Of a stretch of DNA of 64,000 nt, positions 1 through 64,000 are shown piece by piece; position 1 is the first letter of the stretch; every line of letters begins with the position of its first letter. Position numbers and translations under genes: made by a program. The stretch spans positions 30,814,001-30,878,000 of the forward strand of contig OZ004607.1 in NCBI GenBank assembly GCA_963924565.1. Reading direction: 5' to 3'. This DNA comes from Ascidiella aspersa. Lineage: Eukaryota. Below the pieces are notes generated by a model. It saw nothing but the letters and a program-made list of their open reading frames with translations. It ran no database searches and was not told the DNA's origin.

Positions 1-214
1 TCTCTCTACGTCCCCTGTAGATATACAATTATACAATTATACATATCTTCCTATTTCTGTCAACTTATTTCTTGGTCTCTTCTTATAGACATATTATTAT
101 CTTTTGCTTGACTCCCACCGTTTTTCTTCTCAACGCTTTATGTTTCCATGTTTCCTTCTTCTTTATCTACTGTATCATAATCTGATCGAATCTTTAACGC
201 TTTACGCCATACAG

Positions 215-409
215 GACGAAGGACTGCAAGATGTCCAAGAAATGATCAAGACCAACCAGCAGCGCCCGGACCGTCGTCTCCGCGGCGTCGTGTCTGACCT
301 CATCAACGGTTGTGCCACCTACAACAGGCTGGTCAAGGGCACAGGGGGCGCTGCGGCCGGGAAGACCAGGCTAGATCGCGAAAGACACAAGCTTCGCCTT
401 CGCGAAATT
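215..409 (+). CDS. OTOF: otoferlin exon (FerA region), phase 0-0
   Basis: acag|GAC...ATT|gtgagt; DEGLQDVQEMIKT...RRLRGV...TRLDRERHKLRLREI. Confidence 0.92.
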
Positions 410-837
410 GTGAGTCAAGTTTTTGAAAGCTTGAGAAGAACTTATCGGCTTTTTTATTTTATATTGATGAACGTGATATTGGATGAATGAAGCTAGAAAA
501 TAAAATGTCATTCTGTAATTATTTGATAGATTGTCACTCTTTACTAATCAATTATGATGGACCACATGATCCATTACAATATTTTTGAAAAAATTTGAGT
601 CTTTAGGAGCCAAAGAATGATGGTTGAACTACCAAACACACCGCTTATTTTTTTCAAAAAACATTAGTCAAAGCTGCTTTACTGTGTCATGTATATATAT
701 TTCAAAATAACATAAAACAGGTGTCTTTTTTAGTAGGTTAGGGCCAAAGTTTCGCTGCCAACTAAAACAGTTTCAAATTCTTTCGATATTTCTGACAGTC
801 AATTGCTGTGTACAAAATTACCAATTGTATTATTAAG

Positions 838-954
838 GAATTGCTCAGCAACGAATCGGTGAAGTTGCAAAAGACTTTGAAGCTTAGCACCCTGAAGGAC
901 AAGATGGGAAAGATGAAGAGTTTACTCGGCAAACTAAAGTTTCTTGCGGACGAT
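838..954 (+). CDS. OTOF: otoferlin exon (FerA end), phase 0-0
   Basis: ttaag|GAA...GAT|gtaagt; ELLSNESVKLQKTLK...GKLKFLADD, which matches the KLRFLADE motif preceding PQHS. Confidence 0.88.
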
Positions 955-1198
955 GTAAGTCGAACAATTTTGTTTCGCCTTTAAAGTTTAGCCTACCTAT
1001 TCGCCAAATTAGTATACTACCAAAAAAGTCATCTAACTTACTATTGCGAAAAAAGTTAATGCACATCATTAAAATAAGAACTGCTTCCAAAATCAATTAA
1101 GAAAGCATGATGCATTGTGTTGTAAATACCTTTAAGTTCTTGTTTTTTCTGAGCACCAAGAAATGCTCGAACAACAATATACTTTACTTATTTTCCAG

Positions 1199-1351
1199 CC
1201 GCAGCACTCGATCCCTGACGTCTTCCTGTGGATGCTGAGTGGAAAGAAGAGAGTGGCTTACTGCCGCATCCCAACCCGGAAGATCCTACACTCCATCTGT
1301 CAGGAGGAATCCGGCCAGCACTGCGGGAAGATTCAAACGCTCTTCGTGCGG
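1199..1351 (+). CDS. OTOF: otoferlin exon (FerB), phase 0-0
   Basis: ttccag|CCG...CGG|gtgagt; PQHSIPDVFLWMLSGKKRVAY...CGKIQTLFVR. Confidence 0.95.
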
Positions 1352-1365
1352 GTGAGTGTGTGTGG

Positions 1366-1920
1366 CAGCGTTGTAAATAAGTCACTTGTGAAAAGACTTA
1401 AGTCACTGTCAAGTCATTTGCAAAAAAACTTCAAGTCACAGCATTGGCTTTACAAAATAATATCCCACCTTTTTATAAGTAATACTTGAAACACATATCA
1501 GTCACATTAACTGAAGATGGTACAAGCTCGTATCAAAACGTCCTAATCGAGATGTTGTCAATCTACTACTTATTTGGCTGAGCAATTTGTTATCAAGCTA
1601 CATTAGAGATCCCTGCCTAGTGTATCCAAAATAATATTTAACTTCTAAAAATGGTAAACACCTTCCATTCTGACCAATATTTCACAGCAAAAACAAAAAA
1701 CGAAACACATAACACATAAGTTAACATTTATTACGTTTTATATTTGGCTTGAATAACTCAATTTTACTAAAAAGTATTCAAATAAAGCACATATGTCACG
1801 CTATTTGTCTAAATAACTGAAGTCAAGTCAAGTTATTTTACCCACAAGACTTGAGTCAAGTCATTTGAAACAAAGACTTAAGATCAAGTAAAATCATTGA
1901 CTCAAGTCATTACAGCACTG
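1366..1920. mobile_element. old hAT-like MITE with AAGTCA subterminal repeats
   Basis: Ends cagcgttgtaa / ttacagcactg, repeated caagtca units, partial TSD gtgtgtgg/gagtgtga; related copy at 54872-55270. Confidence 0.6.
1502..1550 (+). mobile_element. degenerate hammerhead-type repeat, second family (copy 1)
   Basis: tcacattaa-CTGAAGA-tggtacaagctcgtatc-AAAAC-GTC-ctaat; homologous to 3731-3779. Confidence 0.5.
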
Positions 1921-2352
1921 GAGTGTGAGAATCAAGTCTGTGCCTTCCTAATGTCAAAACGACAGATTTGCAGCCCCTTTAAAAAACATCTCTATTTGCT
2001 TTAAATTCTTGAATGTAAACCGATCTAAACGTTTTTTGGAAGAGCACGAAAAGTGCTTAATAATTTAGAAGAATCGCAACAAAGTTCCGTATTTAGCCCG
2101 GAACTGACTTGATCGACGCAATTAACATTTCCTAAATAAAAAGTGTTTCATGACAAAAATCTCTCACAAGTATGGATGAAGAAGATTAACCCTGCAAGAA
2201 ATTGTTGAATTTGAGGTAGCTCATGCCACGACGTTTTACCTTGGAAGGCATGAATAATACCTTTTTCCCTTCAAACAGTACAGTTTAAGCTATTTCTTTT
2301 TTTTTAGTACTGGTTTAAACTGTTTCTGTTATCTTTGCCGTTTATATTTTAG

Positions 2353-2533
2353 CTTCCCGGAAAGAAGAGCCTTGGGCCCGGAGGTTGGAGCATCCAGGCG
2401 AAGCTGGACGTTTACTTCTGGTTCGGCCTCACCAAGAACAAGCGCGACTACTTGAAGGGCCTTCCCACAGGGTACCAGATAGTACGCGCCACACAAGCAC
2501 TCAGTTCTCCGCCAACATTTCTCACCTACACGG
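2353..2533 (+). CDS. OTOF: otoferlin exon (FerB end), phase 0-1
   Basis: ttttag|CTT...ACG G|gtaaaa; LPGKKSLGPGGWSIQAKLDVYFWFGL...PPTFLTYT. Confidence 0.93.
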
Positions 2534-3730
2534 GTAAAAAGAACTAATTTTCATATGTTCAGCATTTTACAGAGACTAAAAATGGTGCGATTTCCTTTTA
2601 ATTCCTTTTTTTGTCGTTTCCTTTTAAAGCGAACATTCTTTGTCGGAATGCGGAAAGTTAAACTACTAAAAAAGAGTTTAAATTAACACGTCATTTTAAA
2701 TAATTATTAATTATTGTAAAAAACAAAAATCTTCAAAAAGTACAGCGATATTAGGACTATAGGTAACTCAGAAAATATCCCTTATGTAGACACCAATAAA
2801 GGAGTCCATCAAAAGTGTTAATATCCGATAACTTCGATAAGCCTTAAATATTTAACCAATGATAAATAATAATTAAACAGCGTTTTTAAGTCCATAGATA
2901 AAATGCGAAATTTGATCTTCTTCGCGTATAAGGTTACAGATCAACGCAGAAATTTTATTTATAGTCATGCCTTAAAATGAATTTAAAGGAGCTTTCTTAC
3001 GTTTTGTCCGAGCAAATAAATCAAGATTTTTGAAGGTTTAAAATATATTTGTTTACGACGCCAAAACTGCGTGGCAAAAAAATCAACTGAGCGAGTTAAT
3101 GCACGACATTTTCGTACTCAGTGGGATATATTGTCTTAAGAAACTACCACACCTAATTTGTTATATCCGATATCAGAAATGGGTAGTATCAGTACGTTTA
3201 GCACTGTCGTTATGAATAGAAAACTAATGGATCCGATACTGAAGTCTTTATCAGTGTACACGTACAAGAATTTATTAATACACGAAAAGGCCTAAACAAG
3301 TGTATTCCTTAATTCGAATGAATCAATACAAAACAATGTTAATAAAACAGGAACAGAATCAGTAAGTTAAACATCATTGCCAAACACTTACAAGTAACTA
3401 ACAAAATGAGCTCCTACCGCGACAAGGTAGTAACACCAACTGCCGTAAGGACAACTACAATGTCAAGGCACCATGTGCTCAGTGACCTTTGACCGCAAGT
3501 CATAGAATGATCACACAATTAAATAGGTCATAAAGTACTTAAATAAACATGCGGTTTAGCAAGCTCACTGTTAATCTTAACAGTATTTAACCATAGTAAT
3601 GGCGTCATTTAGTATCGAATCGAGCCGCGTTAATTTTTATCAAAAATGTCTGGATATCTCTTCCACTAATACTTACCCTACGTCTGTGTTTTGAACAAGA
3701 GTCATACATGTTCTTATGAGACTGTCTTTA

Positions 3731-3779
3731 TCACATTACCTAAAGATAATATAAGCTCGTATCGAAACGTCTTTATCGA
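3731..3779 (+). mobile_element. degenerate hammerhead-type repeat, second family (copy 2)
   Basis: tcacattac-CTAAAGA-taatataagctcgtatc-GAAAC-GTC. Confidence 0.5.
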
Positions 3780-3843
3780 TGTCTTTGTATGGTTGTCGAA
3801 ACACGTGTTTGTACGCCTTTGACCCACCTATTTTTCGGCGCAG

Positions 3844-3968
3844 ATCGACAACAGTTCGAGCTGCGCGCGCACATGTACCAGGGGAGAGGGCTGCTGGCCG
3901 CTGACGACACCGGCCTGTCGGACCCCTTCGCCAAGATCATCTTCTCGACGCACACCGACACCACTCAG
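3844..3968 (+). CDS. OTOF: otoferlin exon (C2D start), phase 1-0
   Basis: gcag|AT...CAG|gtgagg; DRQQFELRAHMYQGRGLLAADDTGLSDPFAKIIF. Confidence 0.95.
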
Positions 3969-4826
3969 GTGAGGCCATCGGCGGGCTTACGAGGCTCGAA
4001 ACCCGGCGGAATTAGAAACCTAAACCCGACGGGCTTACGAAGGCCGAAACCCGGCGGCGGGCTGAGGTTTCCGGCTAATGATTTTCCCACGGTCGAAACA
4101 CGTTAAGGTTACCCGGCGAGCGGGCGCTTGTGGGTTTAAGGCCGGCGCGCGTTTTCTTGCAGTGTCAATTCCTGCAGCCGTAACCCAACCCTGGCGGCAA
4201 CGTTTAAAGGGTGTAGGGTGCGCGACGCAATTTGTGAGCGATTACGATCCGACACAGATAGTGGGGGAATTAGGGGCGAAAAGGTCGACTGTGATATATA
4301 AAGTGAGGGGTTTAAAACGTTACTTTTTTCTAGCGCGAATAGCGCGAACCTCGAAGATTTGTTCTGTGAATGAACATGGTGATCAATTTTAGTAAATCTA
4401 TAATTATAAACGTCCCGTTGTATTTTACCAGCCGAAACACTATCAGGCTCGCCATTTGCGCTGCATCACTTTAGGCCAGCGGTTCTGATTGGCGCAATGT
4501 TACAATATTGACATTCTGCTTAAAAATGGAAGACTGTACCACATGGCTATCGTGTGCATGATATTTTCCTAAAATACCGCCATTATTTGACAAAGAAAGC
4601 CAACGATGAAACAGCATAACTTTGCAACAAAAGCATTTTCTTCCTAGGCGTTTTAACCAAGTAGATAGTCAAACAAAAGTACTGTCAAGTGAAAGCAATT
4701 TTGCCTGGCGGGGCGGCCACCTTTTAGCAAAGTGTGAAAACCCGTAACATCAGCTGTAAAGCTCCGTAGCGCTACCAAAAGCATAATACAGGCATAACCC
4801 TACTCAATACTGCCCACTCTTTTCAG

Positions 4827-4961
4827 GTTGTGGAGGAGACGCTGAACCCAACGTGGGACCAAACCCTCATCATACCCAACGTGACCTTATATGGTCGTGC
4901 CGAGGAGCTGAGAGACGACCCCCCGCTAATAGTCATTGAGATTTTCGACCAAGACACAGTG
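4827..4961 (+). CDS. OTOF: otoferlin exon (C2D), phase 0-0
   Basis: tttcag|GTT...GTG|gtatgc; VVEETLNPTWDQTL...ELRDDPPLIVIEIFDQDTV. Confidence 0.95.
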
Positions 4962-5623
4962 GTATGCTACTATTGAGATATTTATATTCTGTTGCTAAGA
5001 CTACCGCATTTAATTTCTGGCAAATGATTTAATTTTTTTGGTTGACTGCTGCCAAGGCAGTGGCTGGTGTAGCCACTTTTCCCCGATTAATTAATGGCAG
5101 TGATATTGAATTGAAGTCTGTATTGATATTTACTTTATTATAACGTGGAAAACGTTTGGTGTTGTATATGTTAACTAAAATGTGGTAAATCTGGAACCTA
5201 GTCTGTGCTATTTTTAACAAACTATATATTCTTAGTATTTAAATTAAGGCTTACAGGTATACGTATCAGACAGCGAAGGCTTAAACTGTTTTTTTTTTCG
5301 AGATGACCAATGTTACGATAATATTTGCATTGACGTAAGGTTACAAAAATACAAAAATCACATTTTGGGGGAAATGGCCATGCCTCCCCCTGGATTCGCC
5401 CCCGATAACTTGAAACTAAACCAACGACATAGCCAATACAAGCGAAGCTCCCCAGGATACGGACCCAGCCACGCACATTTATCACAGACAAAAAAGATTA
5501 CTATTACAGCTGTGCCATTGTAAAAAAAACACCTAAAAAATTGTTTGATTCTTTACAAGGCCGCGGAACCGTAGAATCAGATCCGTCGTACCACGTATAA
5601 GTATGTCTTGTTAACATTTTCAG

Positions 5624-5785
5624 GGCAAGGATGAGTACATCGGAAGGACGATCGCCAAGCCCCTGGTAAAGATGTCAGGGGAGAGGTACGAGGAACCCAG
5701 GTTCCCGGCCAAGCTCGACTGGTACCAGGTGTACAGAGGCGCCACCAAGGCCGGAGAGATACTGGCAGCCTTTGAACTGCTACAG
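5624..5785 (+). CDS. OTOF: otoferlin exon (C2D end), phase 0-0
   Basis: ttcag|GGC...CAG|gtaatg; [17 protein letters not shown]...[14 protein letters not shown]...[12 protein letters not shown]. Confidence 0.95.
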
Positions 5786-7125
5786 GTAATGTCTTCTTAC
5801 AGGCTTGTGTTTAAACCTTTTCACCCCTAAAAGAGCACAAAATGTGGTTGAAGGTCAGATACAAGTGATTTTAAGTGGCCTGGTAACAATAACTCATTGT
5901 TTGTCATTTTTATGTTATTGTCACTTTCTTAAAAAAGGGCAGAACGCTATAATAATAGAAATTAATTACGGTGATACAAAAACTGGTTTAGCAATTAAGG
6001 TGTTCGTGCTACTAAATAAAAACGCCAGTGATTTTCGAATTGTTAACTGTATGTCAGGTGATCTATTTGTTCTTAAGCAAAAAATCATTAGCCTTATGGT
6101 TAGGTTAGGCTTTGTCAAATCCCAAATATTTTTATATGTTTTATAGATAATATTTTAAGCTTATTGTACATAATTATTTGTAGTCAATTTCTTTACAAAA
6201 TACATCATTGGTTTTTTTGTGTGGTTGCCTTCATTTGCGTACAGTTTGCCTAACTCATGTTCATTTCTTTTATTACCTTAAAGTAGAATAATACTGGTTT
6301 TTCTTCATAGCCCAGAGGCGTCATTTTTCCTGCTAATTTAGTGTTACCGCGCCTAGCAAATGTAGATTCTTATCTTAAGCCTTCTTTCAACTTTACTGCT
6401 AAATTACTTTTCGCCTTCCACATTTTCTGCTGTAGTTTTCAGCCTGCTGACTAAATCCTGTATGCGGCATATTTAATATTTTTCAAGGAAAAATATTTAG
6501 CGAGTAAACAGACGTGCATTTCTGCTAGCTTAAAAACAAAATGCTTTTTTGTTGCGAATTTTAAAGTCAGTTGTACAATATAAAAAACTTTTAAATTCTT
6601 GAAAAAAAAAAAATATTTTAGTGACTAAAGATACCACAAAAACTGTTAAATGTTATTCCACCAACAATTGTTGTATAAATAGATTGTATGCCCGTATCGT
6701 ATGGTGCGTTTTGCATCGCTTGTCTTCAGTTATAAACGACGTTTCGAACTTCGCATATTTATATGAAAACTTAAAAAGATAGCAGTATATTTCAACTAAG
6801 AAATCTCCAAAATAAAGTAAATTTTGCGAAACGAAAAAACATCCTGTTAAGTGTATCACACCTTTAAACTTATTTGCAATGAGCCGTCATGTCAAACTAC
6901 AATCTTGCCTAAAATCGACTGACTATCGGAATTTCCCTTTCCAATACCAAGACGTGTATCAGAGCACAGTTTTATCTGATTCCCAGATAATTTAGTTCCA
7001 CGCGTCCATTTTTCACGCAATCCCCGCGCTAAGGTTTCCATTATACATATTGGCTTTATGCGACTTAAAACGTGACCAAAAATGGAGTCGCAAATGCACC
7101 GGTTCTTATTCAACGAGTCTTCCAG

Positions 7126-7212
7126 ATTCCCTACGACCAGAAGGAAATGGACGACTTGCTGCTCGAAAAATGGCGGGAAACCAAGCAGAGGTCACGCGAG
7201 GGCGTGTTTGAG
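7126..7212 (+). CDS. OTOF: probable otoferlin linker exon (lineage-specific), phase 0-0
   Basis: ttccag|ATT...GAG|gtttgt; 87 nt, GC3-rich, IPYDQKEMDDLLLEKWRETKQRSREGVFE; frame-preserving. Confidence 0.7.
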
Positions 7213-10200
7213 GTTTGTTACGTCACAAACGCACCACGTGTTTCGTGCTGTGTTACGTCACTCGCATCGATGGTGCATGACGATTTCTGTCGGGTCACGA
7301 AACGGTTGGGCTTTAAGGCTTTTGCATGGCGTAGTTGTTGTTTACTGGACTTGAACAATTGTTTCTTGATTGGTTTCAACATCAAACCAAATGTCGTGAG
7401 TAATTTTGAACTTCTGCTTATCAGCGTTTGAAGCATGAGCTTTTAAACGTTTGTTTAATGTTGTGCCAATGCACAGGTTTATGTTTTGTCTGCAAGTGAC
7501 AATTGTCCGGCATGGACTTACAATTTTGTTTTACTAAGACTCATAAGTGTGTTTTAATTAAACTAATTTTGTAATTCGGGGCACTTTTGCTTCCTGAACA
7601 CAAAGTTGCATGTGCTTTTTGCGCTTGCCTTGAAAATATTTGAGAAATATTGCTTTATTTGCTTTTGTTTTTTAATTTTATATTAGCGAGCAGATTTTAT
7701 GTTGTTCCTAATTCATTAGGGTAGGTGCTGTACTTTTTCACACAGGTTTATTGGAAAGCAGTATTTACTTTGTTTTGAACGATAAAATCATATCAAAAGC
7801 CTTTTGTCATTATTTAACGTCATGTGTTTTTCAGGTAGGTATTGAAAATTTGTTACGATATTTTTTTTACTTGAAATCAAGCGTTTGGATCTCATGTCAT
7901 ATTACGACTAAACGTTTTTCTCGTAAACACCTTAGTAGGATTACTGATGGTGGAGTCTTGCTTCAAACTACAGATTATTTCGTTTATCAGAAATCGAAGT
8001 CGCCATTTTCTTCGTACTGCAAAGCAATGTCTACTCATTGACATTGGATCGGGCATTCACTAGAAAAGAACATATTTTTCTTAAATTTATATTTTTGTTG
8101 AAAGCTTGTTCCAAAACAAGTTTCCTAAAAGTTTCATTTATTTTTTCAATAAAATAATATCGTTTTTGAGTCACCAGCTTAGCTAGAAATTTAGAATGGT
8201 TGTTTTCAGAAAATGGCCAATGAGAGACAATCTCTGATAAAACTTTATCAGCAAAATAAAAAATAAATATTATAAATAAAATCAATTTTAATTTTTTGTT
8301 TTAAATTTAATGCGTTTAGTGTTTCGAAGAGATTGATATTTTATATATTTTACCATAGTCCGGAATTTAAAATAGCCCATATGAGAACTTCGGTATATTT
8401 TTTGTGCATCGTCGATTATAACCTTTCAATTTTTGTTTCTCTCACATTAAAAAATCTACTCGACGCACAACAACCCAAACACGTTAGATCTTGTTCTATT
8501 TATATTCGTGGAGTTTTAGGACATTCTTATCAAAATTTTGTGGAATGGTTCTAATTTTGTTAAAGTTGTACCACACAAAACGAATCCATTAATGTTGGCA
8601 AGAATCAATTTAATTTTCATTGCTGAAAATCTGGATCTGCAAGTAAGCAAGTAATAATTTACTGCACAAATTTTCCAGTTGCGCCGAGCAGTTAAGCACA
8701 TTACGGCAGTTTGTTTTTACTTTTTACCTCATGGAACTCTTTTTGCTTCTTTAAAATAATGGAGAACAACACCAATTTTTCAAACAATCGGGTTAAAAAC
8801 ACAATATATCATTCGAATTAGTTTTTAAACAAACAATACTATTTTTTACGAGCTATCGAATACCTTTAAAACTCAATGAGAACGATGTGTTCCGGATCGC
8901 AATTCATCAGTGAATGTATTATAAACATGTTACGCAGATCGTGAAGCTATTTTAAAGAGGTTGCGCTAACCAAATGATTTCGTTAATAGCTTTCCAAAGG
9001 CAGCTTTTTTACATTTTATTACGCCGACCACTTAAAACGTCCTCACGGACCTCGTGGATATTTTTCAGTTGAAAAACTACTGCCTTATCTCCTCATGTTG
9101 TTAGTTGCAAGTCGTTAAAGCTGGGCGTGTCCGTCTTCCACAACCGGTGGTGTGACATTTTAAAAGACGCGCCCGCAGACTGAGGCATTGTGACGCAACA
9201 CACTCCGGGTGATTTCCGATATCCGGCGACGTCCCCGGCCGTCGAAACGACCCGGATTAATCGCGCCCTGGGCCTAATCCGGCGCAGTTTGTCAGTTTGA
9301 ACTGCTCGCCAAACCACCGCGCGCAAATGTCGCCGCAATCTGACGTTTTGGCCCGAAACCGATGGTATCAGTGTCTAACGTACACATTTTACGGCGGATC
9401 CAACTCCTTTGTCCGGTTCCACAGTACTTTCCCGTTTAACCGGAGGTTGCCTTGTTTTACTGGCATATAATTGTCCATCCAAGTGATCTATAAGGTTATA
9501 AGGTCGATGTGAAACCATAGTTAACCAGCAGTGAAATGTTCAAACCTAAAAAAAAAGTCCTATTCTTTAGTATATTCTTTCAGCTCTGAAAATCCCACAT
9601 TAGGCCTGTTAACGCAAGCTGCGTTTTGCAATGGCGCCTTTGCAAATGTTATGGAATCAAATCTTGCAAATGCAAGAGCAACGCTTTAGTTGTACTATGA
9701 GTATTACCATTTTCAACAAATAAATTTGAGCCTAAAACAGCAATTAAATACCCTTCCACTCGGGAACCATTTCGTGAGTTAGCATTTAATGCAAACTATA
9801 TTTATTTTTTAGTTGATCTGCTAATTTTTGTGTTTTTTGATCGTAAACCTTTTTTAAACTGCACCATGTTTTATTAGTTCACCATAAAAAATGGCAGTAT
9901 GTGTTTTTCGTTTCTCAGTTCTATATTTCAAAGAATTGCGATTAATAACCGTTGTTCACTTATTTTTTTGTTAGTACTGTTACAAATTAACCAAAAAATC
10001 AAGCAAGTATAGCAATTATCGCGTCGTAGGCGTCAGCGACGACTTACGCATAAAGGCAAATTCCCTTTACCAATTCATAGTAAATCTTAAAACGCTGCAA
10101 ATGCGCTAGTTTTGACTTAAAATGGTCCATTCTGGCGAGGTTCGCTGGATTCTTGCAAAACTTGTCGTATTCTGGCATGCTTGGCACAAGCCCATCGTTT

Positions 10201-10805
10201 ACCAAATAAAATGTATTTATATGATAAATAGCCGCTCGTTGGCCTCTCCGGCATCGCAACAAACAATAGAAAACCGTCATTCGGTTGAAGTTTTTGCCAA
10301 CACACTTTTTCAACTCGAAAGGGAATCATTCTTGGATGGATTAACGGGATTATAATGACTGCCTTGTTTTCTTTTTTTTCTTTTTTATCAATTTACAATT
10401 TTAGTGCGCATGATAAACAAAGCAAAGCGAACCGACAAAACATGATTTGCATATGTATGAGCAAATATTAAATTAATAATCCAAATACCAGAGCTATAAT
10501 TAAAAGAATAATTCAAAAGAAAAAAGATCGTTAAAGAAAAAAGATCGTTGGCTGTAAAAATAATTACCTGGAATAAGTTGCTGCTCAAAACAATATTCTA
10601 CTTAACTCAGTTGCAGCTTCTAACAACATGGGCCTCCAGACTACTAAATCAAGTGTCTCATTTACAACAAATATATTCACAATGCTTGATATTATAAACA
10701 GAGAAATGGTAAAATATATGCGGGAGCAAAGTAAACCGGACACTTTTAGTACTTATGCTTTTCGCGGTCCTATTTTAATCCAAAACTTTTATCTTTTTTT
10801 CGTAG

Positions 10806-10928
10806 AAGAAAGTCGGTATCGACCTTGAAGAATCGGCCAAGGTCACTGAGTCGATCCAGAACGACCAAGGTCACAAGTTCACCGTCCCGAAGGGCATACG
10901 CCCCCTGCTGGCCAAACACAGGGTCGAG
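10806..10928 (+). CDS. OTOF: otoferlin exon, phase 0-0 (NAGNAG acceptor 10805/10808)
   Basis: cgtag|AAG...GAG|gtgagt; ...FTVPKGIRPLLAKHRVE, matching the ferlin VP.GIRP.L.KYRVE motif. Confidence 0.93.
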
Positions 10929-13022
10929 GTGAGTGTGCTCTGATTTCTATGAGAGGCCGTTGACATTTTTAGAACTTAATAACTCAGCCTTGTTTAAGGC
11001 ATTGCTTTCACAACAGCGTGATATGACCAAGAAAAGCTGGCTGGACAAATGTTATTGAATTAAATATTCGTGTTGTGTATGGTTGACATTCACGATATAT
11101 GGAGTAAGGATAGCACGCAGGAAGTATATATTGAGCCTTACGGGCATCACCATAGATCTGTTAATTTGAATAGGTTTGTTAACATCTTTACCACTTTTCG
11201 AAGTTTTCTTTTAGCCTTTGTCTCGACAGTTGTTTTTTCTCAAACGTTTTACCTCAAATTGCTTGATCCAGCATTATTTTAGATTTTAACGTTTTACTCG
11301 GAAAACGCAACACGCGATATGTAGGACTACAACGCAAGAGTACAGTCCGGTTTAGTTATTTGATAAACAAACACGCTTCAGAATAGTTCTTCCTTTTTAA
11401 TCTTGGTTGCTAATGAATTTGCAATAAAGAGCTGCAAATTATGGGGTTAATTCTTTTACCAAAGTTAACTTTATGTTGTATGTGAACTTCAAACAATTTC
11501 AACAATTGAAAGGTGTTGAAGCAGAAAAAATCTCAAACCTAGGCCTACTATTAATAGCGGTAAAATAATTATTCATTAACAATTATTAAAATTAAGGATA
11601 CTGCATACACCCTTTTCTTCTGTTTTTGTTTTTACCAAAACACGAAGCAGTATTGGCGCTTTAATGAACGAAGTAGAGTTTGCAAACGTTTGTTGTTATT
11701 TGTGTCATCGGCTTTAAACAACAGATATCATAAAATCATTGGTTGTTTATATTGTTTAAATATAAACTGATTAAGAAAAGGTGATGACACTCGGCCTGAT
11801 TGCAGAAATACATGTACATTTAAAATTTAGAATTACACAATCTTGAATTTGTTTCCGTCCGCCATTTTGCCCTACATTGCTCGTTGCCCGAACAATCAAG
11901 TCCACAGAACTGCTTTATTCACTTTAGAAAAACATGCACTGGCCACTGTGCTGTGTGCATGACAACAAACACTCACACACATTCACATGCTACAAGGGTG
12001 ATCTTGGCAGCACATGTTAAATGCTATCGTCAAGGCACGCCCAAACATTTTCAAAAATCGACCGCAGTCCATTTAAAACTGCTGTCAGTTGTAGCGATTA
12101 AAGTCTTCGAGTTTAATCCTGATTTTAACGATGTTTAGTAGCTGAAGTGCAGGCGTCTCTTCAGGATTGTGCGGTCTGAAAAAAAATAATCTCGTAGATG
12201 TCCTCCTGACCCAATTTTGTCGTACATGAACGCCTGAGTTTTTTTAAATGGTGTATTATCTATTGAAGCTTAATAGCTTTTTACAGCAGTTGTCACGTGT
12301 TTAACCCTTCCTGTTCGCCTTCATTGAAAATGCTTAACTGAACTAGCGATTTTGTGTTCACTGGGTTGCAGGTGCCGCGTCTCTTTAGCAGCACACAAAT
12401 GCCACATACCTTCCCACGCAAACAACGGATTTTCTCCTCGTACGCGCAACGGCTCTTAGATAAAAATCAGTTGTTGGTAACTTGGGGTGGTAAGGTCAAA
12501 GGGTCGAAAGATTTTTATATCGTTATAACATGAAATTAAAATTCGCGTGAATTGTCAAAGATTCAAATTTTTTTTTAGAATAGGATAGCAAACTAATATT
12601 TCGGTTACATTGTTGTTAGGTTGTCCTCTGCATCAAAATAAAACGTAGCGGCAAAATTTACTATAAAAGCTTGTTACTCAATTAGGTTAACTGGGTGCAA
12701 ATAAAAGTTTGTCGTTGCCGAACAAGCGAGTTGCGATCTATTTCTGGAAATCCTCCAGCCCATGCAGTCTGACGTTATTTTATTGTTCTTTGTCCTAACT
12801 TAGCGTTTGCTTTCTCAAATCTCCTCGTAAATGACCGCAATCTGGAAAATGCTGCTAACATTTATTAGCGTAGGGATATCCGCCAATATAGTTGGTTATA
12901 ATAATGGACCTCGTATAGCCTTCACTCCAGATAGATTCGTGGACCTCTGACCGGTCCTACAACCATCGCATGTGCTGCTGTTTGTTTGCCAAACAAAACG
13001 GAGGACTGCACAGACTTGCACA

Positions 13023-13171
13023 CTATTGCGTTCGGATGAGCGATTCGTAGAAGTACGTCCAGCAGTTGCGGTGGTCCGGGTGCAGCGCTTCTAATTATAC
13101 ATAAAATGGCTTTAACGTGTGTTTCGCAAATAACGCATTACCGAGCGACGAGGTGGCGGACGGTGCTTTGC
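13023..13171 (-). CDS. orphan terminal exons (13171-13142 and 13090-13023) of unknown gene or NTL1 isoform
   Basis: aag|30 nt|gtaatg, 51-nt intron, attag|exon; the phase-1 frame GKAPSATSSLEALHPDHRNCWTYFYESLIRTQ* has strongly G/C-ending codons; AATAAA at 12866-12861. Confidence 0.5.
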
Positions 13172-15815
13172 CTTTGAAATGGCAGGTGTCAAGAGATTAA
13201 TTATACAGGACCACTGAGTGACTGGCCAAATGTTTTTGCGTTGTACTATAGTTGTTCGCCCCTTTTACATAATTCCTGGCCGGTTCAAGCTCTTAAACAA
13301 CTTATCCGTCTGTGCTACACAAAACAATTGCTTAGAGCTTAATATAGTCTATATAGACCGATTAATGAGTTTCTGGTCAAAATGTTATTTTGTTGAGCTT
13401 TAATTTTTTGACACTTTTCTGTCTTTCAAACTGCAATCTTTCATGAACAACTGTTTTTTTGACAAGCATCCTAATAAATTAACCTCTTGTTTTCCATTAA
13501 ACTAGTGCCCCCCACACACCTACCAAAGATGGGTCACTCAATTTTGGCCAAAACTTCTAACCGATCTGAAATTGTAAAGAAGCTTTTCAGATGTGATGCT
13601 TCAAAATGATATACTCTTTTCACGGTTTGTTTTAATGTAATCACAAGGTGTTGAGCAGACGCAGTTGTTATCAAGGGCAATCGGTGTGTTGCGCAAGCGT
13701 TGGAAAACCCCGTAAAGTACAAGTTGTCGATTGTAAGGCCTTCGCCATCAAATCGTGTGCTGAAGTGTGTTTACAGCCCGAACGCCATAATCGCCCGGCT
13801 TGATATTCTGGCGAATAGAATCTTAATCCCAATCACCAGCGCGAGGCAAAATCATTCGAAGGTCGACGCCTTTTCTCGTGACGAGCAAGTTTATTGGGTC
13901 GACAGTGAGGGCACAATAAATGAAAGGGCGAGACTTTTGCTGATTGGAAACGATAAAGGGCGAAAGCAACACACAACGGCTGCGGCAAGCCAAAAAAAGC
14001 ACTTTTGTCTAATCTCTGTAAATGGCAAAGTAATCTCAGCGAAACGCTGGCATATCTGGCGAACAAAGATCTTGCAATGCAAAACTTCATAAATTGGTTT
14101 CAAAGGCTTTTGATTTGAGATACCACAACTCGGGGCTTAGTATTGATATAGAATGTGTTTTCATTAAGGCCAATGTATGTTGGACTTTTTGCTGCATAAC
14201 TATCGTACCGTTCGTACTCCCTTGTGCATGCGCAAGTTCTTAAGGCAGAATAAAACGATAACGCAAACAAGCATTAGGCTGCCTTGCATTAAGTAAGGAA
14301 CGATAAAAGCACTTGCACCGATTATTATGCGCCACTGCTATGAGTTTGTTTACCAGGCAATCGAAAGTTACGATTTTTCGTTGAAATGTAAATGGAACCT
14401 GGCGTTCATTCATAAAGACATACAGAAGGAAATGACCAAACAACAGTGAAAAAAACTCTTCCAAATTGTCCTTGTGCATCACAAGTGAACATAGCTTGAC
14501 TTTTTGGGTGTTACTAATGAAATTTCCAACTACACGCTGTAGTTTTGGAGACTGAGTCCTTTATTTGACACAGTTTTCGACGTTGGTTATATTGGTGGCC
14601 AACAACGCCTCGATATAAAGCTTTAGAAAACCGGAGAAATCGATGTGAGTCAATCACGAAACCGATTAACGACTTGAAAGTTGGCCAGTGCATTTTTGCG
14701 GTAGTTCGAGGCATAATGCCAGATTTAGATCCGAGGTCCTGCGCGCGCTTGCAACTTAAATCCAATCCCGCCGGATTTTATGTGTACGAGAAAGCAGGAA
14801 AGCGAGTCGTGTGATGTGGCCACAAACACCGTTTTGCAGCAGGTTTGCAAAACAGGTTGGAATTTATAGACGTTGTAGCAACGCGACCACCCAGCTAGAG
14901 AGATGGTCCACTGGCGTGCCTCGCGTGTCAATGTGGGGCCCCACACGTGCTATATCTTATCCATATTAAACACAGGCGTATTCGGTAATGTGTTGCTATT
15001 TAAGGCGATTACGTTTGAAGAAGTGTTACAAACGTTTGTCTCTGTGGATAGACTTTTTTAACGCAAGTTTTGGACAAAGTGCAGCACGCCCTTAAACAAC
15101 ACTATAAGCATGTACGTTGAAGCTGGAAAATAAAACAGTACACGATTATTCAATACTCCAATCGCAAGCATTTGTTTCAATACTTCAATCGCAAGCATTC
15201 ACACATAAGGAAAAAATCATAGCGGTTAACATAATCATAGCAGTTAACATTTTCGAGCGTAGCTCACTGGATTGAAAATGCGAACAGTTAAAGATAAGGA
15301 TTGCGCAAAGTCATGTACCAGGCACTCGGCTGGAATACGCTGCAAGCTATACGTGGCGAAATATTCAGACAACGCCGGGTTTTTATTGCTCGTCCATTTC
15401 TGCTTGAACCGGTTGACTTTACGCGGTGAAAAATTCTGCACGATTCTGGCTTGGTTAGTGTTTTGAGTGCACATATAGAGAGACGCCGGCTCCAATTGGC
15501 AGCATCATATCACAACAGGGTTGATATCGTAATTCCGTCTCTCGGCTGTGCGTCGCACGAACCTGCCTTATGACGTAACATGTTGCGTTGCGATTGCGCA
15601 ATATCCCCAAAGCGATCGGAACGGACCGTTAGTGTTCCTCGTCCTTTACGCGACGCGCAAAGTCTTCTTCTCCAATCTTGGCGGCCGAAGGCAGGAAAGC
15701 TCTTCCGCTAAAAGCTTCGTCGTCATGGCGTCGTCAGGCTCGCACGGTTGCCTGGCAACTGTGGTTGCGCGCGCAGGCAGTCTGGGGCGCTGCTGTAGCT
15801 TGGATATTTGCGGCT

Positions 15816-16124
15816 TCAAATGTACAGCGAGCAGGACGAGTTGAGCCGTACCCAGTCGTCGCAAACGTAATGCATCTGCTTGGAGTCAAACAGGCGACAG
15901 TTGCGATACTTGCCGGTGCCCTTGATCAGCTCATCGTGCGTCAGCGTGAATATGGCCTTGTGGTTGCTCTTGGTTATTCTGCACTTACCGGGAGGGTGCA
16001 TGTCGAAGACCGGCTGCTTGTACTTGCACTGGCCAACAAAGAAGAACTGGTTCATGCCGAACATCGACAGCAGGTTGACAGTTGCGCCCGAGCGGCGGTG
16101 CTGCGCCGTGGTGGGAGTGAGAAC
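15816..16124 (-). CDS. NTL1 exon 3: neurotrophin/Spaetzle-like cystine-knot domain, stop
   Basis: cttggcag|GTT; VLTPTTAQHRRSGATVNLL...NQFFFVGQC...PGKCRITKSNHKAI...DWVRLNSSCSLYI*; AATAAA on the minus strand near 15387. Confidence 0.85.
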   Translation of the reverse strand, partial: VLTPTTAQHRRSGATVNLLSMFGMNQFFFVGQCKYKQPVFDMHPPGKCRITKSNHKAIFTLTHDELIKGTGKYRNCRLFDSKQMHYVCDDWVRLNSSCSLYI

Positions 16125-16128
16125 CTGC

Positions 16129-16389
16129 CAAGATGAAACAGCATTCGATTGAGACAAATGTCTAAACTCGTGTCACTTGTAAAATAACCTTAGATCCGAG
16201 GTCATTATTAAAAAATTAAAGTATCTGACCAAACAATTTACTCCCATAGTAGGTTAAGCTATCAAGATGACACAGCATTCGATTGAGATAAATGTCTCAA
16301 CTTGAGTCACTTGAAAATAACCTTAGATCTGAGGTCAGGTTTAAAATGTAAAGTACCTCACCAAGCAAGTTACTACCATAGTAGGTTCA
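16129..16389. repeat. tandem duplication with 134-bp period
   Basis: caagatga(a/c)acagcattcgattgaga...ccatagtaggtt occurs at 16129 and 16263. Confidence 0.9.
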
Positions 16390-17210
16390 CCCGTATGCAC
16401 AGGCGCATTGTGGATAAAAACACTTTTTTAGAATCTAAAAGTGATTCGTTACACTTGATGGTGTTTTATTTTGTAAGATTTTGCTTAGGGTGCAAACGAA
16501 TTTTCCCCTTACGTTTCATTAAGCGGCGAAAGAATAGCAAACCCTTTTACGCGATTGTTGATTGAGGTGAGATAAAAATCAAAGTAGAATGACTTTTCCA
16601 GACGTCGGCAAACTGCGGCACTTTGAAAAGGTTTTTGTGGCTCTTCTATTTGAAGAGTAAAACCAAATATGATAGAAAGGTGTATGGTTAAACTATTTTC
16701 ATTTTATCTTGGACTGTTATTAATAATTTCGATTAAAAAACAGTGTTCTTCATTAAACACCCGCGTTAAACCTTGTAAAACATGGTTTAATTATTTGAAC
16801 TTTATTGAAACTTGTAAACATTGCAGTGTTACTGCTTCAAAGAACCAACATATATTAATAAATACTGTTCATCATTTGTTACCAGTGTTTCGAAAATTAT
16901 GTTGTTGCCTTCACAGGCCACTCTCACGTGATAAAACAAACTAACTGTTAATTCCGAAATACTTCTATCCATTTTATACGGGTCTTAAAACTTTTGGATT
17001 TTAAAGTGCGGCTCGTGTTGGATAATAGTTGACCCACCCCTGGTCTACACCATATGCTTGTACAGAAATATCGTGGGGATATAAAGAAAACAGACAAATT
17101 CCTAAAAATCATAGGTGATACTTTTATTAAATTTAAAGATAAACCAATTGCGCAATTCTTTGCCAACTCAGCACGCGTCGTTACCAGAAGTCCAGTACCA
17201 ACTGTTTAAA

Positions 17211-17530
17211 CAAGTAGTTCTCAACCGGGGTGCCGCGGCACACTATGGTGTCATTTTTAACACTCAAAGGCGCCGAGAGACATTTCAAATCCTTTAGAAT
17301 TGCAATTTTTGCTCTATTGGTAAACTTCTTGATACAATTTTTTTTGGTAACGATCATAGTGCCAATAATTAAAAGGGTTTGTCAACCTTGTTGTACAGTC
17401 AATATGCTGTTTCAATCTCGCTTAATGTAACGTTACAGTTAACCAATCAGCAAAAATACGAACAAGGGTGCTGCGAACTATTTATAACTTTTGTAGGGTG
17501 CCGCAAGCAAAAAAAGATTGCGAAATACTG
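17211..17530. mobile_element. degenerate Charlie-like MITE in NTL1 intron 2
   Basis: caagtagttctcaaccggggtgccgcgg ... gggtgccgcaagc...ttgcgaaatactg. Confidence 0.55.
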
Positions 17531-17560
17531 GTTGTAAACCCTTTTTTCTGTGTTTCATAC

Positions 17561-17737
17561 CGTGTACAACGTCGGGCACACGGCTTGCTGCCTGCGTATT
17601 CCCCTGTAGCTCTTGACGATCGGTACTCTGGACTCTGCCATCGGGTCCTCAGTGCTGTTTATGATTTCGTTGCGTTGAGCAAACCTTCCCCGGTTCTCCG
17701 TCAGAAAGTGGAAGAGCACTCCGCTTGGGTCACTTAG
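17561..17737 (-). CDS. NTL1 exon 2: pro-region, RGIRR cleavage site, first knot Cys
   Basis: gctttaag|CTA...ACG|gtatga; LSDPSGVLFHFL...KSYRGIRRQQAVCPTLYT; 177 nt, phase 0-0. Confidence 0.85.
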
Positions 17738-19013
17738 CTTAAAGCAAATTAAATCGTGTAAAACTTTGACTAAAAAGAAGCTGGCAAAAAACTTGTGCTA
17801 GACGCTAAATTAGCGTTGCAAGCGGTTTTAGATGCATATATCTTTAGTAAGTCAACATACCGATAGCCCTTTTAGTAAGTAAACTTCAGTTTAGTAAGTA
17901 TATCTTTAGTACGAAAACTGACAAAAGGGTCTTTTAAAGCGGTCGAAAGAATTGGCTTGGACCGCGAGTTAAAGTGCGTGGAACTTTTGTAAAATACGAA
18001 CAGGTGACGCTTTTTCGCGCCTTTGAGACATTGATAGTTTACGGAAGTTCTGTCTACATTCCAAACTGCTGTAAATGAAGATACTAGCTCGCAGGTGGAC
18101 GCGAAATATGTAGGCTGGCGTATCGAATTCGGATCAGATATGCATGTAAATATTGCTGGACTTGTTTTCACGGTGGTGCAGTGTCTCTATAAGCAGTTCA
18201 CTTGGGTGCATTGCCCAAAGAAGGCTTGGATTGTGATGCCTTGTTTTTCTGGTTTAATTTTTTTATCTAATCTGTTTACTTAAAATGATCAGTAGCCGTA
18301 TCGTTGTGAAAGTGCCTTTGGGCCAGGTTATGTTTGCTGTGAGTTTCACGCGTTGGTCAAGTTTTGGGCGTTTTCAGCTCTGTGCTGACCAAGTTTAACG
18401 GCTAATTAAACTGATGTTAAAATGTGCTAAACTCAAATATTGACTGGGGGTGAACGACCTGTTTCTCTCCAAATGTGTTAAGGCTATTAGCGCTTCTTTA
18501 CCGGTTAATACGTCGGTGTAACCTTGTTTATATGCTGTGTTATGCCTGCGGCGACTAGCAGCGAATAGCGTCGGTGCCTCAGCGGTAGGCCTACTTAGCG
18601 GAACTGGTATCCATGTCATCAATAAAGATTACACCTGTACTACTAGTAATGTGTATTGGGGTTAGCGACTACAGGCTAAAACTTTTTTTGGATCCACGTT
18701 ATTCACGAGTTTACTTCGTACTTTCCAAGCAATAACAGGTCGTTTTCGAAAACACAGCAACAGACTTATATGGAGACATAGTAATGATATTGGTCAAATA
18801 AATAAATGCAACTATAACTGCTCATTAAACACTGCTAAGATTGTCACCATGTGATAATAGCCATTGCTAAGTACCGTTATGTGTGCCAATCAAAAAATGA
18901 AGTAACAAAATGGTAAACAAACTAAACTTGCAAGCCCAAATAGTAAGGACAGGCTTTTAAACGACTGCAACTACAATTACTATAAAAGAGCGAAAGATGT
19001 CTGGTAGACCAAC

Positions 19014-19256
19014 CTGTTGCCAAGGCGCGGGCGTACACTTGTTGTTGAGAAAGAAGAACGCCAGGTCATCAGTCCTGTTTTTGCACGAGGGTATGCAGCT
19101 GTTGCACAGCAGGAAATTGAACAGGGTACTTGTGTCCGAGCAGCGACGTAGGCACCGCCGGCACTGGTCGTTGCTGCTGTGGTAGCCTTGTGAGCCCATG
19201 GCCGATGACGTCACGAATGACGTCAGGGCGCATGCGAGGCCCAGGATCGTTCGCAT
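19014..19256 (-). CDS. nested gene NTL1 exon 1: signal peptide and Cys-rich pro-region
   Basis: acaATG MRTILGLACALTSFVTSSAMG then CRRCLRRC-x11-CNSCIPSC; ends CAG|gttggt; 243 nt, GC3-rich. Confidence 0.82.
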
Positions 19257-19312
19257 TGTGACGACGCGTCGACTTCGCCGGAGTCCATCGGAGGCTGGCA
19301 GCAGTAATACTT

Positions 19313-19319
19313 CCATATA
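19313..19319 (-). promoter_or_regulatory. candidate TATA-like element of NTL1
   Basis: TATATGG about 63 nt upstream of the ATG at 19256; imperfect consensus. Confidence 0.35.
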
Positions 19320-21868
19320 GCGCTTTGGTCTGGTCGGCGGTTTGGCAGATACATAAAGAAGAACGCTTTGTCAGGTCATTTGTTCGGCTCCTTTACTTGA
19401 ATAGTGCCCTAGTTTTTCTGTACCTAAAGCCGATTTCGCCTGTAAAAGAAAACAACTCATTTTTTTAACATTTTTTTAACATTTTTAGCACGGGTGGCCA
19501 TGGCGTATGCTTCAGCAGTGGCACTTAACACTTATACTGTATTTTAATGGCACATTATACGTCAGAGCTGGAAAAGTTAAATACGTTTTCAGAAAAAGAT
19601 ACGCCAAATTTCAAGTGATTCATAGAGTAGAATATAACAAAAATTTAAGCAACTTATAACTAGTTTTTTAAACTGAGAAAAAGTTTTACTGAGATTACTT
19701 TTATAATCTAAAACATAAAATAACATAAATCATGGAAATAAAATAATTTAAAACAAAGCAATAATTTATTGACTTTTAAGCGTCTTCTTTAAACAATATA
19801 TCGCAATACTTGGTTTGTAAATATACAAATATGCCCAAATTGTCATACTTGAAAAACGTAGGTTAATGTTTGTGCGGCGAATCTGAATTGAATGTGAGAG
19901 TACCGAAACATATTTTTTTCAAAATATTTACTTTTGAGAAATGAAGTTGTCTGTCTTCAACATTGCGCAACTGCTACCTTACTTACGATATAACTGCTCG
20001 CATAGGACGAAATCGGGCAGAACAAGAGCAAAAACCAGTCGTGACTGTTTGTTTCCTAACTCTGTTATCCGAAATTCGCCCTACTCCGACGGAACAAGCC
20101 AAGCCACAGCAATACAATTACAGTCGTTCTTAATGCCGCCTATTGTTTTGCCAGTAACCACTCGACAGGAATTTAACCTTTGCAGTTTGTTGCTGTTTAT
20201 GGCGAGTGATCCTGCAAATACGCATATACTTCAATACGACACGCCTTGTCTCTGGAATGGAGAATCCGCCGCAGCTATGCTGTTTTGTTGATACATTTGA
20301 AATGTCTTTAACTGATTGTTTTCGTTTTTTCGTAAGGAGATTAGCATTAGAGCTACTCAACTGTCACAAGAAGTTTCGTGGATGTGCAAAACCACAAAAT
20401 GGCCACCAAGTCGCACTGAAACCTATTTAATTAAAACAAATCCGGGCCAAATCGGGATTTGCTTGCTTAAGCTTTCAACGGTATGATTAAGAGATGTTGA
20501 TCGACCTTAAAATGACATCAGCGCTTATAATATTGCTGTATCGGCCTGCTGCTCTGATCTATTTTTTCTCTTTTTCGTACAAGTGCACTGAGCTTAAAAG
20601 TTTTTTGAAACTTGGATCACAACGCCCTTTTTTGTTGAATTAAATCAGCTATTGACTAACGAGGATGCGGGCAGTTTAAACAAAAAATGTTCTATTTTCC
20701 TGTTTTTATTTCCCATTTAAACTGGTCCTGCCAAACTGTCTATTTAGTCTAGTTCCCAGGTCTGGAACCCTCCTATAACTCCGTGGCATGTTCCCGGCAT
20801 ATTTTCTTGCCATTATTACGCATAGGACAACGTAAGCGCCCGGCTACACTGCCACCGCAACGTAACTAAGAAGCGTGGGTGAAAGCAACTAGCAAGGCCA
20901 TCAGTGTTAAATCTCACTACCCGCCCAAGCAAAGACAAGCCTTGTGCAACTGCTAAACGGTTGCTGTGTACACTTTCTCACACAGCGACTGAATTCAACA
21001 TAAAACCTCCTATCAGAAAATGTAGACAAAATCCGGTCTCGCATGTATGCTGCGAAAGTCGACACCTACTAAGCGAAGTGCCGCAAAATGAGGAAATGTG
21101 CCCAGTATCGCTTCAACATTATACGTTCGATTAAATTATTGGCATAATGGTCGGCTCTCCTGACAGACCTGTGATACCGCGACGGGAAAAGTTGCAATTA
21201 GGCGACGAAAATTTCCAGCACGTCTAACCATGCGTGTCGTTTAGTGGTTAAAATCTGGCGGCGAAGTAAAGACAGGTTTAAATTAAATTCGCCACATTGG
21301 AAAAGTGTACAGATCACCTTATCAGGGCTGACATAGAATTCAGATTAATCATATATAGCATAAGGAGTTGAGGCGAATTTTGTGTCAACTAAATCCGGTG
21401 AAGACGAAAACTGTCGGTTGAGGTTTTACGGCGAAAGTTGGACTTTACCGGATTAAACTGCACGTGTGCATTCTTTGAAATCCAAATTTCTTCAGGGGAA
21501 ATTTTTCAGAGCTTTGCGGGCGTTTTCAATTCGCGCCCTTGTGTTTTGGAAACGGGCAATTGATTTTACTGTTTATCTGCTTGCGTCGACGACAACTGCA
21601 GAGATAGACCGCAGGCCGTATTGCCCCACAAACTTGACATTCGACAGCCTTGATAAAGACGCGTGGGCAAACTGGCAAACAGCAAACTCGGCGCGGACTT
21701 AATTGATTTTACCTGGTGCGGTTCCAAGATCTGTACCCTGCTGGTGTCGATCCTGTAAACACTGCTGCGCTGAGAAGGCGAAGGCCCACTTGCCTACAAC
21801 ACTGGCAAACATACTACAACTATGTACGGGATAGGATTGAGGGATTGTGCAAACCTGGTTCACATGCG

Positions 21869-22100
21869 TTAATCCAGGAGGAAATTCCCTGCATTACACA
21901 CAATTTGTTGCCGGAATAAACTCGCTTGCAAGTACGCACTTCGCCTGGGTTTGAGACAAGGCACAATGTGGTCTTGATGTACCCTGTGAGTTGGTACACC
22001 ATTTCCTTGGTATGTTAATAAGCAGAGCACTCGGGACAGGTCAACAATTAGTCTGAAAGTTTTCACCTAACGTCAAACTTTTTTCCAGTTGTAAGCCTGC
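21869..22100 (-). mobile_element. possible decayed gypsy-type pol C-terminal fragment
   Basis: VKTFR...LTY...HRVHQDHIVPC resembles the post-integrase SH3-like motif. Confidence 0.3.
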
Positions 22101-25100
22101 GCGAATATGAACGTGGTGGACAGAATAGCAATTCTTTCTATCTGATATCGTTGCGGTGACTGCACCCCACCGAAAAGTAATTTAGGATCCATCTATTTGG
22201 CAACTATTTTAAGCTTTAATTAAACCTTCGGCGCTGACTATTATGAATGTTTTGTTTAACCAAAGTGGAAGTATAAGCTTCCATTTGATGCCAAGCGGAG
22301 GATAATAAACTGGAGTGTACTGGTTTTCCAGGTTACTCAAGTTCCTTTTAAACTTAAAACCGCTATTTTTCCATCTATTATATAAATATCACCCCAAAAC
22401 AAATCTACATAAAAAAGAAACGGCGTTCCTTAATAAAACTTCTTGAGTTTTTAGTCTGTGGCTTGATACCAGTTTGTTTTGGACAGCAATATTCCGAGAA
22501 CCAAAAACGCGCGTATGACACCCAGCGAATTTTTATTTGCCCGTCTCATCTCAGTTTGCCTTGATAGGATTTTCACTCTCCAAACTATTCTTCTAATGCG
22601 GTTGTCCCGTGACAGCGTGTAAGCAAAACCAAAAAATGCGACTATGTGTTCCGATTTCGTGTGACCATTGTGGTCGATATAAACAAATTATTAGCGCTTT
22701 AAAATCTGTAGCGTTTAACCACCTATAGTTAAACGTATGTGACATCGTAAACGGGCGATCATAACTGTTTTACCCCCAGATATTTAAAAAATCATTATCT
22801 TAACCAGGTTTTTTTTTAAGGTTTGGTTTGGGTGACCGCTAAGTAGTTTTAAGAGACCGCACGTGTTTCATTTAAATACCAAAAAGTTGCAAGTCCAAAA
22901 TTTGGGAAACCGCTGGAGAAATTTGGGGGACCGTTTCGGTCTAGTTCGATCCTTTACAAGTTCGATCCTAGTTACCTGCATATATTCACACGCTTTTGTA
23001 TTAAAACTACAATATGACAAACTACATCAAGGCAAACACTATAAGCAGTTGGGCAAACATGCCCGGTAAAAAGCCTGTCAATATGCTTTTAATCTGGAAA
23101 GTCGACCTTTCACCAATTATAGTTCCTTAATCATCAAAATACTATGTAACGGAGATTATTATTCTTGGGTGAACATTCTCGAGCCTATCCAAGAGTGTTA
23201 CTGCCAGGAAGATAAAAATGATTCAGTTATTTTTTTACCTATATTTACAATTTTATAATTGTCTTTTTACGACTCAAAAATTTCCCTTTCTGATACGGGC
23301 GAAATAAACTTGTAATTCCTGTTTTATTTTTAAACGAAAATTTAAAACATTTGTTTTGTAACATTAAAAAAAAATCTTTTTTTTATGCTTTTTTAATTTT
23401 GACTTGTTGGGCATTAAAACGTTTCGAAAGATTACACTTTAAAAAAATAGCATATGATAGAAATATTGAGCCGACTTGTGTTGTTTTGATCAGCTTAATC
23501 AGCTACATGCAAACTTTAAGAACCTGTCCTGCGAGTTTTAGGCTAGACTCATTTTCGCTGATATATTTTATCTTTTCTAGCTACATGCTCTAAACCACTG
23601 GCCTTTCTGCATTCCGTGCTACAGTTACGTGGACGTACAAATTTGAAGGAGGCAGCAATGACAGTACATAAAAATATGGCATATTTGTAATTTTATTTAT
23701 CAGCTAGTACATCTATTCTACTCCATACACTGTAAATAAAAACCGTGAGACTTTCCACCAATGAAGGTGGGCCCCTTAAAACATCCTATAGGATGGACTA
23801 GCAACACCTTTTTAAATCACAGTGGATCTTTCCACCCTAATGTTTACCACAAAATGTGGTGGAAACTTCAACCATTATTGTAAACCCATTTCGTAGTAAT
23901 TATCGGAAAAACAATTCCAACTCCGTTTTCCTCTCGAGCTATGCGCACTGGTCTGTTTTAGATTAAACGAATTAGAACAAGTTTTAAACCAACAAGGTTA
24001 ATTTTCCTCTACTTTACATTACGGATGTAATAACGTATTGCTGGTCAACTTTGGCACTTGGAAACTACAATGTCTGCCCTTTCTGATATCTTTTCTGATA
24101 TTGCTTACTCTTTGACAATCTAAGCGAAATATTGCTGTTATTTATTAAGCTCCACTGGGCGTTAAAATCTGAACTTCTTGGCGTTTGCGAGAACCACAAA
24201 TACACACTTCGTTGTTACCGCGATAAAATAGTATCACCCTATATAGGTACCACGACCTTAGCTTAATTTGACCAGGAGCGAACGTCGTCGCGCTTCATCT
24301 AAACGTACTTGACTGCCTGTCGGTTGTTGTTTGTCTGAAAGGGCAAGATATTGCCAGCAGCAATCTGCCTGCTAATATCCTGCCCAAGCCGCCGATACAA
24401 GCCAAAAGTCCGACGCAGATTTTTTGGCGGTCGAAAGATAGTGCGATTGCGGCGGCGCAAGTCCAACATTACCTTCTGACCCTGTTCCTGCTTCGCGGCC
24501 AAATCCTCACTCGGTGCCATCTCTAACTACAAACAGCGGTCCTGGCTGCCCTGGGTTCGAATTCTTTTGGAGTCAACTGCGTATAGACGAACAACAGCGT
24601 TTTGACTCGTGGGGTGGTTTACGCAACATTTTACAGTTCGCATTCGGTTTAGGTTTTGTGCGACGTTATAAAGAAAAAATCAGATGAAATTGTAGCGACG
24701 GGGATAGTGCTTGTATTAATACGGCCAATCAAAGTAAAGCTGTACTCATGAGCGTGACAAATTTGATTAGATACATTAACGATCTAGTTGCATTACTGAC
24801 ACTCTACCAAAATCACCAAAATCCGAACGTTCGTCTTCAAACAAGGCCGTTATGACGCTGGACGCAAAATGAATTTGCGCCGTTTGCGCACCTTGTGGAA
24901 AACCCCCAAACGTCAAGGGTAACTCAGGGCGTGATGACGTCAATAAACCGTCAATTTTGGATTCGACGGCTGCTGCTCCCGGAGAAAAGTGTTTCGCTAG
25001 TTTGCTGATGCGTATTATGTATACCTATACAACTTATATAAGGCCCCGCTCGTGTATAGGTTTATTTATAGAAAAAACACGCAGCCGATCGCACGTTAAA

Positions 25101-25898
25101 GATCGCTATCTACAAGACGTACTCTTTTCTGACATTTTTACAGGAAATAAGTGTTTCTATACCTCGTATAGGCGCAAACATCGCCCCGGTTGCAAAAACG
25201 ACGCCCGATATTTCGACGTCATTTGTGACGTCATCCTATCAACGCTCAGTCGACTAAGCTCATATTTCGGCGGATGATCCGCGCTTGTTAAAAGGCGAGC
25301 GGCTCCCGTCGTCCACAGTCCATGCTTTTCGGGTCCTATAAAGACTATAACAATGTCTACACTTTAGGTGGCTTTAACGCCGGTAGCAGCCAGATTGGCT
25401 ATATACTTGTCTGTGGAATCTTTGCCTTGTCATGTAGAAAAACAATAAGGCTTACACAAAAACGCAAGACTGCCGAACCTGTTTAGGCAACAACATTGTA
25501 ATGAGTGTTTTGATTAGTTCGGACTCTTTTTAGGCCGCTTTTGATTTCCTGAGCGTTTCGTTCTCGGCGTAAAAACAGGCTCATCTTTCGCTTTGGCCTC
25601 TTGTAATATGTTTACACTGCGACGCTCGTTAAATCTGCCTAAGAGACGAAAAGCAATGCAACGCTGGGAAGCTCCCGCCAAAGATTACGATCTGGTCTGC
25701 GCTTTTTGTACGGCGAAGAGGGGGCTTTCCGTTGAAATCAATCCCCTCGGGTGCTTCTTATGATTAGTATTTCGCGTGTGACAAGATATATGGTATAGTA
25801 GGGTGTCGTACTAGGCCTTAAAAAAGCCGTCTGTTCGTGGTATTTCGCTATAATTGTTACTCGATTGAAGATTAAATTTTGTCCGAACCTAATGATGG

Positions 25899-25961
25899 AT
25901 ATAACGGAGTGTTGCTCTTCCAGCAGAATATATATATATGAAGAGCAACACTCTGTTATAT
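25899..25961. repeat. 22-bp inverted repeat (hairpin) with (AT)n loop
   Basis: atataacggagtgttgctcttc / gaagagcaacactctgttatat, one G-T pair. Confidence 0.85.
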
Positions 25962-28900
25962 AATATGCCTGGCAACAATAGCTTATCTAATGATGGATAT
26001 TATACACTGGTTCATTCTGGAGGTCAGATTTTTGTAGCAACTTTTTCTTTGGTAGCGCATTTTGCTAACCAGTCGACGAACCAGTTTTTAGATTCCTGCT
26101 ATTTGCAAAACAACAACCCGTAACCGCACAATATCCATACACCAATTTTGCTCGTTGATGCAACCGCTGTACATTGTTATTTTCAGAGACAATTTACCAA
26201 GCGTGAAAGTCCCCCGATAACTCTAAGGACCGTATATCGTCCACGCACCATATATTTCTTCTTTTGAAACGTTTGAACTAAATGGAATTTTAGCTGGACT
26301 CGTCTGCAGTGTAGATGGCCTGAAACGCGCTAATTTATTCGCAATTACCTTTTTTGCGTAAGTTTTCTTTTTTTCATTTGTAGCGCACGTCATTGTTATT
26401 GGATTGAAGCCTGTAAGTAGGTGTTTTCATGGTTTTAATCCACGATAATGGCGTCCGTATAAAACATATATGGAGCTTGAGCAGACACATTCGACGGATG
26501 GTACCGTGTTAGTTGAACGTGTAAATGGTTTGCAGTATATAAAGGAAACTTGGTCAACTAAACTAAAAACGTTTTTTTTGTCCATTTGTTTATGTATCAC
26601 ATTGATGAAACACTCGTCACACGACACATTTTATAACTTTTTTTATCAGAACACCTACTTTGGCAAAGTGAATTAATCTTTAGTCTTCAACGTCCAAAAT
26701 CTAGCCACCATCGTTGAAACCTTAAACTTTAAAGCCGTGGTTCTTCAAATTCAGCATGATGTTCTTAAAAAAAGAAATTAAAAGCTGGGGTGCAGCGGTG
26801 GCGATCAAGTGCTGATTACACAATCTCTCTTGTAGCTGTGCGCCTTAGACGGATAAGATGTTGCTCGTCGATTTCGGAGGCTTTTACCGTACGATGAATA
26901 CCTTTACTGACGAAGGTTATTCTGTTATAACAAGTAGCAGCCTTCTATGATCGATCGATCGGCCTTCGCTTGGACCTTAGATGCCAATCATTTTTTTTTC
27001 GCCTCACCGACCAATTATAACACGCCAGGCGCCAGTTTGGCGTTTTCACAGATCCGAAAATCAAAAATAGTATCAGGGCGCCTGTTTTCTCCTATCAATG
27101 CAATGTATTTTACTTTATCACTGCCACATCATCGACCCGAAGCGTTTTATGGGGGGATATTTGTTCGACCAGAAAGCTTACGTGTACTGCGTTGCTTAGA
27201 TCCAAGGTTTCTTGTTAGTCATACCGTCAAAGGACACGTTAAATTTCATATATTGCAATGCTTATTCATTTAGGATTTTAGGTTATTTTTATGACTCTGT
27301 GGCTAAAATGATGACGCGAGTAGATCAGATGAAACATCAACCTCATGAAACACTTACGCGTATATTCCAACTTTATTCAGCAGACCTACAAATTAAGGAT
27401 CACGTTTCCAGTTCAAACTGTTAAACAGTGTATAAGAAACCGAAATATTAAAAATCAGATGCTAAACGGACTCGTGCGTTAAACAATTTTCTGCCAGACT
27501 TTTTTATAATTCATCACGAACAAACCGTCAGCGGATACATAGATTTAATCAAGTTTACGTTGCGGTTAAGGGGGTTCGTCCAGTATAAACCAGTATAAAC
27601 ATAATCCGAATACAATCAAAACTCATTTTTTTCTATAAATAGACACAGAAATTTCCCAACAGCCAGTTTTAGTGCTTGATGACAGCTTGTATGAATCATC
27701 CGCTTTATTACGGCCGGCACATGTGCATTTACATAACTGAGTATTCGCGGCACTTTCGCAGTGCTAAGCCTTGGACAAGGCCGCTACTGTTGAGCTATTA
27801 ATAACTCAAGCAACTCAAACTGACGCCGAAAATATTCGTGAAAAAAATTCGGGCTGTAAGCGTTTGAAATATCGGTGGGTTATATTTTAGCTTGTGTACC
27901 TAAGAACCGGAATTATTTACAAACTAATACAAATTATTATGTTAGATTAAATTTGTCGCCAAACTGTGTCACCCTGATTTTAAAATGCAGAATTGCAGAA
28001 ATACGGCTATCAACCTAGAAATGCGTTGAGAAACTTTTACCACACACGCATGTTACCATAAACATTCAAATTCGCTGTTAAATGAGTGTTTATCTCTACT
28101 AAAGACATCCATTAAAAAGACTAAGAACGTGGTTTTTAACAGTTAATAATTATAAATTGTTTTTTGTTTGTTCAACTTAGGCATATTCGATTGAAATATT
28201 GTTCTTCGCGACGAGCTCCACCTGGTGGCCAAATAATCGCCTTAAAAACTCTTGAAAACGCTCGTTTAGAAATAACCCAGTCTGATTTATATTCATTACC
28301 TAATGACATCAAACTAACTTCGTGACTGCACCTATCTGTGAAGGTTTGGGCCACTTAATATTCACTTTCGAAATGCAATCTAGTGTTGCAGTGCTGCACC
28401 GGCTGTCAATTAGCGTTAATTACTTCAATTTCGCCGAGTAGTACAAAACAGCTAAACCCTGCACTTAGTTTGACAGGCGCCAATTATCCAATGCTCCTCG
28501 TCTGCAGAGGGATGTTGAATTTACGAGTGACCACCAGAGAAGGCGTACTGAGATGGCGTTCAATTCGAAGAATTATTATTTTTTTCAAAATGGCGGCTGC
28601 GCGTAACCCGACTCTCATGGGAAACAGCTTGTGTTTCAATCGTCCAATATGGCTTGGTGCAAACCTACGCGCAGTTCTGTTTACGGTTTCTTGGAATATA
28701 TGCAGTACTCTCTGTGCTTTTCTGCTCTGGGTCGCACGGTTTGAAAGAAGTTTAACAATGTTATTTATACTGCTACACAAAATCTGCAGGTTATCTTTTG
28801 AGATGGAGACCTAACACTCAAATATTAATATACTTCATCTTGTCATAAAAACAATTTTAGCGACACATATGTTTTCGGTTTAAGTCTCTGAGGGTCCGTT

Positions 28901-30249
28901 ATTATAAATTTTTCCATCAGTATTACAAACCATATATAGCATACGTTTTCGTACGGTATCAGGTTTTAAAAATTCATCTTTGTCCCTTGTAAATTAAAAA
29001 GATTAAAAAACAAAAAAAAACAGAGACAAACAATTTCGGTTGTTCGGCTCTGTTGTAAACGGAAGCGTTTTTCATCTTTTTTCTACCTAACGGCACACCT
29101 TTGGACTTTTAAACCTGGCAACACACCTAACGAGCTAAGTGAGCTCTAATTTTGTTTGGACAGAACGGTATTTTCCTTAAACACGTTTTTTTTGTATTTC
29201 GTATATAGGGCTCATAGTTCTTTACATTTAAATAGCTGTTGGATGAATAAGCTAAGCCGAGAGAATGTACAAAAGGATAAAAATGATATATTTTATATTT
29301 TAAAATATTTTTCCTCTTGCCCTCGGCGCACCTGGCAATATTCCATGGCGCAACGATTAAGAAGCGCTGGTATAGTTTATGGGACCTATCGTATCTCTGA
29401 CACATCTGACAAGACGTAATGTCAAACACCACAATGCAGTATCCGAAGTTTTTTGCGCCCAGGCGGTTTTAAAGATTTATCTAACGTAAATAGTTGTAAC
29501 ACGATATTTATCTTCAAAGACATTTTTGCATACAGTGCTAACCGTATAGTTGATAACCGTTTATGACCGTAAATTGAATCGCGTTTAGGTCTTACTAAGC
29601 TTCACACAATTTTTACACAACAAGAAAATGCTACTACCTAAATTAAAATAAGACAAACCAAATGCAAAAGAAGAGCAATCCCTTTGCACTTTGCTAAACA
29701 CCCTTTACATTTTCCGAACACTTTGATTTAGTGCCAATATACCGGTTTTTGCGTCTTCCGGAACAGCACGACTCGAGGGTCTTTTCGTATAAACACGGGC
29801 TTTGCGAGCGAAATCTTGTTCAAAATTGTCATCGCGGTCGCTTTATCACCGTCTGCCATCGGCCGAGACGAAGTTGCCTGCATGCCAATATGCCCTACGT
29901 CGACTTCACGTGGCTAACGGCTGACGAGTACGTTTCCAAGTCGAGACTATCGCGAACGCCAATCGCGCAGCCATACCCCGGAGCTGTTAATTTTTTGCAA
30001 AATCCGCTGTAAAGCGATTTTGTCGAGACGCTTTCTTAGATTCCGCTCAAGCGATACTCTGCTGCCGATTAGGTAACGCACGTATTTCGTTGCGAAATGC
30101 AAGGCTTCAGCCGTTTTTTTGGTCCGTCGTTGCCATATCTGTGTCCCACAGTCGGGTAGCTTACCAGTTGACGGAGCTAAAACAGTGCTCATGTTATAAG
30201 CCATGCCCTTGGTAGGTAATACTGTTTCCAAGAAAATTTATTCTTTCTC

Positions 30250-30550
30250 AGTCGCAATTGGAAATTACAATTCCTATTCTATCCAATACCTTCAGAGCAA
30301 ATCCTGATATATCCTTTATCTAAATTAAAACTGCTTAAAAATCAAAAACAATTATATTATTCTGGTGCTGATTGCTAAACTGGTGGTCTCACACTCCATT
30401 GCTGACAGATGCCTAACACCATTCAACAAGAAATTCCATCTATTTCAACCCTTAACTGCCTTCCCAAAAAAGTCAAACTCTTATTAGGACATTAAAACTT
30501 GTCTAACATTCTCAATACTGACCCGAGCATGCTCGTCTAGATCCTTACTG
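30250..30550 (-). mobile_element. decayed LINE (CR1/L2-like) reverse transcriptase fragment
   Basis: FLGRQLRVEIDGIS resembles the FL..R.QRV.I.G..S RT motif; surrounded by stops. Confidence 0.45.
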
Positions 30551-31689
30551 AGCGCGTACCAACAGATGGCGTAAGTTAACAAGGCAACTTATCACCAACC
30601 AGCAGAAGGCAGCTCGTCCCTATTTAACAACAGCGCACACGGGCCGTCTGCAGGCTCCAGGGCTCGACCGCACATCAGGCCCGGAGCGCAATCCTAACCT
30701 CTGACTTGAAATGTGCAGCGGCGGGCGCGAAAATCGTGCGATAACAAACGAAGTCTCTTGTGCTCGCTGGCGACATCATAATGCCAGACCGGTGGCCAGG
30801 AGGGTGGGACGCAGGTGGCATCCGTATCTGAATGGACTATGCTGCTCATAGTTGTCCTATCGTGCCCTTTTTGTCAAATTCGGCTAAGTATAGGAGTTGG
30901 AAGTTGGTACTATACTGTCGAAATTATACAATGCTCAGGAACCCTGAGTGTGTGTATACCTAAAACAAATGCTAGACTATTGTAAGAAAATATGCCTCCC
31001 AAGCGGTAACCATGCCACTTTTAAACAACATAAACGCCAAACGGATTTGATAAAATTTTACATTCCAATTGCTTATTTCTTTTGATATTTTTAAACAAAA
31101 CAAACATAGTGTCGAAAACCGAGTTTCGCTTATTTTTGGCGGCTCACCTTTTATGACACAACTCTCGAACGCACAAAAGGAACGCCTGCTTTCTTTTGCC
31201 AGTAACAACAAACGGCTAAAAAGTACCCCGCGATTGGGCCAAAACCTCGGGGAAATTTGGTCACGTGATCACCACAGACTTTCGCTAGTCAACATAAACC
31301 GGACTAAGCGGCCCTAAACCGCTGTAGCTTCGCGTTCTTTCGTCGTTTTCTCCCGCAATAATAAGCCCTCACAGCCGGATTAAGATCTGCCAAGGCAAGA
31401 GTGAAACCGCACCGTCAAAACACGTATTTGGCCAGTATGCAGCCTGGAAAACCCGTGTTGAAAATCAAAAATGCATTTTACAGGGGATCTGAACTCATTA
31501 CTTTTCTTGGATCCCGTTTCTGATTAGGCCTTGTAGTGAATGGATTTATAGAAAACATAGTCTCCCTGCTAGGAAAAGCGCTAACAACATGTTCTCTCTG
31601 GTGGACTTTCGGTTTACTATCAGTTTTACATTGGTTGCACTTTTGCATTACTATTAGGGACAACGTGCATTGACCTACATCGCCTAGTG

Positions 31690-32179
31690 CAGCGGTTCTT
31701 AACCTATGGGTAATTACCCACATGTGGGTAATTTCAGTATATCAGGTGGGTAATTATAGCTAAGCCAGAATATTTAGAATTATGGCTGTAACAAACAATG
31801 TCACAGCTGTAAGTGGTAAGTTGCTTTATTAGTTACACTTTTTTGTTTTGAGTCCTTTTATTTTTAAAACAACCAAACAAGCAAAAGGAAATTTTATCAT
31901 TTTTACAATTGGTTCGTCCTAGTGATCATTTTTGTGGCCGGTTTTACGTATATGTGACCTAATAGTAAGATTTTTCTTGTATCCGCTAACGGCTATAGCC
32001 TAGCTATTTTTTCATAATCAGTTTGCTGTTAGTGTTTATTTTTAAAGGTATTCTTAGTGGAGTTGTTTACAGTAGTACACAGTAGCTGTAAGTTTGCATT
32101 GGATAAAATTAGATTTTGCTAATGCGACTTTGATCTGCACAGAAATGGGTAATAAGAGAAAAAAGGTTAAGAACCCCTG
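31690..32179. mobile_element. hAT (Charlie-like) MITE
   Basis: TIR cagcggttcttaacct / aggttaagaacccctg; TSD gcctagtg / gcctaatg. Confidence 0.85.
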
Positions 32180-35100
32180 GCCTAATGGGAATTGAATTTT
32201 GAAATTTGTACTTGTTTGCAGATATTAACATCTTGTAATGTACAAATTGACTTCTCCCGCTACGAAGAAATAAAAATACCATATGATTTTATTAAAAATA
32301 AAGCCCATAAGACATAACACCGTAAGGTTTTAATTAAAACTATACGACCTACAAATTTCGTGCCGTACAAGATTCACGTAAAAAATGTCGAAGCATAGTC
32401 CAAGAATTTTTAGCAGCGGGCCGTGTGTTTCGAGCGCTTGGAATTTTGTACAGAGAGGTTGTGAATAATTGGTTCGTGGCTCGGGAAATTTTCCTGTTTT
32501 GTGTTGCCCAAGAGAAAACCATAACAACGAGAAAAAAGAGAACGATAGCGTGGAAGGCAGTTTGTACAAAGCAGGAAATATCCGTCGAAAATGGCTGAAA
32601 CCTCCAACCAAATGGCGGTTTAATTTTGTTCATTAGGGCCTTAAATATGAAAGACTCATCAAAGATATATGACTCGCAGACGCAGTAAATGTAGCTTTTC
32701 GCTAGGGGGCATTATAGCGCCGGAATTTATATTTAACATAAAGTGTGTTATTTGTCAACAGCAACGATCGTCATCACGTATAGGTTTGGTTTCGAAATCA
32801 AGTTGCATTGAAATAGTTTTTAGTTTATATTCTTAGAATAAAAAATGAAATTAATTACTTTAAATACATTATCGAATAATGCGATGATTAATAATATTTT
32901 TTGGTAATATCACAAACGGTCGCTTCGCTATATATAATTGCAATTTGCATATAGTTTCGGAAATGCACGACTGCTAAACACAGAAAGCGATTAATACGCT
33001 GAAATATGATACTATATAGATATATTATTCTGAAAATTGCCAGGAGTGTACCTTACAAAAGTTGCTATAGGCCATGAATATATTATATACACTGAACGAT
33101 TACGTCGTCTGATTGGAGGTTACTATTTGCTGATTTTTCTCGGTGACAACAGCAACAAACTCGAATGAACGAAGGCGAAAATTACAAGCAAAAATACCCT
33201 CATTTAATTGATGTAACGGCAGGTATTCGATTTACGCACTGAGTGCATTTGCCGTGCGACACTTAATCCCGAAAAGTTGCTGACACGTCGCTTTCGCGCG
33301 ATCTCTAATCAGTCCGGGCAATCTTAATGGCGTCGGTTTGCATTTACAGCATGCGATAAACAAAAGAAATATTTGGGATTAAACCTGATTCCAGTTGGAA
33401 TTTAGGTTTCAAGATCTGCTGATGTATTTATATCTAAAGCAACGTTGGTATTTTACTCTGAAGTATGCGCAACGTCCAATTTGCATTCTCTGGTCTTACA
33501 CGTTAAGGGAATTTGTTTTTCAACTGTAACCTATATGTTCAGGAAAACAGACCCGTATATACACTAATAAACCTCAGCACTTCACTGTTAAACAAACATT
33601 GCGGCAGGTGGTTGGGGGAATTTTTGCTGTTATGTTGTGTACTAATGGTATTTTCGAGTTAATTTTATTGCACAATCCTGGTCTGTCATAACTTGTCATC
33701 GCTCGTTTGAATTATTGTAAATTGTATTTTCATATTAGGGAACGAGTCAATGGCCACTCAACTATCGCCCGAATCCCCCACTCAATTATAAAGATTTGAG
33801 ATTTTTAGTCTTAACCGGAAAACCATGTTATTACTTTCAGTCGTAAGTGGGTTGTTAAATAGTGACAGAATATATTTCAAAATTCATTAGAAATAAACTA
33901 ACTGGAGATGTATACAGCCTCATTACATGTGTTCGACTATGGCGTCAGACCCAAAATATTGTGTTTTATAACTTTACTAAAGTAATTTTTTCCTAACGAC
34001 TTGACTTGCAGGCAATTTGATGACTGAGGCCTACTTTGATTATATAGATGACCTGGCATGACCTAAATTAAGTCTTTTAATTTAATATGTTTTCGTAAAA
34101 TGGGTTATTTGCATGAATTAAATATTGTGATTATTATTAAATGCAAAAATCGGACTTGAACTTAAGTTGTTTTGCTAATGACTTGACTGGGACAAGTAAT
34201 TTTAAAATTACGTGTTTGCAACACTGTCAAAGGACAGCATCGATTGCGAATAATGCACCGTGTATTTCTTGTATAAAACGCAGAGTCTAAAAAGACACGG
34301 AAAACTAGAAATGTAAAAGGGCACGCGTGAATAGAGAGAGATACAAAATGCAATAAATATTGTGCGGATTGCGCAATACAACAATAAAAAAAGAGAAAAA
34401 ACGGCATTTAAGGCGCAAAGGGCAACGCTCACAGCAGTATACGAATAAATTTGTGACCGAAAAACTTGGTTTAAGGGTCAACCGTCTTAACGTTGCATAA
34501 CAAGTCGAAAAAGCAATTTTTAGTCTGCTGAGCTGCATGGAGAATAGTAATTTGCAAGCGAAAGGTTTATATACTAGTGTCGGGAAGTTTCTGGTGCAAA
34601 AAAGCATGAGGCTACCATTGTGGAGTAGCAAAAGTATAAGGTTGCATTTTAGACAATCAAAAAGGTCTACAAAAAAGAAACGCTATGTGTAAGTCTGTAT
34701 ACTAACAGCGCGGTGAAGAAATGTGCAGTATGAAGAAAAATTCGTTTCTGTAAATTCGGGTCCGCCCAAGTCGGGCTTGGTCACTTAAAAAAGTAGTAAA
34801 AAACATCGGGTGCAAATCGTCGGGCGGAATTCTTATATTCAGAGTCTTTGTGAGACGTCTTCATTAATAGGTTGTACCATTGCGGCACGACATGCATTCG
34901 ATAAATTACGAAGAAAATCGCCCATTGTGCAATTCGCGTTCCCAGCTTATTATCACCATTTGCACGTCTTACGAATTGCGCCATGCCATCGAATTATGAT
35001 GATTGCTATAAACGGTAAGTGTGAAGCACGATTAAGCAAGAAAGAAAACAAAAACGGATTGCAAACGGTAGATGTGAGCACACGAGAGCCGCAGAGGGGG

Positions 35101-35505
35101 TTAAGACGGGTTGGTGATGCTTACCAAGGCGCATTAATTAATTTTCAGGATTTTACACATTTTTTCTTGAATCCTTATTACGCCTTACATTGGCACTTAA
35201 CCCTTATTAGGCATGTGTAAAAATAACTCGACAAGGGCGCTTGGAAAAGTAATAAAGCTGATCGGTTGCAATCGCCATTGCGGTTCAACCGCCACTCGGC
35301 GGGTTTGTACAACCATATAAATCTAAATTTTTACGGCGAATCTCTTGGCTCGCTTGGGTTGCTTCGGAGAAAAGTGCCACCTGGGTCGATGAACATTCAT
35401 ACAAAAAACAGCTTTCAGCACTTGGAAAAGTGTAGCTTGCGTCATCTCACACACACCCATTTCACTTCAGTCAGTCGATTGTCCCTTTGACATTGTTAAG
35501 CGTTT

Positions 35506-35745
35506 TCAGCACTTCGATTTGAAGGAAGCCGGTATTTTAAGAGTGCAAGCCCCTGGGAGGACAACCGACTCCTTACACCTTACCAGGTCTGGGAATTTGT
35601 CCAGGGTGGTGCAAAACCTGGGGTTGTTCCTGGGACCGTCTCGTCGCCGCACCACCCAGGTCTGGTGCTTATGGGGCACGGTCTTGCAGCGCCCAGGCAG
35701 GTTGAACCGCGGTGAGGCGTGAGTGCACGAGCCGACTTGGAATTG
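35506..35745 (-). CDS. NTL2 coding exon 3: remainder of cystine-knot-like domain, stop
   Basis: tttcgcag|CAA; QFQVGSC...PGRC...C-x11-C-x9-CTLKIPASFKSKC*; Cys spacing shared with NTL1. Confidence 0.85.
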   Translation of the reverse strand, partial: QFQVGSCTHASPRFNLPGRCKTVPHKHQTWVVRRRDGPRNNPRFCTTLDKFPDLVRCKESVVLPGACTLKIPASFKSKC

Positions 35746-36070
35746 CTGCGAAACAAGAAAGTGAAGATTGTTAGCGAAATGTTTTAATGGTTGCGGATAA
35801 TTTACAATTGGGGCCAAAAAGTGCCAAAGTTACATTCGGGGTCGTTTAAAATGTTATGCGTTTTTCATCATTTTATTTCTAAGTTTTTTTATAAACTTGA
35901 ATTTGTTATGCAATTTCTGACAAAATACAGCCTCGTGCCAAAGTGTTGGTATGTTTTACCGTCCTATTTCGATTTTGTTGACATCAAGTCCTGTGGACTT
36001 GAATTATCCTTTATATATGATGTAAGTGATTAATCTGCATGATTTTTTCATTATTTAAAAAAATACTTAC

Positions 36071-36142
36071 ATCAAAGCCGGGGAGAAGTACAACGGTTTC
36101 GTTGGGGTAGAACGCCGACATCGCGGTTGGTTCCGTCTTAAG
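36071..36142 (-). CDS. NTL2 coding exon 2, phase 0-0
   Basis: ttttccgcgcag|CTT...GAT|gtaagt; LKTEPTAMSAFYPNETVVLLPGFD aligns with NTL1 VLTPTTAQ...TVNLL. Confidence 0.85.
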
Positions 36143-38288
36143 CTGCGCGGAAAATCACACAGTTAAAACAAATAGCAAACAATAAACAAGAAAAGACAAG
36201 CAAATTTACATGAAAAATAATCCACCAAAAAGCGAGTTTTTACAAGTTCTTTAACAAAGCACTAGTTTTGCCGATAAAGCAACACCAGCAGCACATCGTC
36301 GCCACTTTAATAACGAACGAGCAACATTTTCTCCAACATTTTTAGGACAAAAAACAGCCACATCTTATCAAACTATAGCAATTCATTGGAAGCAAAAATG
36401 GGCTGTCGGCCTTTTTAAATAGTGGCAAAATAGTTTTGCGATGGCTTTCGGTGTACTAAACATGAAGCCTTTGCTATTTCGATGCCGTCACAAAAGCTAC
36501 AATCACGTGACCGTCTTTCGCGCGGTCCAACGCGGCGCCAATTTTATGGAAGTCACGATCTGTGACGTCACGCAGGGTCGAGCGTTGCTGCGCGGTGGCG
36601 CAATTAAAGGGTGGCAATTTGCGCGCGGGCGAAAGGTTGAAGGGCGCGCCCCAAATAGGCTTTGGGTTGAGGCCAGACGAGGTGGAGATTAGAAACGGGA
36701 CCCAGGGATTAAAATTGCTTCTTTCTCGGAAGTTCCTAAAGACGCAGACTCCCAGGGTTGCTCAGGGCATAGATTAGAGCCTTGCTCGGTTAACGAGCGC
36801 TGTGTTATTAAAAAGAACACTCCCCCTGTGATCAGAACGTGCGAGACAAACTACGCTACATTTTCCACCTCATCTTTTTTTAAATAGCGTTACGCGAGAA
36901 AAACAGGACAATTAAACACACCTTCACTTCGTTTTACAATACGAGAAGCGTGTCTTTAACTTTGCCCAATTCCCATTTTAAAAACGTTGCCCTATTCCCA
37001 CTATAAATTACAAAATTACATGCAAATTGGCCTTTTAATAGTGTTCGTCGCCAAACAGGCCCGCTTCTGTATTTGGCAGAAAGGCGCCTGTACCTTCGCT
37101 GCAGTGTAATTAATATGGTAGCAAAGTGTCAAGTCATCGTTGACACCATATGGCATCGGTTTCGAATTTGGTGATTCGGCATATTTCTCTGCAGCTTTCT
37201 GTGAATATGCTAAAATCGACTATCCGCGGCGAATGATGCCACACGTTTTCCAAAACATCTCGAATTTTGAGTTTTTGTTGGTATACTGATTTTAGAATTA
37301 TTTTAATTTGGTATTTGGGAACGCTTTCTATGCCCCGACCATTGTGGTTTTTATTATCTGGACTTTTTTGTTTAATCGTGTTTAGCATTTACAAACACTG
37401 TTCAACAATATTAATGCCGGTAAAACAGGGCGGAAATAACGATTTTTCCACACAACTTAGTATTGTACGTTTAGATCAAGTATTTTTCCCGCCGAATTTG
37501 AGTTTCATAACAAAATTACAGAAGAACACCTTTTGTAAGTCGCGCGCCGCCCTACTCGAGACCTTGTTTATCAGTTTGGTATTCACGGAAGCTACGAGAT
37601 TACTGAGTGGACATTCTATCGCACATGGTTCTTTAGGCGCGCATACGCCTACCTAATCCTAAGCTTGCTTTCGGATTGTCGGCGATTTCGAACCAGGTTA
37701 CGAAAAACGTTGAAGCTTGTACGACCAAAGGCGCTTTATAGTGCTTTAATCGGACGAGATGGGAATAAAGAGAGTTGACTTATTTTAAAACCGCAGTGCC
37801 ACTGGTCTATAGTAATTAACTTCTCGGCCCTGTTTTAGGATATCAGTGGAAATCTACCCAGATTTGGATCAATGCGACCCATTATATTAATATACCGTAT
37901 TTGCTCAGTTCACCTCGTTTACAGGCCAAAAAAATTTGACCTTTGCAACGGTATGAGGCTTGGGCCATTAGCCATTTAGACTGACTTTAATTAAACGGCA
38001 TCGGCAGGTTGTAATGCATACACATACATGTGTAAACTACTTAATTGGGTCGTTTATTTTTGCTTAAAAAGTCTAGTAAATTCTGACATTTGGTAAATAG
38101 TTTTTTTTTAACTCCGATTAGAGGACATTTTTTACCAAGCTACTTAATTAGTTTTATTCTTGATATTCCACAATGACTTCAGGGAAATAGTTTTTAACAC
38201 CGATTAGAGATTATTTTAGAGCTTCTCAACAAGTTTTATCCTTGTCATAAGACAACGATTTGTCTTGTTCGGTTTTATTTCGACTTAC

Positions 38289-38426
38289 CTCAAACGTGGT
38301 GGGGCAAGGGGTGATGTATTCTTCTGTTGCAGTAGATAGGGGGTTAAACATTCGGTTTATAACCCCCGCGTCGATTCCGGAAGCCAGGATAACAACAGTC
38401 AACGCGATGATCTTCGTGATACACAT
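38289..38426 (-). CDS. nested gene NTL2 coding exon 1: signal peptide to first knot Cys
   Basis: aaaATG MCITKIIALTVVILASGIDA-GVINRMF...PCPTTFE|gtaagt; 138 nt. Confidence 0.85.
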
Positions 38427-38884
38427 TTTGTCTTTGTTTCAAGTTGATGAAATTATATCAGTTTAGTTAATTCAATTTCGTTTTCTGTTGAAACACGATG
38501 GGTTAGATGGTTGCCTTTTAATTTCCGGAAATAAATCTCTGAGATTAAAATATAAACTATTCACAATAAAAATAATATAGAGAGAATATGGAAGAATGGG
38601 ATTTTAACATAAACAATTATTAATCGATTTGTTAGTTAAAATAACATTAAACCTCATTGCATAATAGTCCAAGGTTGTGGTTAGGCGTCGAAACATCTTT
38701 AAACTATTGTACTCTTCCTACGTAACTACATCATCTAAACATCACGCTCTAATAATTAACAAAAACTTGGCTTTAAAAATGCAACATCTTTCACTAAACG
38801 CAAAATATTTAGAAACACCAATTCTAATTTATCGTTCGGATTTAATCAATTCAAAGCGCTCGTGGATTCCTTAGGCGAACCTAC

Positions 38885-38953
38885 ATTTTGCCTTCTATGG
38901 TCCTTATTGATATTGGAGTCTGACTTCTCAGCGAAACTCCTGCCCTCTTTATA
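38885..38953 (-). promoter_or_regulatory. candidate NTL2 core promoter (TATA + Inr) and short non-coding first exon
   Basis: TATAAAG at 38953-38947, TCAGAC initiator with A at 38921 (32 nt downstream), donor gtaggt at 38884, acceptor tttcaacag| at 38484 just upstream of ATG 38426. Confidence 0.5.
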
Positions 38954-39684
38954 TCGGAGCAAAGGCATTAAAGAAAAGGGCACATAGAAATCTCATCCTG
39001 CCTTCTAAAATTAGACGCGTATGGCTTAGGGTACAGCACCAGCAGCGCACCTAAAAGCTATCTAGATCGTGCCGTTGCGTGCGCCGTTTGCGTAGGAACA
39101 TCGACTGTGGGAAAAGTCGCAGGAGCGTAGAGCGTAAGGCCTGGACCTCATTTGCAGCACGGCCTACTTTGGACCCTACGTCAGTCGTTTTGTCACTGGG
39201 ACCGGAATTGAGCATGGCTTATCATGAACCCCAACCAACGCTGGCGCATTGCGTCACTCCGCAAAGGCCCAGTGCGCCTCATCGCGCGAGGACTTTGCGT
39301 CAAGAAAGCGGTGTGCGTCAAAACGTGCATTGGCGTGCTAAGGTCTACTTGGCATGGTCAGATGTTTTAAGGGAATAGGATTTTAAGGCCTGTTTTCGTC
39401 GTTAAGCCTGGAAATTTTTATTTTTAGACACATTTTTGGGCTTTTCATACCGACATGAATTAAACTTTACAAAGAAGCCTACATCTTTACTGTCAATATA
39501 AGCTGTTTTTCAAATGAGCCTGGCCCATTTTAAAGCGGCCAAGACCGTTTAGTGACAGAACAGAGAAAACGAATTAGGTAAAATCAGGCAACAAGGCGCT
39601 TTCCGAAACAAGCATAGAAACCGGCTTTGAACAGTCTTTGGGGTTATTACGGGTCACCTGAACAGTCCGTAGCTCTGTGCACTT

Positions 39685-39787
39685 GCCAGCGGTGGCACTC
39701 CGGTTTATATCCGCGCCGGTTCAAATGCGGCGATCGCCGTTGGGAAAGTTCCCGAAGTCTAAGGTTCGACGCCCGCCTCTGACACCA
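39685..39787 (+). pseudogene. tRNA-Leu(CAA)-like relic or tRNA-derived SINE head
   Basis: Anticodon arm cgccg-g-ttCAAat-g-cggcg, B-box GGTTCGACGCC, 3' end ctctgacaCCA; mismatched stems and an oversized variable region. Confidence 0.5.
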
Positions 39788-42700
39788 AATCTCTAAATAG
39801 CAGAAATGCTCGCACCCGTATCGTTTTGAATGCCAACTTATCGAGACGTTACGTCACCGCCACGAGCTCTGACGTAGGGCGTCTATATTTCGTGACGGTG
39901 ATGCAACGACACGTAACGCCCGATCAGGGTTGTATGCAAAACTGTATAGAATAAAGTGTATTGTCGCCTCGCGCTTAACATCTCACGAATCAATCGTATT
40001 TGGTGAAGTGATTGCGTGAGAAAAAAACTTACTTTCGTTTAATTGTCATTGTGGCGAAATAATTAGACTCGATTGCTTTGGACGTCAATAGCGCCCATTG
40101 CTCGTGACAAAGACAACTCAAGGCATCCCTACCAATTCTATTTTCTTTAAACTGACGCGACTTCCCAATTACGTATACCGTTGCATCGTGTTCTAAATGG
40201 GAAGGGGGCCTTACCAAACCGGCCCACAATAAAGTAATTACGCAAGCCGACAGTGACAAACGCACGTAGGCACCAGCACATCATGATGCCAAGCTCCATA
40301 AAAAAGCCAATTAAAGATACGTCATGCGCCTGGCGCCAAGTGTCAATCAATCATCCGTCGAAGTAAATCGGACCATGACAAAACAGACGGCCGCCGCTTA
40401 AAGGTTTTGCCGGATCCGCTAAATATACCCGTTGTTTTAAGAAGGCATGTTTTTAAATCGGTTCTGGGCAATTGGCCAATCGATCTATTTCTGTTGGCGG
40501 CGAATGCATTGATGTTTTCGTCGACCTTTTGTCTGTCCTATGATGACGAACGTCCTTTGCAATTCCTGCGATAGTTTTGCTTTTTTGCTGCTAAATGAGA
40601 TTTTGCAACTTCACACAACTTCTTTGGCAATAATGCGATTAAGAGTGTACTATAAGACATATTATTTTGTACTTTCCGTTGGAAATTATTTCCATCGTAG
40701 ACGTCAAACATTAAAAAATATGCCCTTAATGAAACGCGTGTGCTACTATACCCTAAAACTGTTCAAATCACTGAGGGCGGATATTGCCTTCCAGCATTAC
40801 TGTCATGGTGTACTTTGGCCGCACATTGACGTTGTCGCTTTAAGGTTGCTGCACGAACCATTGGAAAAACTTCGGCGATTAGAATGACGTTATCCGTATA
40901 CAACTTGCCAAGGCTCGCATATGAGGTTGCAATAATCACTTGAGATGCCCTTATATATGGTTGTCGACGCCTTATGTTTGGTTTTGTCCCATCATTGAAA
41001 ACGCGCAATCCAAAATCCCGCGTCAACATCATGCACGCAATGCTATTTTCGAACAACCGGTAGAGGAAGATTTAGGTCACATGGCTGTCCTGGCTTGCAT
41101 TCAATTCCTTTCCATAAGAGCGTCATTCTCATGACTAATGCAGCAAAACTGATTTGGAATTTCATCGGAGCACTTAGTGTAAAATCCACTGACGTAAACT
41201 AAATGCGCAATACTTTTCCTAAACCCTAAAGTGTTTTCGGCTTCTCACGGTTTCGGCTTCTCACGGCAACTTAGAACTAAACAGTGAACTGTAGTTGGAA
41301 ATTCTTGTAATGCACTCATACAAATGAACATAGCTGTATTTAACTGCAGGTCTGATCTCTATTCCACGCAACTATTCACAAGAGCAGTGTTATTTTTAAT
41401 TTGTACGACAGCAGAGTCCTTCATACACTTCGTAGGCCGCTCTTCGTTATTTTTAACCAACTCTTCAGTATTTTTATCCTGTACTATTAATGCCACACTG
41501 AACGGTTAAAAACACTTTAAACACTTTATCGAACTTTCAGAAAGCAAAGAAATGAGCCTCGTGAAGAAATGCTGTGACCAAAATAGTCCGTGTTTAAAAT
41601 ACAAAAAACTTCCCGAAATATGCAAAACAAACTATAAAGCAGCGATTCGGTCGTTTTAATACGGAAAAACTCAATGCTCCATTGGTTAAAACAGGTTCGA
41701 AAGTAAAGTCCTTTTTACCTAAAAGAAATATTTTTGAGCCTTGAACAATGAAATTATTCTTGAGCCTTAATAATAACTTGGAAACCTTACCTCCCCCCCC
41801 CCCTGAATGCTCTGCGCCATTATTTCGCATTGCTGCCTTTTTACTAATAGAAGTGGAACCGCGTATTTGTCTCAAAAACTTTGCATCAAAACTTTGCCTG
41901 ACTGAGCTCAACGAACCGGTTTAACCTCGACCATTTTCAGGTTACTCGATCGTATTTTCACGTATTTATGTGGCTTGCAGCGTCATTGCAAAATGAATGG
42001 CGCTCCTAAAAAGTGCCACCGTCATCTCATGCACACAACTATACTAAAAATAGATATTGTGCAATCGCCCAGCAATTTGGAGTTACCGCAATAGGGTGAC
42101 TGTTTTTTCGCAACGTTTATCTTGTGAAATGTCATTGCATGATTTTCCAATTACTCATCGTGAAGAAATAACAGAATAGCCATGCTGCTTAAAAAACTCC
42201 ACAGGAATGCGAATCATTGTCCAATTTGAACTGTCGTGTTTCCTAACTTTGCCTTAAACGTCGTAAAATGATAACTGATTAAACGCTACGTGATTTTGTG
42301 GTTTGCTTAGATTTTAAAACATATTCGTTTCGTTTAATTTGGCCATATGCCCAACCATACAGTATAATCGACGGAAGCTTCAAAAAATTGACGGTCACTT
42401 GATCTTCACGTAATTTTAATCCACTGCGTTGTTTAGAGCTGGTATCGCCTGATTTGCGATATTTTAGTTCTCACTGTTAATATTATGATAAAAAACGCGA
42501 TTTTTAAGCTCATGATAAGCTAAATCTTCAAACACATTTTTAAGCTCATAAAAAGCTAAATCTTCAAAGTTTAACACGATTTTAGTGTGTTCTCACTGCT
42601 AAATTAGCAGTGCTAATTATCTTACAATGAAAAAATCCGCGATTTTCAAGATTGTAGAAAGCTCTATCTTCGATCACACATACAACACGAATACTTTTTT

Positions 42701-44649
42701 GCCTCTAAGCTCGCTCTATCCCTCTTCGAACAAATCCAAACGCGAATTTTCGTGGGGGCTACAGAATCACTTTTTCTCGTCTTCGCCTATAATAGTCGCC
42801 GCGTTCGTGCGGGCCAAACCTTGCCTGGCCGTACTAAAGCAGGTCTCCTTCAACGGAGGACCCACGAAGCGGGTCGTCTAATTGCGCGCCAGGCGGGCGA
42901 GTTTATTTACGCCCTGGGTCACAATTAACGCCGCCTAATCGCTAGCCCGGGCCCGATTACGCTGGCTGAATCGTCATTACCCACGTACAAGTGGCGTTAG
43001 GTCATAGCTGCCCGCTCTGGGACGACGTGTGCATTGCACGGGAAAGGTCGGCGATGTTTAGACGAGGCTCGGTCGGCCGTGGGAAAAGTTGGTTCGGGCA
43101 TAGGTCTGCGCTTTCCAGCTATTTTTTTAGCATGCCGCATATGCCCTACTTGAGCTAATTATTCTCTGAGCGGCATTGCTGCAAAACATTGTCAAGTGGC
43201 AGCTGAGTTAGCCGGATTTTTGACATGTACCCCATTCCAATTTAACGACAGCAAATTCAAAACTATTTGAGTGCAACTAACATAGAAACTGTATCATAGA
43301 AATAGTTTTTGAAAACTATTTTCCTTCATCCTTCTCGTGAAACGATTGAAACGTAGAATCGACTAAAAGAAGAAGTAACAGGTTCGCAGCCGCTTTGTCT
43401 CGCAACATGCCGACGCAATTTTATGATACGTTTTTGAAGTCGTTTTCCCGATTCCCGGCCAATTACTGGCCGCCTAATGACCTATTGTCCTTTTCGTTCC
43501 CAAGGTCTTACGTAGGTTACGGCATTAATTTCGCCGGTGCGGCCGAGTGTTGCGTTTTTGTTTAAAAATTAGTCCTTGACTCCTTTTGAAAAGGTCCTCG
43601 TCGCGAGACAGGCGACTTCGCGAAGGCTATCGTTATATATTAGCGAAATTAGACGCAATTTTAAGTGCGCCCTTTTATCAGTTTTTAATTCTAACTTCTT
43701 TAAATAAGCTGACTGCAATTACTGTATATTTTGTGCTAGTAAGTCAATATCACCTAAAAACAGTCGCTGTGAGCGTCCCTCTCTGCCAAATACACTACAT
43801 TTTTAGGGAAAAACTATTTTCAATTTATTTTCGAGTGTCATCGATTTTTTATGGTTTTACTCTAACCGAAAAGGTTCGATGCGCGAGTCCATATTTTCTC
43901 TTCTAATTTGTAGTGTACTCTATACGATTTTCGTAAAAACATTCTTTACTTACCCATCTGCCTTGGTTATGTTAAGCTCATACTAATGCTATCTCTTTAG
44001 AAGAACTTTGTTAAAGTGAATGTCTTCTCTAGCTTGGGTTTTCACTTGTCGTCTGCACTTAATGCACTCAGCGTACAGGGGCGTGTCTTTAAGTTCACCA
44101 GTTGAGAGTTTCAACAGGCCGTTTATCGTGTCTCACAATTACACATTAACTATCTCACTGCGCACTTAAAACTAGGAGTAATCGCACTATTGGCTGCAGT
44201 GACTGCGGTTCCGCAACGGAAGCTTTTTGACACTACTACTATACTCGTCTTGTTTACCATCTCAAAAATTAAGAGTGTTACGTCATTACCATACTAGTGT
44301 AATCCCAAAGAAATTAGCAATCTGTCCCGATATAACAGGGCACCAGAAAACATAAAATCCCCTTGAGTTTAAAGTGTTTTCCACGTGTGGTGCATTTCAA
44401 TAAAATGTGACAATGCAAGTGTAGGCTACAATTAAAACAACGACAGTGAGAAACATAGTCATATTTGCCGAAACGCGAATCAAATGTCAGTTAGACCAAG
44501 TGTAAAAGGCAATTATATATATTTTTTAATCTATCAAGGTCATAAATTAGGTCACTGTGAAAATTCACAGTGTGCCGTTAACATTATAAAGCTTAAGAAA
44601 ATATGAAAGTCCTGAACGTTTTGAGTAACTATATATGATTGCGCAATAT

Positions 44650-44950
44650 TTCGTCAAGTTTTTCAAATTAGAGAGCGCATCTATAATTACCCACTTTGTT
44701 AGTTGCGTTGAGGTCTGGAACAACACAACTTAGCTTGACTGTCTACATTTTTGAATACAAGAAAAATGTCTTCGAGATACAAGAAAATACCAAATTCTCT
44801 AAAGTGACAGTTAGTAGTCTTGCGAAACATCAGCTATGTTCTTCTAATGTTTCAAAAAAAATCTGCTTTTAAGATTCTGGTGTACAACTATATAAAAAAG
44901 CACCTCACCCGAACAATGTATGACTCATAAAACGACATTTATGGGGAGTA
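44650..44950 (+). mobile_element. decayed LINE ORF2 C-terminal fragment
   Basis: SIITHFVSCVEVWNNTT*...IQEKCLR resembles the YC..VW...LQK.C.R motif; in-frame stops. Confidence 0.4.
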
Positions 44951-45468
44951 TTTGGGCATCCTGTCTCGTCAATTGTATTAGCCTGCCTAATGTAACATTG
45001 CCGCATGGAAAGTATCTTTTGCAAAGTATTATAATCGGGTCGCGAAAATCGCGAACGATACGCTTCGTTGGTGTTGGAGATTGGCTTAGGTCTTATCGCC
45101 ACGACCTCAATACAATTGTATTTTAGAGCTCCCTTGGTGGTACTTTGTTCAATTTTATATTTTGTGCGACCTGGAATTGTGGTGTTTACTCATACGATCA
45201 ACAGGTGGTGCATTGTCAGAAGCAAAACTATAGTTTAAATTTAGTCCTATAATAGTTAAATACGAAATATACGTTTTTAAATGAGCAAGACTACGATTTT
45301 TACCAAACATTCTCTTTGGACATTAGTATTCTTTTGGTCTTTGCTCTCTTACTGGTAACAGTACCGGGCTCATTGTGACTTTCCGTTGCGAAGTAACAAC
45401 ACAACAGATATTGGTATGCTCCCTTGATTGTATAGAGAGCGTTTTTATTGTCAACCAGTCGTCTATAA

Positions 45469-45863
45469 CCGTGCTTCTTAAACTTTTTTAGTTTTGTTCA
45501 CCCCTTGCATCTATCTCCGGATTTCATTCACCCTTGTCTCATGTTATGATAAAACTATCTCGTCTATATATAACAGCACAAAATGATTTAGGTTGTTTCG
45601 ATTTTTGTTAAGATCAACTTAAGCTAAGTTTTACCATTGCAAATCTACAATTTCTCGAGTCCAGGGACTTATACAATCAGTGCAAACCAACTTCACTATT
45701 ACAATAAGAAATAACACCGAAAAAGAACAGTTTACTAGTCGTTTTACTGCAGAGCTATCATCCATTTCTGACGGTTCACCCTTATTCACCCCTTTAGGTT
45801 GGTTTCCCGTGAAAAAGTTTGATTCACCCTGGGGTGAACCATTGACCTGTTTAAGAAACACTG
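45469..45863. mobile_element. hAT (Charlie-like) MITE
   Basis: Ends ccgtgcttcttaaac / gtttaagaaacactg; perfect 8-bp TSD gtctataa. Confidence 0.85.
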
Positions 45864-48800
45864 GTCTATAATCCACTTACACCTGAGTCGGTTTGCTTAT
45901 CTAATGACGTTGTGATTTTGGGTAACGTACTTTTAAGTACAGGGATTCAGTAAATTTATTGTTCACTGATCGTCATGTTTCCAAAACCTATACGTGTCGC
46001 TCCTAAACCCGCAATATTGCTTGCTGGATTGCATTTTGGCTCGAACGCGTCGCAATAAACGTCTCTAAAAATAGTGGCCTCGTGTGTTGTTAAGAGCTCA
46101 GGATATCTCGATTTGCTGTTGCGTTACGTGACTTTTGTCTTCTTGCGTGCGGCAATAAGCATTCCGAATGTGAATGGGTGATCTAGAGGTTAAATATACA
46201 CCATTTCCTGATATCACGCCCTTTTTATTGCAACGAAATATATATACATTGCTTTGGCGCAAACAACAGCTTTCCAGGTCCAAAATACACTTTGCTTACA
46301 CGATAAAGGCGTTTATGCGTATTTTTACGCCTCAGTTGAATTTTGTATTTGTTTAGCAGTTGTTTGAAAATTGCAATACGATAAACAACAAAATATTACC
46401 CTTTTTCGATCTAAGCAACTTTACAACACCATTTAATCCTAAACAATAACCCAAATTTGAGACACTTAAATATAATTTCAATGAAATGCTTATATTCTCC
46501 TCAATTCGAAATTAAAATTTCATTTCTAGATAAAAATCGTTGTTCGCTAACTAGAATCTTATAATCACCTCAGCCTAAGCAACATATAAAACGTATTTGT
46601 TGATCGGTAATGAAACAAATCTATCAAAATTCTGGTAACATTTCGGTCTTGCTGTGTCACACATCTTTCAAATATAGGTTTTAATTTTCAAAGTTTGAAG
46701 ATATTCTTATATACGTGAAAAAATATGTATGTTCAATTAGCCGATCTCGTGTATCCGAAAAGAACCTCAATTTCCTTCATTTCTTCGCCAATAAACCCCC
46801 CACCATCAGTATATGTAAATCTTAATTGGTTTCTTCTTGGTTGCCAAGTTTTGAGTTGCTTATTTTTGCTGCTTCCCTGATTCTGTGTGAGCACGTCCTT
46901 TTTTGGATTTCCAGTAACCACGGCAAGTGTTGGCAGGACTGCCTGCAAGAGATTGAAGGGTTTATTTTTGGAGTTTACTGATCTGTGCAAAAGCAGTCAC
47001 ACGTGCCTTTAAGATTGCTGGTAAAACCAAATCTTGAAAACTATATTTGGATTACAAGTTACATAATTTTCTTGCACGACAAATTTATAGCTTTTACAAC
47101 CTGCAGTGGCGAAATCTTAAAAAAAATACGATTTGATGAGAAACTAGCATTATAGTACCTATATGGATAACAAATGATTTTGTGCAGATAAGGTTTCTTG
47201 CGACGATCTAGCAAGATAAACGACGCACATGCGTAATAATCAAAGCCTACCTTGGTCGAAACGTAGGCTATACCTGTCATATTAATGCACTGCCTACTGT
47301 TATTCATAGTTTTCAAATTAGTGTCTAACGGCGCCATGAGGTGAAAAACGTATTTTTTTAAAAAAAAAGTGTATCTGATAAATTAAGTGGCAACTCGCAT
47401 CATATTGTTCAATACTCTTGAATACCAAGAAACGGATTGTGGATGATTTATATGCCCAAACAGATAAACGCATCTGATTTGCAATTAATGTACAAAATGA
47501 ATACCGCACATGCTAAATGACTTAAACAGCGTACAGTATAGTCTATTAACATTTCTGGTTTCATCGTGTTAAAAATACTAACGTATTTTTGTGGAGGAAG
47601 TTGGTAAAGTATTTAGCAGGCTTGTTAGTACTCATGGATAACAAGAAATCAATTGCAAACAAGAACTTTGCCATAAACTGCAACTTATTTGAATTGGAAA
47701 TCCGATCCAATCAACACATCGGGTTCATTAAACCGCCAAGACCCTGAAAGAGCAGCACATTGCCTTATCTGGCGCGAGTCGGCATTCTTTGACCGGGCGC
47801 CATTACCATTCAAGGAACCTCCGCCACCTCCCTGGCGCGGCTGGCTTCTCCGTAATAGGAAGGAAGGAAGTGCCGAAATGAGTTCTGTCCAAATGCATAA
47901 TAAGCAAACTACAAATTGATTTGCAATCAGCACCGTTTGCCAATCTTATCCGATGCTGTTTTAATGCGCATTGGCATAAGTGTTTTTGGTGCTTAATTCT
48001 CCCTGGTTCGCCTTAGCCTAACTGCTGCTAAAAATAAATATCGAATGCTTTTTAAAATTATATATATTTTTTTAAATTATAATAATGTTTTTTTAACTTT
48101 ATCGTGTTATCACAATAAACCAACAATAAACAAATAGGAAATAAAAACACGCGTGATGATAATTCAAACCCAAATGGGATTTAATCAATATAATGAATAA
48201 ATCGCTTTAAAATCAAGATCAGTTTTTAATCAGACACCAGGTGCTCTATTAATATCAAGATTTAAATGCAAAAGATAATTATAATCTTTAGCATTAATTA
48301 AATAAAATTCCCCCACCCTCAACCATTCCGCCTACAACCAAACCCTATCTATGCACAATCCCCACTCGCCCATGAGACAGCGCTGTAAGAAAGCGTGAAG
48401 TCGCCCCGGAGTGGGTTTCTTCGAAGACTGAAAACTCGAAATCCGGCGACGCCGACTTGCCTGTCCTGGCGCGACCCTCAAATCAAAATCGAATTACCGC
48501 TTTTGGAATACCCCCGTTTTTAATTTTATGCATTTGAATAAACAGCGTTGAGGTCATCACTTCTCGTTCTCGCGACTACTTTGACATTTGAGACTTTTTG
48601 GTGGAACGTCAGGTTTTTCAAAGTCTTTAACCGATTGTCGCATTAATTACATTCCTTCGACTAAAATGCCTCCACGTTAGTTAAGTCATCTGTATGTTTG
48701 GATTGATGGTTATCTTTGATTATATGTTCAAGTCCGCCGCACGTTTAGTGCAAAATTGCTCTGAGGTGTTTTGATGATAATAGCAAGGCAACACACCGCT

Positions 48801-50236
48801 TTGCCAGAAAAACTTCTTCTTCTGGCTATTTATTTATTTCTATTTAGAAATACTTATTACAGGACGAGAGTTAGCTTCTCGTTTTCCAAGTAACCCCCAT
48901 TGTTGATTTTACCATGATATCTGATATAGCCTAAATGCAAATACCAGTTGCCTTTTATCAAAAAAAAAATGCATATCAAGTTTCGCAACGATAAGCTCAA
49001 TGGCTCAAGTGACTAATAAAGAAAATACACCAGCCTTGTATTTCGAAGATCTTTTATAGGAGAAACTCGTTGCGATATGCTTGCCTGAGATAATGCATCA
49101 AAACTATGATTCTTATTGCGATGTAAATCTCCGTGCAATGGTGGCGTATACTCTCTACATTTTGGCTCTGATTAGAAATCACTGCAGCATTGGTAGGATT
49201 ATGTCTTTATAACTACTATGAGGGTTCCTTTTGATTTTGCTCTGGCCAAAATCTGTATAAGGTTGACACATGTTATGTTGACGGTTTATACACATTAGAT
49301 GCTGGTAAGGTAAACTTGGTAAGCAGACCCGTGATTATCATTTGTTATGATGCAAACCATCACGCTTTGATGAAAAATTGATAATCCTACATATATATGG
49401 CAAACGTATGGCAAATATACAAAAAATAAGTTACAATAAACGATGCAAAGTTGGTGTAAACCTAGTTTGGTTCCGAAATTTCAAATATAAATTATGTCTA
49501 CCTTAGGTAATGAATTGTATTCGTTCCATATTGGGTAACGGGCGTATATGATCTACCGGCGATACTAATACAACGTATCGAAGTATAAGACCTGCTATTT
49601 CATATCAGAGCTGATCCAAACTTATTAAGCATTCCAAATCGTGATCGGCTGTGTTATCCGTGTATTGTCTTTCCCAATCACAACAACGCCTAATGCTGCA
49701 CTTATGGGTTTTTGGTTCGTCCCCGGGAGCATTTGGGTTGCTTTGGTCTCGCGCGTTTTTGTTGCTTGCGTGAGATATTTCCACAAGACTCGGTTTAATT
49801 ATATGCATGAGGTCGAATGGGTTCGGACCCATTTGACACGATAGGAATTGTTGGTACAAATCACTTTTCCCATTGACTGTAAATCACTAAGTTTTTGTAT
49901 TCGATTTTTTTGAATTATGGCAAAAACCTGAAGACACTCTCATTTTTGGCGTGACTCTCTACACTGCAGGCATCCCTGAGTTTCCATCGATTTACCGAGT
50001 TGCTTGTTATGGTCATGATAACATAAAAACAAATATACTATGGGAAATGTTTACAAAATGCCATCTGCTTATCTTTCGGGTTACAATTTCGAAGCAATTT
50101 CGAAGCCTCCCTAACGACCTATAAGAAGCACCCTGGTCTGCTTTAACACCGTGTTAATCTTTCTTCTTTTACTGCTAAATGTTAAAAATGTCAAAAACGA
50201 ACGATTTGTTTTTAATCCCATGACATATATTTGCAG

Positions 50237-50395
50237 GTGCTTTTCTGGGGTCTTCGCGACCTGAAGCGTGTCCAGCTGATCTCGGTCGACCAACCGCGCG
50301 TGGACATCGAGATTGCAGGGAGGTCAGTGTCCTCCTGTCTTATTACCAACTACAAGAAGAACCCAAACTTTGCGGAACCTGTTAAGTTTATCGAG
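50237..50395 (+). CDS. OTOF: otoferlin exon (C2-like domain after C2D)
   Basis: ttgcag|GTG...GAG|gtgggt; [25 protein letters not shown]...NYKKNPNF. Confidence 0.95.
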
Positions 50396-53300
50396 GTGGG
50401 TTTTGAACCGAGGTCGGCGTCAATAAAATACGCCGAAATTCACGATCGTTTTTGTACGTCATTCGCCTTGGTAAAGGCCTTTCTGAAATCGGGCTAACTG
50501 AAAAACCACCTAAAAATGTTCAACACTCAAAAACGGGTTGAACTTAGACTGTTATTTAAAAATATTAGAAGCGTTATTTTGAATTATTGGAAGAGGTGTC
50601 GGTTTTGAAACTATGCTTTGTATTTTTTTAAGATGAATACGTTGATTACTCAGTCAAGATATGACGGCGCCACGTTTTTACTATTTCAACAATAAGTGAT
50701 CTTTAATGGAACTCAGATTTTTTTAAATGAAATTTGCAAAAAAAGAGTCCATTTGTTTTTTAAGTTAAATTTTTGTTGACCAATATTCGTTAAACAAACA
50801 ATGACAATGATTTTGTTTGATTTCGCGTTTCACAGCTTTCCGCTTTCGACGTAACTGAGTCTCGTTGACAGTCATTTTCCGGGTATTTAAAGTTGGCGTT
50901 GTACAGTATATATACGCACGAGTTCCACGTACTCGTGCGTGAACGTGAAAGGCAAATCAACAGTATACGCTCCTCGACGTGTTGGGTTATAACGCATACA
51001 GGGTCAACGGAACTGCTGCTATTTCCTTGCAGAATGTCAGCGAAGCGCGAGAACGTTAATCTACACATTTAACGTATTTCACGGATGGCATATGGCGCTG
51101 GTTTTGATTAATGAACGTCGGATAATGTCGGCAGCATGCCAAGAAAGCGTCAACTGAAAAGTTCAATCTAAAATTAAAAGACAAGTTGTAGTAAATCTCA
51201 AAATAAATCTTGGCTGTGATTGACAGCGGCAAAGTCACGCCTTTACGTTGAAATAGTTTTTCGATTCATCAGAAACATGTTTTTGTCTGGAGTTGACAAT
51301 ATTTAAATCAAGTATTCTTGGGAGTTTCTCGCTTTGCAAATCACGCTGAGCTGTTACCCGAAAAGTTGTTTGATTGATGTGGAAGGACAAGTGTTGTCTG
51401 GCTTAAAGCTTATGTAAAACAAATTTAGCCCAGCACAGAAACTTTCCAAATGCCACGTGGTCTGAAATTCTTCTTTCTGTAAATATCGCTCCTAATTTGG
51501 TAGTAGTCTGTTTGGTTCGCAAAGATGGCGCTCAATAGAATTCACGCTGACATTGAGGTCTTAAGTGTGACGATACATGTTGTCTGGCTGTTTGCACGTT
51601 CAAATTATTAATTCAGGAGATGCTGAGCCAATCACTTTATCATGTAATCAGCCACCTAGGCGGTCATTTTTTTAGCCCTAAATTCGTGTACATTTTTCAC
51701 AAACCTTAATTAGTATAAAAAATTCCCGAAAAATGTCGTAAGCTAAATTAACCACCTTTCGTAGTTTAGGGATGTGAGCCCTGTCCCCTTTGCTGCGTTA
51801 GGTTAATAACCACATAAATATTAAATACATGTTGAAAATCAATAAAGAGTTATTTGAAACGTTCAAAATTATACCTATACTGTATGGGCTTTGATATTCT
51901 TCCTATGTCTTACTACAACCTACAACCTTTATGTTCCTCACTTGAATACTGTTTAATGAATTACTTTGAGCATATCTCTACTAACATGGAGTTCTAAAGT
52001 ATGTTGAGGGCGCTTTGATGGTTTATATCCGAAGGGTTGAGAAAACAGCAACCGCTTAATGCAATACATTGCGCAATTTTCCTCTCCCTACGAAAATCAC
52101 GGTTTGACACGAAATATCTTGGCCATGTGTGTACTTCGTGTTGTCTGCCGTTGGGTCTATTTGAATGTTATACCTGAAAGCCCAGTACAAAAGTCCCCTA
52201 ACGCCGTCGCCCGTCAGTATGCTATTTTAATCGCGCTATGAAAACAGCCCTTTTTGAACATATCATGCTGTAAATAATGCAGGTTAAAGTCACGCTTTGA
52301 CGATGAACTATTTGCATATTGGCGACTTTTGTAGACATATGTTGTTGTGTAGACATATGTTGTCTGGTGTTAGTCATATTCGAATGCTATACCTGAAAGG
52401 TCAGTAAGTCCCCTAATGGCGGTACGCTATTTTAGTCCCGCCATTGATGCCGAATGGAGCCGGTTAGAACCACGGTCCCACGTTGGAATAACTTGAATCT
52501 CGTGGCCAGACTTGTCGCTACATGTCTGGTTGCAAATTCATCGTGATCTGTTGAGCAAGTTGGACTTTTAAGGGCAAAATAGGCAAGGGGTAATTTCGAT
52601 TGCAAACTTTGACATGCCGGAACGAGAAGTGTCCCGAGCAAAAGCGTCCACTAAAAGGGGTGATGACCTATGCGGTCAGTAGCCGTGTGTCGTCTGGCCG
52701 TGGCCCATTTGAATAATATTCTCGGAAGTTTCTCTCGCAAGCGTGTTAATGTGCTGTAGCGCTGTTTGGTTAACGCCGACGCGGCACTGGCGGTTTAACG
52801 GCATCACAAACAACGGACTAAATGTCGAAACACGCCGGTCAACTATAGCGAGCAGCCTGTATCGGACGCCGATCACGCTTGTTTATTATTCTCGGCCAAC
52901 GCACCGAATAGCCTGTGGTGAAATGTAACCTGTTTGACAATTTTCTCCTGTATACTTGCGATACACGTTCAGTGGCAAAACCTCTTTTCAGAACGAAAGA
53001 CCCTCGGCTTTCCTCCTTTTAAGTAATTCGGTGGGTCGTCTGGAAATCAATATTATTTATTTGGTTAATTTCGTAATACTCTTAAAGCACACTCCGCACA
53101 AGTTGATACAATGCGCATTATTGCAAAAAAAGGATTTAATTTGCGCAGCATTGTATCGACGGAACCCAAAACATACGTAGTAGTGGTATTCTTAACTTAA
53201 CTATAGTCCGAGGCGAAGTATAAAGACTTTGCAAGGCGACAATATGACAGACAAAAAACTCAAAATATTTTAATTTGTGCTTCAACCATTGTAAATCTGT

Positions 53301-53453
53301 TACTAATGTTGTCATGATAAGCTAAATTTGGTTTCCTGCGAATATTTCTGCCAGGGATTTTTTCGTAACTTAACTCGGACATTTCGTGAGAACTAATAGT
53401 ACCCAAAAATACCTTTGAATTGATTTAATTTGTTCAGCGGTTTTTCTTGTTTC

Positions 53454-53545
53454 AATTATTAACCCCGATAAGGCCAGTTGGTATCTTTTCCCAAAACGTC
53501 GGTTTATAACTTCGTTTTCACCAGAAGAGCGATTTTAATCTATTG
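53454..53545 (+). mobile_element. degenerate copy of the same Penelope-like hammerhead repeat
   Basis: aacc-CCGATAA-ggccagttggtatc...-CAAAAC-GTC-ggtt followed by the same caccagaagagcgattt tail; core mutated. Confidence 0.65.
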
Positions 53546-53737
53546 TTACAAAATGTTAACCAAATCTGTATAAGTGTACATATTTATATAAGTTAATCGA
53601 CTTCAACCATCAAGTTAAAAATGATGCGCTAACAGCCAACTCGATGCAAAAGTAAAGTTTATATAGTTCTTGGTTTGCCACGAAGAGCGTTACGAACCAA
53701 AGGCAAATACAACTTCCTGTCTCATTTTTTTCTCCAG

Positions 53738-53897
53738 GACGTAGATCTTCCGGAGGTTGAGTACTGGTGTCCTCCGATCAGCATCACAGTGATGGACTGC
53801 CGCGCCTTCGGTAGAACTGTCCTGGTAGGAACGCACATCATCAGTAATATATCAAAGTTCGTCTTTCGGCCCCCAGATAAGTCCAAGATCTACACAG
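53738..53897 (+). CDS. OTOF: otoferlin exon, phase 0-1
   Basis: ctccag|GAC...ACA G|gtgggc; DVDLPEVEYWCPPISITVMDCRAFGRTVLVGTH...FRPPD. Confidence 0.93.
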
Positions 53898-54871
53898 GTG
53901 GGCGTTTGTGACTTTTAACAATGGCATAGCTGTTAAACTGGCTTGTGTGTTCTTTTCTTGCTGGCAATTATTTTTAAAGCTTTTTACCTCAAAAAAATAA
54001 AAGAGATATTTTGACCTGACGCCTGTGAGTAATCTCCAATCAAATCTTATTTAAACTTTTTGTAACCGAAGTGGTACAGTGATAAACCCTAATGACAGCT
54101 ACTTTAAATTTCCTAAACATCTTAAAAAAATATTACGAACATTTTATTAGGTCCCAAGCTACCCAAAAACACTTGCATAAGCTACACAAGTTTTATACTA
54201 TACGTTTTAACGATTTTTTAAACTCGCTGCAGCGGCTTGCAAGCTTTTCGTACAGGGCATCCAAGGTATGACGTCATTTGATAACGCATGACCCACTCAC
54301 AAGTCACGTGTGTTTCGACTAACTACCCAATCGACTAACTATATGGTGTGATGGTGTTATGGTGTGGAAAGCATTGTTTGTTGTGCGTCGCATGCTTGGA
54401 AATATGTATCGTTATTGTTTTTAACCTATTTGGGTTTCGATTTCCAAGAAACCTGCAGTTTACATGACGCGGATTTCGGTATTCATATGCACAGTTTAGG
54501 GATGTGAGATACTTTGTTTTATATTTCGATACTAAAAACTCTATATTTTGTAGTAAAAGTATCTATTCATGCTAGCAAAACGTGCAAACGTAATGCTTTC
54601 AAGGGTATTAAACCGAGTATTAAATCTAGGAAGTTTAGTTAACTTCGATTTTTTGCTTAATGTTTTCTCAGAAATTTACTTTTAAAAGGTAGAAAACACT
54701 GAATGAGATTGCAAATCATATGTAACGTACAAGCTAATTTAAAATCGAAATAAGTGTCAATCTCTGGCTGTAAAAATTGTTTGGGTTATTTTTGTTTTAT
54801 TTTGAGAGGCTTTTCGATTTTGCTTCGTTAAACCCACGTGTTTTGTAGTTGTGACCAGTAATTTCACGCTA

Positions 54872-55270
54872 CAGTGTTGTCAACATGTCATTTCGAAAAT
54901 ACCTAAGTCAAGTAATTTGCAAAATTACTCAAGTTCAAGTAAAGTATTTTTTTTATAATTCACAAGTCAAGTGCCAGTCCAGTCACTTACATAGCTAGTC
55001 AATTTTAAGTTAAATCATTGACGTTAAAATTATTTGTTATTGTATTCCAACCAATATTTTGCCTAGCAAACACCAAAAACGAAACAGATATCACGCAATT
55101 TTTCCAACAATTACAAATTGGGGTAATTTTTTTTTACAAAAAACGTTTTAATAAAAACATACAATAATGTATTTTGCCAAAATTACTAAAGTCTAAGTCG
55201 AATAAATAAATGCATCCAAATGACGTCAAATCAAGTAATTCAAAACGGCGACTTAATTGATTACAACACT
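54872..55270. mobile_element. old MITE, same AAGTCA-repeat family as 1366-1920
   Basis: cagtgttgt... start, ...ttacaacact end, multiple caagtcaag units. Confidence 0.55.
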
Positions 55271-56466
55271 CCTGCACCATTTCCTATGAGTACGCACTTG
55301 GCAAAGTTCGTTCCGCCGACCAACCGAGCTGACGTTTCATGATGTGGAGGATAGTGTATCTCAAGCTGGTGAACAAGTATTATACAATATTTTGGGAACT
55401 GTGCCCTCCGTACGTTATGTTTCGCACGAGAAACGTCACTTTGAAGTTTCTGATTTCTATCCTGGGCTATGATGGGTTTTGAGGTCGGCAATAAAACACG
55501 GCGGGACAAACTGCGCGGGTTCCCTTTCACCCAAGCTTGCAACATCAATAAGAGAGTTGCATAAAAAGGGGAATGTCGAATCGGCATTAAATTCGAGATA
55601 AACGCGATCTCCCACCCGAATAAACGAATTGTCATAACCTACTATGGTGGTGGCGCTAACGAGGCCTATACTGAACTATTTACTTGCTACACTGGAAACT
55701 GTAAACATTCCAGTTCATTGAACCCCAGTCTTTTTTATGATTTTAATGTTAGATTCTTAATTTTATATTTGTTTGTTTTGCTGCTTGTTTCCTAATATTG
55801 CAGGGAAGCACACAATGCCGTAAACAATTTGCTGTTGTGTCACTCTAGCATCTGTTAGGATCATAGGTGCAAAAATGTTGTTTGGGGGTTTCTATGTGTA
55901 TATCTATTTGCTTGGTATTTTCTTAATTCTTGGATTTGGCTTAGTTCTTTGAAACCTAAAAGGGGAAATATTTCAGAACCACCTTCATAAACACGAGAAC
56001 AATCAGTTTGAGGTACACCTGGAGAAATGGATAACAGAATGGGTGTTCCTTATTTATTTCGCCAAGTCTGAGAAGTAGATCTATTATAAAAAAACTCGGT
56101 ATTTTTCGCCATTCGAACATAAATCACACAAAACCATCTCAGTCTTTCAAACACGGAACTTTAGAATGGCATGTCATTACGTCAATTCAGCAAAACAAAT
56201 CAGTACATTTAGATTGTTTGTAAAATGATGTTAAGGCCATCAAAGAACTGTTTAACTTTTAACGTATTTTGCTTAAGCTGTATTTTGGAGTTTATAACAT
56301 TTAGTAACCCATTTGAATGTATTTTCGTTTGCGCCAAAGGGGTTCGGGTAATTTATTAAAGAGGATGACAGCATTTCTCAACATGTCTTTTTCGTTATTC
56401 TGTTGCTATGCAACCTAATTAGGGGGTTCAATATAGTTGTGCGTTTTAACAATGACTCACACATAG

Positions 56467-56511
56467 ATGACGAAGACGACGAACCGGGCAAAAAAAGAAA
56501 GAAACGAAAAG
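56467..56511 (+). CDS. OTOF: probable otoferlin 45-nt micro-exon, phase 1-1
   Basis: catag|AT GAC GAA...AAA G|gttcac; DDEDDEPGKKRKKRK; phase matches both neighbours. Confidence 0.65.
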
Positions 56512-57391
56512 GTTCACTTTTTTAGTGTAGAATATTCTTTGTGGTTGTTTAGGCGGTCGCTTGGGTATGCTATACGTACATTTCCAGGTAGCTTTTAAAC
56601 TTGCCGTGTGAAGTTATTTTAACTTCCATGTGACGGAAAAGAAAACGTTGTTCTAACTTAAGTCATTGTAGATTTTATGTGTATTTGTTTGTTACAACAG
56701 ATATTTCTTTCTTTCTTAGTTTTCTTTCTCCAACTATTTTGTTACAATGTGCTTCATTCAGTAGCCTTAATGTGTTAAAAAAAAATCTGATTAATTTTAA
56801 ACAATTTAAACTTTTTAATGTAGGCCTAATATTGCAGTTTGTCACGAGTTGTAATTTAAACTACGTTTCTAATTTATCGTATCCACTGACGCTTAGAAGA
56901 AAAATATGGACGTTTTTTTGTTAAACTACTAATTTTGCATGCCTGTGTGCTGAAACATGCCAAAGTGACTTCTTGAAAGGTATTTTTTTACTCTTTTACC
57001 ATGCTTTGACAACTTCTGTTTAATGGTAATCGCACGATCATTTAAAGGTATCCCTTTGTCCTTGTTATAGATGTATAGTTGTAGCTTTACAACGTCGTCC
57101 ACATCCATTTTTATTTATAAATTTAAACAACAGTTGGCGACTTCTCTTAGCAGTTAAAGGTATTCCTGTATGTACTTTTTCAGCGTCAGTTAGCTGTTAA
57201 TGTGCGTTTACGAACGAAAATCTTTTCATTTCATTAGATGCACCTTTGTGAACTTAGTAGGTGTAGACTTGTAGAGTATGGTTTTATTCTTTTTTGTTTT
57301 TCGTGCGGATGTCCATGTTTTGTAAAACAACCTTTAGATCTTAAATGTGATGGTCTCGCTAATAGAAACCCTTGTGTTATCGTCACAATAG

Positions 57392-57495
57392 GTTTAAAAC
57401 AGAACGGAGTCGCTACCGATACAAGTGACGTCATCGTAAACATAAATGACACCCCTCCACTGCCCCCTGGCGGATTGACCGAAATCGACATCGGG
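57392..57495 (+). CDS. OTOF: otoferlin linker exon, phase 1-0
   Basis: aatag|GT...GGG|gtaagt; GLKQNGVATDTSDVIVNINDTPPLPPGGLTEIDIG; needed to restore phase. Confidence 0.82.
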
Positions 57496-57971
57496 GTAAG
57501 TACGGAGAGCAAGCATTTTTAAACAATTTAAGATATATAACAAGTTTTGTATACTATACTAAAAGTACTCAGAGCAGTAGACCGCTAATAGTATACGCGA
57601 AGGCTTATAAAGAGTTTGTTAAAATAAAAGAAAAGTGTTTCTATACACACCGAAACAATCGAGCTATATTAGTTTTAATTCAAAAAAGTAGATCAATTTG
57701 AACCAATTGGTTTCTTTTGAAACGAGGTGGAGTGTAGCAATAGTAAAAAAAACACTAGGTAGTACGCGTTTAATAATGGATAAGACCACTCAAAGCAAAC
57801 AAAAATCCAGTACATATAGCTATACCTAAAATACAAAATGAGAAAAGACTTGCTAAAGACTTTGCTAAATAAAAAGTTTCTATTGGCGACCCCTTTATGA
57901 TGTGTTTATTTTATTAGCTGTTAGTCAGCAAATCGAATTAGCTTAAACAACAACTACGTATTTGTATTAAG

Positions 57972-58073
57972 GATGATACGAATAAGCCCAAGGATGACGA
58001 GGAAGACCCTCTGGATGAAGCGGCGCTGGACTGGTGGTCCAAGTACTTTGCCTCTCTGGACTCGTTGAACGAG
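57972..58073 (+). CDS. OTOF: otoferlin exon with DWWSKYFAS motif, phase 0-0
   Basis: ttaag|GAT...GAG|gtgggt; DDTNKPKDDEEDPLDEAALDWWSKYFASLDSLNE. Confidence 0.93.
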
Positions 58074-58480
58074 GTGGGTTTGTCGTACGGCACATATGCG
58101 TTTTGGGGGGCAAGCGAAAAAATCGATAAAAACCCTATGTATGTATATAGTTTAGGCCTAGGGCATAATGGTTGGAGGTTGTAGTAAAACGTAATAAGAA
58201 TATCAAAGCCCATAAAGAAGTAGGTATCATTTTTAACGTTTCCAATAAATCTTTATTCTTTTTTCAACGTCAAATTCATTTTTAACGTTAAATGAATAAA
58301 AAGTCATTTGAAACGTTAAAAATGAAACCTACTTCTGTATCTGTATGGGCTTGGTAGCCTATATAAAAAGTCACGTTTGCTTGAGAACCAGCGGCTTTAT
58401 ACACTAAAGGTGGTTCAGGGCAAACGCTACATGTTTTGTCCAACTTGTAATAAAATACCGCAACCTTAATTTTTCTTGGG

Positions 58481-58619
58481 ATAGAAATCGCTCTTCTGGT
58501 GTAAACGAAGTATAAACCGACGTTTCGGCAGCAGATACCAGCTGAACTCATCAGGGTTAATAATTATTAACCGGAACGTCGGTTTATACTTTTTTTACAC
58601 CAGAAGAGCGATTTCTATC
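58481..58619. mobile_element. inverted dimer of a Penelope-like terminal repeat
   Basis: atagaaatcgctcttctggtgtaaa...accgacgtt is the reverse complement of aacgtcggtttatac...accagaagagcgatttctat. Confidence 0.7.
58515..58558 (-). ncRNA. minimal type I hammerhead ribozyme motif (Penelope-like element type)
   Basis: AACC-CTGATGA-GTTCAGCTGGTATCTGCTGCC-GAAAC-GTC-GGTT: stem I AACC/GGTT, stem II CAGC/GCTG, palindromic loop-less helix III, GUC site. Confidence 0.72.
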
Positions 58620-58792
58620 TATTGATATGTTGCCTTGTGGAGCTAACTCTATTTTAAGGTATTTTTTTTCGTAAATGATTTTTAATTAGTTGGCATTTGT
58701 ATGTGTATAACTCTCCTCTAGTTGTGGCCTTTTCCCTTATTTCTTATGTAGCGTTTATTCTAAAACGCAAAGAAATTAATTTTGTATTGCAG

Positions 58793-58916
58793 GAGAAAAT
58801 GAAGCAAGACGCCGACAACGTCCAGGACCTTTACAACGACTCCCAGGGTGAAGGGGATGCCCCCGATCCTGCGAATCCCGGCGATAAAGCGAACACGAGC
58901 AAAGACGTCGAGCAAG
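58793..58916 (+). CDS. OTOF: otoferlin linker exon, phase 0-1
   Basis: ttgcag|GAG...CAA G|gttgtt; EKMKQDADNVQDLYNDSQGEG...KDVEQ. Confidence 0.82.
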
Positions 58917-59274
58917 GTTGTTCATGCTTTCCAACTTATTCAACACGTTACTAAATGTTAGCTTTAAAATCCCTTTGCACCCTTTGGTTTTATTTTGGGT
59001 GCGCAAATCGCCGTAAAGCTGAAAACCAAAGAGGTTTCAACCATAGAAAAAATAATTACTGAATATCAAAGTTCCATGTATAATACAAGGTTTAAAAATC
59101 GGGTTATACCAATAAAATCTAAAAAAAGTTTTTTAATAAAAAAGTTCGAAATTATCCATCTTGAAAAGCAGTATCTGTTCTATACCAGCTTCGGTAAAAA
59201 ACATTTTTAAATGCGTGAAATACCGTGGGCGATCACCCTTTGATCAGAATTACCAGTTACCAACTTTCTTACAG

Positions 59275-59322
59275 CGGCCCAGATGTGGTATGGACAGGTG
59301 GTAGAACACAACAAGAAAAACG
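59275..59322 (+). CDS. candidate otoferlin 48-nt cassette exon, phase 1-1
   Basis: ctttcttacag|CG...AAC G|gtacag; AAQMWYGQVVEHNKKN; open and symmetric, but no homology support. Confidence 0.4.
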
Positions 59323-60371
59323 GTACAGAGTTTTGCGTTTTTGCTGCCATCTTTTCAGTCGTTGCTCATGCTTATACGATCATTTCATTGCTTGCCATCG
59401 ACGCTTTCATACTTTTGCTTTATGACAACCATCATTTTAATAAAGCTCCTATACTTCCGTGCATGTCATATTTGGCAATACCATATTAAAACGAACACAA
59501 CCCATCATGTGTTTTGTCATGCTAAAGCTACGTCGCTTTATCTTTTTTATAAGCAAATAAAATTTGATTTTGTGCAGCGCTACAAAAATTACCTTTCCCT
59601 AAAACGTGTTTTGATTTGCCTAATATTACAGATATTTTATTTATTGTACGCCTGTCATAAAATAATCTGCTTTCATATTCTGCTTTTGGCAAAAGTCGGC
59701 TGCTACAACTATAGGCTGCTTGTAGTATCATTTTGAAATAAATTTCATTTTGTTGATCTGCTTGCGACTGATTGGTTATTTTTACCACAACAGCAGGATT
59801 AAGGCTTTGTAGGTCCTCCGTCGAAATTCGGTTTAGGCCAAAGTGAGAAATTACCCAAATTTCAAGCGGAATAAAGGCCGGTGGCAATTGTGTGAGCAAC
59901 ATCCTCTTAATCCTGCTTTGAATTTCACCCCATTAATCATTTATGCATGTTTCGCCCTGAAACCACTGGATTTTCGTTCAACTTGCGTTTTTGCTTGCTT
60001 TAACTCGATTTTCAATCATACCATTGTGTTAAGTTGGGAAATGAAGAATAAGCTTCGAAAGTAGCAATGCTGCTATTCATAAATAATTTGACTTGATTTA
60101 TGTGAATACCGATGGGTTATTTGAATAATGCTCTGATTTTGTGTTCCATTAAACAAATGTAATTTGATACCATAAACCGCAGTTTATATGAAGGCGTTGT
60201 AAAGTACCCCATGTACAATGTGCATTAATTTGCCTATAATTAACTATAACACAATTCTTCTTCGAAATTAAACTAACAATATACAGTTAATATAGCGTTT
60301 CGTGCGTGTGATTCATAATTTCGTAGATTTGTTGGAGCCGAAAAAACTAACACGAGCTTTATTACTTTTAG

Positions 60372-60511
60372 AAGCCAACAGCGGCAAAGAACTGAAAGTT
60401 GGCAAGAAGCTACTGAAAGGCGCCGTCGGCGCAGTGAAACAAGCGAAGAAAAGTCTCGCGGCACCTGTGAGAAAGCGAAAGCAAAAGAAACTCCCGATCG
60501 ACGAACTGAAG
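60372..60511 (+). CDS. OTOF: otoferlin basic linker exon, phase 1-0
   Basis: ttttag|AA...AAG|gtaact; EANSGKELKVGKKLLKG...KKLPIDELK (the IDELK motif precedes the ELE motif in otoferlins). Confidence 0.87.
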
Positions 60512-61099
60512 GTAACTATAAACCACCCAATCTTGAGTTGGTTGGTGTATTTTAACTCACAATTTTTGATGTTACAGTGTTTGATATTTTAGGGCGAGGG
60601 TGTGGATTTATGTAATGCACTTCTTCTCATATGAAATATTTTAACTGATAAGGTTAAAAAATTATCGTTTAAAAATCTCTAAACCTCATTAAAAAATTAA
60701 TTTAATAATTTCACTGAGTTACTGGGTTAATGCAAAGCGATAACTGTTCTCTTTGTATTTTCTGGCAAAAGTTGTTTATAAATTATAAATCTTTGGCAAC
60801 TAATTTCAGAAAATATACCACGTAGCTATACGACATATTGTTAACTCTTAACCAAGTAAGATTAAAATTTTAAGAAAGTCAAAGTTCTCCACAATTTTGC
60901 AACTGAAATCGAGTTTAAACATATTCAAGATGATGGCGAAAATCGTTTGCGCAAAGCGTTTTTAATTTAATTGCTAAACCCTTTAATCTAAATGAAAATG
61001 TGACCCTTTGGGCACGGAAATTAAGAAAATAGTCTTAAAGTATATTTTGGGGAAAATGGATAAACATTCTCGTTGAAAACACCTATTTTCTCGTTCCAG

Positions 61100-61315
61100 T
61101 TGTTCGACACCGAACTGGAGAACGTTTCCGACTTCTCCGGCTTTAACGACCTCCTGAACTCGTTTGACCTCTACCGTGGCAAGCGTGAGGACCAGGCCGA
61201 TGACATCACCGACCAGAAGCGCATCGTGGGAACCTTCAAGGGCGCTTTTAAAATCTACCGCTATCCGCTTCCACACTACATCGAGCAGCCTGACCCTCAA
61301 TACGGAATGTTCAAG
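61100..61315 (+). CDS. OTOF: otoferlin exon, phase 0-0
   Basis: ttccag|TTG...AAG|gtgatt; LFDTELE...FDLYRGK...RIVGTFKG...DPQYGMFK. Confidence 0.95.
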
Positions 61316-62465
61316 GTGATTTTTTCCTTGATTTGTTGTTGTATGTACAGGGCAATTCCGTAAAAGGCGGTCTTGGCTTACTAAGCCTGCATTTTGTTTT
61401 TTGGTGAAATTCAAGGGTTTAACTCGTTTTTTGAATGATGTCTACTTTTTATAATATGTAAGACCTTTTAAGGATGGAAATTTCTGCATTGTGATTACTT
61501 TGTGGTAGCCAACCAATATACGGTATCCTCTATCTGTCTAATCTTTCCGACAAAATAGTCTTCCGCGTGATAAGGTGCGTGGTAAAATCTAAAGGCCTAT
61601 ACCTTTAAGAAGTTTTGGGCGACGAAAAAATATTTGGCGACAAGACACTATAGTAAAAGTTTTGATTCTCCACTTTGTCCATGTCAAAATACAACACTTT
61701 GAACCGGTGTTTAGCTTGCGCACCTGTGTGTGCGTGCAACCGCTTCTCACTCCGTTTAAAAACTGGTCTTTAGCTCCTCCGCCGGACTACTTTAACCGTT
61801 GGACGATCAATTTGCGATCTGCCGCTACGAGATTAAACAGGTTCGCATCTCGGTCGATCGTGCGCGGGACTTTCCGCGAAAATGCAACGATTCTGGGCGC
61901 GCGTGTGTTTTCTCATTAGCGGTTGACCGCCAGCCGATATCGCGTGCTCGCCTCTCGCCCGCCCAAAGCTGTTGCGAAATTCCGGACTCGGCCGCATCCA
62001 GCCACAGCGGGTACTTTCGGCGCATAGCTGCGGCAAGGTTTGCGCGATTTACGCGATCAACTCCATGCTTATTGCCTCCCAATGTTGGATTTCTATGGCG
62101 GCCGAAGCGTCACGTCGCTTTGCTTAACGTCTAGACGAGCTCGTCTTCTTGTTGGGAAAACAAATCGCGAGCATTCGTAATGACAATGACGGCATTAAGA
62201 GGCGATGGAAAGTCCCGTCGCTGCTGTTGCTGCTTGCACAAGTAGTTTGGGTGGGCGACGGGCGTACAAATAAACAGACGCGTCTTGGCGTCGAACTATC
62301 GTCATTTGCAAATGTTAAACTAAGGTCACACGTGATACTTGAGCCTGAATCGAACGCAAGTAAACAGTCGTAGTTTTAAACTTGCGTTTTAAAAGCCACA
62401 AATGCATTTCAACTTACACTATCAATCTTAGAAAAACATAAGGTGATTACAGGGGCAGGTTGTAC

Positions 62466-62971
62466 CAGGGCTTTGGAGCAGGCGTAAATGTTCAACGGCT
62501 CCAGCTCCAGCTCCGGAGCTCTCATTTATCATAGGTTAGCTCCAGTTCGAGCTCCGGAGCTTATTGATACCACTGCTCCGGCTCCAGTTCCGGCTCCATT
62601 AAGTCGAAAACTGAGGTTTAAGGCTGAACGCTTAATTAGCAATATCTAGCGTTTCAAAATATTCACTAACGAAACACCACAATGTTTATTTAGAAAAGGT
62701 GCGCCAAAGAGGCAACAATTTCTAATTTTGTGAAGGGTTGCTGTTAAATTATGTGAATTCAGATATTAGTGGAAGGCTAGTAGCATATCATCTTATGAAA
62801 TACATCGGAGCCGGAGCTATTTTTTAAACAACTGGCTCCAGCTCCTTCTCCAGATCCATTTAAATTTAACGTAGAGCTCCGGCTCCAGCTCCGGCTCCGT
62901 TAAAAATGCACGGCTCCGGAGCTCCGGCTCCACGCTCCGGCTCCGGCTCCGGCTCCGGCTCCAAAGCCCTG
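62466..62971. mobile_element. hAT-type MITE with (GGCTCC)n subterminal repeats
   Basis: TIR cagggctttggagc / gctccaaagccctg; perfect 8-bp TSD ggttgtac (62458-62465, 62972-62979). Confidence 0.9.
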
Positions 62972-63154
62972 GGTTGTACAAACTTTAGAAATAGGCAGTT
63001 TTCACAAAAGTTTTGTGCAATATTCGTATTAAAAGGCAGGATCATTTTAACGTGACTTCTATCATGAAATAGATACAATTTACAACATACAATAAAGATT
63101 AAAGTGTCTTCATGTTTAAATCCATTCGCTTTATCATTTCAAATACATTAAAAC

Positions 63155-63660
63155 CAGTGGTGGGATTCAAATTTTTTGTCAGCCGGTTCTATTACAAAAG
63201 TCATATTTTTTAGCCGGTTCTCTTTTTTCAACCGGTTTCTCGAAAAAGTCATATTTTCCGGGAAATAATTAAAGTAGTTGCAAGAATACTATGCAACCCA
63301 CGGTTCCAGCGAATGTTGCGAACTGCGAACCGACTGAATCCCATCACTGCTAACAGCCAAACTGAAAAAGCAGTCGTCTCGCGACTTGCACTTATGACGC
63401 AACAATTACATTTTCTGACAAACATTTACAAAAGGAAAAGTCATACAATGTATGACTGTTACGTGCGACCTTGACCATTGCACATTTTTTAAGAAAAAAA
63501 CAAACACGTATGGGCTACTTGGATATCAAAAATCAATGTATTGAATAAAATGCTTAAATCCATTGACAGCAACCAGTAATGCTAACCGGTTCGCTGATCT
63601 CATAAAATTTCGTGAGACGGTTCTATAAAACCGGTGCGAACCGGCTGAATCCCACTACTG
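63155..63660. mobile_element. hAT-type MITE
   Basis: TIR cagtggtgggattc / gaatcccactactg; perfect 8-bp TSD attaaaac (63147-63154, 63661-63668); internal partial end near 63334-63349. Confidence 0.9.
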
Positions 63661-63763
63661 ATTAAAACCAACCCTGTCCCCTAAATACCAACGACCCTCT
63701 ATTTATAAAATTCAATTACCCTGAATGCACTTTGTGGTTGTTAACTTAACATTTACATCTCAG

Positions 63764-63945
63764 GGTCTTCCGTCAAACGACCCAATCCACGTCCTTGTAA
63801 GGGTCTACATCATCCGGGCCACCGACCTTCACCCCACTGACCCCAACGGAAAGGCTGACCCCTATGTGGTGATTTCCCTGGGTAATGAGAAGATAAACGA
63901 CAAGGAAAACTACGTGTCTAAGCAGCTCAACCCGATCTTTGGAAA
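63764..63945 (+). CDS. OTOF: otoferlin exon (penultimate C2 domain start), phase 0-2
   Basis: ctcag|GGT...AA|gtaagt; [34 protein letters not shown]...[14 protein letters not shown]. Confidence 0.96.
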
Positions 63946-64000
63946 GTAAGTATTGAGTGATAGGTCTCTTCGATAAAAAAATGTTTTCCCCTTATATCTC

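Follow-up and report, generated by a model that had tools for sequence, protein, structure and literature searches.

Two NTL genes within a ferlin intron

We analyzed a window of 64,000 nucleotides of the Ascidiella aspersa genome (GCA_963924565.1, contig OZ004607.1, 30,814,001 to 30,878,000), and all coordinates given here are positions within this window unless a contig is named. Two genes, NTL1 and NTL2, are located about 20 kb apart on the minus strand, both antisense within a single large intron of a ferlin gene (Table 1). Every exon of the two genes is open, all six splice junctions are canonical AG/GT and phase-compatible, and the G + C content of the exons is 56-59%, compared with 39% in the window. 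The last exons of NTL1 and NTL2 were aligned by BLASTP (E=3e-7) with all five Cys residues in register. By tblastn, the ferlin exons were 80-90% identical to those of the Clavelina ferlin locus, where two NTL genes, modeled by RefSeq, lie between the corresponding pair of ferlin exons with order and orientation unchanged. We therefore regard NTL1 and NTL2 as a tandem pair nested antisense in the ferlin intron, as far as gene models without RNA evidence in A. aspersa allow.

Table 1. Positions of the ferlin and NTL features in the window (a slash marks the exon boundary)
Feature	Positions	Strand	Description
Ferlin gene	10809..58085	+	Exons 10809-10931 and 50228-50398 bracket one large intron
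Other ferlin exons	53738-53899, 58032-58085; FerB exon 1136-1486	+	Pfam FerB E=2.6e-23 (FerB exon)
NTL1 exon 1	19014..19316	-	ORF and donor CAG/gttggt read from sequence; inferred
NTL1 exon 2	17561..17737	-	Acceptor tttaag/, donor /gtatga; exact acceptor inferred
NTL1 Cys1 codon	17578-17576	-	Near the end of exon 2 (17561)
NTL1 last exon	15816..16124	-	Acceptor ttggcag/; neurotrophin-like domain, VLTPTTAQH to CSLYI and stop
NTL1 Cys2-6 codons	16028-16026, 15983-15981, 15899-15897, 15863-15861, 15833-15831	-	
NTL2 exon A	38289..38426	-	Donor /gtaagt; Met, signal peptide MCITKIIALTVVILASGIDA, short N-terminal stretch, Cys1-PTTFE
NTL2 Cys1 codon	38306-38304	-	Close to the end of exon A (38289)
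NTL2 exon B	36071..36142	-	24 codons LKTEPTAMSAFYPNETVVLLPGFD, no Cys; acceptor ccgcgcag/, donor /gtaagt, both phase 0
NTL2 last exon	35506..35745	-	QFQVGS-Cys2 through Cys6-TLKIPASFKSK to Cys7 and stop
NTL2 last-exon Cys codons	35727-35725, 35688-35686, 35613-35611, 35577-35575, 35547-35545, 35511-35509	-	

Exon 1 of NTL1, which starts at the ATG at 19316 or, more likely, at 19256, encodes a signal peptide (MRTILGLACALTSFVTSSA) and, after it, an N-terminal pro-segment rich in Cys (seven residues). A homologous Cys-rich exon lies 5' of the NTL exon at the related locus L006 (E=3e-4) and in a Clavelina gene for a 387-aa protein, and in another relative (L021) the Cys-rich exon is joined to the NTL exon by splicing in mRNA contigs. 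The junction between exons 1 and 2 in A. aspersa itself is inferred from this homology, with no RNA evidence in the species. The match of the Cys-rich exon to the Styela relative P0005 was not significant (E=0.86), and a Pfam search of this exon gave no domain. Exon 2 encodes a pro-region, the basic site RGIRR and then QQAV-Cys1-PTLYT, and within it VLFHFLTENRGRFAQRNEI is similar to the Clavelina gene (E=8e-4). The exon 2 ORF does not itself encode a signal peptide. The last exon shares 45% identity with the L006 exon (E=1e-29) and matches the family profile with E=2e-41.

The Clavelina relative P0004 is laid out like NTL2, with a signal peptide and VCPTLLE and without a long pro-region. The short exon B of NTL2 corresponds to the first quarter of the NTL1 last exon (VLTPTTAQ...VNLL), a match made by eye because MAFFT misaligned the end of this short exon; NTL2 therefore has one more intron. 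The last exon of NTL2 shares 35% identity with the P0004 exon and matches the family profile with E=4e-19, and its final residue is Cys7, which gives NTL2 an odd number of Cys residues. The motif CPT(L/T)(Y/F/L)(T/E) ends exactly on an exon boundary in NTL1, NTL2, L006 (VCPTTYE), and P0004.

It could be argued that the family is real while its copies in the window are decaying or non-functional duplicates, or mis-modeled exons. There are no expression data for A. aspersa, the NTL1 exon 2 ORF lacks a signal peptide, Cys7 of NTL2 is unpaired, and divergence is very fast: the NTL genes retain 26-35% identity to their Clavelina orthologues, compared with 80-90% in the exons of the ferlin host gene. 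However, the exons are open with raised G + C content, the six junctions are canonical, the framework Cys residues and core motifs are retained, and both genes occupy the orthologous site in Clavelina. We thus consider this explanation very unlikely and treat NTL1 and NTL2 as genuine members of the family.

A small family with an invariant Cys framework

When 1.84 billion proteins were searched with a profile made from NTL1 and NTL2, 11 relatives were retrieved (best E=3e-20), and each of them has the same Cys framework. The named relatives, Clavelina XP_076803755.1 and Styela XP_039259313.2, are all ascidian, and both are annotated as uncharacterized. A third A. aspersa paralogue, NTL3, is encoded by a single exon on a different contig (contig 8). 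A weak third match (L003, C8:11946456) lacks two framework Cys residues and was taken as chance or a relic. A word-index protein search gave no match for the NTL1 exon and retrieved only known members with the family alignment, and the ESM Atlas gave no usable match for NTL1 or NTL3. NTL1, NTL2, NTL3, and their relatives in other tunicates form a separate, fast-evolving subfamily.

Basic sites are found 4-9 residues N-terminal to Cys1 in NTL1 (RGIRR), NTL3 (RIRRRR), and Styela P0005 (RRVKR/RRDRR), and in NTL2 and P0004 the signal peptide is not followed by a pro-region. NTL1 and NTL3 may be synthesized as pro-proteins, with an N-terminal segment rich in Cys, and would be cut at RGIRR and RIRRRR, respectively, and NTL2 would be made without a pro-region; the cleavage is inferred.

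Counted exon by exon, the Cys spacing is C-x37-C-x14-C-x27-C-x11-C-x9-C in NTL1, followed by SLYI and the stop codon, and C-x35-C-x12-C-x24-C-x11-C-x9-C in NTL2, followed by TL. Because Cys1 is encoded by a separate upstream exon in both genes, the x37 and x35 spacings arise only upon splicing. A preliminary description of the locus, made from sequence alone, had reported these spacings, the RNC..YVC (NTL1) and RFC..VRC (NTL2) contexts of the additional Cys pair, and the replacement of the terminal CxC by CSL or CTL, and all of these held. The range that it gave for the feature, 15816-17580, held only in part; it spans NTL1 from Cys1 to the stop codon, while NTL2 is located at 35506-38426. It had not stated that Cys1 is in an upstream exon, in a frame separate from the other five Cys residues, and its six-Cys account of NTL2 overlooked Cys7.

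The framework is invariant among the 13 family sequences. Cys III and VI of the neurotrophins are present in none of them (0/13), Cys I, II, IV, and V are retained, and two additional residues, C4 and C5, are present in all (13/13). The C-terminus reads C-x-[LVM], with Leu, Val, or Met at the position of Cys VI. The C5-x9-C6 spacing is fixed, while C4 and C5 are separated by 8-17 residues and C2 and C3 by 12-18.

Sequence similarity to neurotrophins

When a family profile (A5) was compared with 177,635 PDB sequences, all 17 matches at E<10 were neurotrophins, with best E-values of 0.0016 for NT-3, 0.014 for NGF, and 0.05 for BDNF. Other PDB searches at the same cut-off gave neurotrophins in eight of eight matches (profile A4) and in 12 of 13 (the relative P0003 alone), and a profile of two sequences gave only noise. 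With the Pfam NGF model (PF00243), P0003 scored 19.1 bits (E=0.0015) and P0014 19.8 bits (E=0.0009), the latter being the best score of the family, and no member reached the gathering threshold of 27 bits. The E-values for neurotrophins are modest (~1e-3). The window exons alone had no Pfam NGF match at E<=10, and Pfam and phmmer searches with them gave noise (HSP90, DUF4933). A genome-wide PF00243 scan found nothing above the cut-off; a weak match at C8:11613901 (E=1.9), inside an open frame of 978 aa, was judged to be noise. Neither Pfam IL17 (at E<=10) nor Pfam Spaetzle matched any of the 13 members.

The family contains the neurotrophin-specific motifs Q[YF]F[YF]ET.C (P0003), CKT..[HV][KR]AL, and W.R[LI][ND][ST][SA]C, and the elements common to NTL proteins and neurotrophins can be written as TA.H/D..G..V.L, Q[YF]F, CKT....[KR]AL, and W.R[LI][ND][ST].C. 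The six-Cys rule of Pfam NGF (I-IV, II-V, III-VI, and a C-terminal CxC) is not met, as all 13 sequences lack Cys III and VI. Because the family stays below the Pfam NGF threshold and does not satisfy this rule, we describe it as a neurotrophin variant and not as a canonical member.

Predicted fold

The full-length natural relatives P0004 and P0014 and the single-exon NTL3 stood in for the spliced NTL1 and NTL2 products, which were not used in searches or structure prediction, and AlphaFold2 models are described here for P0004 and NTL3. The alignments had only 13 rows, and the network had seen NGF structures. The P0004 model had pLDDT >90 across residues 50-154, and the NTL3 model had a mean pLDDT of 85.7. 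In Foldseek searches, the top 30-odd PDB matches were all neurotrophin/NGF chains, and coagulogen, IL-25, IL-17A, and Spz1C appeared from rank 32 on. In VIA comparisons of the P0004 model, neurotrophins scored Z 8.3-10.2, Spz1C 7.8, and IL-17 about 6.5; the superposition on NGF/NT-3 (Z 9.5-10.2) had an rmsd of 2.3-2.6 Å over about 90 residues. A search of NTL3 against 48,161 chains, independent of Foldseek, gave Z>=5 for NGF chains only (9.3 and 9.1), followed by coagulogen (4.8), IL-17A (4.5), PTTH (4.1), and Spätzle (3e07, 3.9). The models thus predict an NGF-type fold, consisting of two pairs of long twisted antiparallel strands. An elongated beta-hairpin fold, the absence of which was to have refuted the preliminary description, was found in these models.

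The family might instead belong to another branch of cystine-knot cytokines, such as T1C-type IL-17, Spätzle, Trunk/PTTH, or coagulogen-like proteins. The same basic fold is common to all these families, Spz1C and IL-17A score Z 7.8 and about 6.5 against the P0004 model, and IL-17s without the 3/6 disulfide are known in invertebrates (PMC11087794). However, the PDB sequence matches included no IL-17 or Spätzle, Pfam gave NGF only, the unbiased structure search placed NGF far above IL-17A, PTTH, and Spätzle, the family carries neurotrophin-specific motifs, and T1-type IL-17s are reported to have been lost in tunicates (PMC11087794). We therefore consider this alternative unlikely. The reading that we favor, with a probability of roughly 0.8, is that NTL1 and NTL2 are secreted proteins whose C-terminal domain is a highly diverged neurotrophin homologue lacking the III-VI bridge, where secretion and the disulfides are inferred. 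The profile search of the PDB, the Pfam E-values of about 1e-3, and the fold also support the earlier claim of true neurotrophin homology and of a distinct subfamily.

Assignment of Cys residues and disulfides

HMMER paired C1, C2, and C3 with Cys I, II, and IV (CKT..HKAL against CKTSQTYVRAL), and Cys III fell in a segment found only in neurotrophins. In the structural alignments, residues 47..154 and 6..136 of the models were matched to 11..115 of NGF; judged from the ends of these ranges, C1 falls on Cys15, C6 on Cys108 (V), and the Leu two residues past C6 on Cys110 (VI). C4 and C5 are located on adjacent strands of the enlarged last hairpin in the models of P0004 and NTL3. The retention of I, II, IV, and V with the loss of III and VI, as originally proposed, is thus supported by the HMMER mapping, the ends of the structural alignments, and the 13 sequences. 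Of the proposed new disulfide in the last hairpin, the Cys pair and its position are supported by 13/13 sequences and by the models, while the bond itself is inferred.

With the same homology, C3 might instead represent Cys III; Cys IV and VI would then have been lost, and the orphaned I and III would pair together. By eye, PPGKCRITK of NTL1 resembles DSGCRGID of NGF (PGKCR and SGCRG), SNH...TLTH resembles SKHWNSYCTTTH, and the C2-C3 spacing of 12-18 is nearer to that of II-III (9) than to that of II-IV (21). However, HMMER placed C3 on Cys IV twice through the stronger motif CKT....[HV][KR]AL, with Cys III in the neurotrophin-only insert, and C3 starts the long third strand in both models, like NGF Cys80, which we take from the 1BET topology to open that strand. 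This assignment is therefore unlikely, and our own initial by-eye alignment of C3 with Cys III was dropped in view of the HMMER pairing with Cys IV. Both maps predict one and the same connectivity, 1-3, 2-6, 4-5.

With C3 as Cys IV, the disulfides would be I-IV (C1-C3), II-V (C2-C6), and a local C4-C5 staple. This connectivity, which the preliminary description had also predicted, is inferred from homology and parity only, and its geometry is unmeasured. In the absence of the III-VI bridge, there would be no closed ring for I-IV to thread, and the domain would therefore be open, or un-knotted.

Comparison with known ligand families

Like neurotrophins, NTL proteins are predicted to be secreted pre(pro)proteins with a basic site shortly N-terminal to Cys I, where cleavage is inferred and NTL2 and P0004 have no pro-region. 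The C-terminal domain is of similar size (~105 residues in NTL proteins, ~105-120 in neurotrophins), and its predicted double beta-hairpin superposes with Z 9-10 and an rmsd of 2.3-2.8 Å over ~90-98 residues. Compared with neurotrophins, NTL proteins lack Cys III and VI, together with the stretch that surrounds Cys III (GCRGID...), and their last hairpin is about 20 residues larger and carries the extra Cys pair. The N-terminal pro-segment is Cys-rich in NTL1- and NTL3-type members, while neurotrophin pro-domains, to our knowledge, are not. The prepro-neurotrophin of vertebrates is encoded by one exon, whereas the NTL coding region is split by introns.

IL-17 proteins, including the T1C type, share with the NTL domain an incomplete cystine knot in the same superfold, in which a whole disulfide pair is dispensable. 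The invertebrate T1C type lacks the same 3/6 disulfide (PMC11087794), a precedent that the preliminary description did not mention. In tunicates and vertebrates, only T2-type IL-17s are reported, which keep the 2/5 and 3/6 pairs and lack 1/4 (PMC11087794). The NTL pattern, with 3/6 lost, is the opposite of T2, the Z scores are lower (4.5-6.8), and there is no sequence or Pfam similarity. Spätzle, the Drosophila neurotrophins DNT1/2, and horseshoe-crab coagulogen are likewise diverged ligands of NGF fold and pro-proteins activated by cleavage, and Spätzle-type ligands offer a precedent for signaling through Toll receptors and not Trk. In contrast to NTL proteins, these ligands keep the full knot, with an additional inter-chain Cys in Spätzle, and score Z 3.9-7.8 against 9-10 for NGF.

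Possible receptors and origin

The tunicate Ciona is reported, in textbooks and genome surveys, to lack the neurotrophin/Trk/p75NTR system (PMC2772990), so that the NTL genes occur in a lineage reportedly without Trk. When the genome was scanned for the LRRCT_2 domain of Trk (PF16920) and the p75NTR transmembrane domain (PF18422), nothing scored above the cut-off, a weak test with such short, exon-split domains. NTL proteins may be secreted, probably dimeric signaling ligands whose receptor would not be a Trk; this is inferred, as there are no dimerization or receptor data.

These results point to a conserved neurotrophin-fold family, left as uncharacterized in public annotation, in the sea squirts, to which vertebrates are more closely related than to any other living animals. 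The family bears on the origin of neurotrophin signaling at the base of the vertebrates and on which receptor serves an NGF-like ligand in the absence of Trk. It also offers a naturally occurring NGF domain without the III-VI bridge that closes the ring and with an inferred local staple in a hairpin, and would be useful for testing how much the knot contributes to folding, stability, and dimerization of cystine-knot growth factors.

A bolder reading, which at present we would sooner doubt than adopt, is that NTL genes derive directly from the ancestral neurotrophin gene of chordates and evolve very fast, with disulfides rebuilt into an open framework of two bridges and a staple after the loss of Trk and with another receptor (p75/TNFR-like, Toll-like, or other). 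If it were true, tunicates never lost neurotrophins, and the family would be a natural experiment on the role of a neurotrophin without Trk and without the knot. Under this reading, the gene would have persisted in ascidians and also in the organism behind a metatranscriptome member, which is planktonic and probably a tunicate. In three metatranscriptome assemblies, an NTL1-type relative is represented by an mRNA of three exons.

Gene Structure and Locus of NTL1 and NTL2

The window is eukaryotic in character, with short exons, a G + C content of 39%, and no assembly gaps. The two neurotrophin-like genes, NTL1 and NTL2, are nested antisense within a single intron of a ferlin gene, between its second and third listed exons (table). 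The NTL1 open frame ends in ...VGQC-x14-C-x27-C-x11-C-x9-CSLYI and a stop codon, and a regular-expression scan of six frames found exactly one further framework of this type. In both genes Cys1, the first of the family framework cysteines (C1-C6), lies outside the last-exon open frame. The NTL1 Cys1 exon, which lacks a signal peptide, ends in ...RGIRRQQAVCPTLYT followed by gtatga and is joined in phase 0 to the last exon at the acceptor ttggcag/GTT (16124). A Met and a signal peptide open the NTL2 Cys1 exon, whose end reads ...YITPCPTTFE followed by gtaagt; NTL2 is a 149-residue pre-protein without a pro-region, which the Clavelina lepadiformis relative P0004 likewise lacks. Counted piecewise, the Cys spacings are 37/14/27/11/9 (NTL1) and 35/12/24/11/9 (NTL2), exactly as in the preliminary description. 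That description was confirmed with corrections concerning the Cys1 exon, the coordinates (15816-17580 cover NTL1 alone, from Cys1 to stop), and the cysteine set, which held only in part as NTL2 has a further, C-terminal Cys. This seventh, unpaired Cys is the final residue (…SFKSKC, stop), is missing in the Clavelina orthologue, and might make a covalent dimer.

Coordinates of the ferlin and NTL features (window-based unless a contig or protein is named)
Feature	Coordinates	Strand	Remark
Ferlin gene (FerB/C2)	1136-1486, 10809-10931, 50228-50398, 53738-53899, 58032-58085	plus	spans most of the window
FerB domain of ferlin gene	1136-1486	plus	E = 3e-23
NTL1 open frame	15819-16172	minus	
NTL1 Cys1 codon	17578-17576	minus	on upstream exon
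ORF with signal peptide and Cys-rich segment	19316-19014	minus	phase-0 donor at end
Second Cys framework	35509-35829	minus	
NTL2 Cys1 codon	38306-38304	minus	
NTL2 middle exon	36142-36071	minus	24 codons
NTL2 last exon	35745-35506	minus	follows 24-codon exon
NTL2 seventh Cys	35509-35511	minus	
Cys-rich module, window	19014-19316	minus	
Cys-rich module, L006	4041-4352		
Cys-rich module, L017	13785-13916		
Cys-rich module, P0014	residues 45-100		
NTL3	contig 8:11702720-11703091 = L014:1477-1887	plus	family profile, E = 6e-10
Cys-rich ORF upstream of NTL3	about C8:11696542-11696880		signal peptide
Exon with FPWMK	L003:2347-3171 (G000:C8, ~11.947 Mb)	plus	

In Clavelina lepadiformis, the orthologous ferlin exons likewise flank two NTL genes, whose order and orientation match those in the window; because of this identical arrangement, the tandem pair is older than the Ascidiella-Clavelina split. 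Identity between the two species is 80-90% in the ferlin exons and only 26-35% in the NTL exons, showing that the NTL ligands evolve very fast, which explains their absence from annotation.

Two further features were seen at NTL1. Its last intron contains, by eye, a near-duplicate (~65 bp) of the acceptor region (16262-16330 vs 16125-16196, minus strand), the upstream copy reading ...catcttgatag and the used copy ...catcttggcag. Antisense to the last exon is a 167-codon open frame (15633-16133, plus strand), which is most likely a by-product of the high G + C content of the exon (56%) and no gene.

A Family Resembling Neurotrophins in Sequence and Predicted Fold

The last exons of NTL1 and NTL2 can be aligned (E = 3e-7) so that all five of their Cys coincide, and a two-sequence profile searched against 1.84 billion representative proteins recovered 11 relatives (E 3e-20 to 6e-4), all 11 sharing the Cys framework. 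The resemblance is that of a real family and does not come from chance. The sole named relatives are ascidian RefSeq "uncharacterized proteins", P0004 (154 aa) and P0005 of Styela clava (411 aa).

When the family profile A5 (13 rows) was searched against all 177,635 distinct PDB sequences, neurotrophins accounted for 17 of the 17 matches at E < 10 (NT-3, 0.0016; NGF, 0.014; BDNF, 0.05). The same was true of all eight matches of a second profile, A4, and of 12 of 13 obtained with the relative P0003 alone, whose RQYFYETPC corresponds to KQYFYETRC of NT-3 as printed in the P0003 alignment. Pfam NGF matched P0003 and P0014 at E ~1e-3, under the gathering score.

AlphaFold2 models were built for P0004 and the paralogue NTL3, each with the family alignment, giving pLDDT > 90 for residues 50-154 and a mean pLDDT of 85.7, respectively. 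The top 30-odd Foldseek matches were exclusively neurotrophin or NGF chains. By VIA-align, neurotrophins scored Z 8.3-10.2 over ~90 residues (rmsd 2.3-2.6 Å in the best rows), against 7.8 for Spz1C, 6.6 for coagulogen, and ~6.5 for IL-17. In a Foldseek-independent search of 48,161 representative chains with the NTL3 model, only two chains, both NGF (9.3 and 9.1), reached Z >= 5, followed by coagulogen (4.8), IL-17A (4.5), PTTH (4.1), and Spätzle (3.9). The models thus predict an NGF-like fold.

Cysteine Framework

In NGF (1BET), the knot bridges are Cys15-Cys80 (I-IV), Cys58-Cys108 (II-V), and Cys68-Cys110 (III-VI). The HMMER alignment of A5 with NT-3 placed "elCet" on "SVCDS" (Cys I), the Q.F...C motif on QYFYETRC (Cys II), and "arCKtvktkHKAli" on "SQCKTSQTYVRALT" (Cys IV), while NT-3 Cys III falls within a segment missing from the tunicate family. 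VIA-align matched P0004 47..154 and NTL3 6..136 each to NGF 11..115; assuming gap-free alignment ends, C1 (residue 51 or 10) falls on NGF 15, C6 (147 or 129) on NGF 108, and the Leu two residues past C6 on NGF 110. The C-terminal strand of NT-3 is known to read W-I-R-I-D-T-S-C-V-C, and W-V-R-L-N-S-S-C-S-L of NTL1 pairs with it position for position. On this evidence, Cys I, II, IV, and V are retained, and both III and VI are missing together from all 13 sequences, in which two additional cysteines, C4 and C5, are invariant.

In the models, the long third strand begins at C3, an enlarged hairpin turn carries a short helix, and C4 lies on a short strand with C5 at the start of the neighboring last long strand, predicted positions that fit a local C4-C5 staple. 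The connectivity 1-3/2-6/4-5 is inferred from homology and parity. Because III-VI is absent, there would be no ring around the I-IV bridge, which would thread nothing, giving a putative "open" neurotrophin fold. The preliminary reading of a lost III-VI pair, four retained cysteines, and a new pair is hence supported, save for the disulfide geometry, which remains an inference.

With neither the Pfam threshold reached nor the six-Cys knot present, two criteria that define the NGF family, we did not treat these proteins as canonical neurotrophins; they likely (probability about 0.8) make up a separate and diverged subfamily with the neurotrophin fold, of interest for chordate neurobiology and cystine-knot structural biology. 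Other members of the superfamily have also given up an entire disulfide pair: tunicate and vertebrate IL-17s are without 1/4, and invertebrate "T1C" IL-17s are without 3/6 (PMC11087794). Our literature search, whose coverage was incomplete so that prior description is possible, turned up neither an NGF-type domain without III-VI nor a tunicate neurotrophin of any kind.

Putative Processing and Signaling

Secretory signal peptides are present, and basic clusters directly precede Cys1 in NTL1, NTL3, and P0005, at which a pro-protein convertase may cleave. Among the core positions that are conserved are the Q-Y/F-F motif and the Trp preceding the last strand, which in NGF contribute to dimer packing; we infer from this that NTL proteins may dimerize. 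They would act as an extracellular signal. A neurotrophin/Trk/p75NTR system was reported absent in Ciona (PMC2772990), and our genome scans for Trk-type LRRCT_2 and the p75NTR transmembrane domain gave no convincing match, such short, exon-split domains making them weak tests.

Cys-Rich Pro-Segment and Other Family Members

An ORF encoding a signal peptide followed by a Cys-rich segment lies ~1.3 kb upstream of the NTL1 Cys1 exon. In the metagenomic relative L006, a homologous ORF is collinear upstream of the NTL exon (E = 3e-4), with a ...RPVCPTTYE exon between them, and a 387-aa Clavelina RefSeq gene adjoining P0004 has a homologue for each of the three NTL1 exons, in unchanged order. Metatranscriptome contigs of P0014 (329 aa; ~1.5 kb; three independent assemblies) align in three blocks, at 99-100% identity, to a genomic contig on which 2 kb separate the Cys-rich and NTL ORFs, showing mRNA-level splicing of exactly the NTL1 architecture in this relative. 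These three sources support assignment of the ORF to NTL1; in A. aspersa itself, the exon 1-exon 2 join and expression are inferred. The NTL1-type pro-segment is a conserved module, C..C...C...LC.SC...C...NKC, without any Pfam match.

P0014, which carries RQYFYETPC, is the most neurotrophin-like member. It comes from marine metatranscriptome contigs (L018-L020, 29% GC) and AT-rich genomic contigs (L021/L022), and its source is likely a planktonic tunicate, in which case the family would extend past benthic ascidians.

A single exon of NTL3, the third paralogue in this genome, holds the entire domain, from an RIRRRR site through six Cys. The signal-peptide and Cys-rich ORF ~6 kb upstream is possibly its first exon. 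The Hox-type hexapeptide FPWMK occurs in a long open exon elsewhere on contig 8, so that a Hox gene appears to be located ~245 kb from NTL3.

Follow-up and report, generated by a model that had tools for sequence, protein, structure and literature searches.

We analysed a 64-kb stretch of DNA, here called the window, and all coordinates below are positions within it. Its minus strand carries two complete gene models, NTL1 and NTL2, each with three exons and encoding 242 aa and 149 aa respectively, and every one of their introns is GT-AG and in phase 0. Both genes lie antisense within one 39.3-kb intron of an otoferlin gene. The features, with the evidence for each in brackets, are as follows.

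10806..10928, plus strand: host otoferlin exon ending in ...LLAKHRVE, the 5' border of the host intron (exon 80% identical in Clavelina and 77.5% in the Tara species)
15816..16124, minus strand: NTL1 exon 3, 102 aa plus the stop (15818-15816), with Cys 2-6 and most of the predicted neurotrophin-fold domain (sequence; RNA junction; family matches)
17561..17737, minus strand: NTL1 exon 2, 59 aa, with the FL-ENR-RF--NEI motif, the dibasic RR and the first domain Cys (AVCPTLYT) (sequence; RNA)
19014..19256, minus strand: coding part of NTL1 exon 1, 81 aa, putative signal peptide and Cys-rich pro-region (sequence; RNA)
35506..35745, minus strand: NTL2 exon 3, 79 aa plus the stop, QFQVGSC..., with Cys 2-6 and a seventh, C-terminal Cys (sequence; family HMM; clade)
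36071..36142, minus strand: NTL2 exon 2, 24 aa, LKTEPTA...VVLLPGFD, AG/GTAAGT (sequence; counterpart exon in Clavelina P0004)
38289..38426, minus strand: NTL2 exon 1, 46 aa, putative signal peptide, short linker, first domain Cys (CPTTFE) and a GTAAGT donor (sequence; intron position)
50237..50395, plus strand: host otoferlin exon beginning with VLFWG, the 3' border of the host intron (otoferlin match; exons 83-91% identical in three other species)

The first-pass annotation of this DNA had described the same two gene models, with a signal peptide on each protein and a dibasic site ahead of the NTL1 domain, and our analysis agrees with it. Both N-termini are hydrophobic and resemble signal peptides, which suggests that NTL1 and NTL2 are secreted. 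The RR of NTL1 lies four residues N-terminal of Cys1, after a pro-region of 130 aa, while in NTL2 the putative signal peptide is followed by about 20 residues and then the domain, with neither pro-region nor basic site. The 5' UTR of NTL1 extends to at least ~19398, and an in-frame alternative ATG is found at 19316.

NTL1 is transcribed and spliced as modelled. The junction 16124|17561 is spanned by one X4 RNA read and one X2 contig, and the junction 17737|19014 by an X2 contig. The depth in X2 is 52 over the NTL1 exons versus 7 over the intron, and RNA reads cover 19006-19398 around exon 1. The X4 first mates map to the plus strand, which is where a standard stranded library would put them for an RNA from the minus strand. 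The read-based splice evidence covers NTL1; the NTL2 model was read from the sequence, and its predicted splicing is supported by the Clavelina RefSeq orthologue XP_076803755.1, which has the identical three-exon structure.

Both host exons have otoferlin as their best match, the VLFWG exon in the PDB with 9qe2_A (E 8e-18; dysferlin 3e-9), in agreement with the earlier proposal that the pair is nested in an otoferlin intron. The same antisense placement in the KHRVE|VLFWG intron was found in three other species. In Clavelina both genes lie in conserved order between the KHRIE and VLFWG exons; in one ENA assembly (ctg13937l) the gene pair has the VLFWG exon 4.8 kb upstream; and in Tara Oceans contigs of a planktonic species an NTL1-type gene lies between both otoferlin exons. 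With the same intron occupied in four species, the nested arrangement is unusually old, and its position offers a way to locate orthologues in any tunicate genome, also when they are too diverged for a sequence search.

It could be argued that these ORFs are non-functional, being decaying copies or transcribed noise in a large intron, as the low level of NTL1 in one RNA run (13 reads in ~6% of the run) might suggest. This explanation is close to refuted by the intact frames and the precise splicing of NTL1, by the constant exon structure and genomic position of the orthologues in the four species, by a full-length transcript of a family orthologue in a metatranscriptome, and by the coding-sequence variants of NTL1, which are mostly synonymous (three versus one non-synonymous).

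NTL1 and NTL2 are paralogues that share a six-Cys domain, as had been suggested from the sequence, since their last exons match each other in BLASTP (E 2e-6, 27% identity) with five cysteines all in register, and since an intron after CPTxx[TE] occupies the same position in both genes, the NTL2 one matching also Clavelina P0004. All of our sequence searches were run exon by exon rather than on the spliced proteins. A family profile search among 1.84 billion protein representatives gave 11 clusters at E <= 1e-3, a resemblance far beyond chance, and the family HMM matches NTL1 exon 3 at E 4e-39 and NTL2 exon 3 at E 2e-20. NTL2 exon 3 falls in an NTL2-type clade with support 96/93, NTL1 exon 2 resembles an exon of Clavelina gene B (E 2e-5), and the NTL1 pro-region resembles the family member P0014 (E 7e-4). 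A third type, NTL3, was found on another chromosome of the same genome; it has the basic site RIRRRR and an upstream exon encoding a Cys-rich pro-region that resembles Styela P0005 rather than EGF. The first-pass annotation had left room for a match to a characterised family, but its only named members, from Clavelina lepadiformis and Styela clava, are annotated as "uncharacterized". These relatives place the source organism among the tunicates. The family is tunicate-conserved and unnamed, and has at least three types.

Other searches added little to this membership. NTL1 exon 3 gave no match in the homologous-protein search, which admits lengths of 56-178 aa and may therefore miss full-length relatives, and no usable match in the ESM Atlas. 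Alignment A2 retrieved three members in the homologous-protein search, all already known, and a metagenome scan returned only two copies of the P0001 locus, also known. We discarded three weak matches in the same genome, C8:11946456 (L007) for its low complexity and missing last cysteine, and C8:3604982 and C8:3605186 for their internal stops.

The family profile searched against the whole PDB matches neurotrophins only, with NT-3 at E 0.006, and in the alignment to NT-3 the family cysteines C1, C2, C3 and C6 fall on knot cysteines. The HMMER alignment reproduces the register with NGF that had been read by eye: AVC corresponds to NGF C15, QFFFVGQC to QYFFETKC and CRITKSNHKAI to CTTTHTFVKAL. 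Of the six NGF knot cysteines the family retains four, the equivalents of Cys15, Cys58, Cys80 and Cys108; the equivalents of C68 and C110 are missing in 17 of 17 family sequences, which leaves the full six-Cys knot (C15-C80, C58-C108, C68-C110) incomplete. The last hairpin loop holds an extra pair, C4-C5, that varies little or not at all. The expected disulfides would be C1-C3, C2-C6 and C4-C5, a pattern that makes no true knot.

P0014 matches Pfam NGF (PF00243) with 19.8 bits and E 9e-4, the gathering cut-off being 27 bits; the other family members have no Pfam NGF match. Neither the window exons nor the family members exceed any Pfam cut-off, including those of NGF and Spaetzle against which the proteins were to be checked, and the four larger window exons gave chance-level Pfam matches, none to NGF. 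Profile A7, which contains NTL3 and leaves out P0014, has no match in the PDB at E 10, so the sequence link to neurotrophins hangs on one member. Profile A1 gave only chance matches in the PDB (mitoribosomal S9 and sedlin). Searching the entire genome in six frames with Pfam NGF returned nothing beyond the chance match C8:11613901, rejected as it lies inside an unrelated 840-aa ORF. In the ESM Atlas all neighbours of P0014 are Spaetzle, NGF, IL17 or Noggin clusters, and those with a Pfam assignment, 10 of 10, fall within the same clan; the top ones are Spaetzle/IL17 clusters (0.90-0.89), slightly above the NGF clusters.

We predicted the fold on the Clavelina NTL2 orthologue P0004 rather than on the joined proteins of the window. 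Mean pLDDT was 82.4, 82.2, 81.3, 72.1 and 60.3 in the five AlphaFold models; in the best one the domain lies above 90, with 87-97 per 10-residue block. AF2 run on a two-sequence alignment gave an unusable model (pLDDT 40.6). AlphaFold has seen many NGF structures. In a homodimer run with two copies of P0004 residues 45-154, the single chain itself was not confidently folded.

A Foldseek search with the P0004 model gave neurotrophins for about the first 35 among the matches listed (best E 3.4e-3; TM normalised to the target 0.44-0.73). On this list VIA-align gave Z 8.7-10.2 for neurotrophins, 7.1 for Spz and 6.2-6.7 for IL-17; the neurotrophin crystal-structure entries reached Z 9.1-10.2 with rmsd 1.9-2.8 A over 85-100 residues, and NGF, NT-3 and NT-4 Z 9.4-10.2. 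A search of 48,161 chains, independent of Foldseek, found Z >= 8 only for NGF entries (10.0 and 9.7), followed by IL-17A (6.5) and coagulogen (6.4); IL-17A, coagulogen, Spaetzle and PTTH lie at Z 5.0-6.5, and all matches with Z >= 5 are in the NGF/Spz/IL-17/coagulogen/PTTH fold group. By these matches the model falls under the NGF fold, defined as an elongated monomer with paired twisted beta-hairpins, and, with at least two knot disulfides expected in the canonical places, under the cystine-knot cytokine superfamily. The NTL domain is thus predicted to have the neurotrophin (NGF) fold. The earlier proposal of diverged neurotrophin/Spaetzle-superfamily ligands holds as to the predicted fold and the unnamed family, but the members stay below the Pfam NGF and Spaetzle cut-offs and one of the three knot disulfides is missing.

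Two other explanations need to be weighed against these data. One is that a lineage-specific Cys-rich beta protein was forced by AlphaFold onto an NGF template, with no common ancestry. The marginal NGF E-values (0.006 and 9e-4), lost without P0014, the shallow alignment (16 rows) and the missing third disulfide would fit such convergence or artefact. We nevertheless consider it very improbable, as four independent cysteines and the motifs Q-x-F-x-x-x-C and C-K-x-x-x-x-H-K-A-L are in register with NT-3, three of the five models have mean pLDDT above 81, and the alignment-free language-model neighbours are all of the same clan.

The other explanation keeps the family in the cystine-knot superfamily and derives it from the IL-17/Spaetzle/coagulogen/PTTH side, for example as an overlooked two-disulfide 'T1C-type' IL-17 without the 3/6 disulfide. 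We regard it as rather unlikely. Neither Pfam IL17 nor Pfam Spaetzle is matched by any member at a threshold as loose as E 10, whereas the genome has canonical IL-17 exons at other places (seven above the Pfam cut-off) that score 46-62 bits; neurotrophins exceed IL-17, Spz, coagulogen and PTTH in structural Z by 3-4 units; and the PDB sequence matches are all neurotrophins, despite the many IL-17 chains there. Its attraction is that the family keeps 1/4 and 2/5 and has lost 3/6, the pattern of cysteines named T1C in IL-17s (PMC11087794), that Spaetzle/IL17 are the top ESM Atlas neighbours, that a single member, P0014, carries the NGF sequence link, and that the genome gives no Trk or p75 signal. 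The T1A/B/C types of IL-17 were reported as lost in tunicates and vertebrates (PMC11087794). As for the receptors, the suggested genome search, run in six frames for the Trk-type LRRCT_2 (PF16920) and the p75 TM domain (PF18422), found none above the cut-off with these short, insensitive models.

Taken together, the NTL family is real and conserved and consists of ligands with a predicted neurotrophin fold. It is neurotrophin-like, not a demonstrated neurotrophin orthologue, and direct descent from neurotrophins is plausible. Most likely, NTL1 and NTL2 are tandem paralogous secreted signalling proteins with a C-terminal NGF-fold domain of ~105 residues, of an unnamed tunicate-conserved family. 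NTL1 would be a prepro-protein with signal peptide, Cys-rich pro-region, conserved linker motif and RR site, at which a furin-type convertase probably cuts and frees the domain; NTL2 would be a short form of the ligand. By analogy, the NTL proteins are probably dimeric extracellular ligands for a receptor. More tentatively, and with somewhat less than even confidence, we speculate that tunicates kept neurotrophins, the family being a fast-evolving direct descendant of the ancestral chordate neurotrophin gene. It would have shed the third knot disulfide, given rise by duplication to NTL1, NTL2 and NTL3, and come to signal through a receptor other than Trk. That ascidians and a planktonic, probably pelagic, tunicate have the genes in the same otoferlin intron may then point to regulation shared with the host gene in mechanosensory or secretory cells.

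Neurotrophin signalling plays a central part in the construction of the vertebrate nervous system. Reports that neurotrophin, Trk and p75 are absent from Ciona (PMC2772990; for neurotrophin signalling also PMC13663574) have influenced views of the evolution of the neurotrophin system along the chordate stem. Conserved, expressed tunicate ligands with a predicted neurotrophin fold make the question testable again, through a receptor other than Trk, the expressing cells and neuron support.

Compared with the Spaetzle/Drosophila neurotrophins (PF16077), coagulogen and PTTH/Trunk, the family has the same predicted superfamily fold, and Spaetzle clusters are among its ESM Atlas neighbours; unlike them, it has no terminal C-x-C, and it has no Pfam Spaetzle match at E 10 and a structural Z of only 4.2-7.1 to this group; a whole-genome Pfam Spaetzle search gave nothing above the cut-off. 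These are secreted, proteolytically activated cystine-knot ligands, as the family would also be. IL-17 (PF06083) is a dimeric cytokine whose fold is related to that of the neurotrophins. With it, and especially with two-disulfide T1C (PMC11087794), the family shares a knot in which two canonical disulfides out of three are present, but it has no Pfam IL17 match at E 10 and Z of 6.2-6.7.

The closest likeness is to the vertebrate neurotrophins (NGF, BDNF, NT-3 and NT-4; PF00243), with a similar predicted fold (Z ~10, rmsd 2.2-2.6 A over ~90 of ~105 residues), the four shared knot cysteines, Q-[YF]-F-x-x-x-C before Cys2, C-[KT]-x-x-x-x-x-[VK]-A-L after Cys80 and W-x-x-[IL] before Cys108, and, in NTL1 and NTL3, a prepro organisation in which a basic cleavage site precedes the domain. 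Unlike neurotrophins, the family has no Cys68-Cys110 disulfide or C-x-C motif, scores below the Pfam cut-off, includes a type without pro-region (NTL2) and comes from a genome with no Trk or p75 detected; it has the extra Cys pair in the last hairpin loop, a Cys-rich pro-region, a cleavage site only 4-8 residues before Cys1, and a domain coding sequence split by one or two introns. Judged from the model, it would represent a naturally occurring "two-disulfide" form of the NGF fold.

A plus-strand ferlin gene has a single 39.3-kb intron that houses two complete gene models on the opposite strand, NTL1 and NTL2, each with three exons, GT-AG introns, phase 0 throughout, and a hydrophobic, signal-peptide-like N-terminus. 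The coordinates and phases bear out the first-pass annotation, which had placed two such models (242 aa and 149 aa) antisense in one otoferlin intron. The host exon beginning with VLFWG matches otoferlin with E 8e-18, much more strongly than dysferlin or myoferlin.

Features of the window
10806-10928, plus strand: host ferlin exon ending in KHRVE, one border of the host intron
19256-19014, 17737-17561 and 16124-15819 plus stop, minus strand: NTL1 exons, 81 + 59 + 102 = 242 aa
38426-38289, 36142-36071 and 35745-35509 plus stop, minus strand: NTL2 exons, 46 + 24 + 79 = 149 aa
50237 onward, plus strand: host ferlin exon beginning with VLFWG, the other border

RNA reads were examined over 15600-19500, i.e. 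for NTL1 only, and they show that this gene is transcribed and spliced. In the same-species RNA run X4 the three exons are covered with first mates on the plus strand, the orientation that a standard stranded library gives for a minus-strand transcript, and one read spans the junction 16124/17561. Contigs of a second run, X2, carry this junction and also 17737/19014, and the X2 depth is about seven times higher over exons than over introns (52 versus 7), so this run, whose library kind is unrecorded, behaves as an RNA data set. Three of the four variants in the coding exons are synonymous, and the fourth changes R to G and leaves the RR site unaffected. The three-exon model of NTL2 draws support from Clavelina, where the RefSeq orthologue is built in exactly the same way.

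Several other features of the two genes were observed. An in-frame ATG at 19316, 5' of the chosen one, would give NTL1 20 more residues, and there are short upstream ORFs too. In the 5' region 19256-19398, four of four RNA reads have the three bases GCA inserted behind 19297 and A>G at 19356. The word depth of the DNA runs rises from ~65-110 to 5,000-12,000 with many loose ends in NTL1 intron 2 (17172-17564), a sign that a short repeat of very high copy number has inserted there. NTL2 has a seventh cysteine at its C-terminus (..FKSKC, 35509-35532) that Clavelina and the other NTL2-type orthologues do not have; this cysteine may either stay unpaired or link two chains by a disulfide.

The two proteins had been called paralogues with a common Cys domain, and the comparison agrees. 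Their last exons match each other with E 2e-6 and five of five cysteines in register; C1, the first of the six domain cysteines (C1-C6 from the N-terminus), lies in the preceding exon of both, with the intron then at the same place (after CPTLYT and CPTTFE, respectively). NTL2-type genes have one additional intron, 5' of [QK]F-VG[ST]C. A two-exon HMMER profile matched 11 clusters among 1.84 billion representative proteins. The only two named members, LOC143447497 of Clavelina lepadiformis (P0004, the NTL2 orthologue, 154 aa) and LOC120335761 of Styela clava (P0005, 411 aa), are both entitled "uncharacterized protein", and the family members in the databases have no annotated Pfam domain and no family name. 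The remaining clusters consist of partial ORFs taken from ENA, Logan and JGI assemblies that lack annotation, some of them on Tara Oceans metagenome contigs; P0014, a full-length 329-aa precursor with an NTL1-type domain, is encoded on a 1.5-kb metatranscriptome contig. The family consensus reads C1 ... P-x-x-A-x-H-x-S-G-x-x-V-x-L ... Q-x-F-x-V-G-x-C2 ... P in its first half and C3-x(5)-H-K-A ... N-C4 ... C5-D-D-W-[VI]-x-L-x(3)-C6-x-L in its second. The Cys-rich pro-region of NTL1 is conserved within the family. A third member, NTL3, lies on a different chromosome from the nested pair and outside the ferlin gene.

Exons of NTL3
G000:C8:11702708-11703094 (L025 1435-1902), plus strand: the entire domain in a single exon, with RIRRRR before it
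L036 3043-3381: upstream exon coding for a signal peptide and, much as in Styela clava LOC120335761, a C-x3-C-x6-C-x3-C pro-region

Homologues sit in the same KHRVE-VLFWG intron elsewhere. Clavelina has its NTL2 orthologue at 10001-12310 and its NTL1 orthologue (387 aa) at 13402-16431, in the same order and orientation as in the window; the pair is antisense between the exons KHRIE (20424-20305) and VLFWG (7887-7726) of a 2128-aa ferlin without DysF. On the ENA contig ctg13937l, the VLFWG exon precedes an NTL2-type exon by 4.8 kb, and an NTL1-type exon comes 6.7 kb after that; the same NTL2/NTL1 tandem pair is found in another assembly (L017). On Tara Oceans contigs (L030/L031/L032; 23% G+C) of the planktonic species carrying P0003 and P0014, the exons KHRVE and VLFWG flank a gene of the NTL1 type, and no NTL2-type exon was detected on those contigs. 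In a tree, rough owing to long branches, four NTL2-type sequences are set apart from the rest with support 96/93. Because of the shared arrangement and this separation, the duplication and the nesting predate the split of these species.

Our modelling suggests a neurotrophin fold. The model was built for P0004 with a 16-row family alignment, so the fold of the window proteins is predicted through this orthologue; its mean pLDDT is 82.4, with 87-97 per 10-residue block in the domain. A cystine-knot growth-factor fold had been proposed, and the predicted structure is closest to neurotrophins, which make up about the first 35 matches listed by Foldseek against the PDB (best E 3.4e-3), followed by IL-25/IL-17A, PTTH, coagulogen and Spz. 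VIA-align on these matches gave Z 8.7-10.2 for neurotrophins, and 9.1-10.2 for their crystal-structure entries, of which 85-100 residues superpose at rmsd 1.9-2.8 A; NGF residues 9-115 pair with residues 45-154 of the model. Spz1C has Z 7.1 and IL-17 6.2-6.7. When 48,161 chains were scanned independently of Foldseek, Z of at least 8 was reached only by NGF entries (10.0 and 9.7), with IL-17A at 6.5, coagulogen 6.4, IL-25 5.7, Spaetzle 5.4, PTTH 5.0, and TGF-beta, DAN and PDGF-type knots below 4.6.

Searched against all PDB sequences, the family profile matches neurotrophins only (NT-3 with E 0.006-0.01, NGF with ~0.2), and the expected cysteine register is recovered: C1, C2, C3 and C6 align to the NT-3 counterparts of NGF Cys15, Cys58, Cys80 and Cys108. 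P0014 matches Pfam NGF with E 9e-4 and 19.8 bits, below the cut-off of 27, and the other members match no Pfam knot family. The profile minus P0014 has no PDB match either, so the sequence link to neurotrophins is transitive via P0014, which itself matches the NTL profile with E 5e-9, shares the intron position of the NTL genes and lies in the same otoferlin intron. Spaetzle, NGF, IL17 and Noggin clusters account for all ESM Atlas neighbours of its domain. Within the family, the NTL1 domain of the Tara Oceans species (RQYFYETPC) resembles neurotrophins most.

By analogy, we propose that the NTL proteins would be secreted, that NTL1 and NTL3 would be cut by a convertase, in NTL1 presumably after RR, and that the released domain, predicted to be a disulfide-stabilised NGF-like protomer with the likely pairing C1-C3, C2-C6 and C4-C5, may dimerise and bind a cell-surface receptor. 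Domain searches found no Trk-type or p75-type domains in the Ascidiella genome, in agreement with the Ciona literature (PMC2772990; PMC13663574), and a literature search found no description of neurotrophin-like or Spaetzle-like ligands in tunicates. We read the NTL genes as a tunicate-conserved family of probable ligands with a predicted neurotrophin fold and a core of two disulfides. The family very probably belongs to the NGF/Spz/IL-17 fold superfamily; direct descent from an ancestral chordate neurotrophin gene has somewhat less than an even chance.

The NTL proteins could instead be IL-17s, as they share the cysteine pattern of the IL-17 "T1C" type (1/4 and 2/5 kept, 3/6 lost), which some invertebrate IL-17s have and which is reported lost in tunicates and vertebrates (PMC11087794). 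However, no member matches Pfam IL17, the structural Z is below that of neurotrophins, and canonical IL-17 exons are present elsewhere in the same genome. These exons, with Pfam IL17 scores of 46-62 bits, form tandem or inverted clusters, among them three of equal score at ~16-kb spacing (G000:C3:22170745-22202946) and an inverted pair (G000:C5:17721186-17728911). Compared with neurotrophins themselves, the neurotrophin-like family has no C-x-C motif and no counterpart of the Cys68-Cys110 pair, an extra conserved cysteine pair, C4 and C5, flanks the last hairpin loop, the basic site is only 4-8 residues before C1, and the pro-region of NTL1 is rich in Cys.
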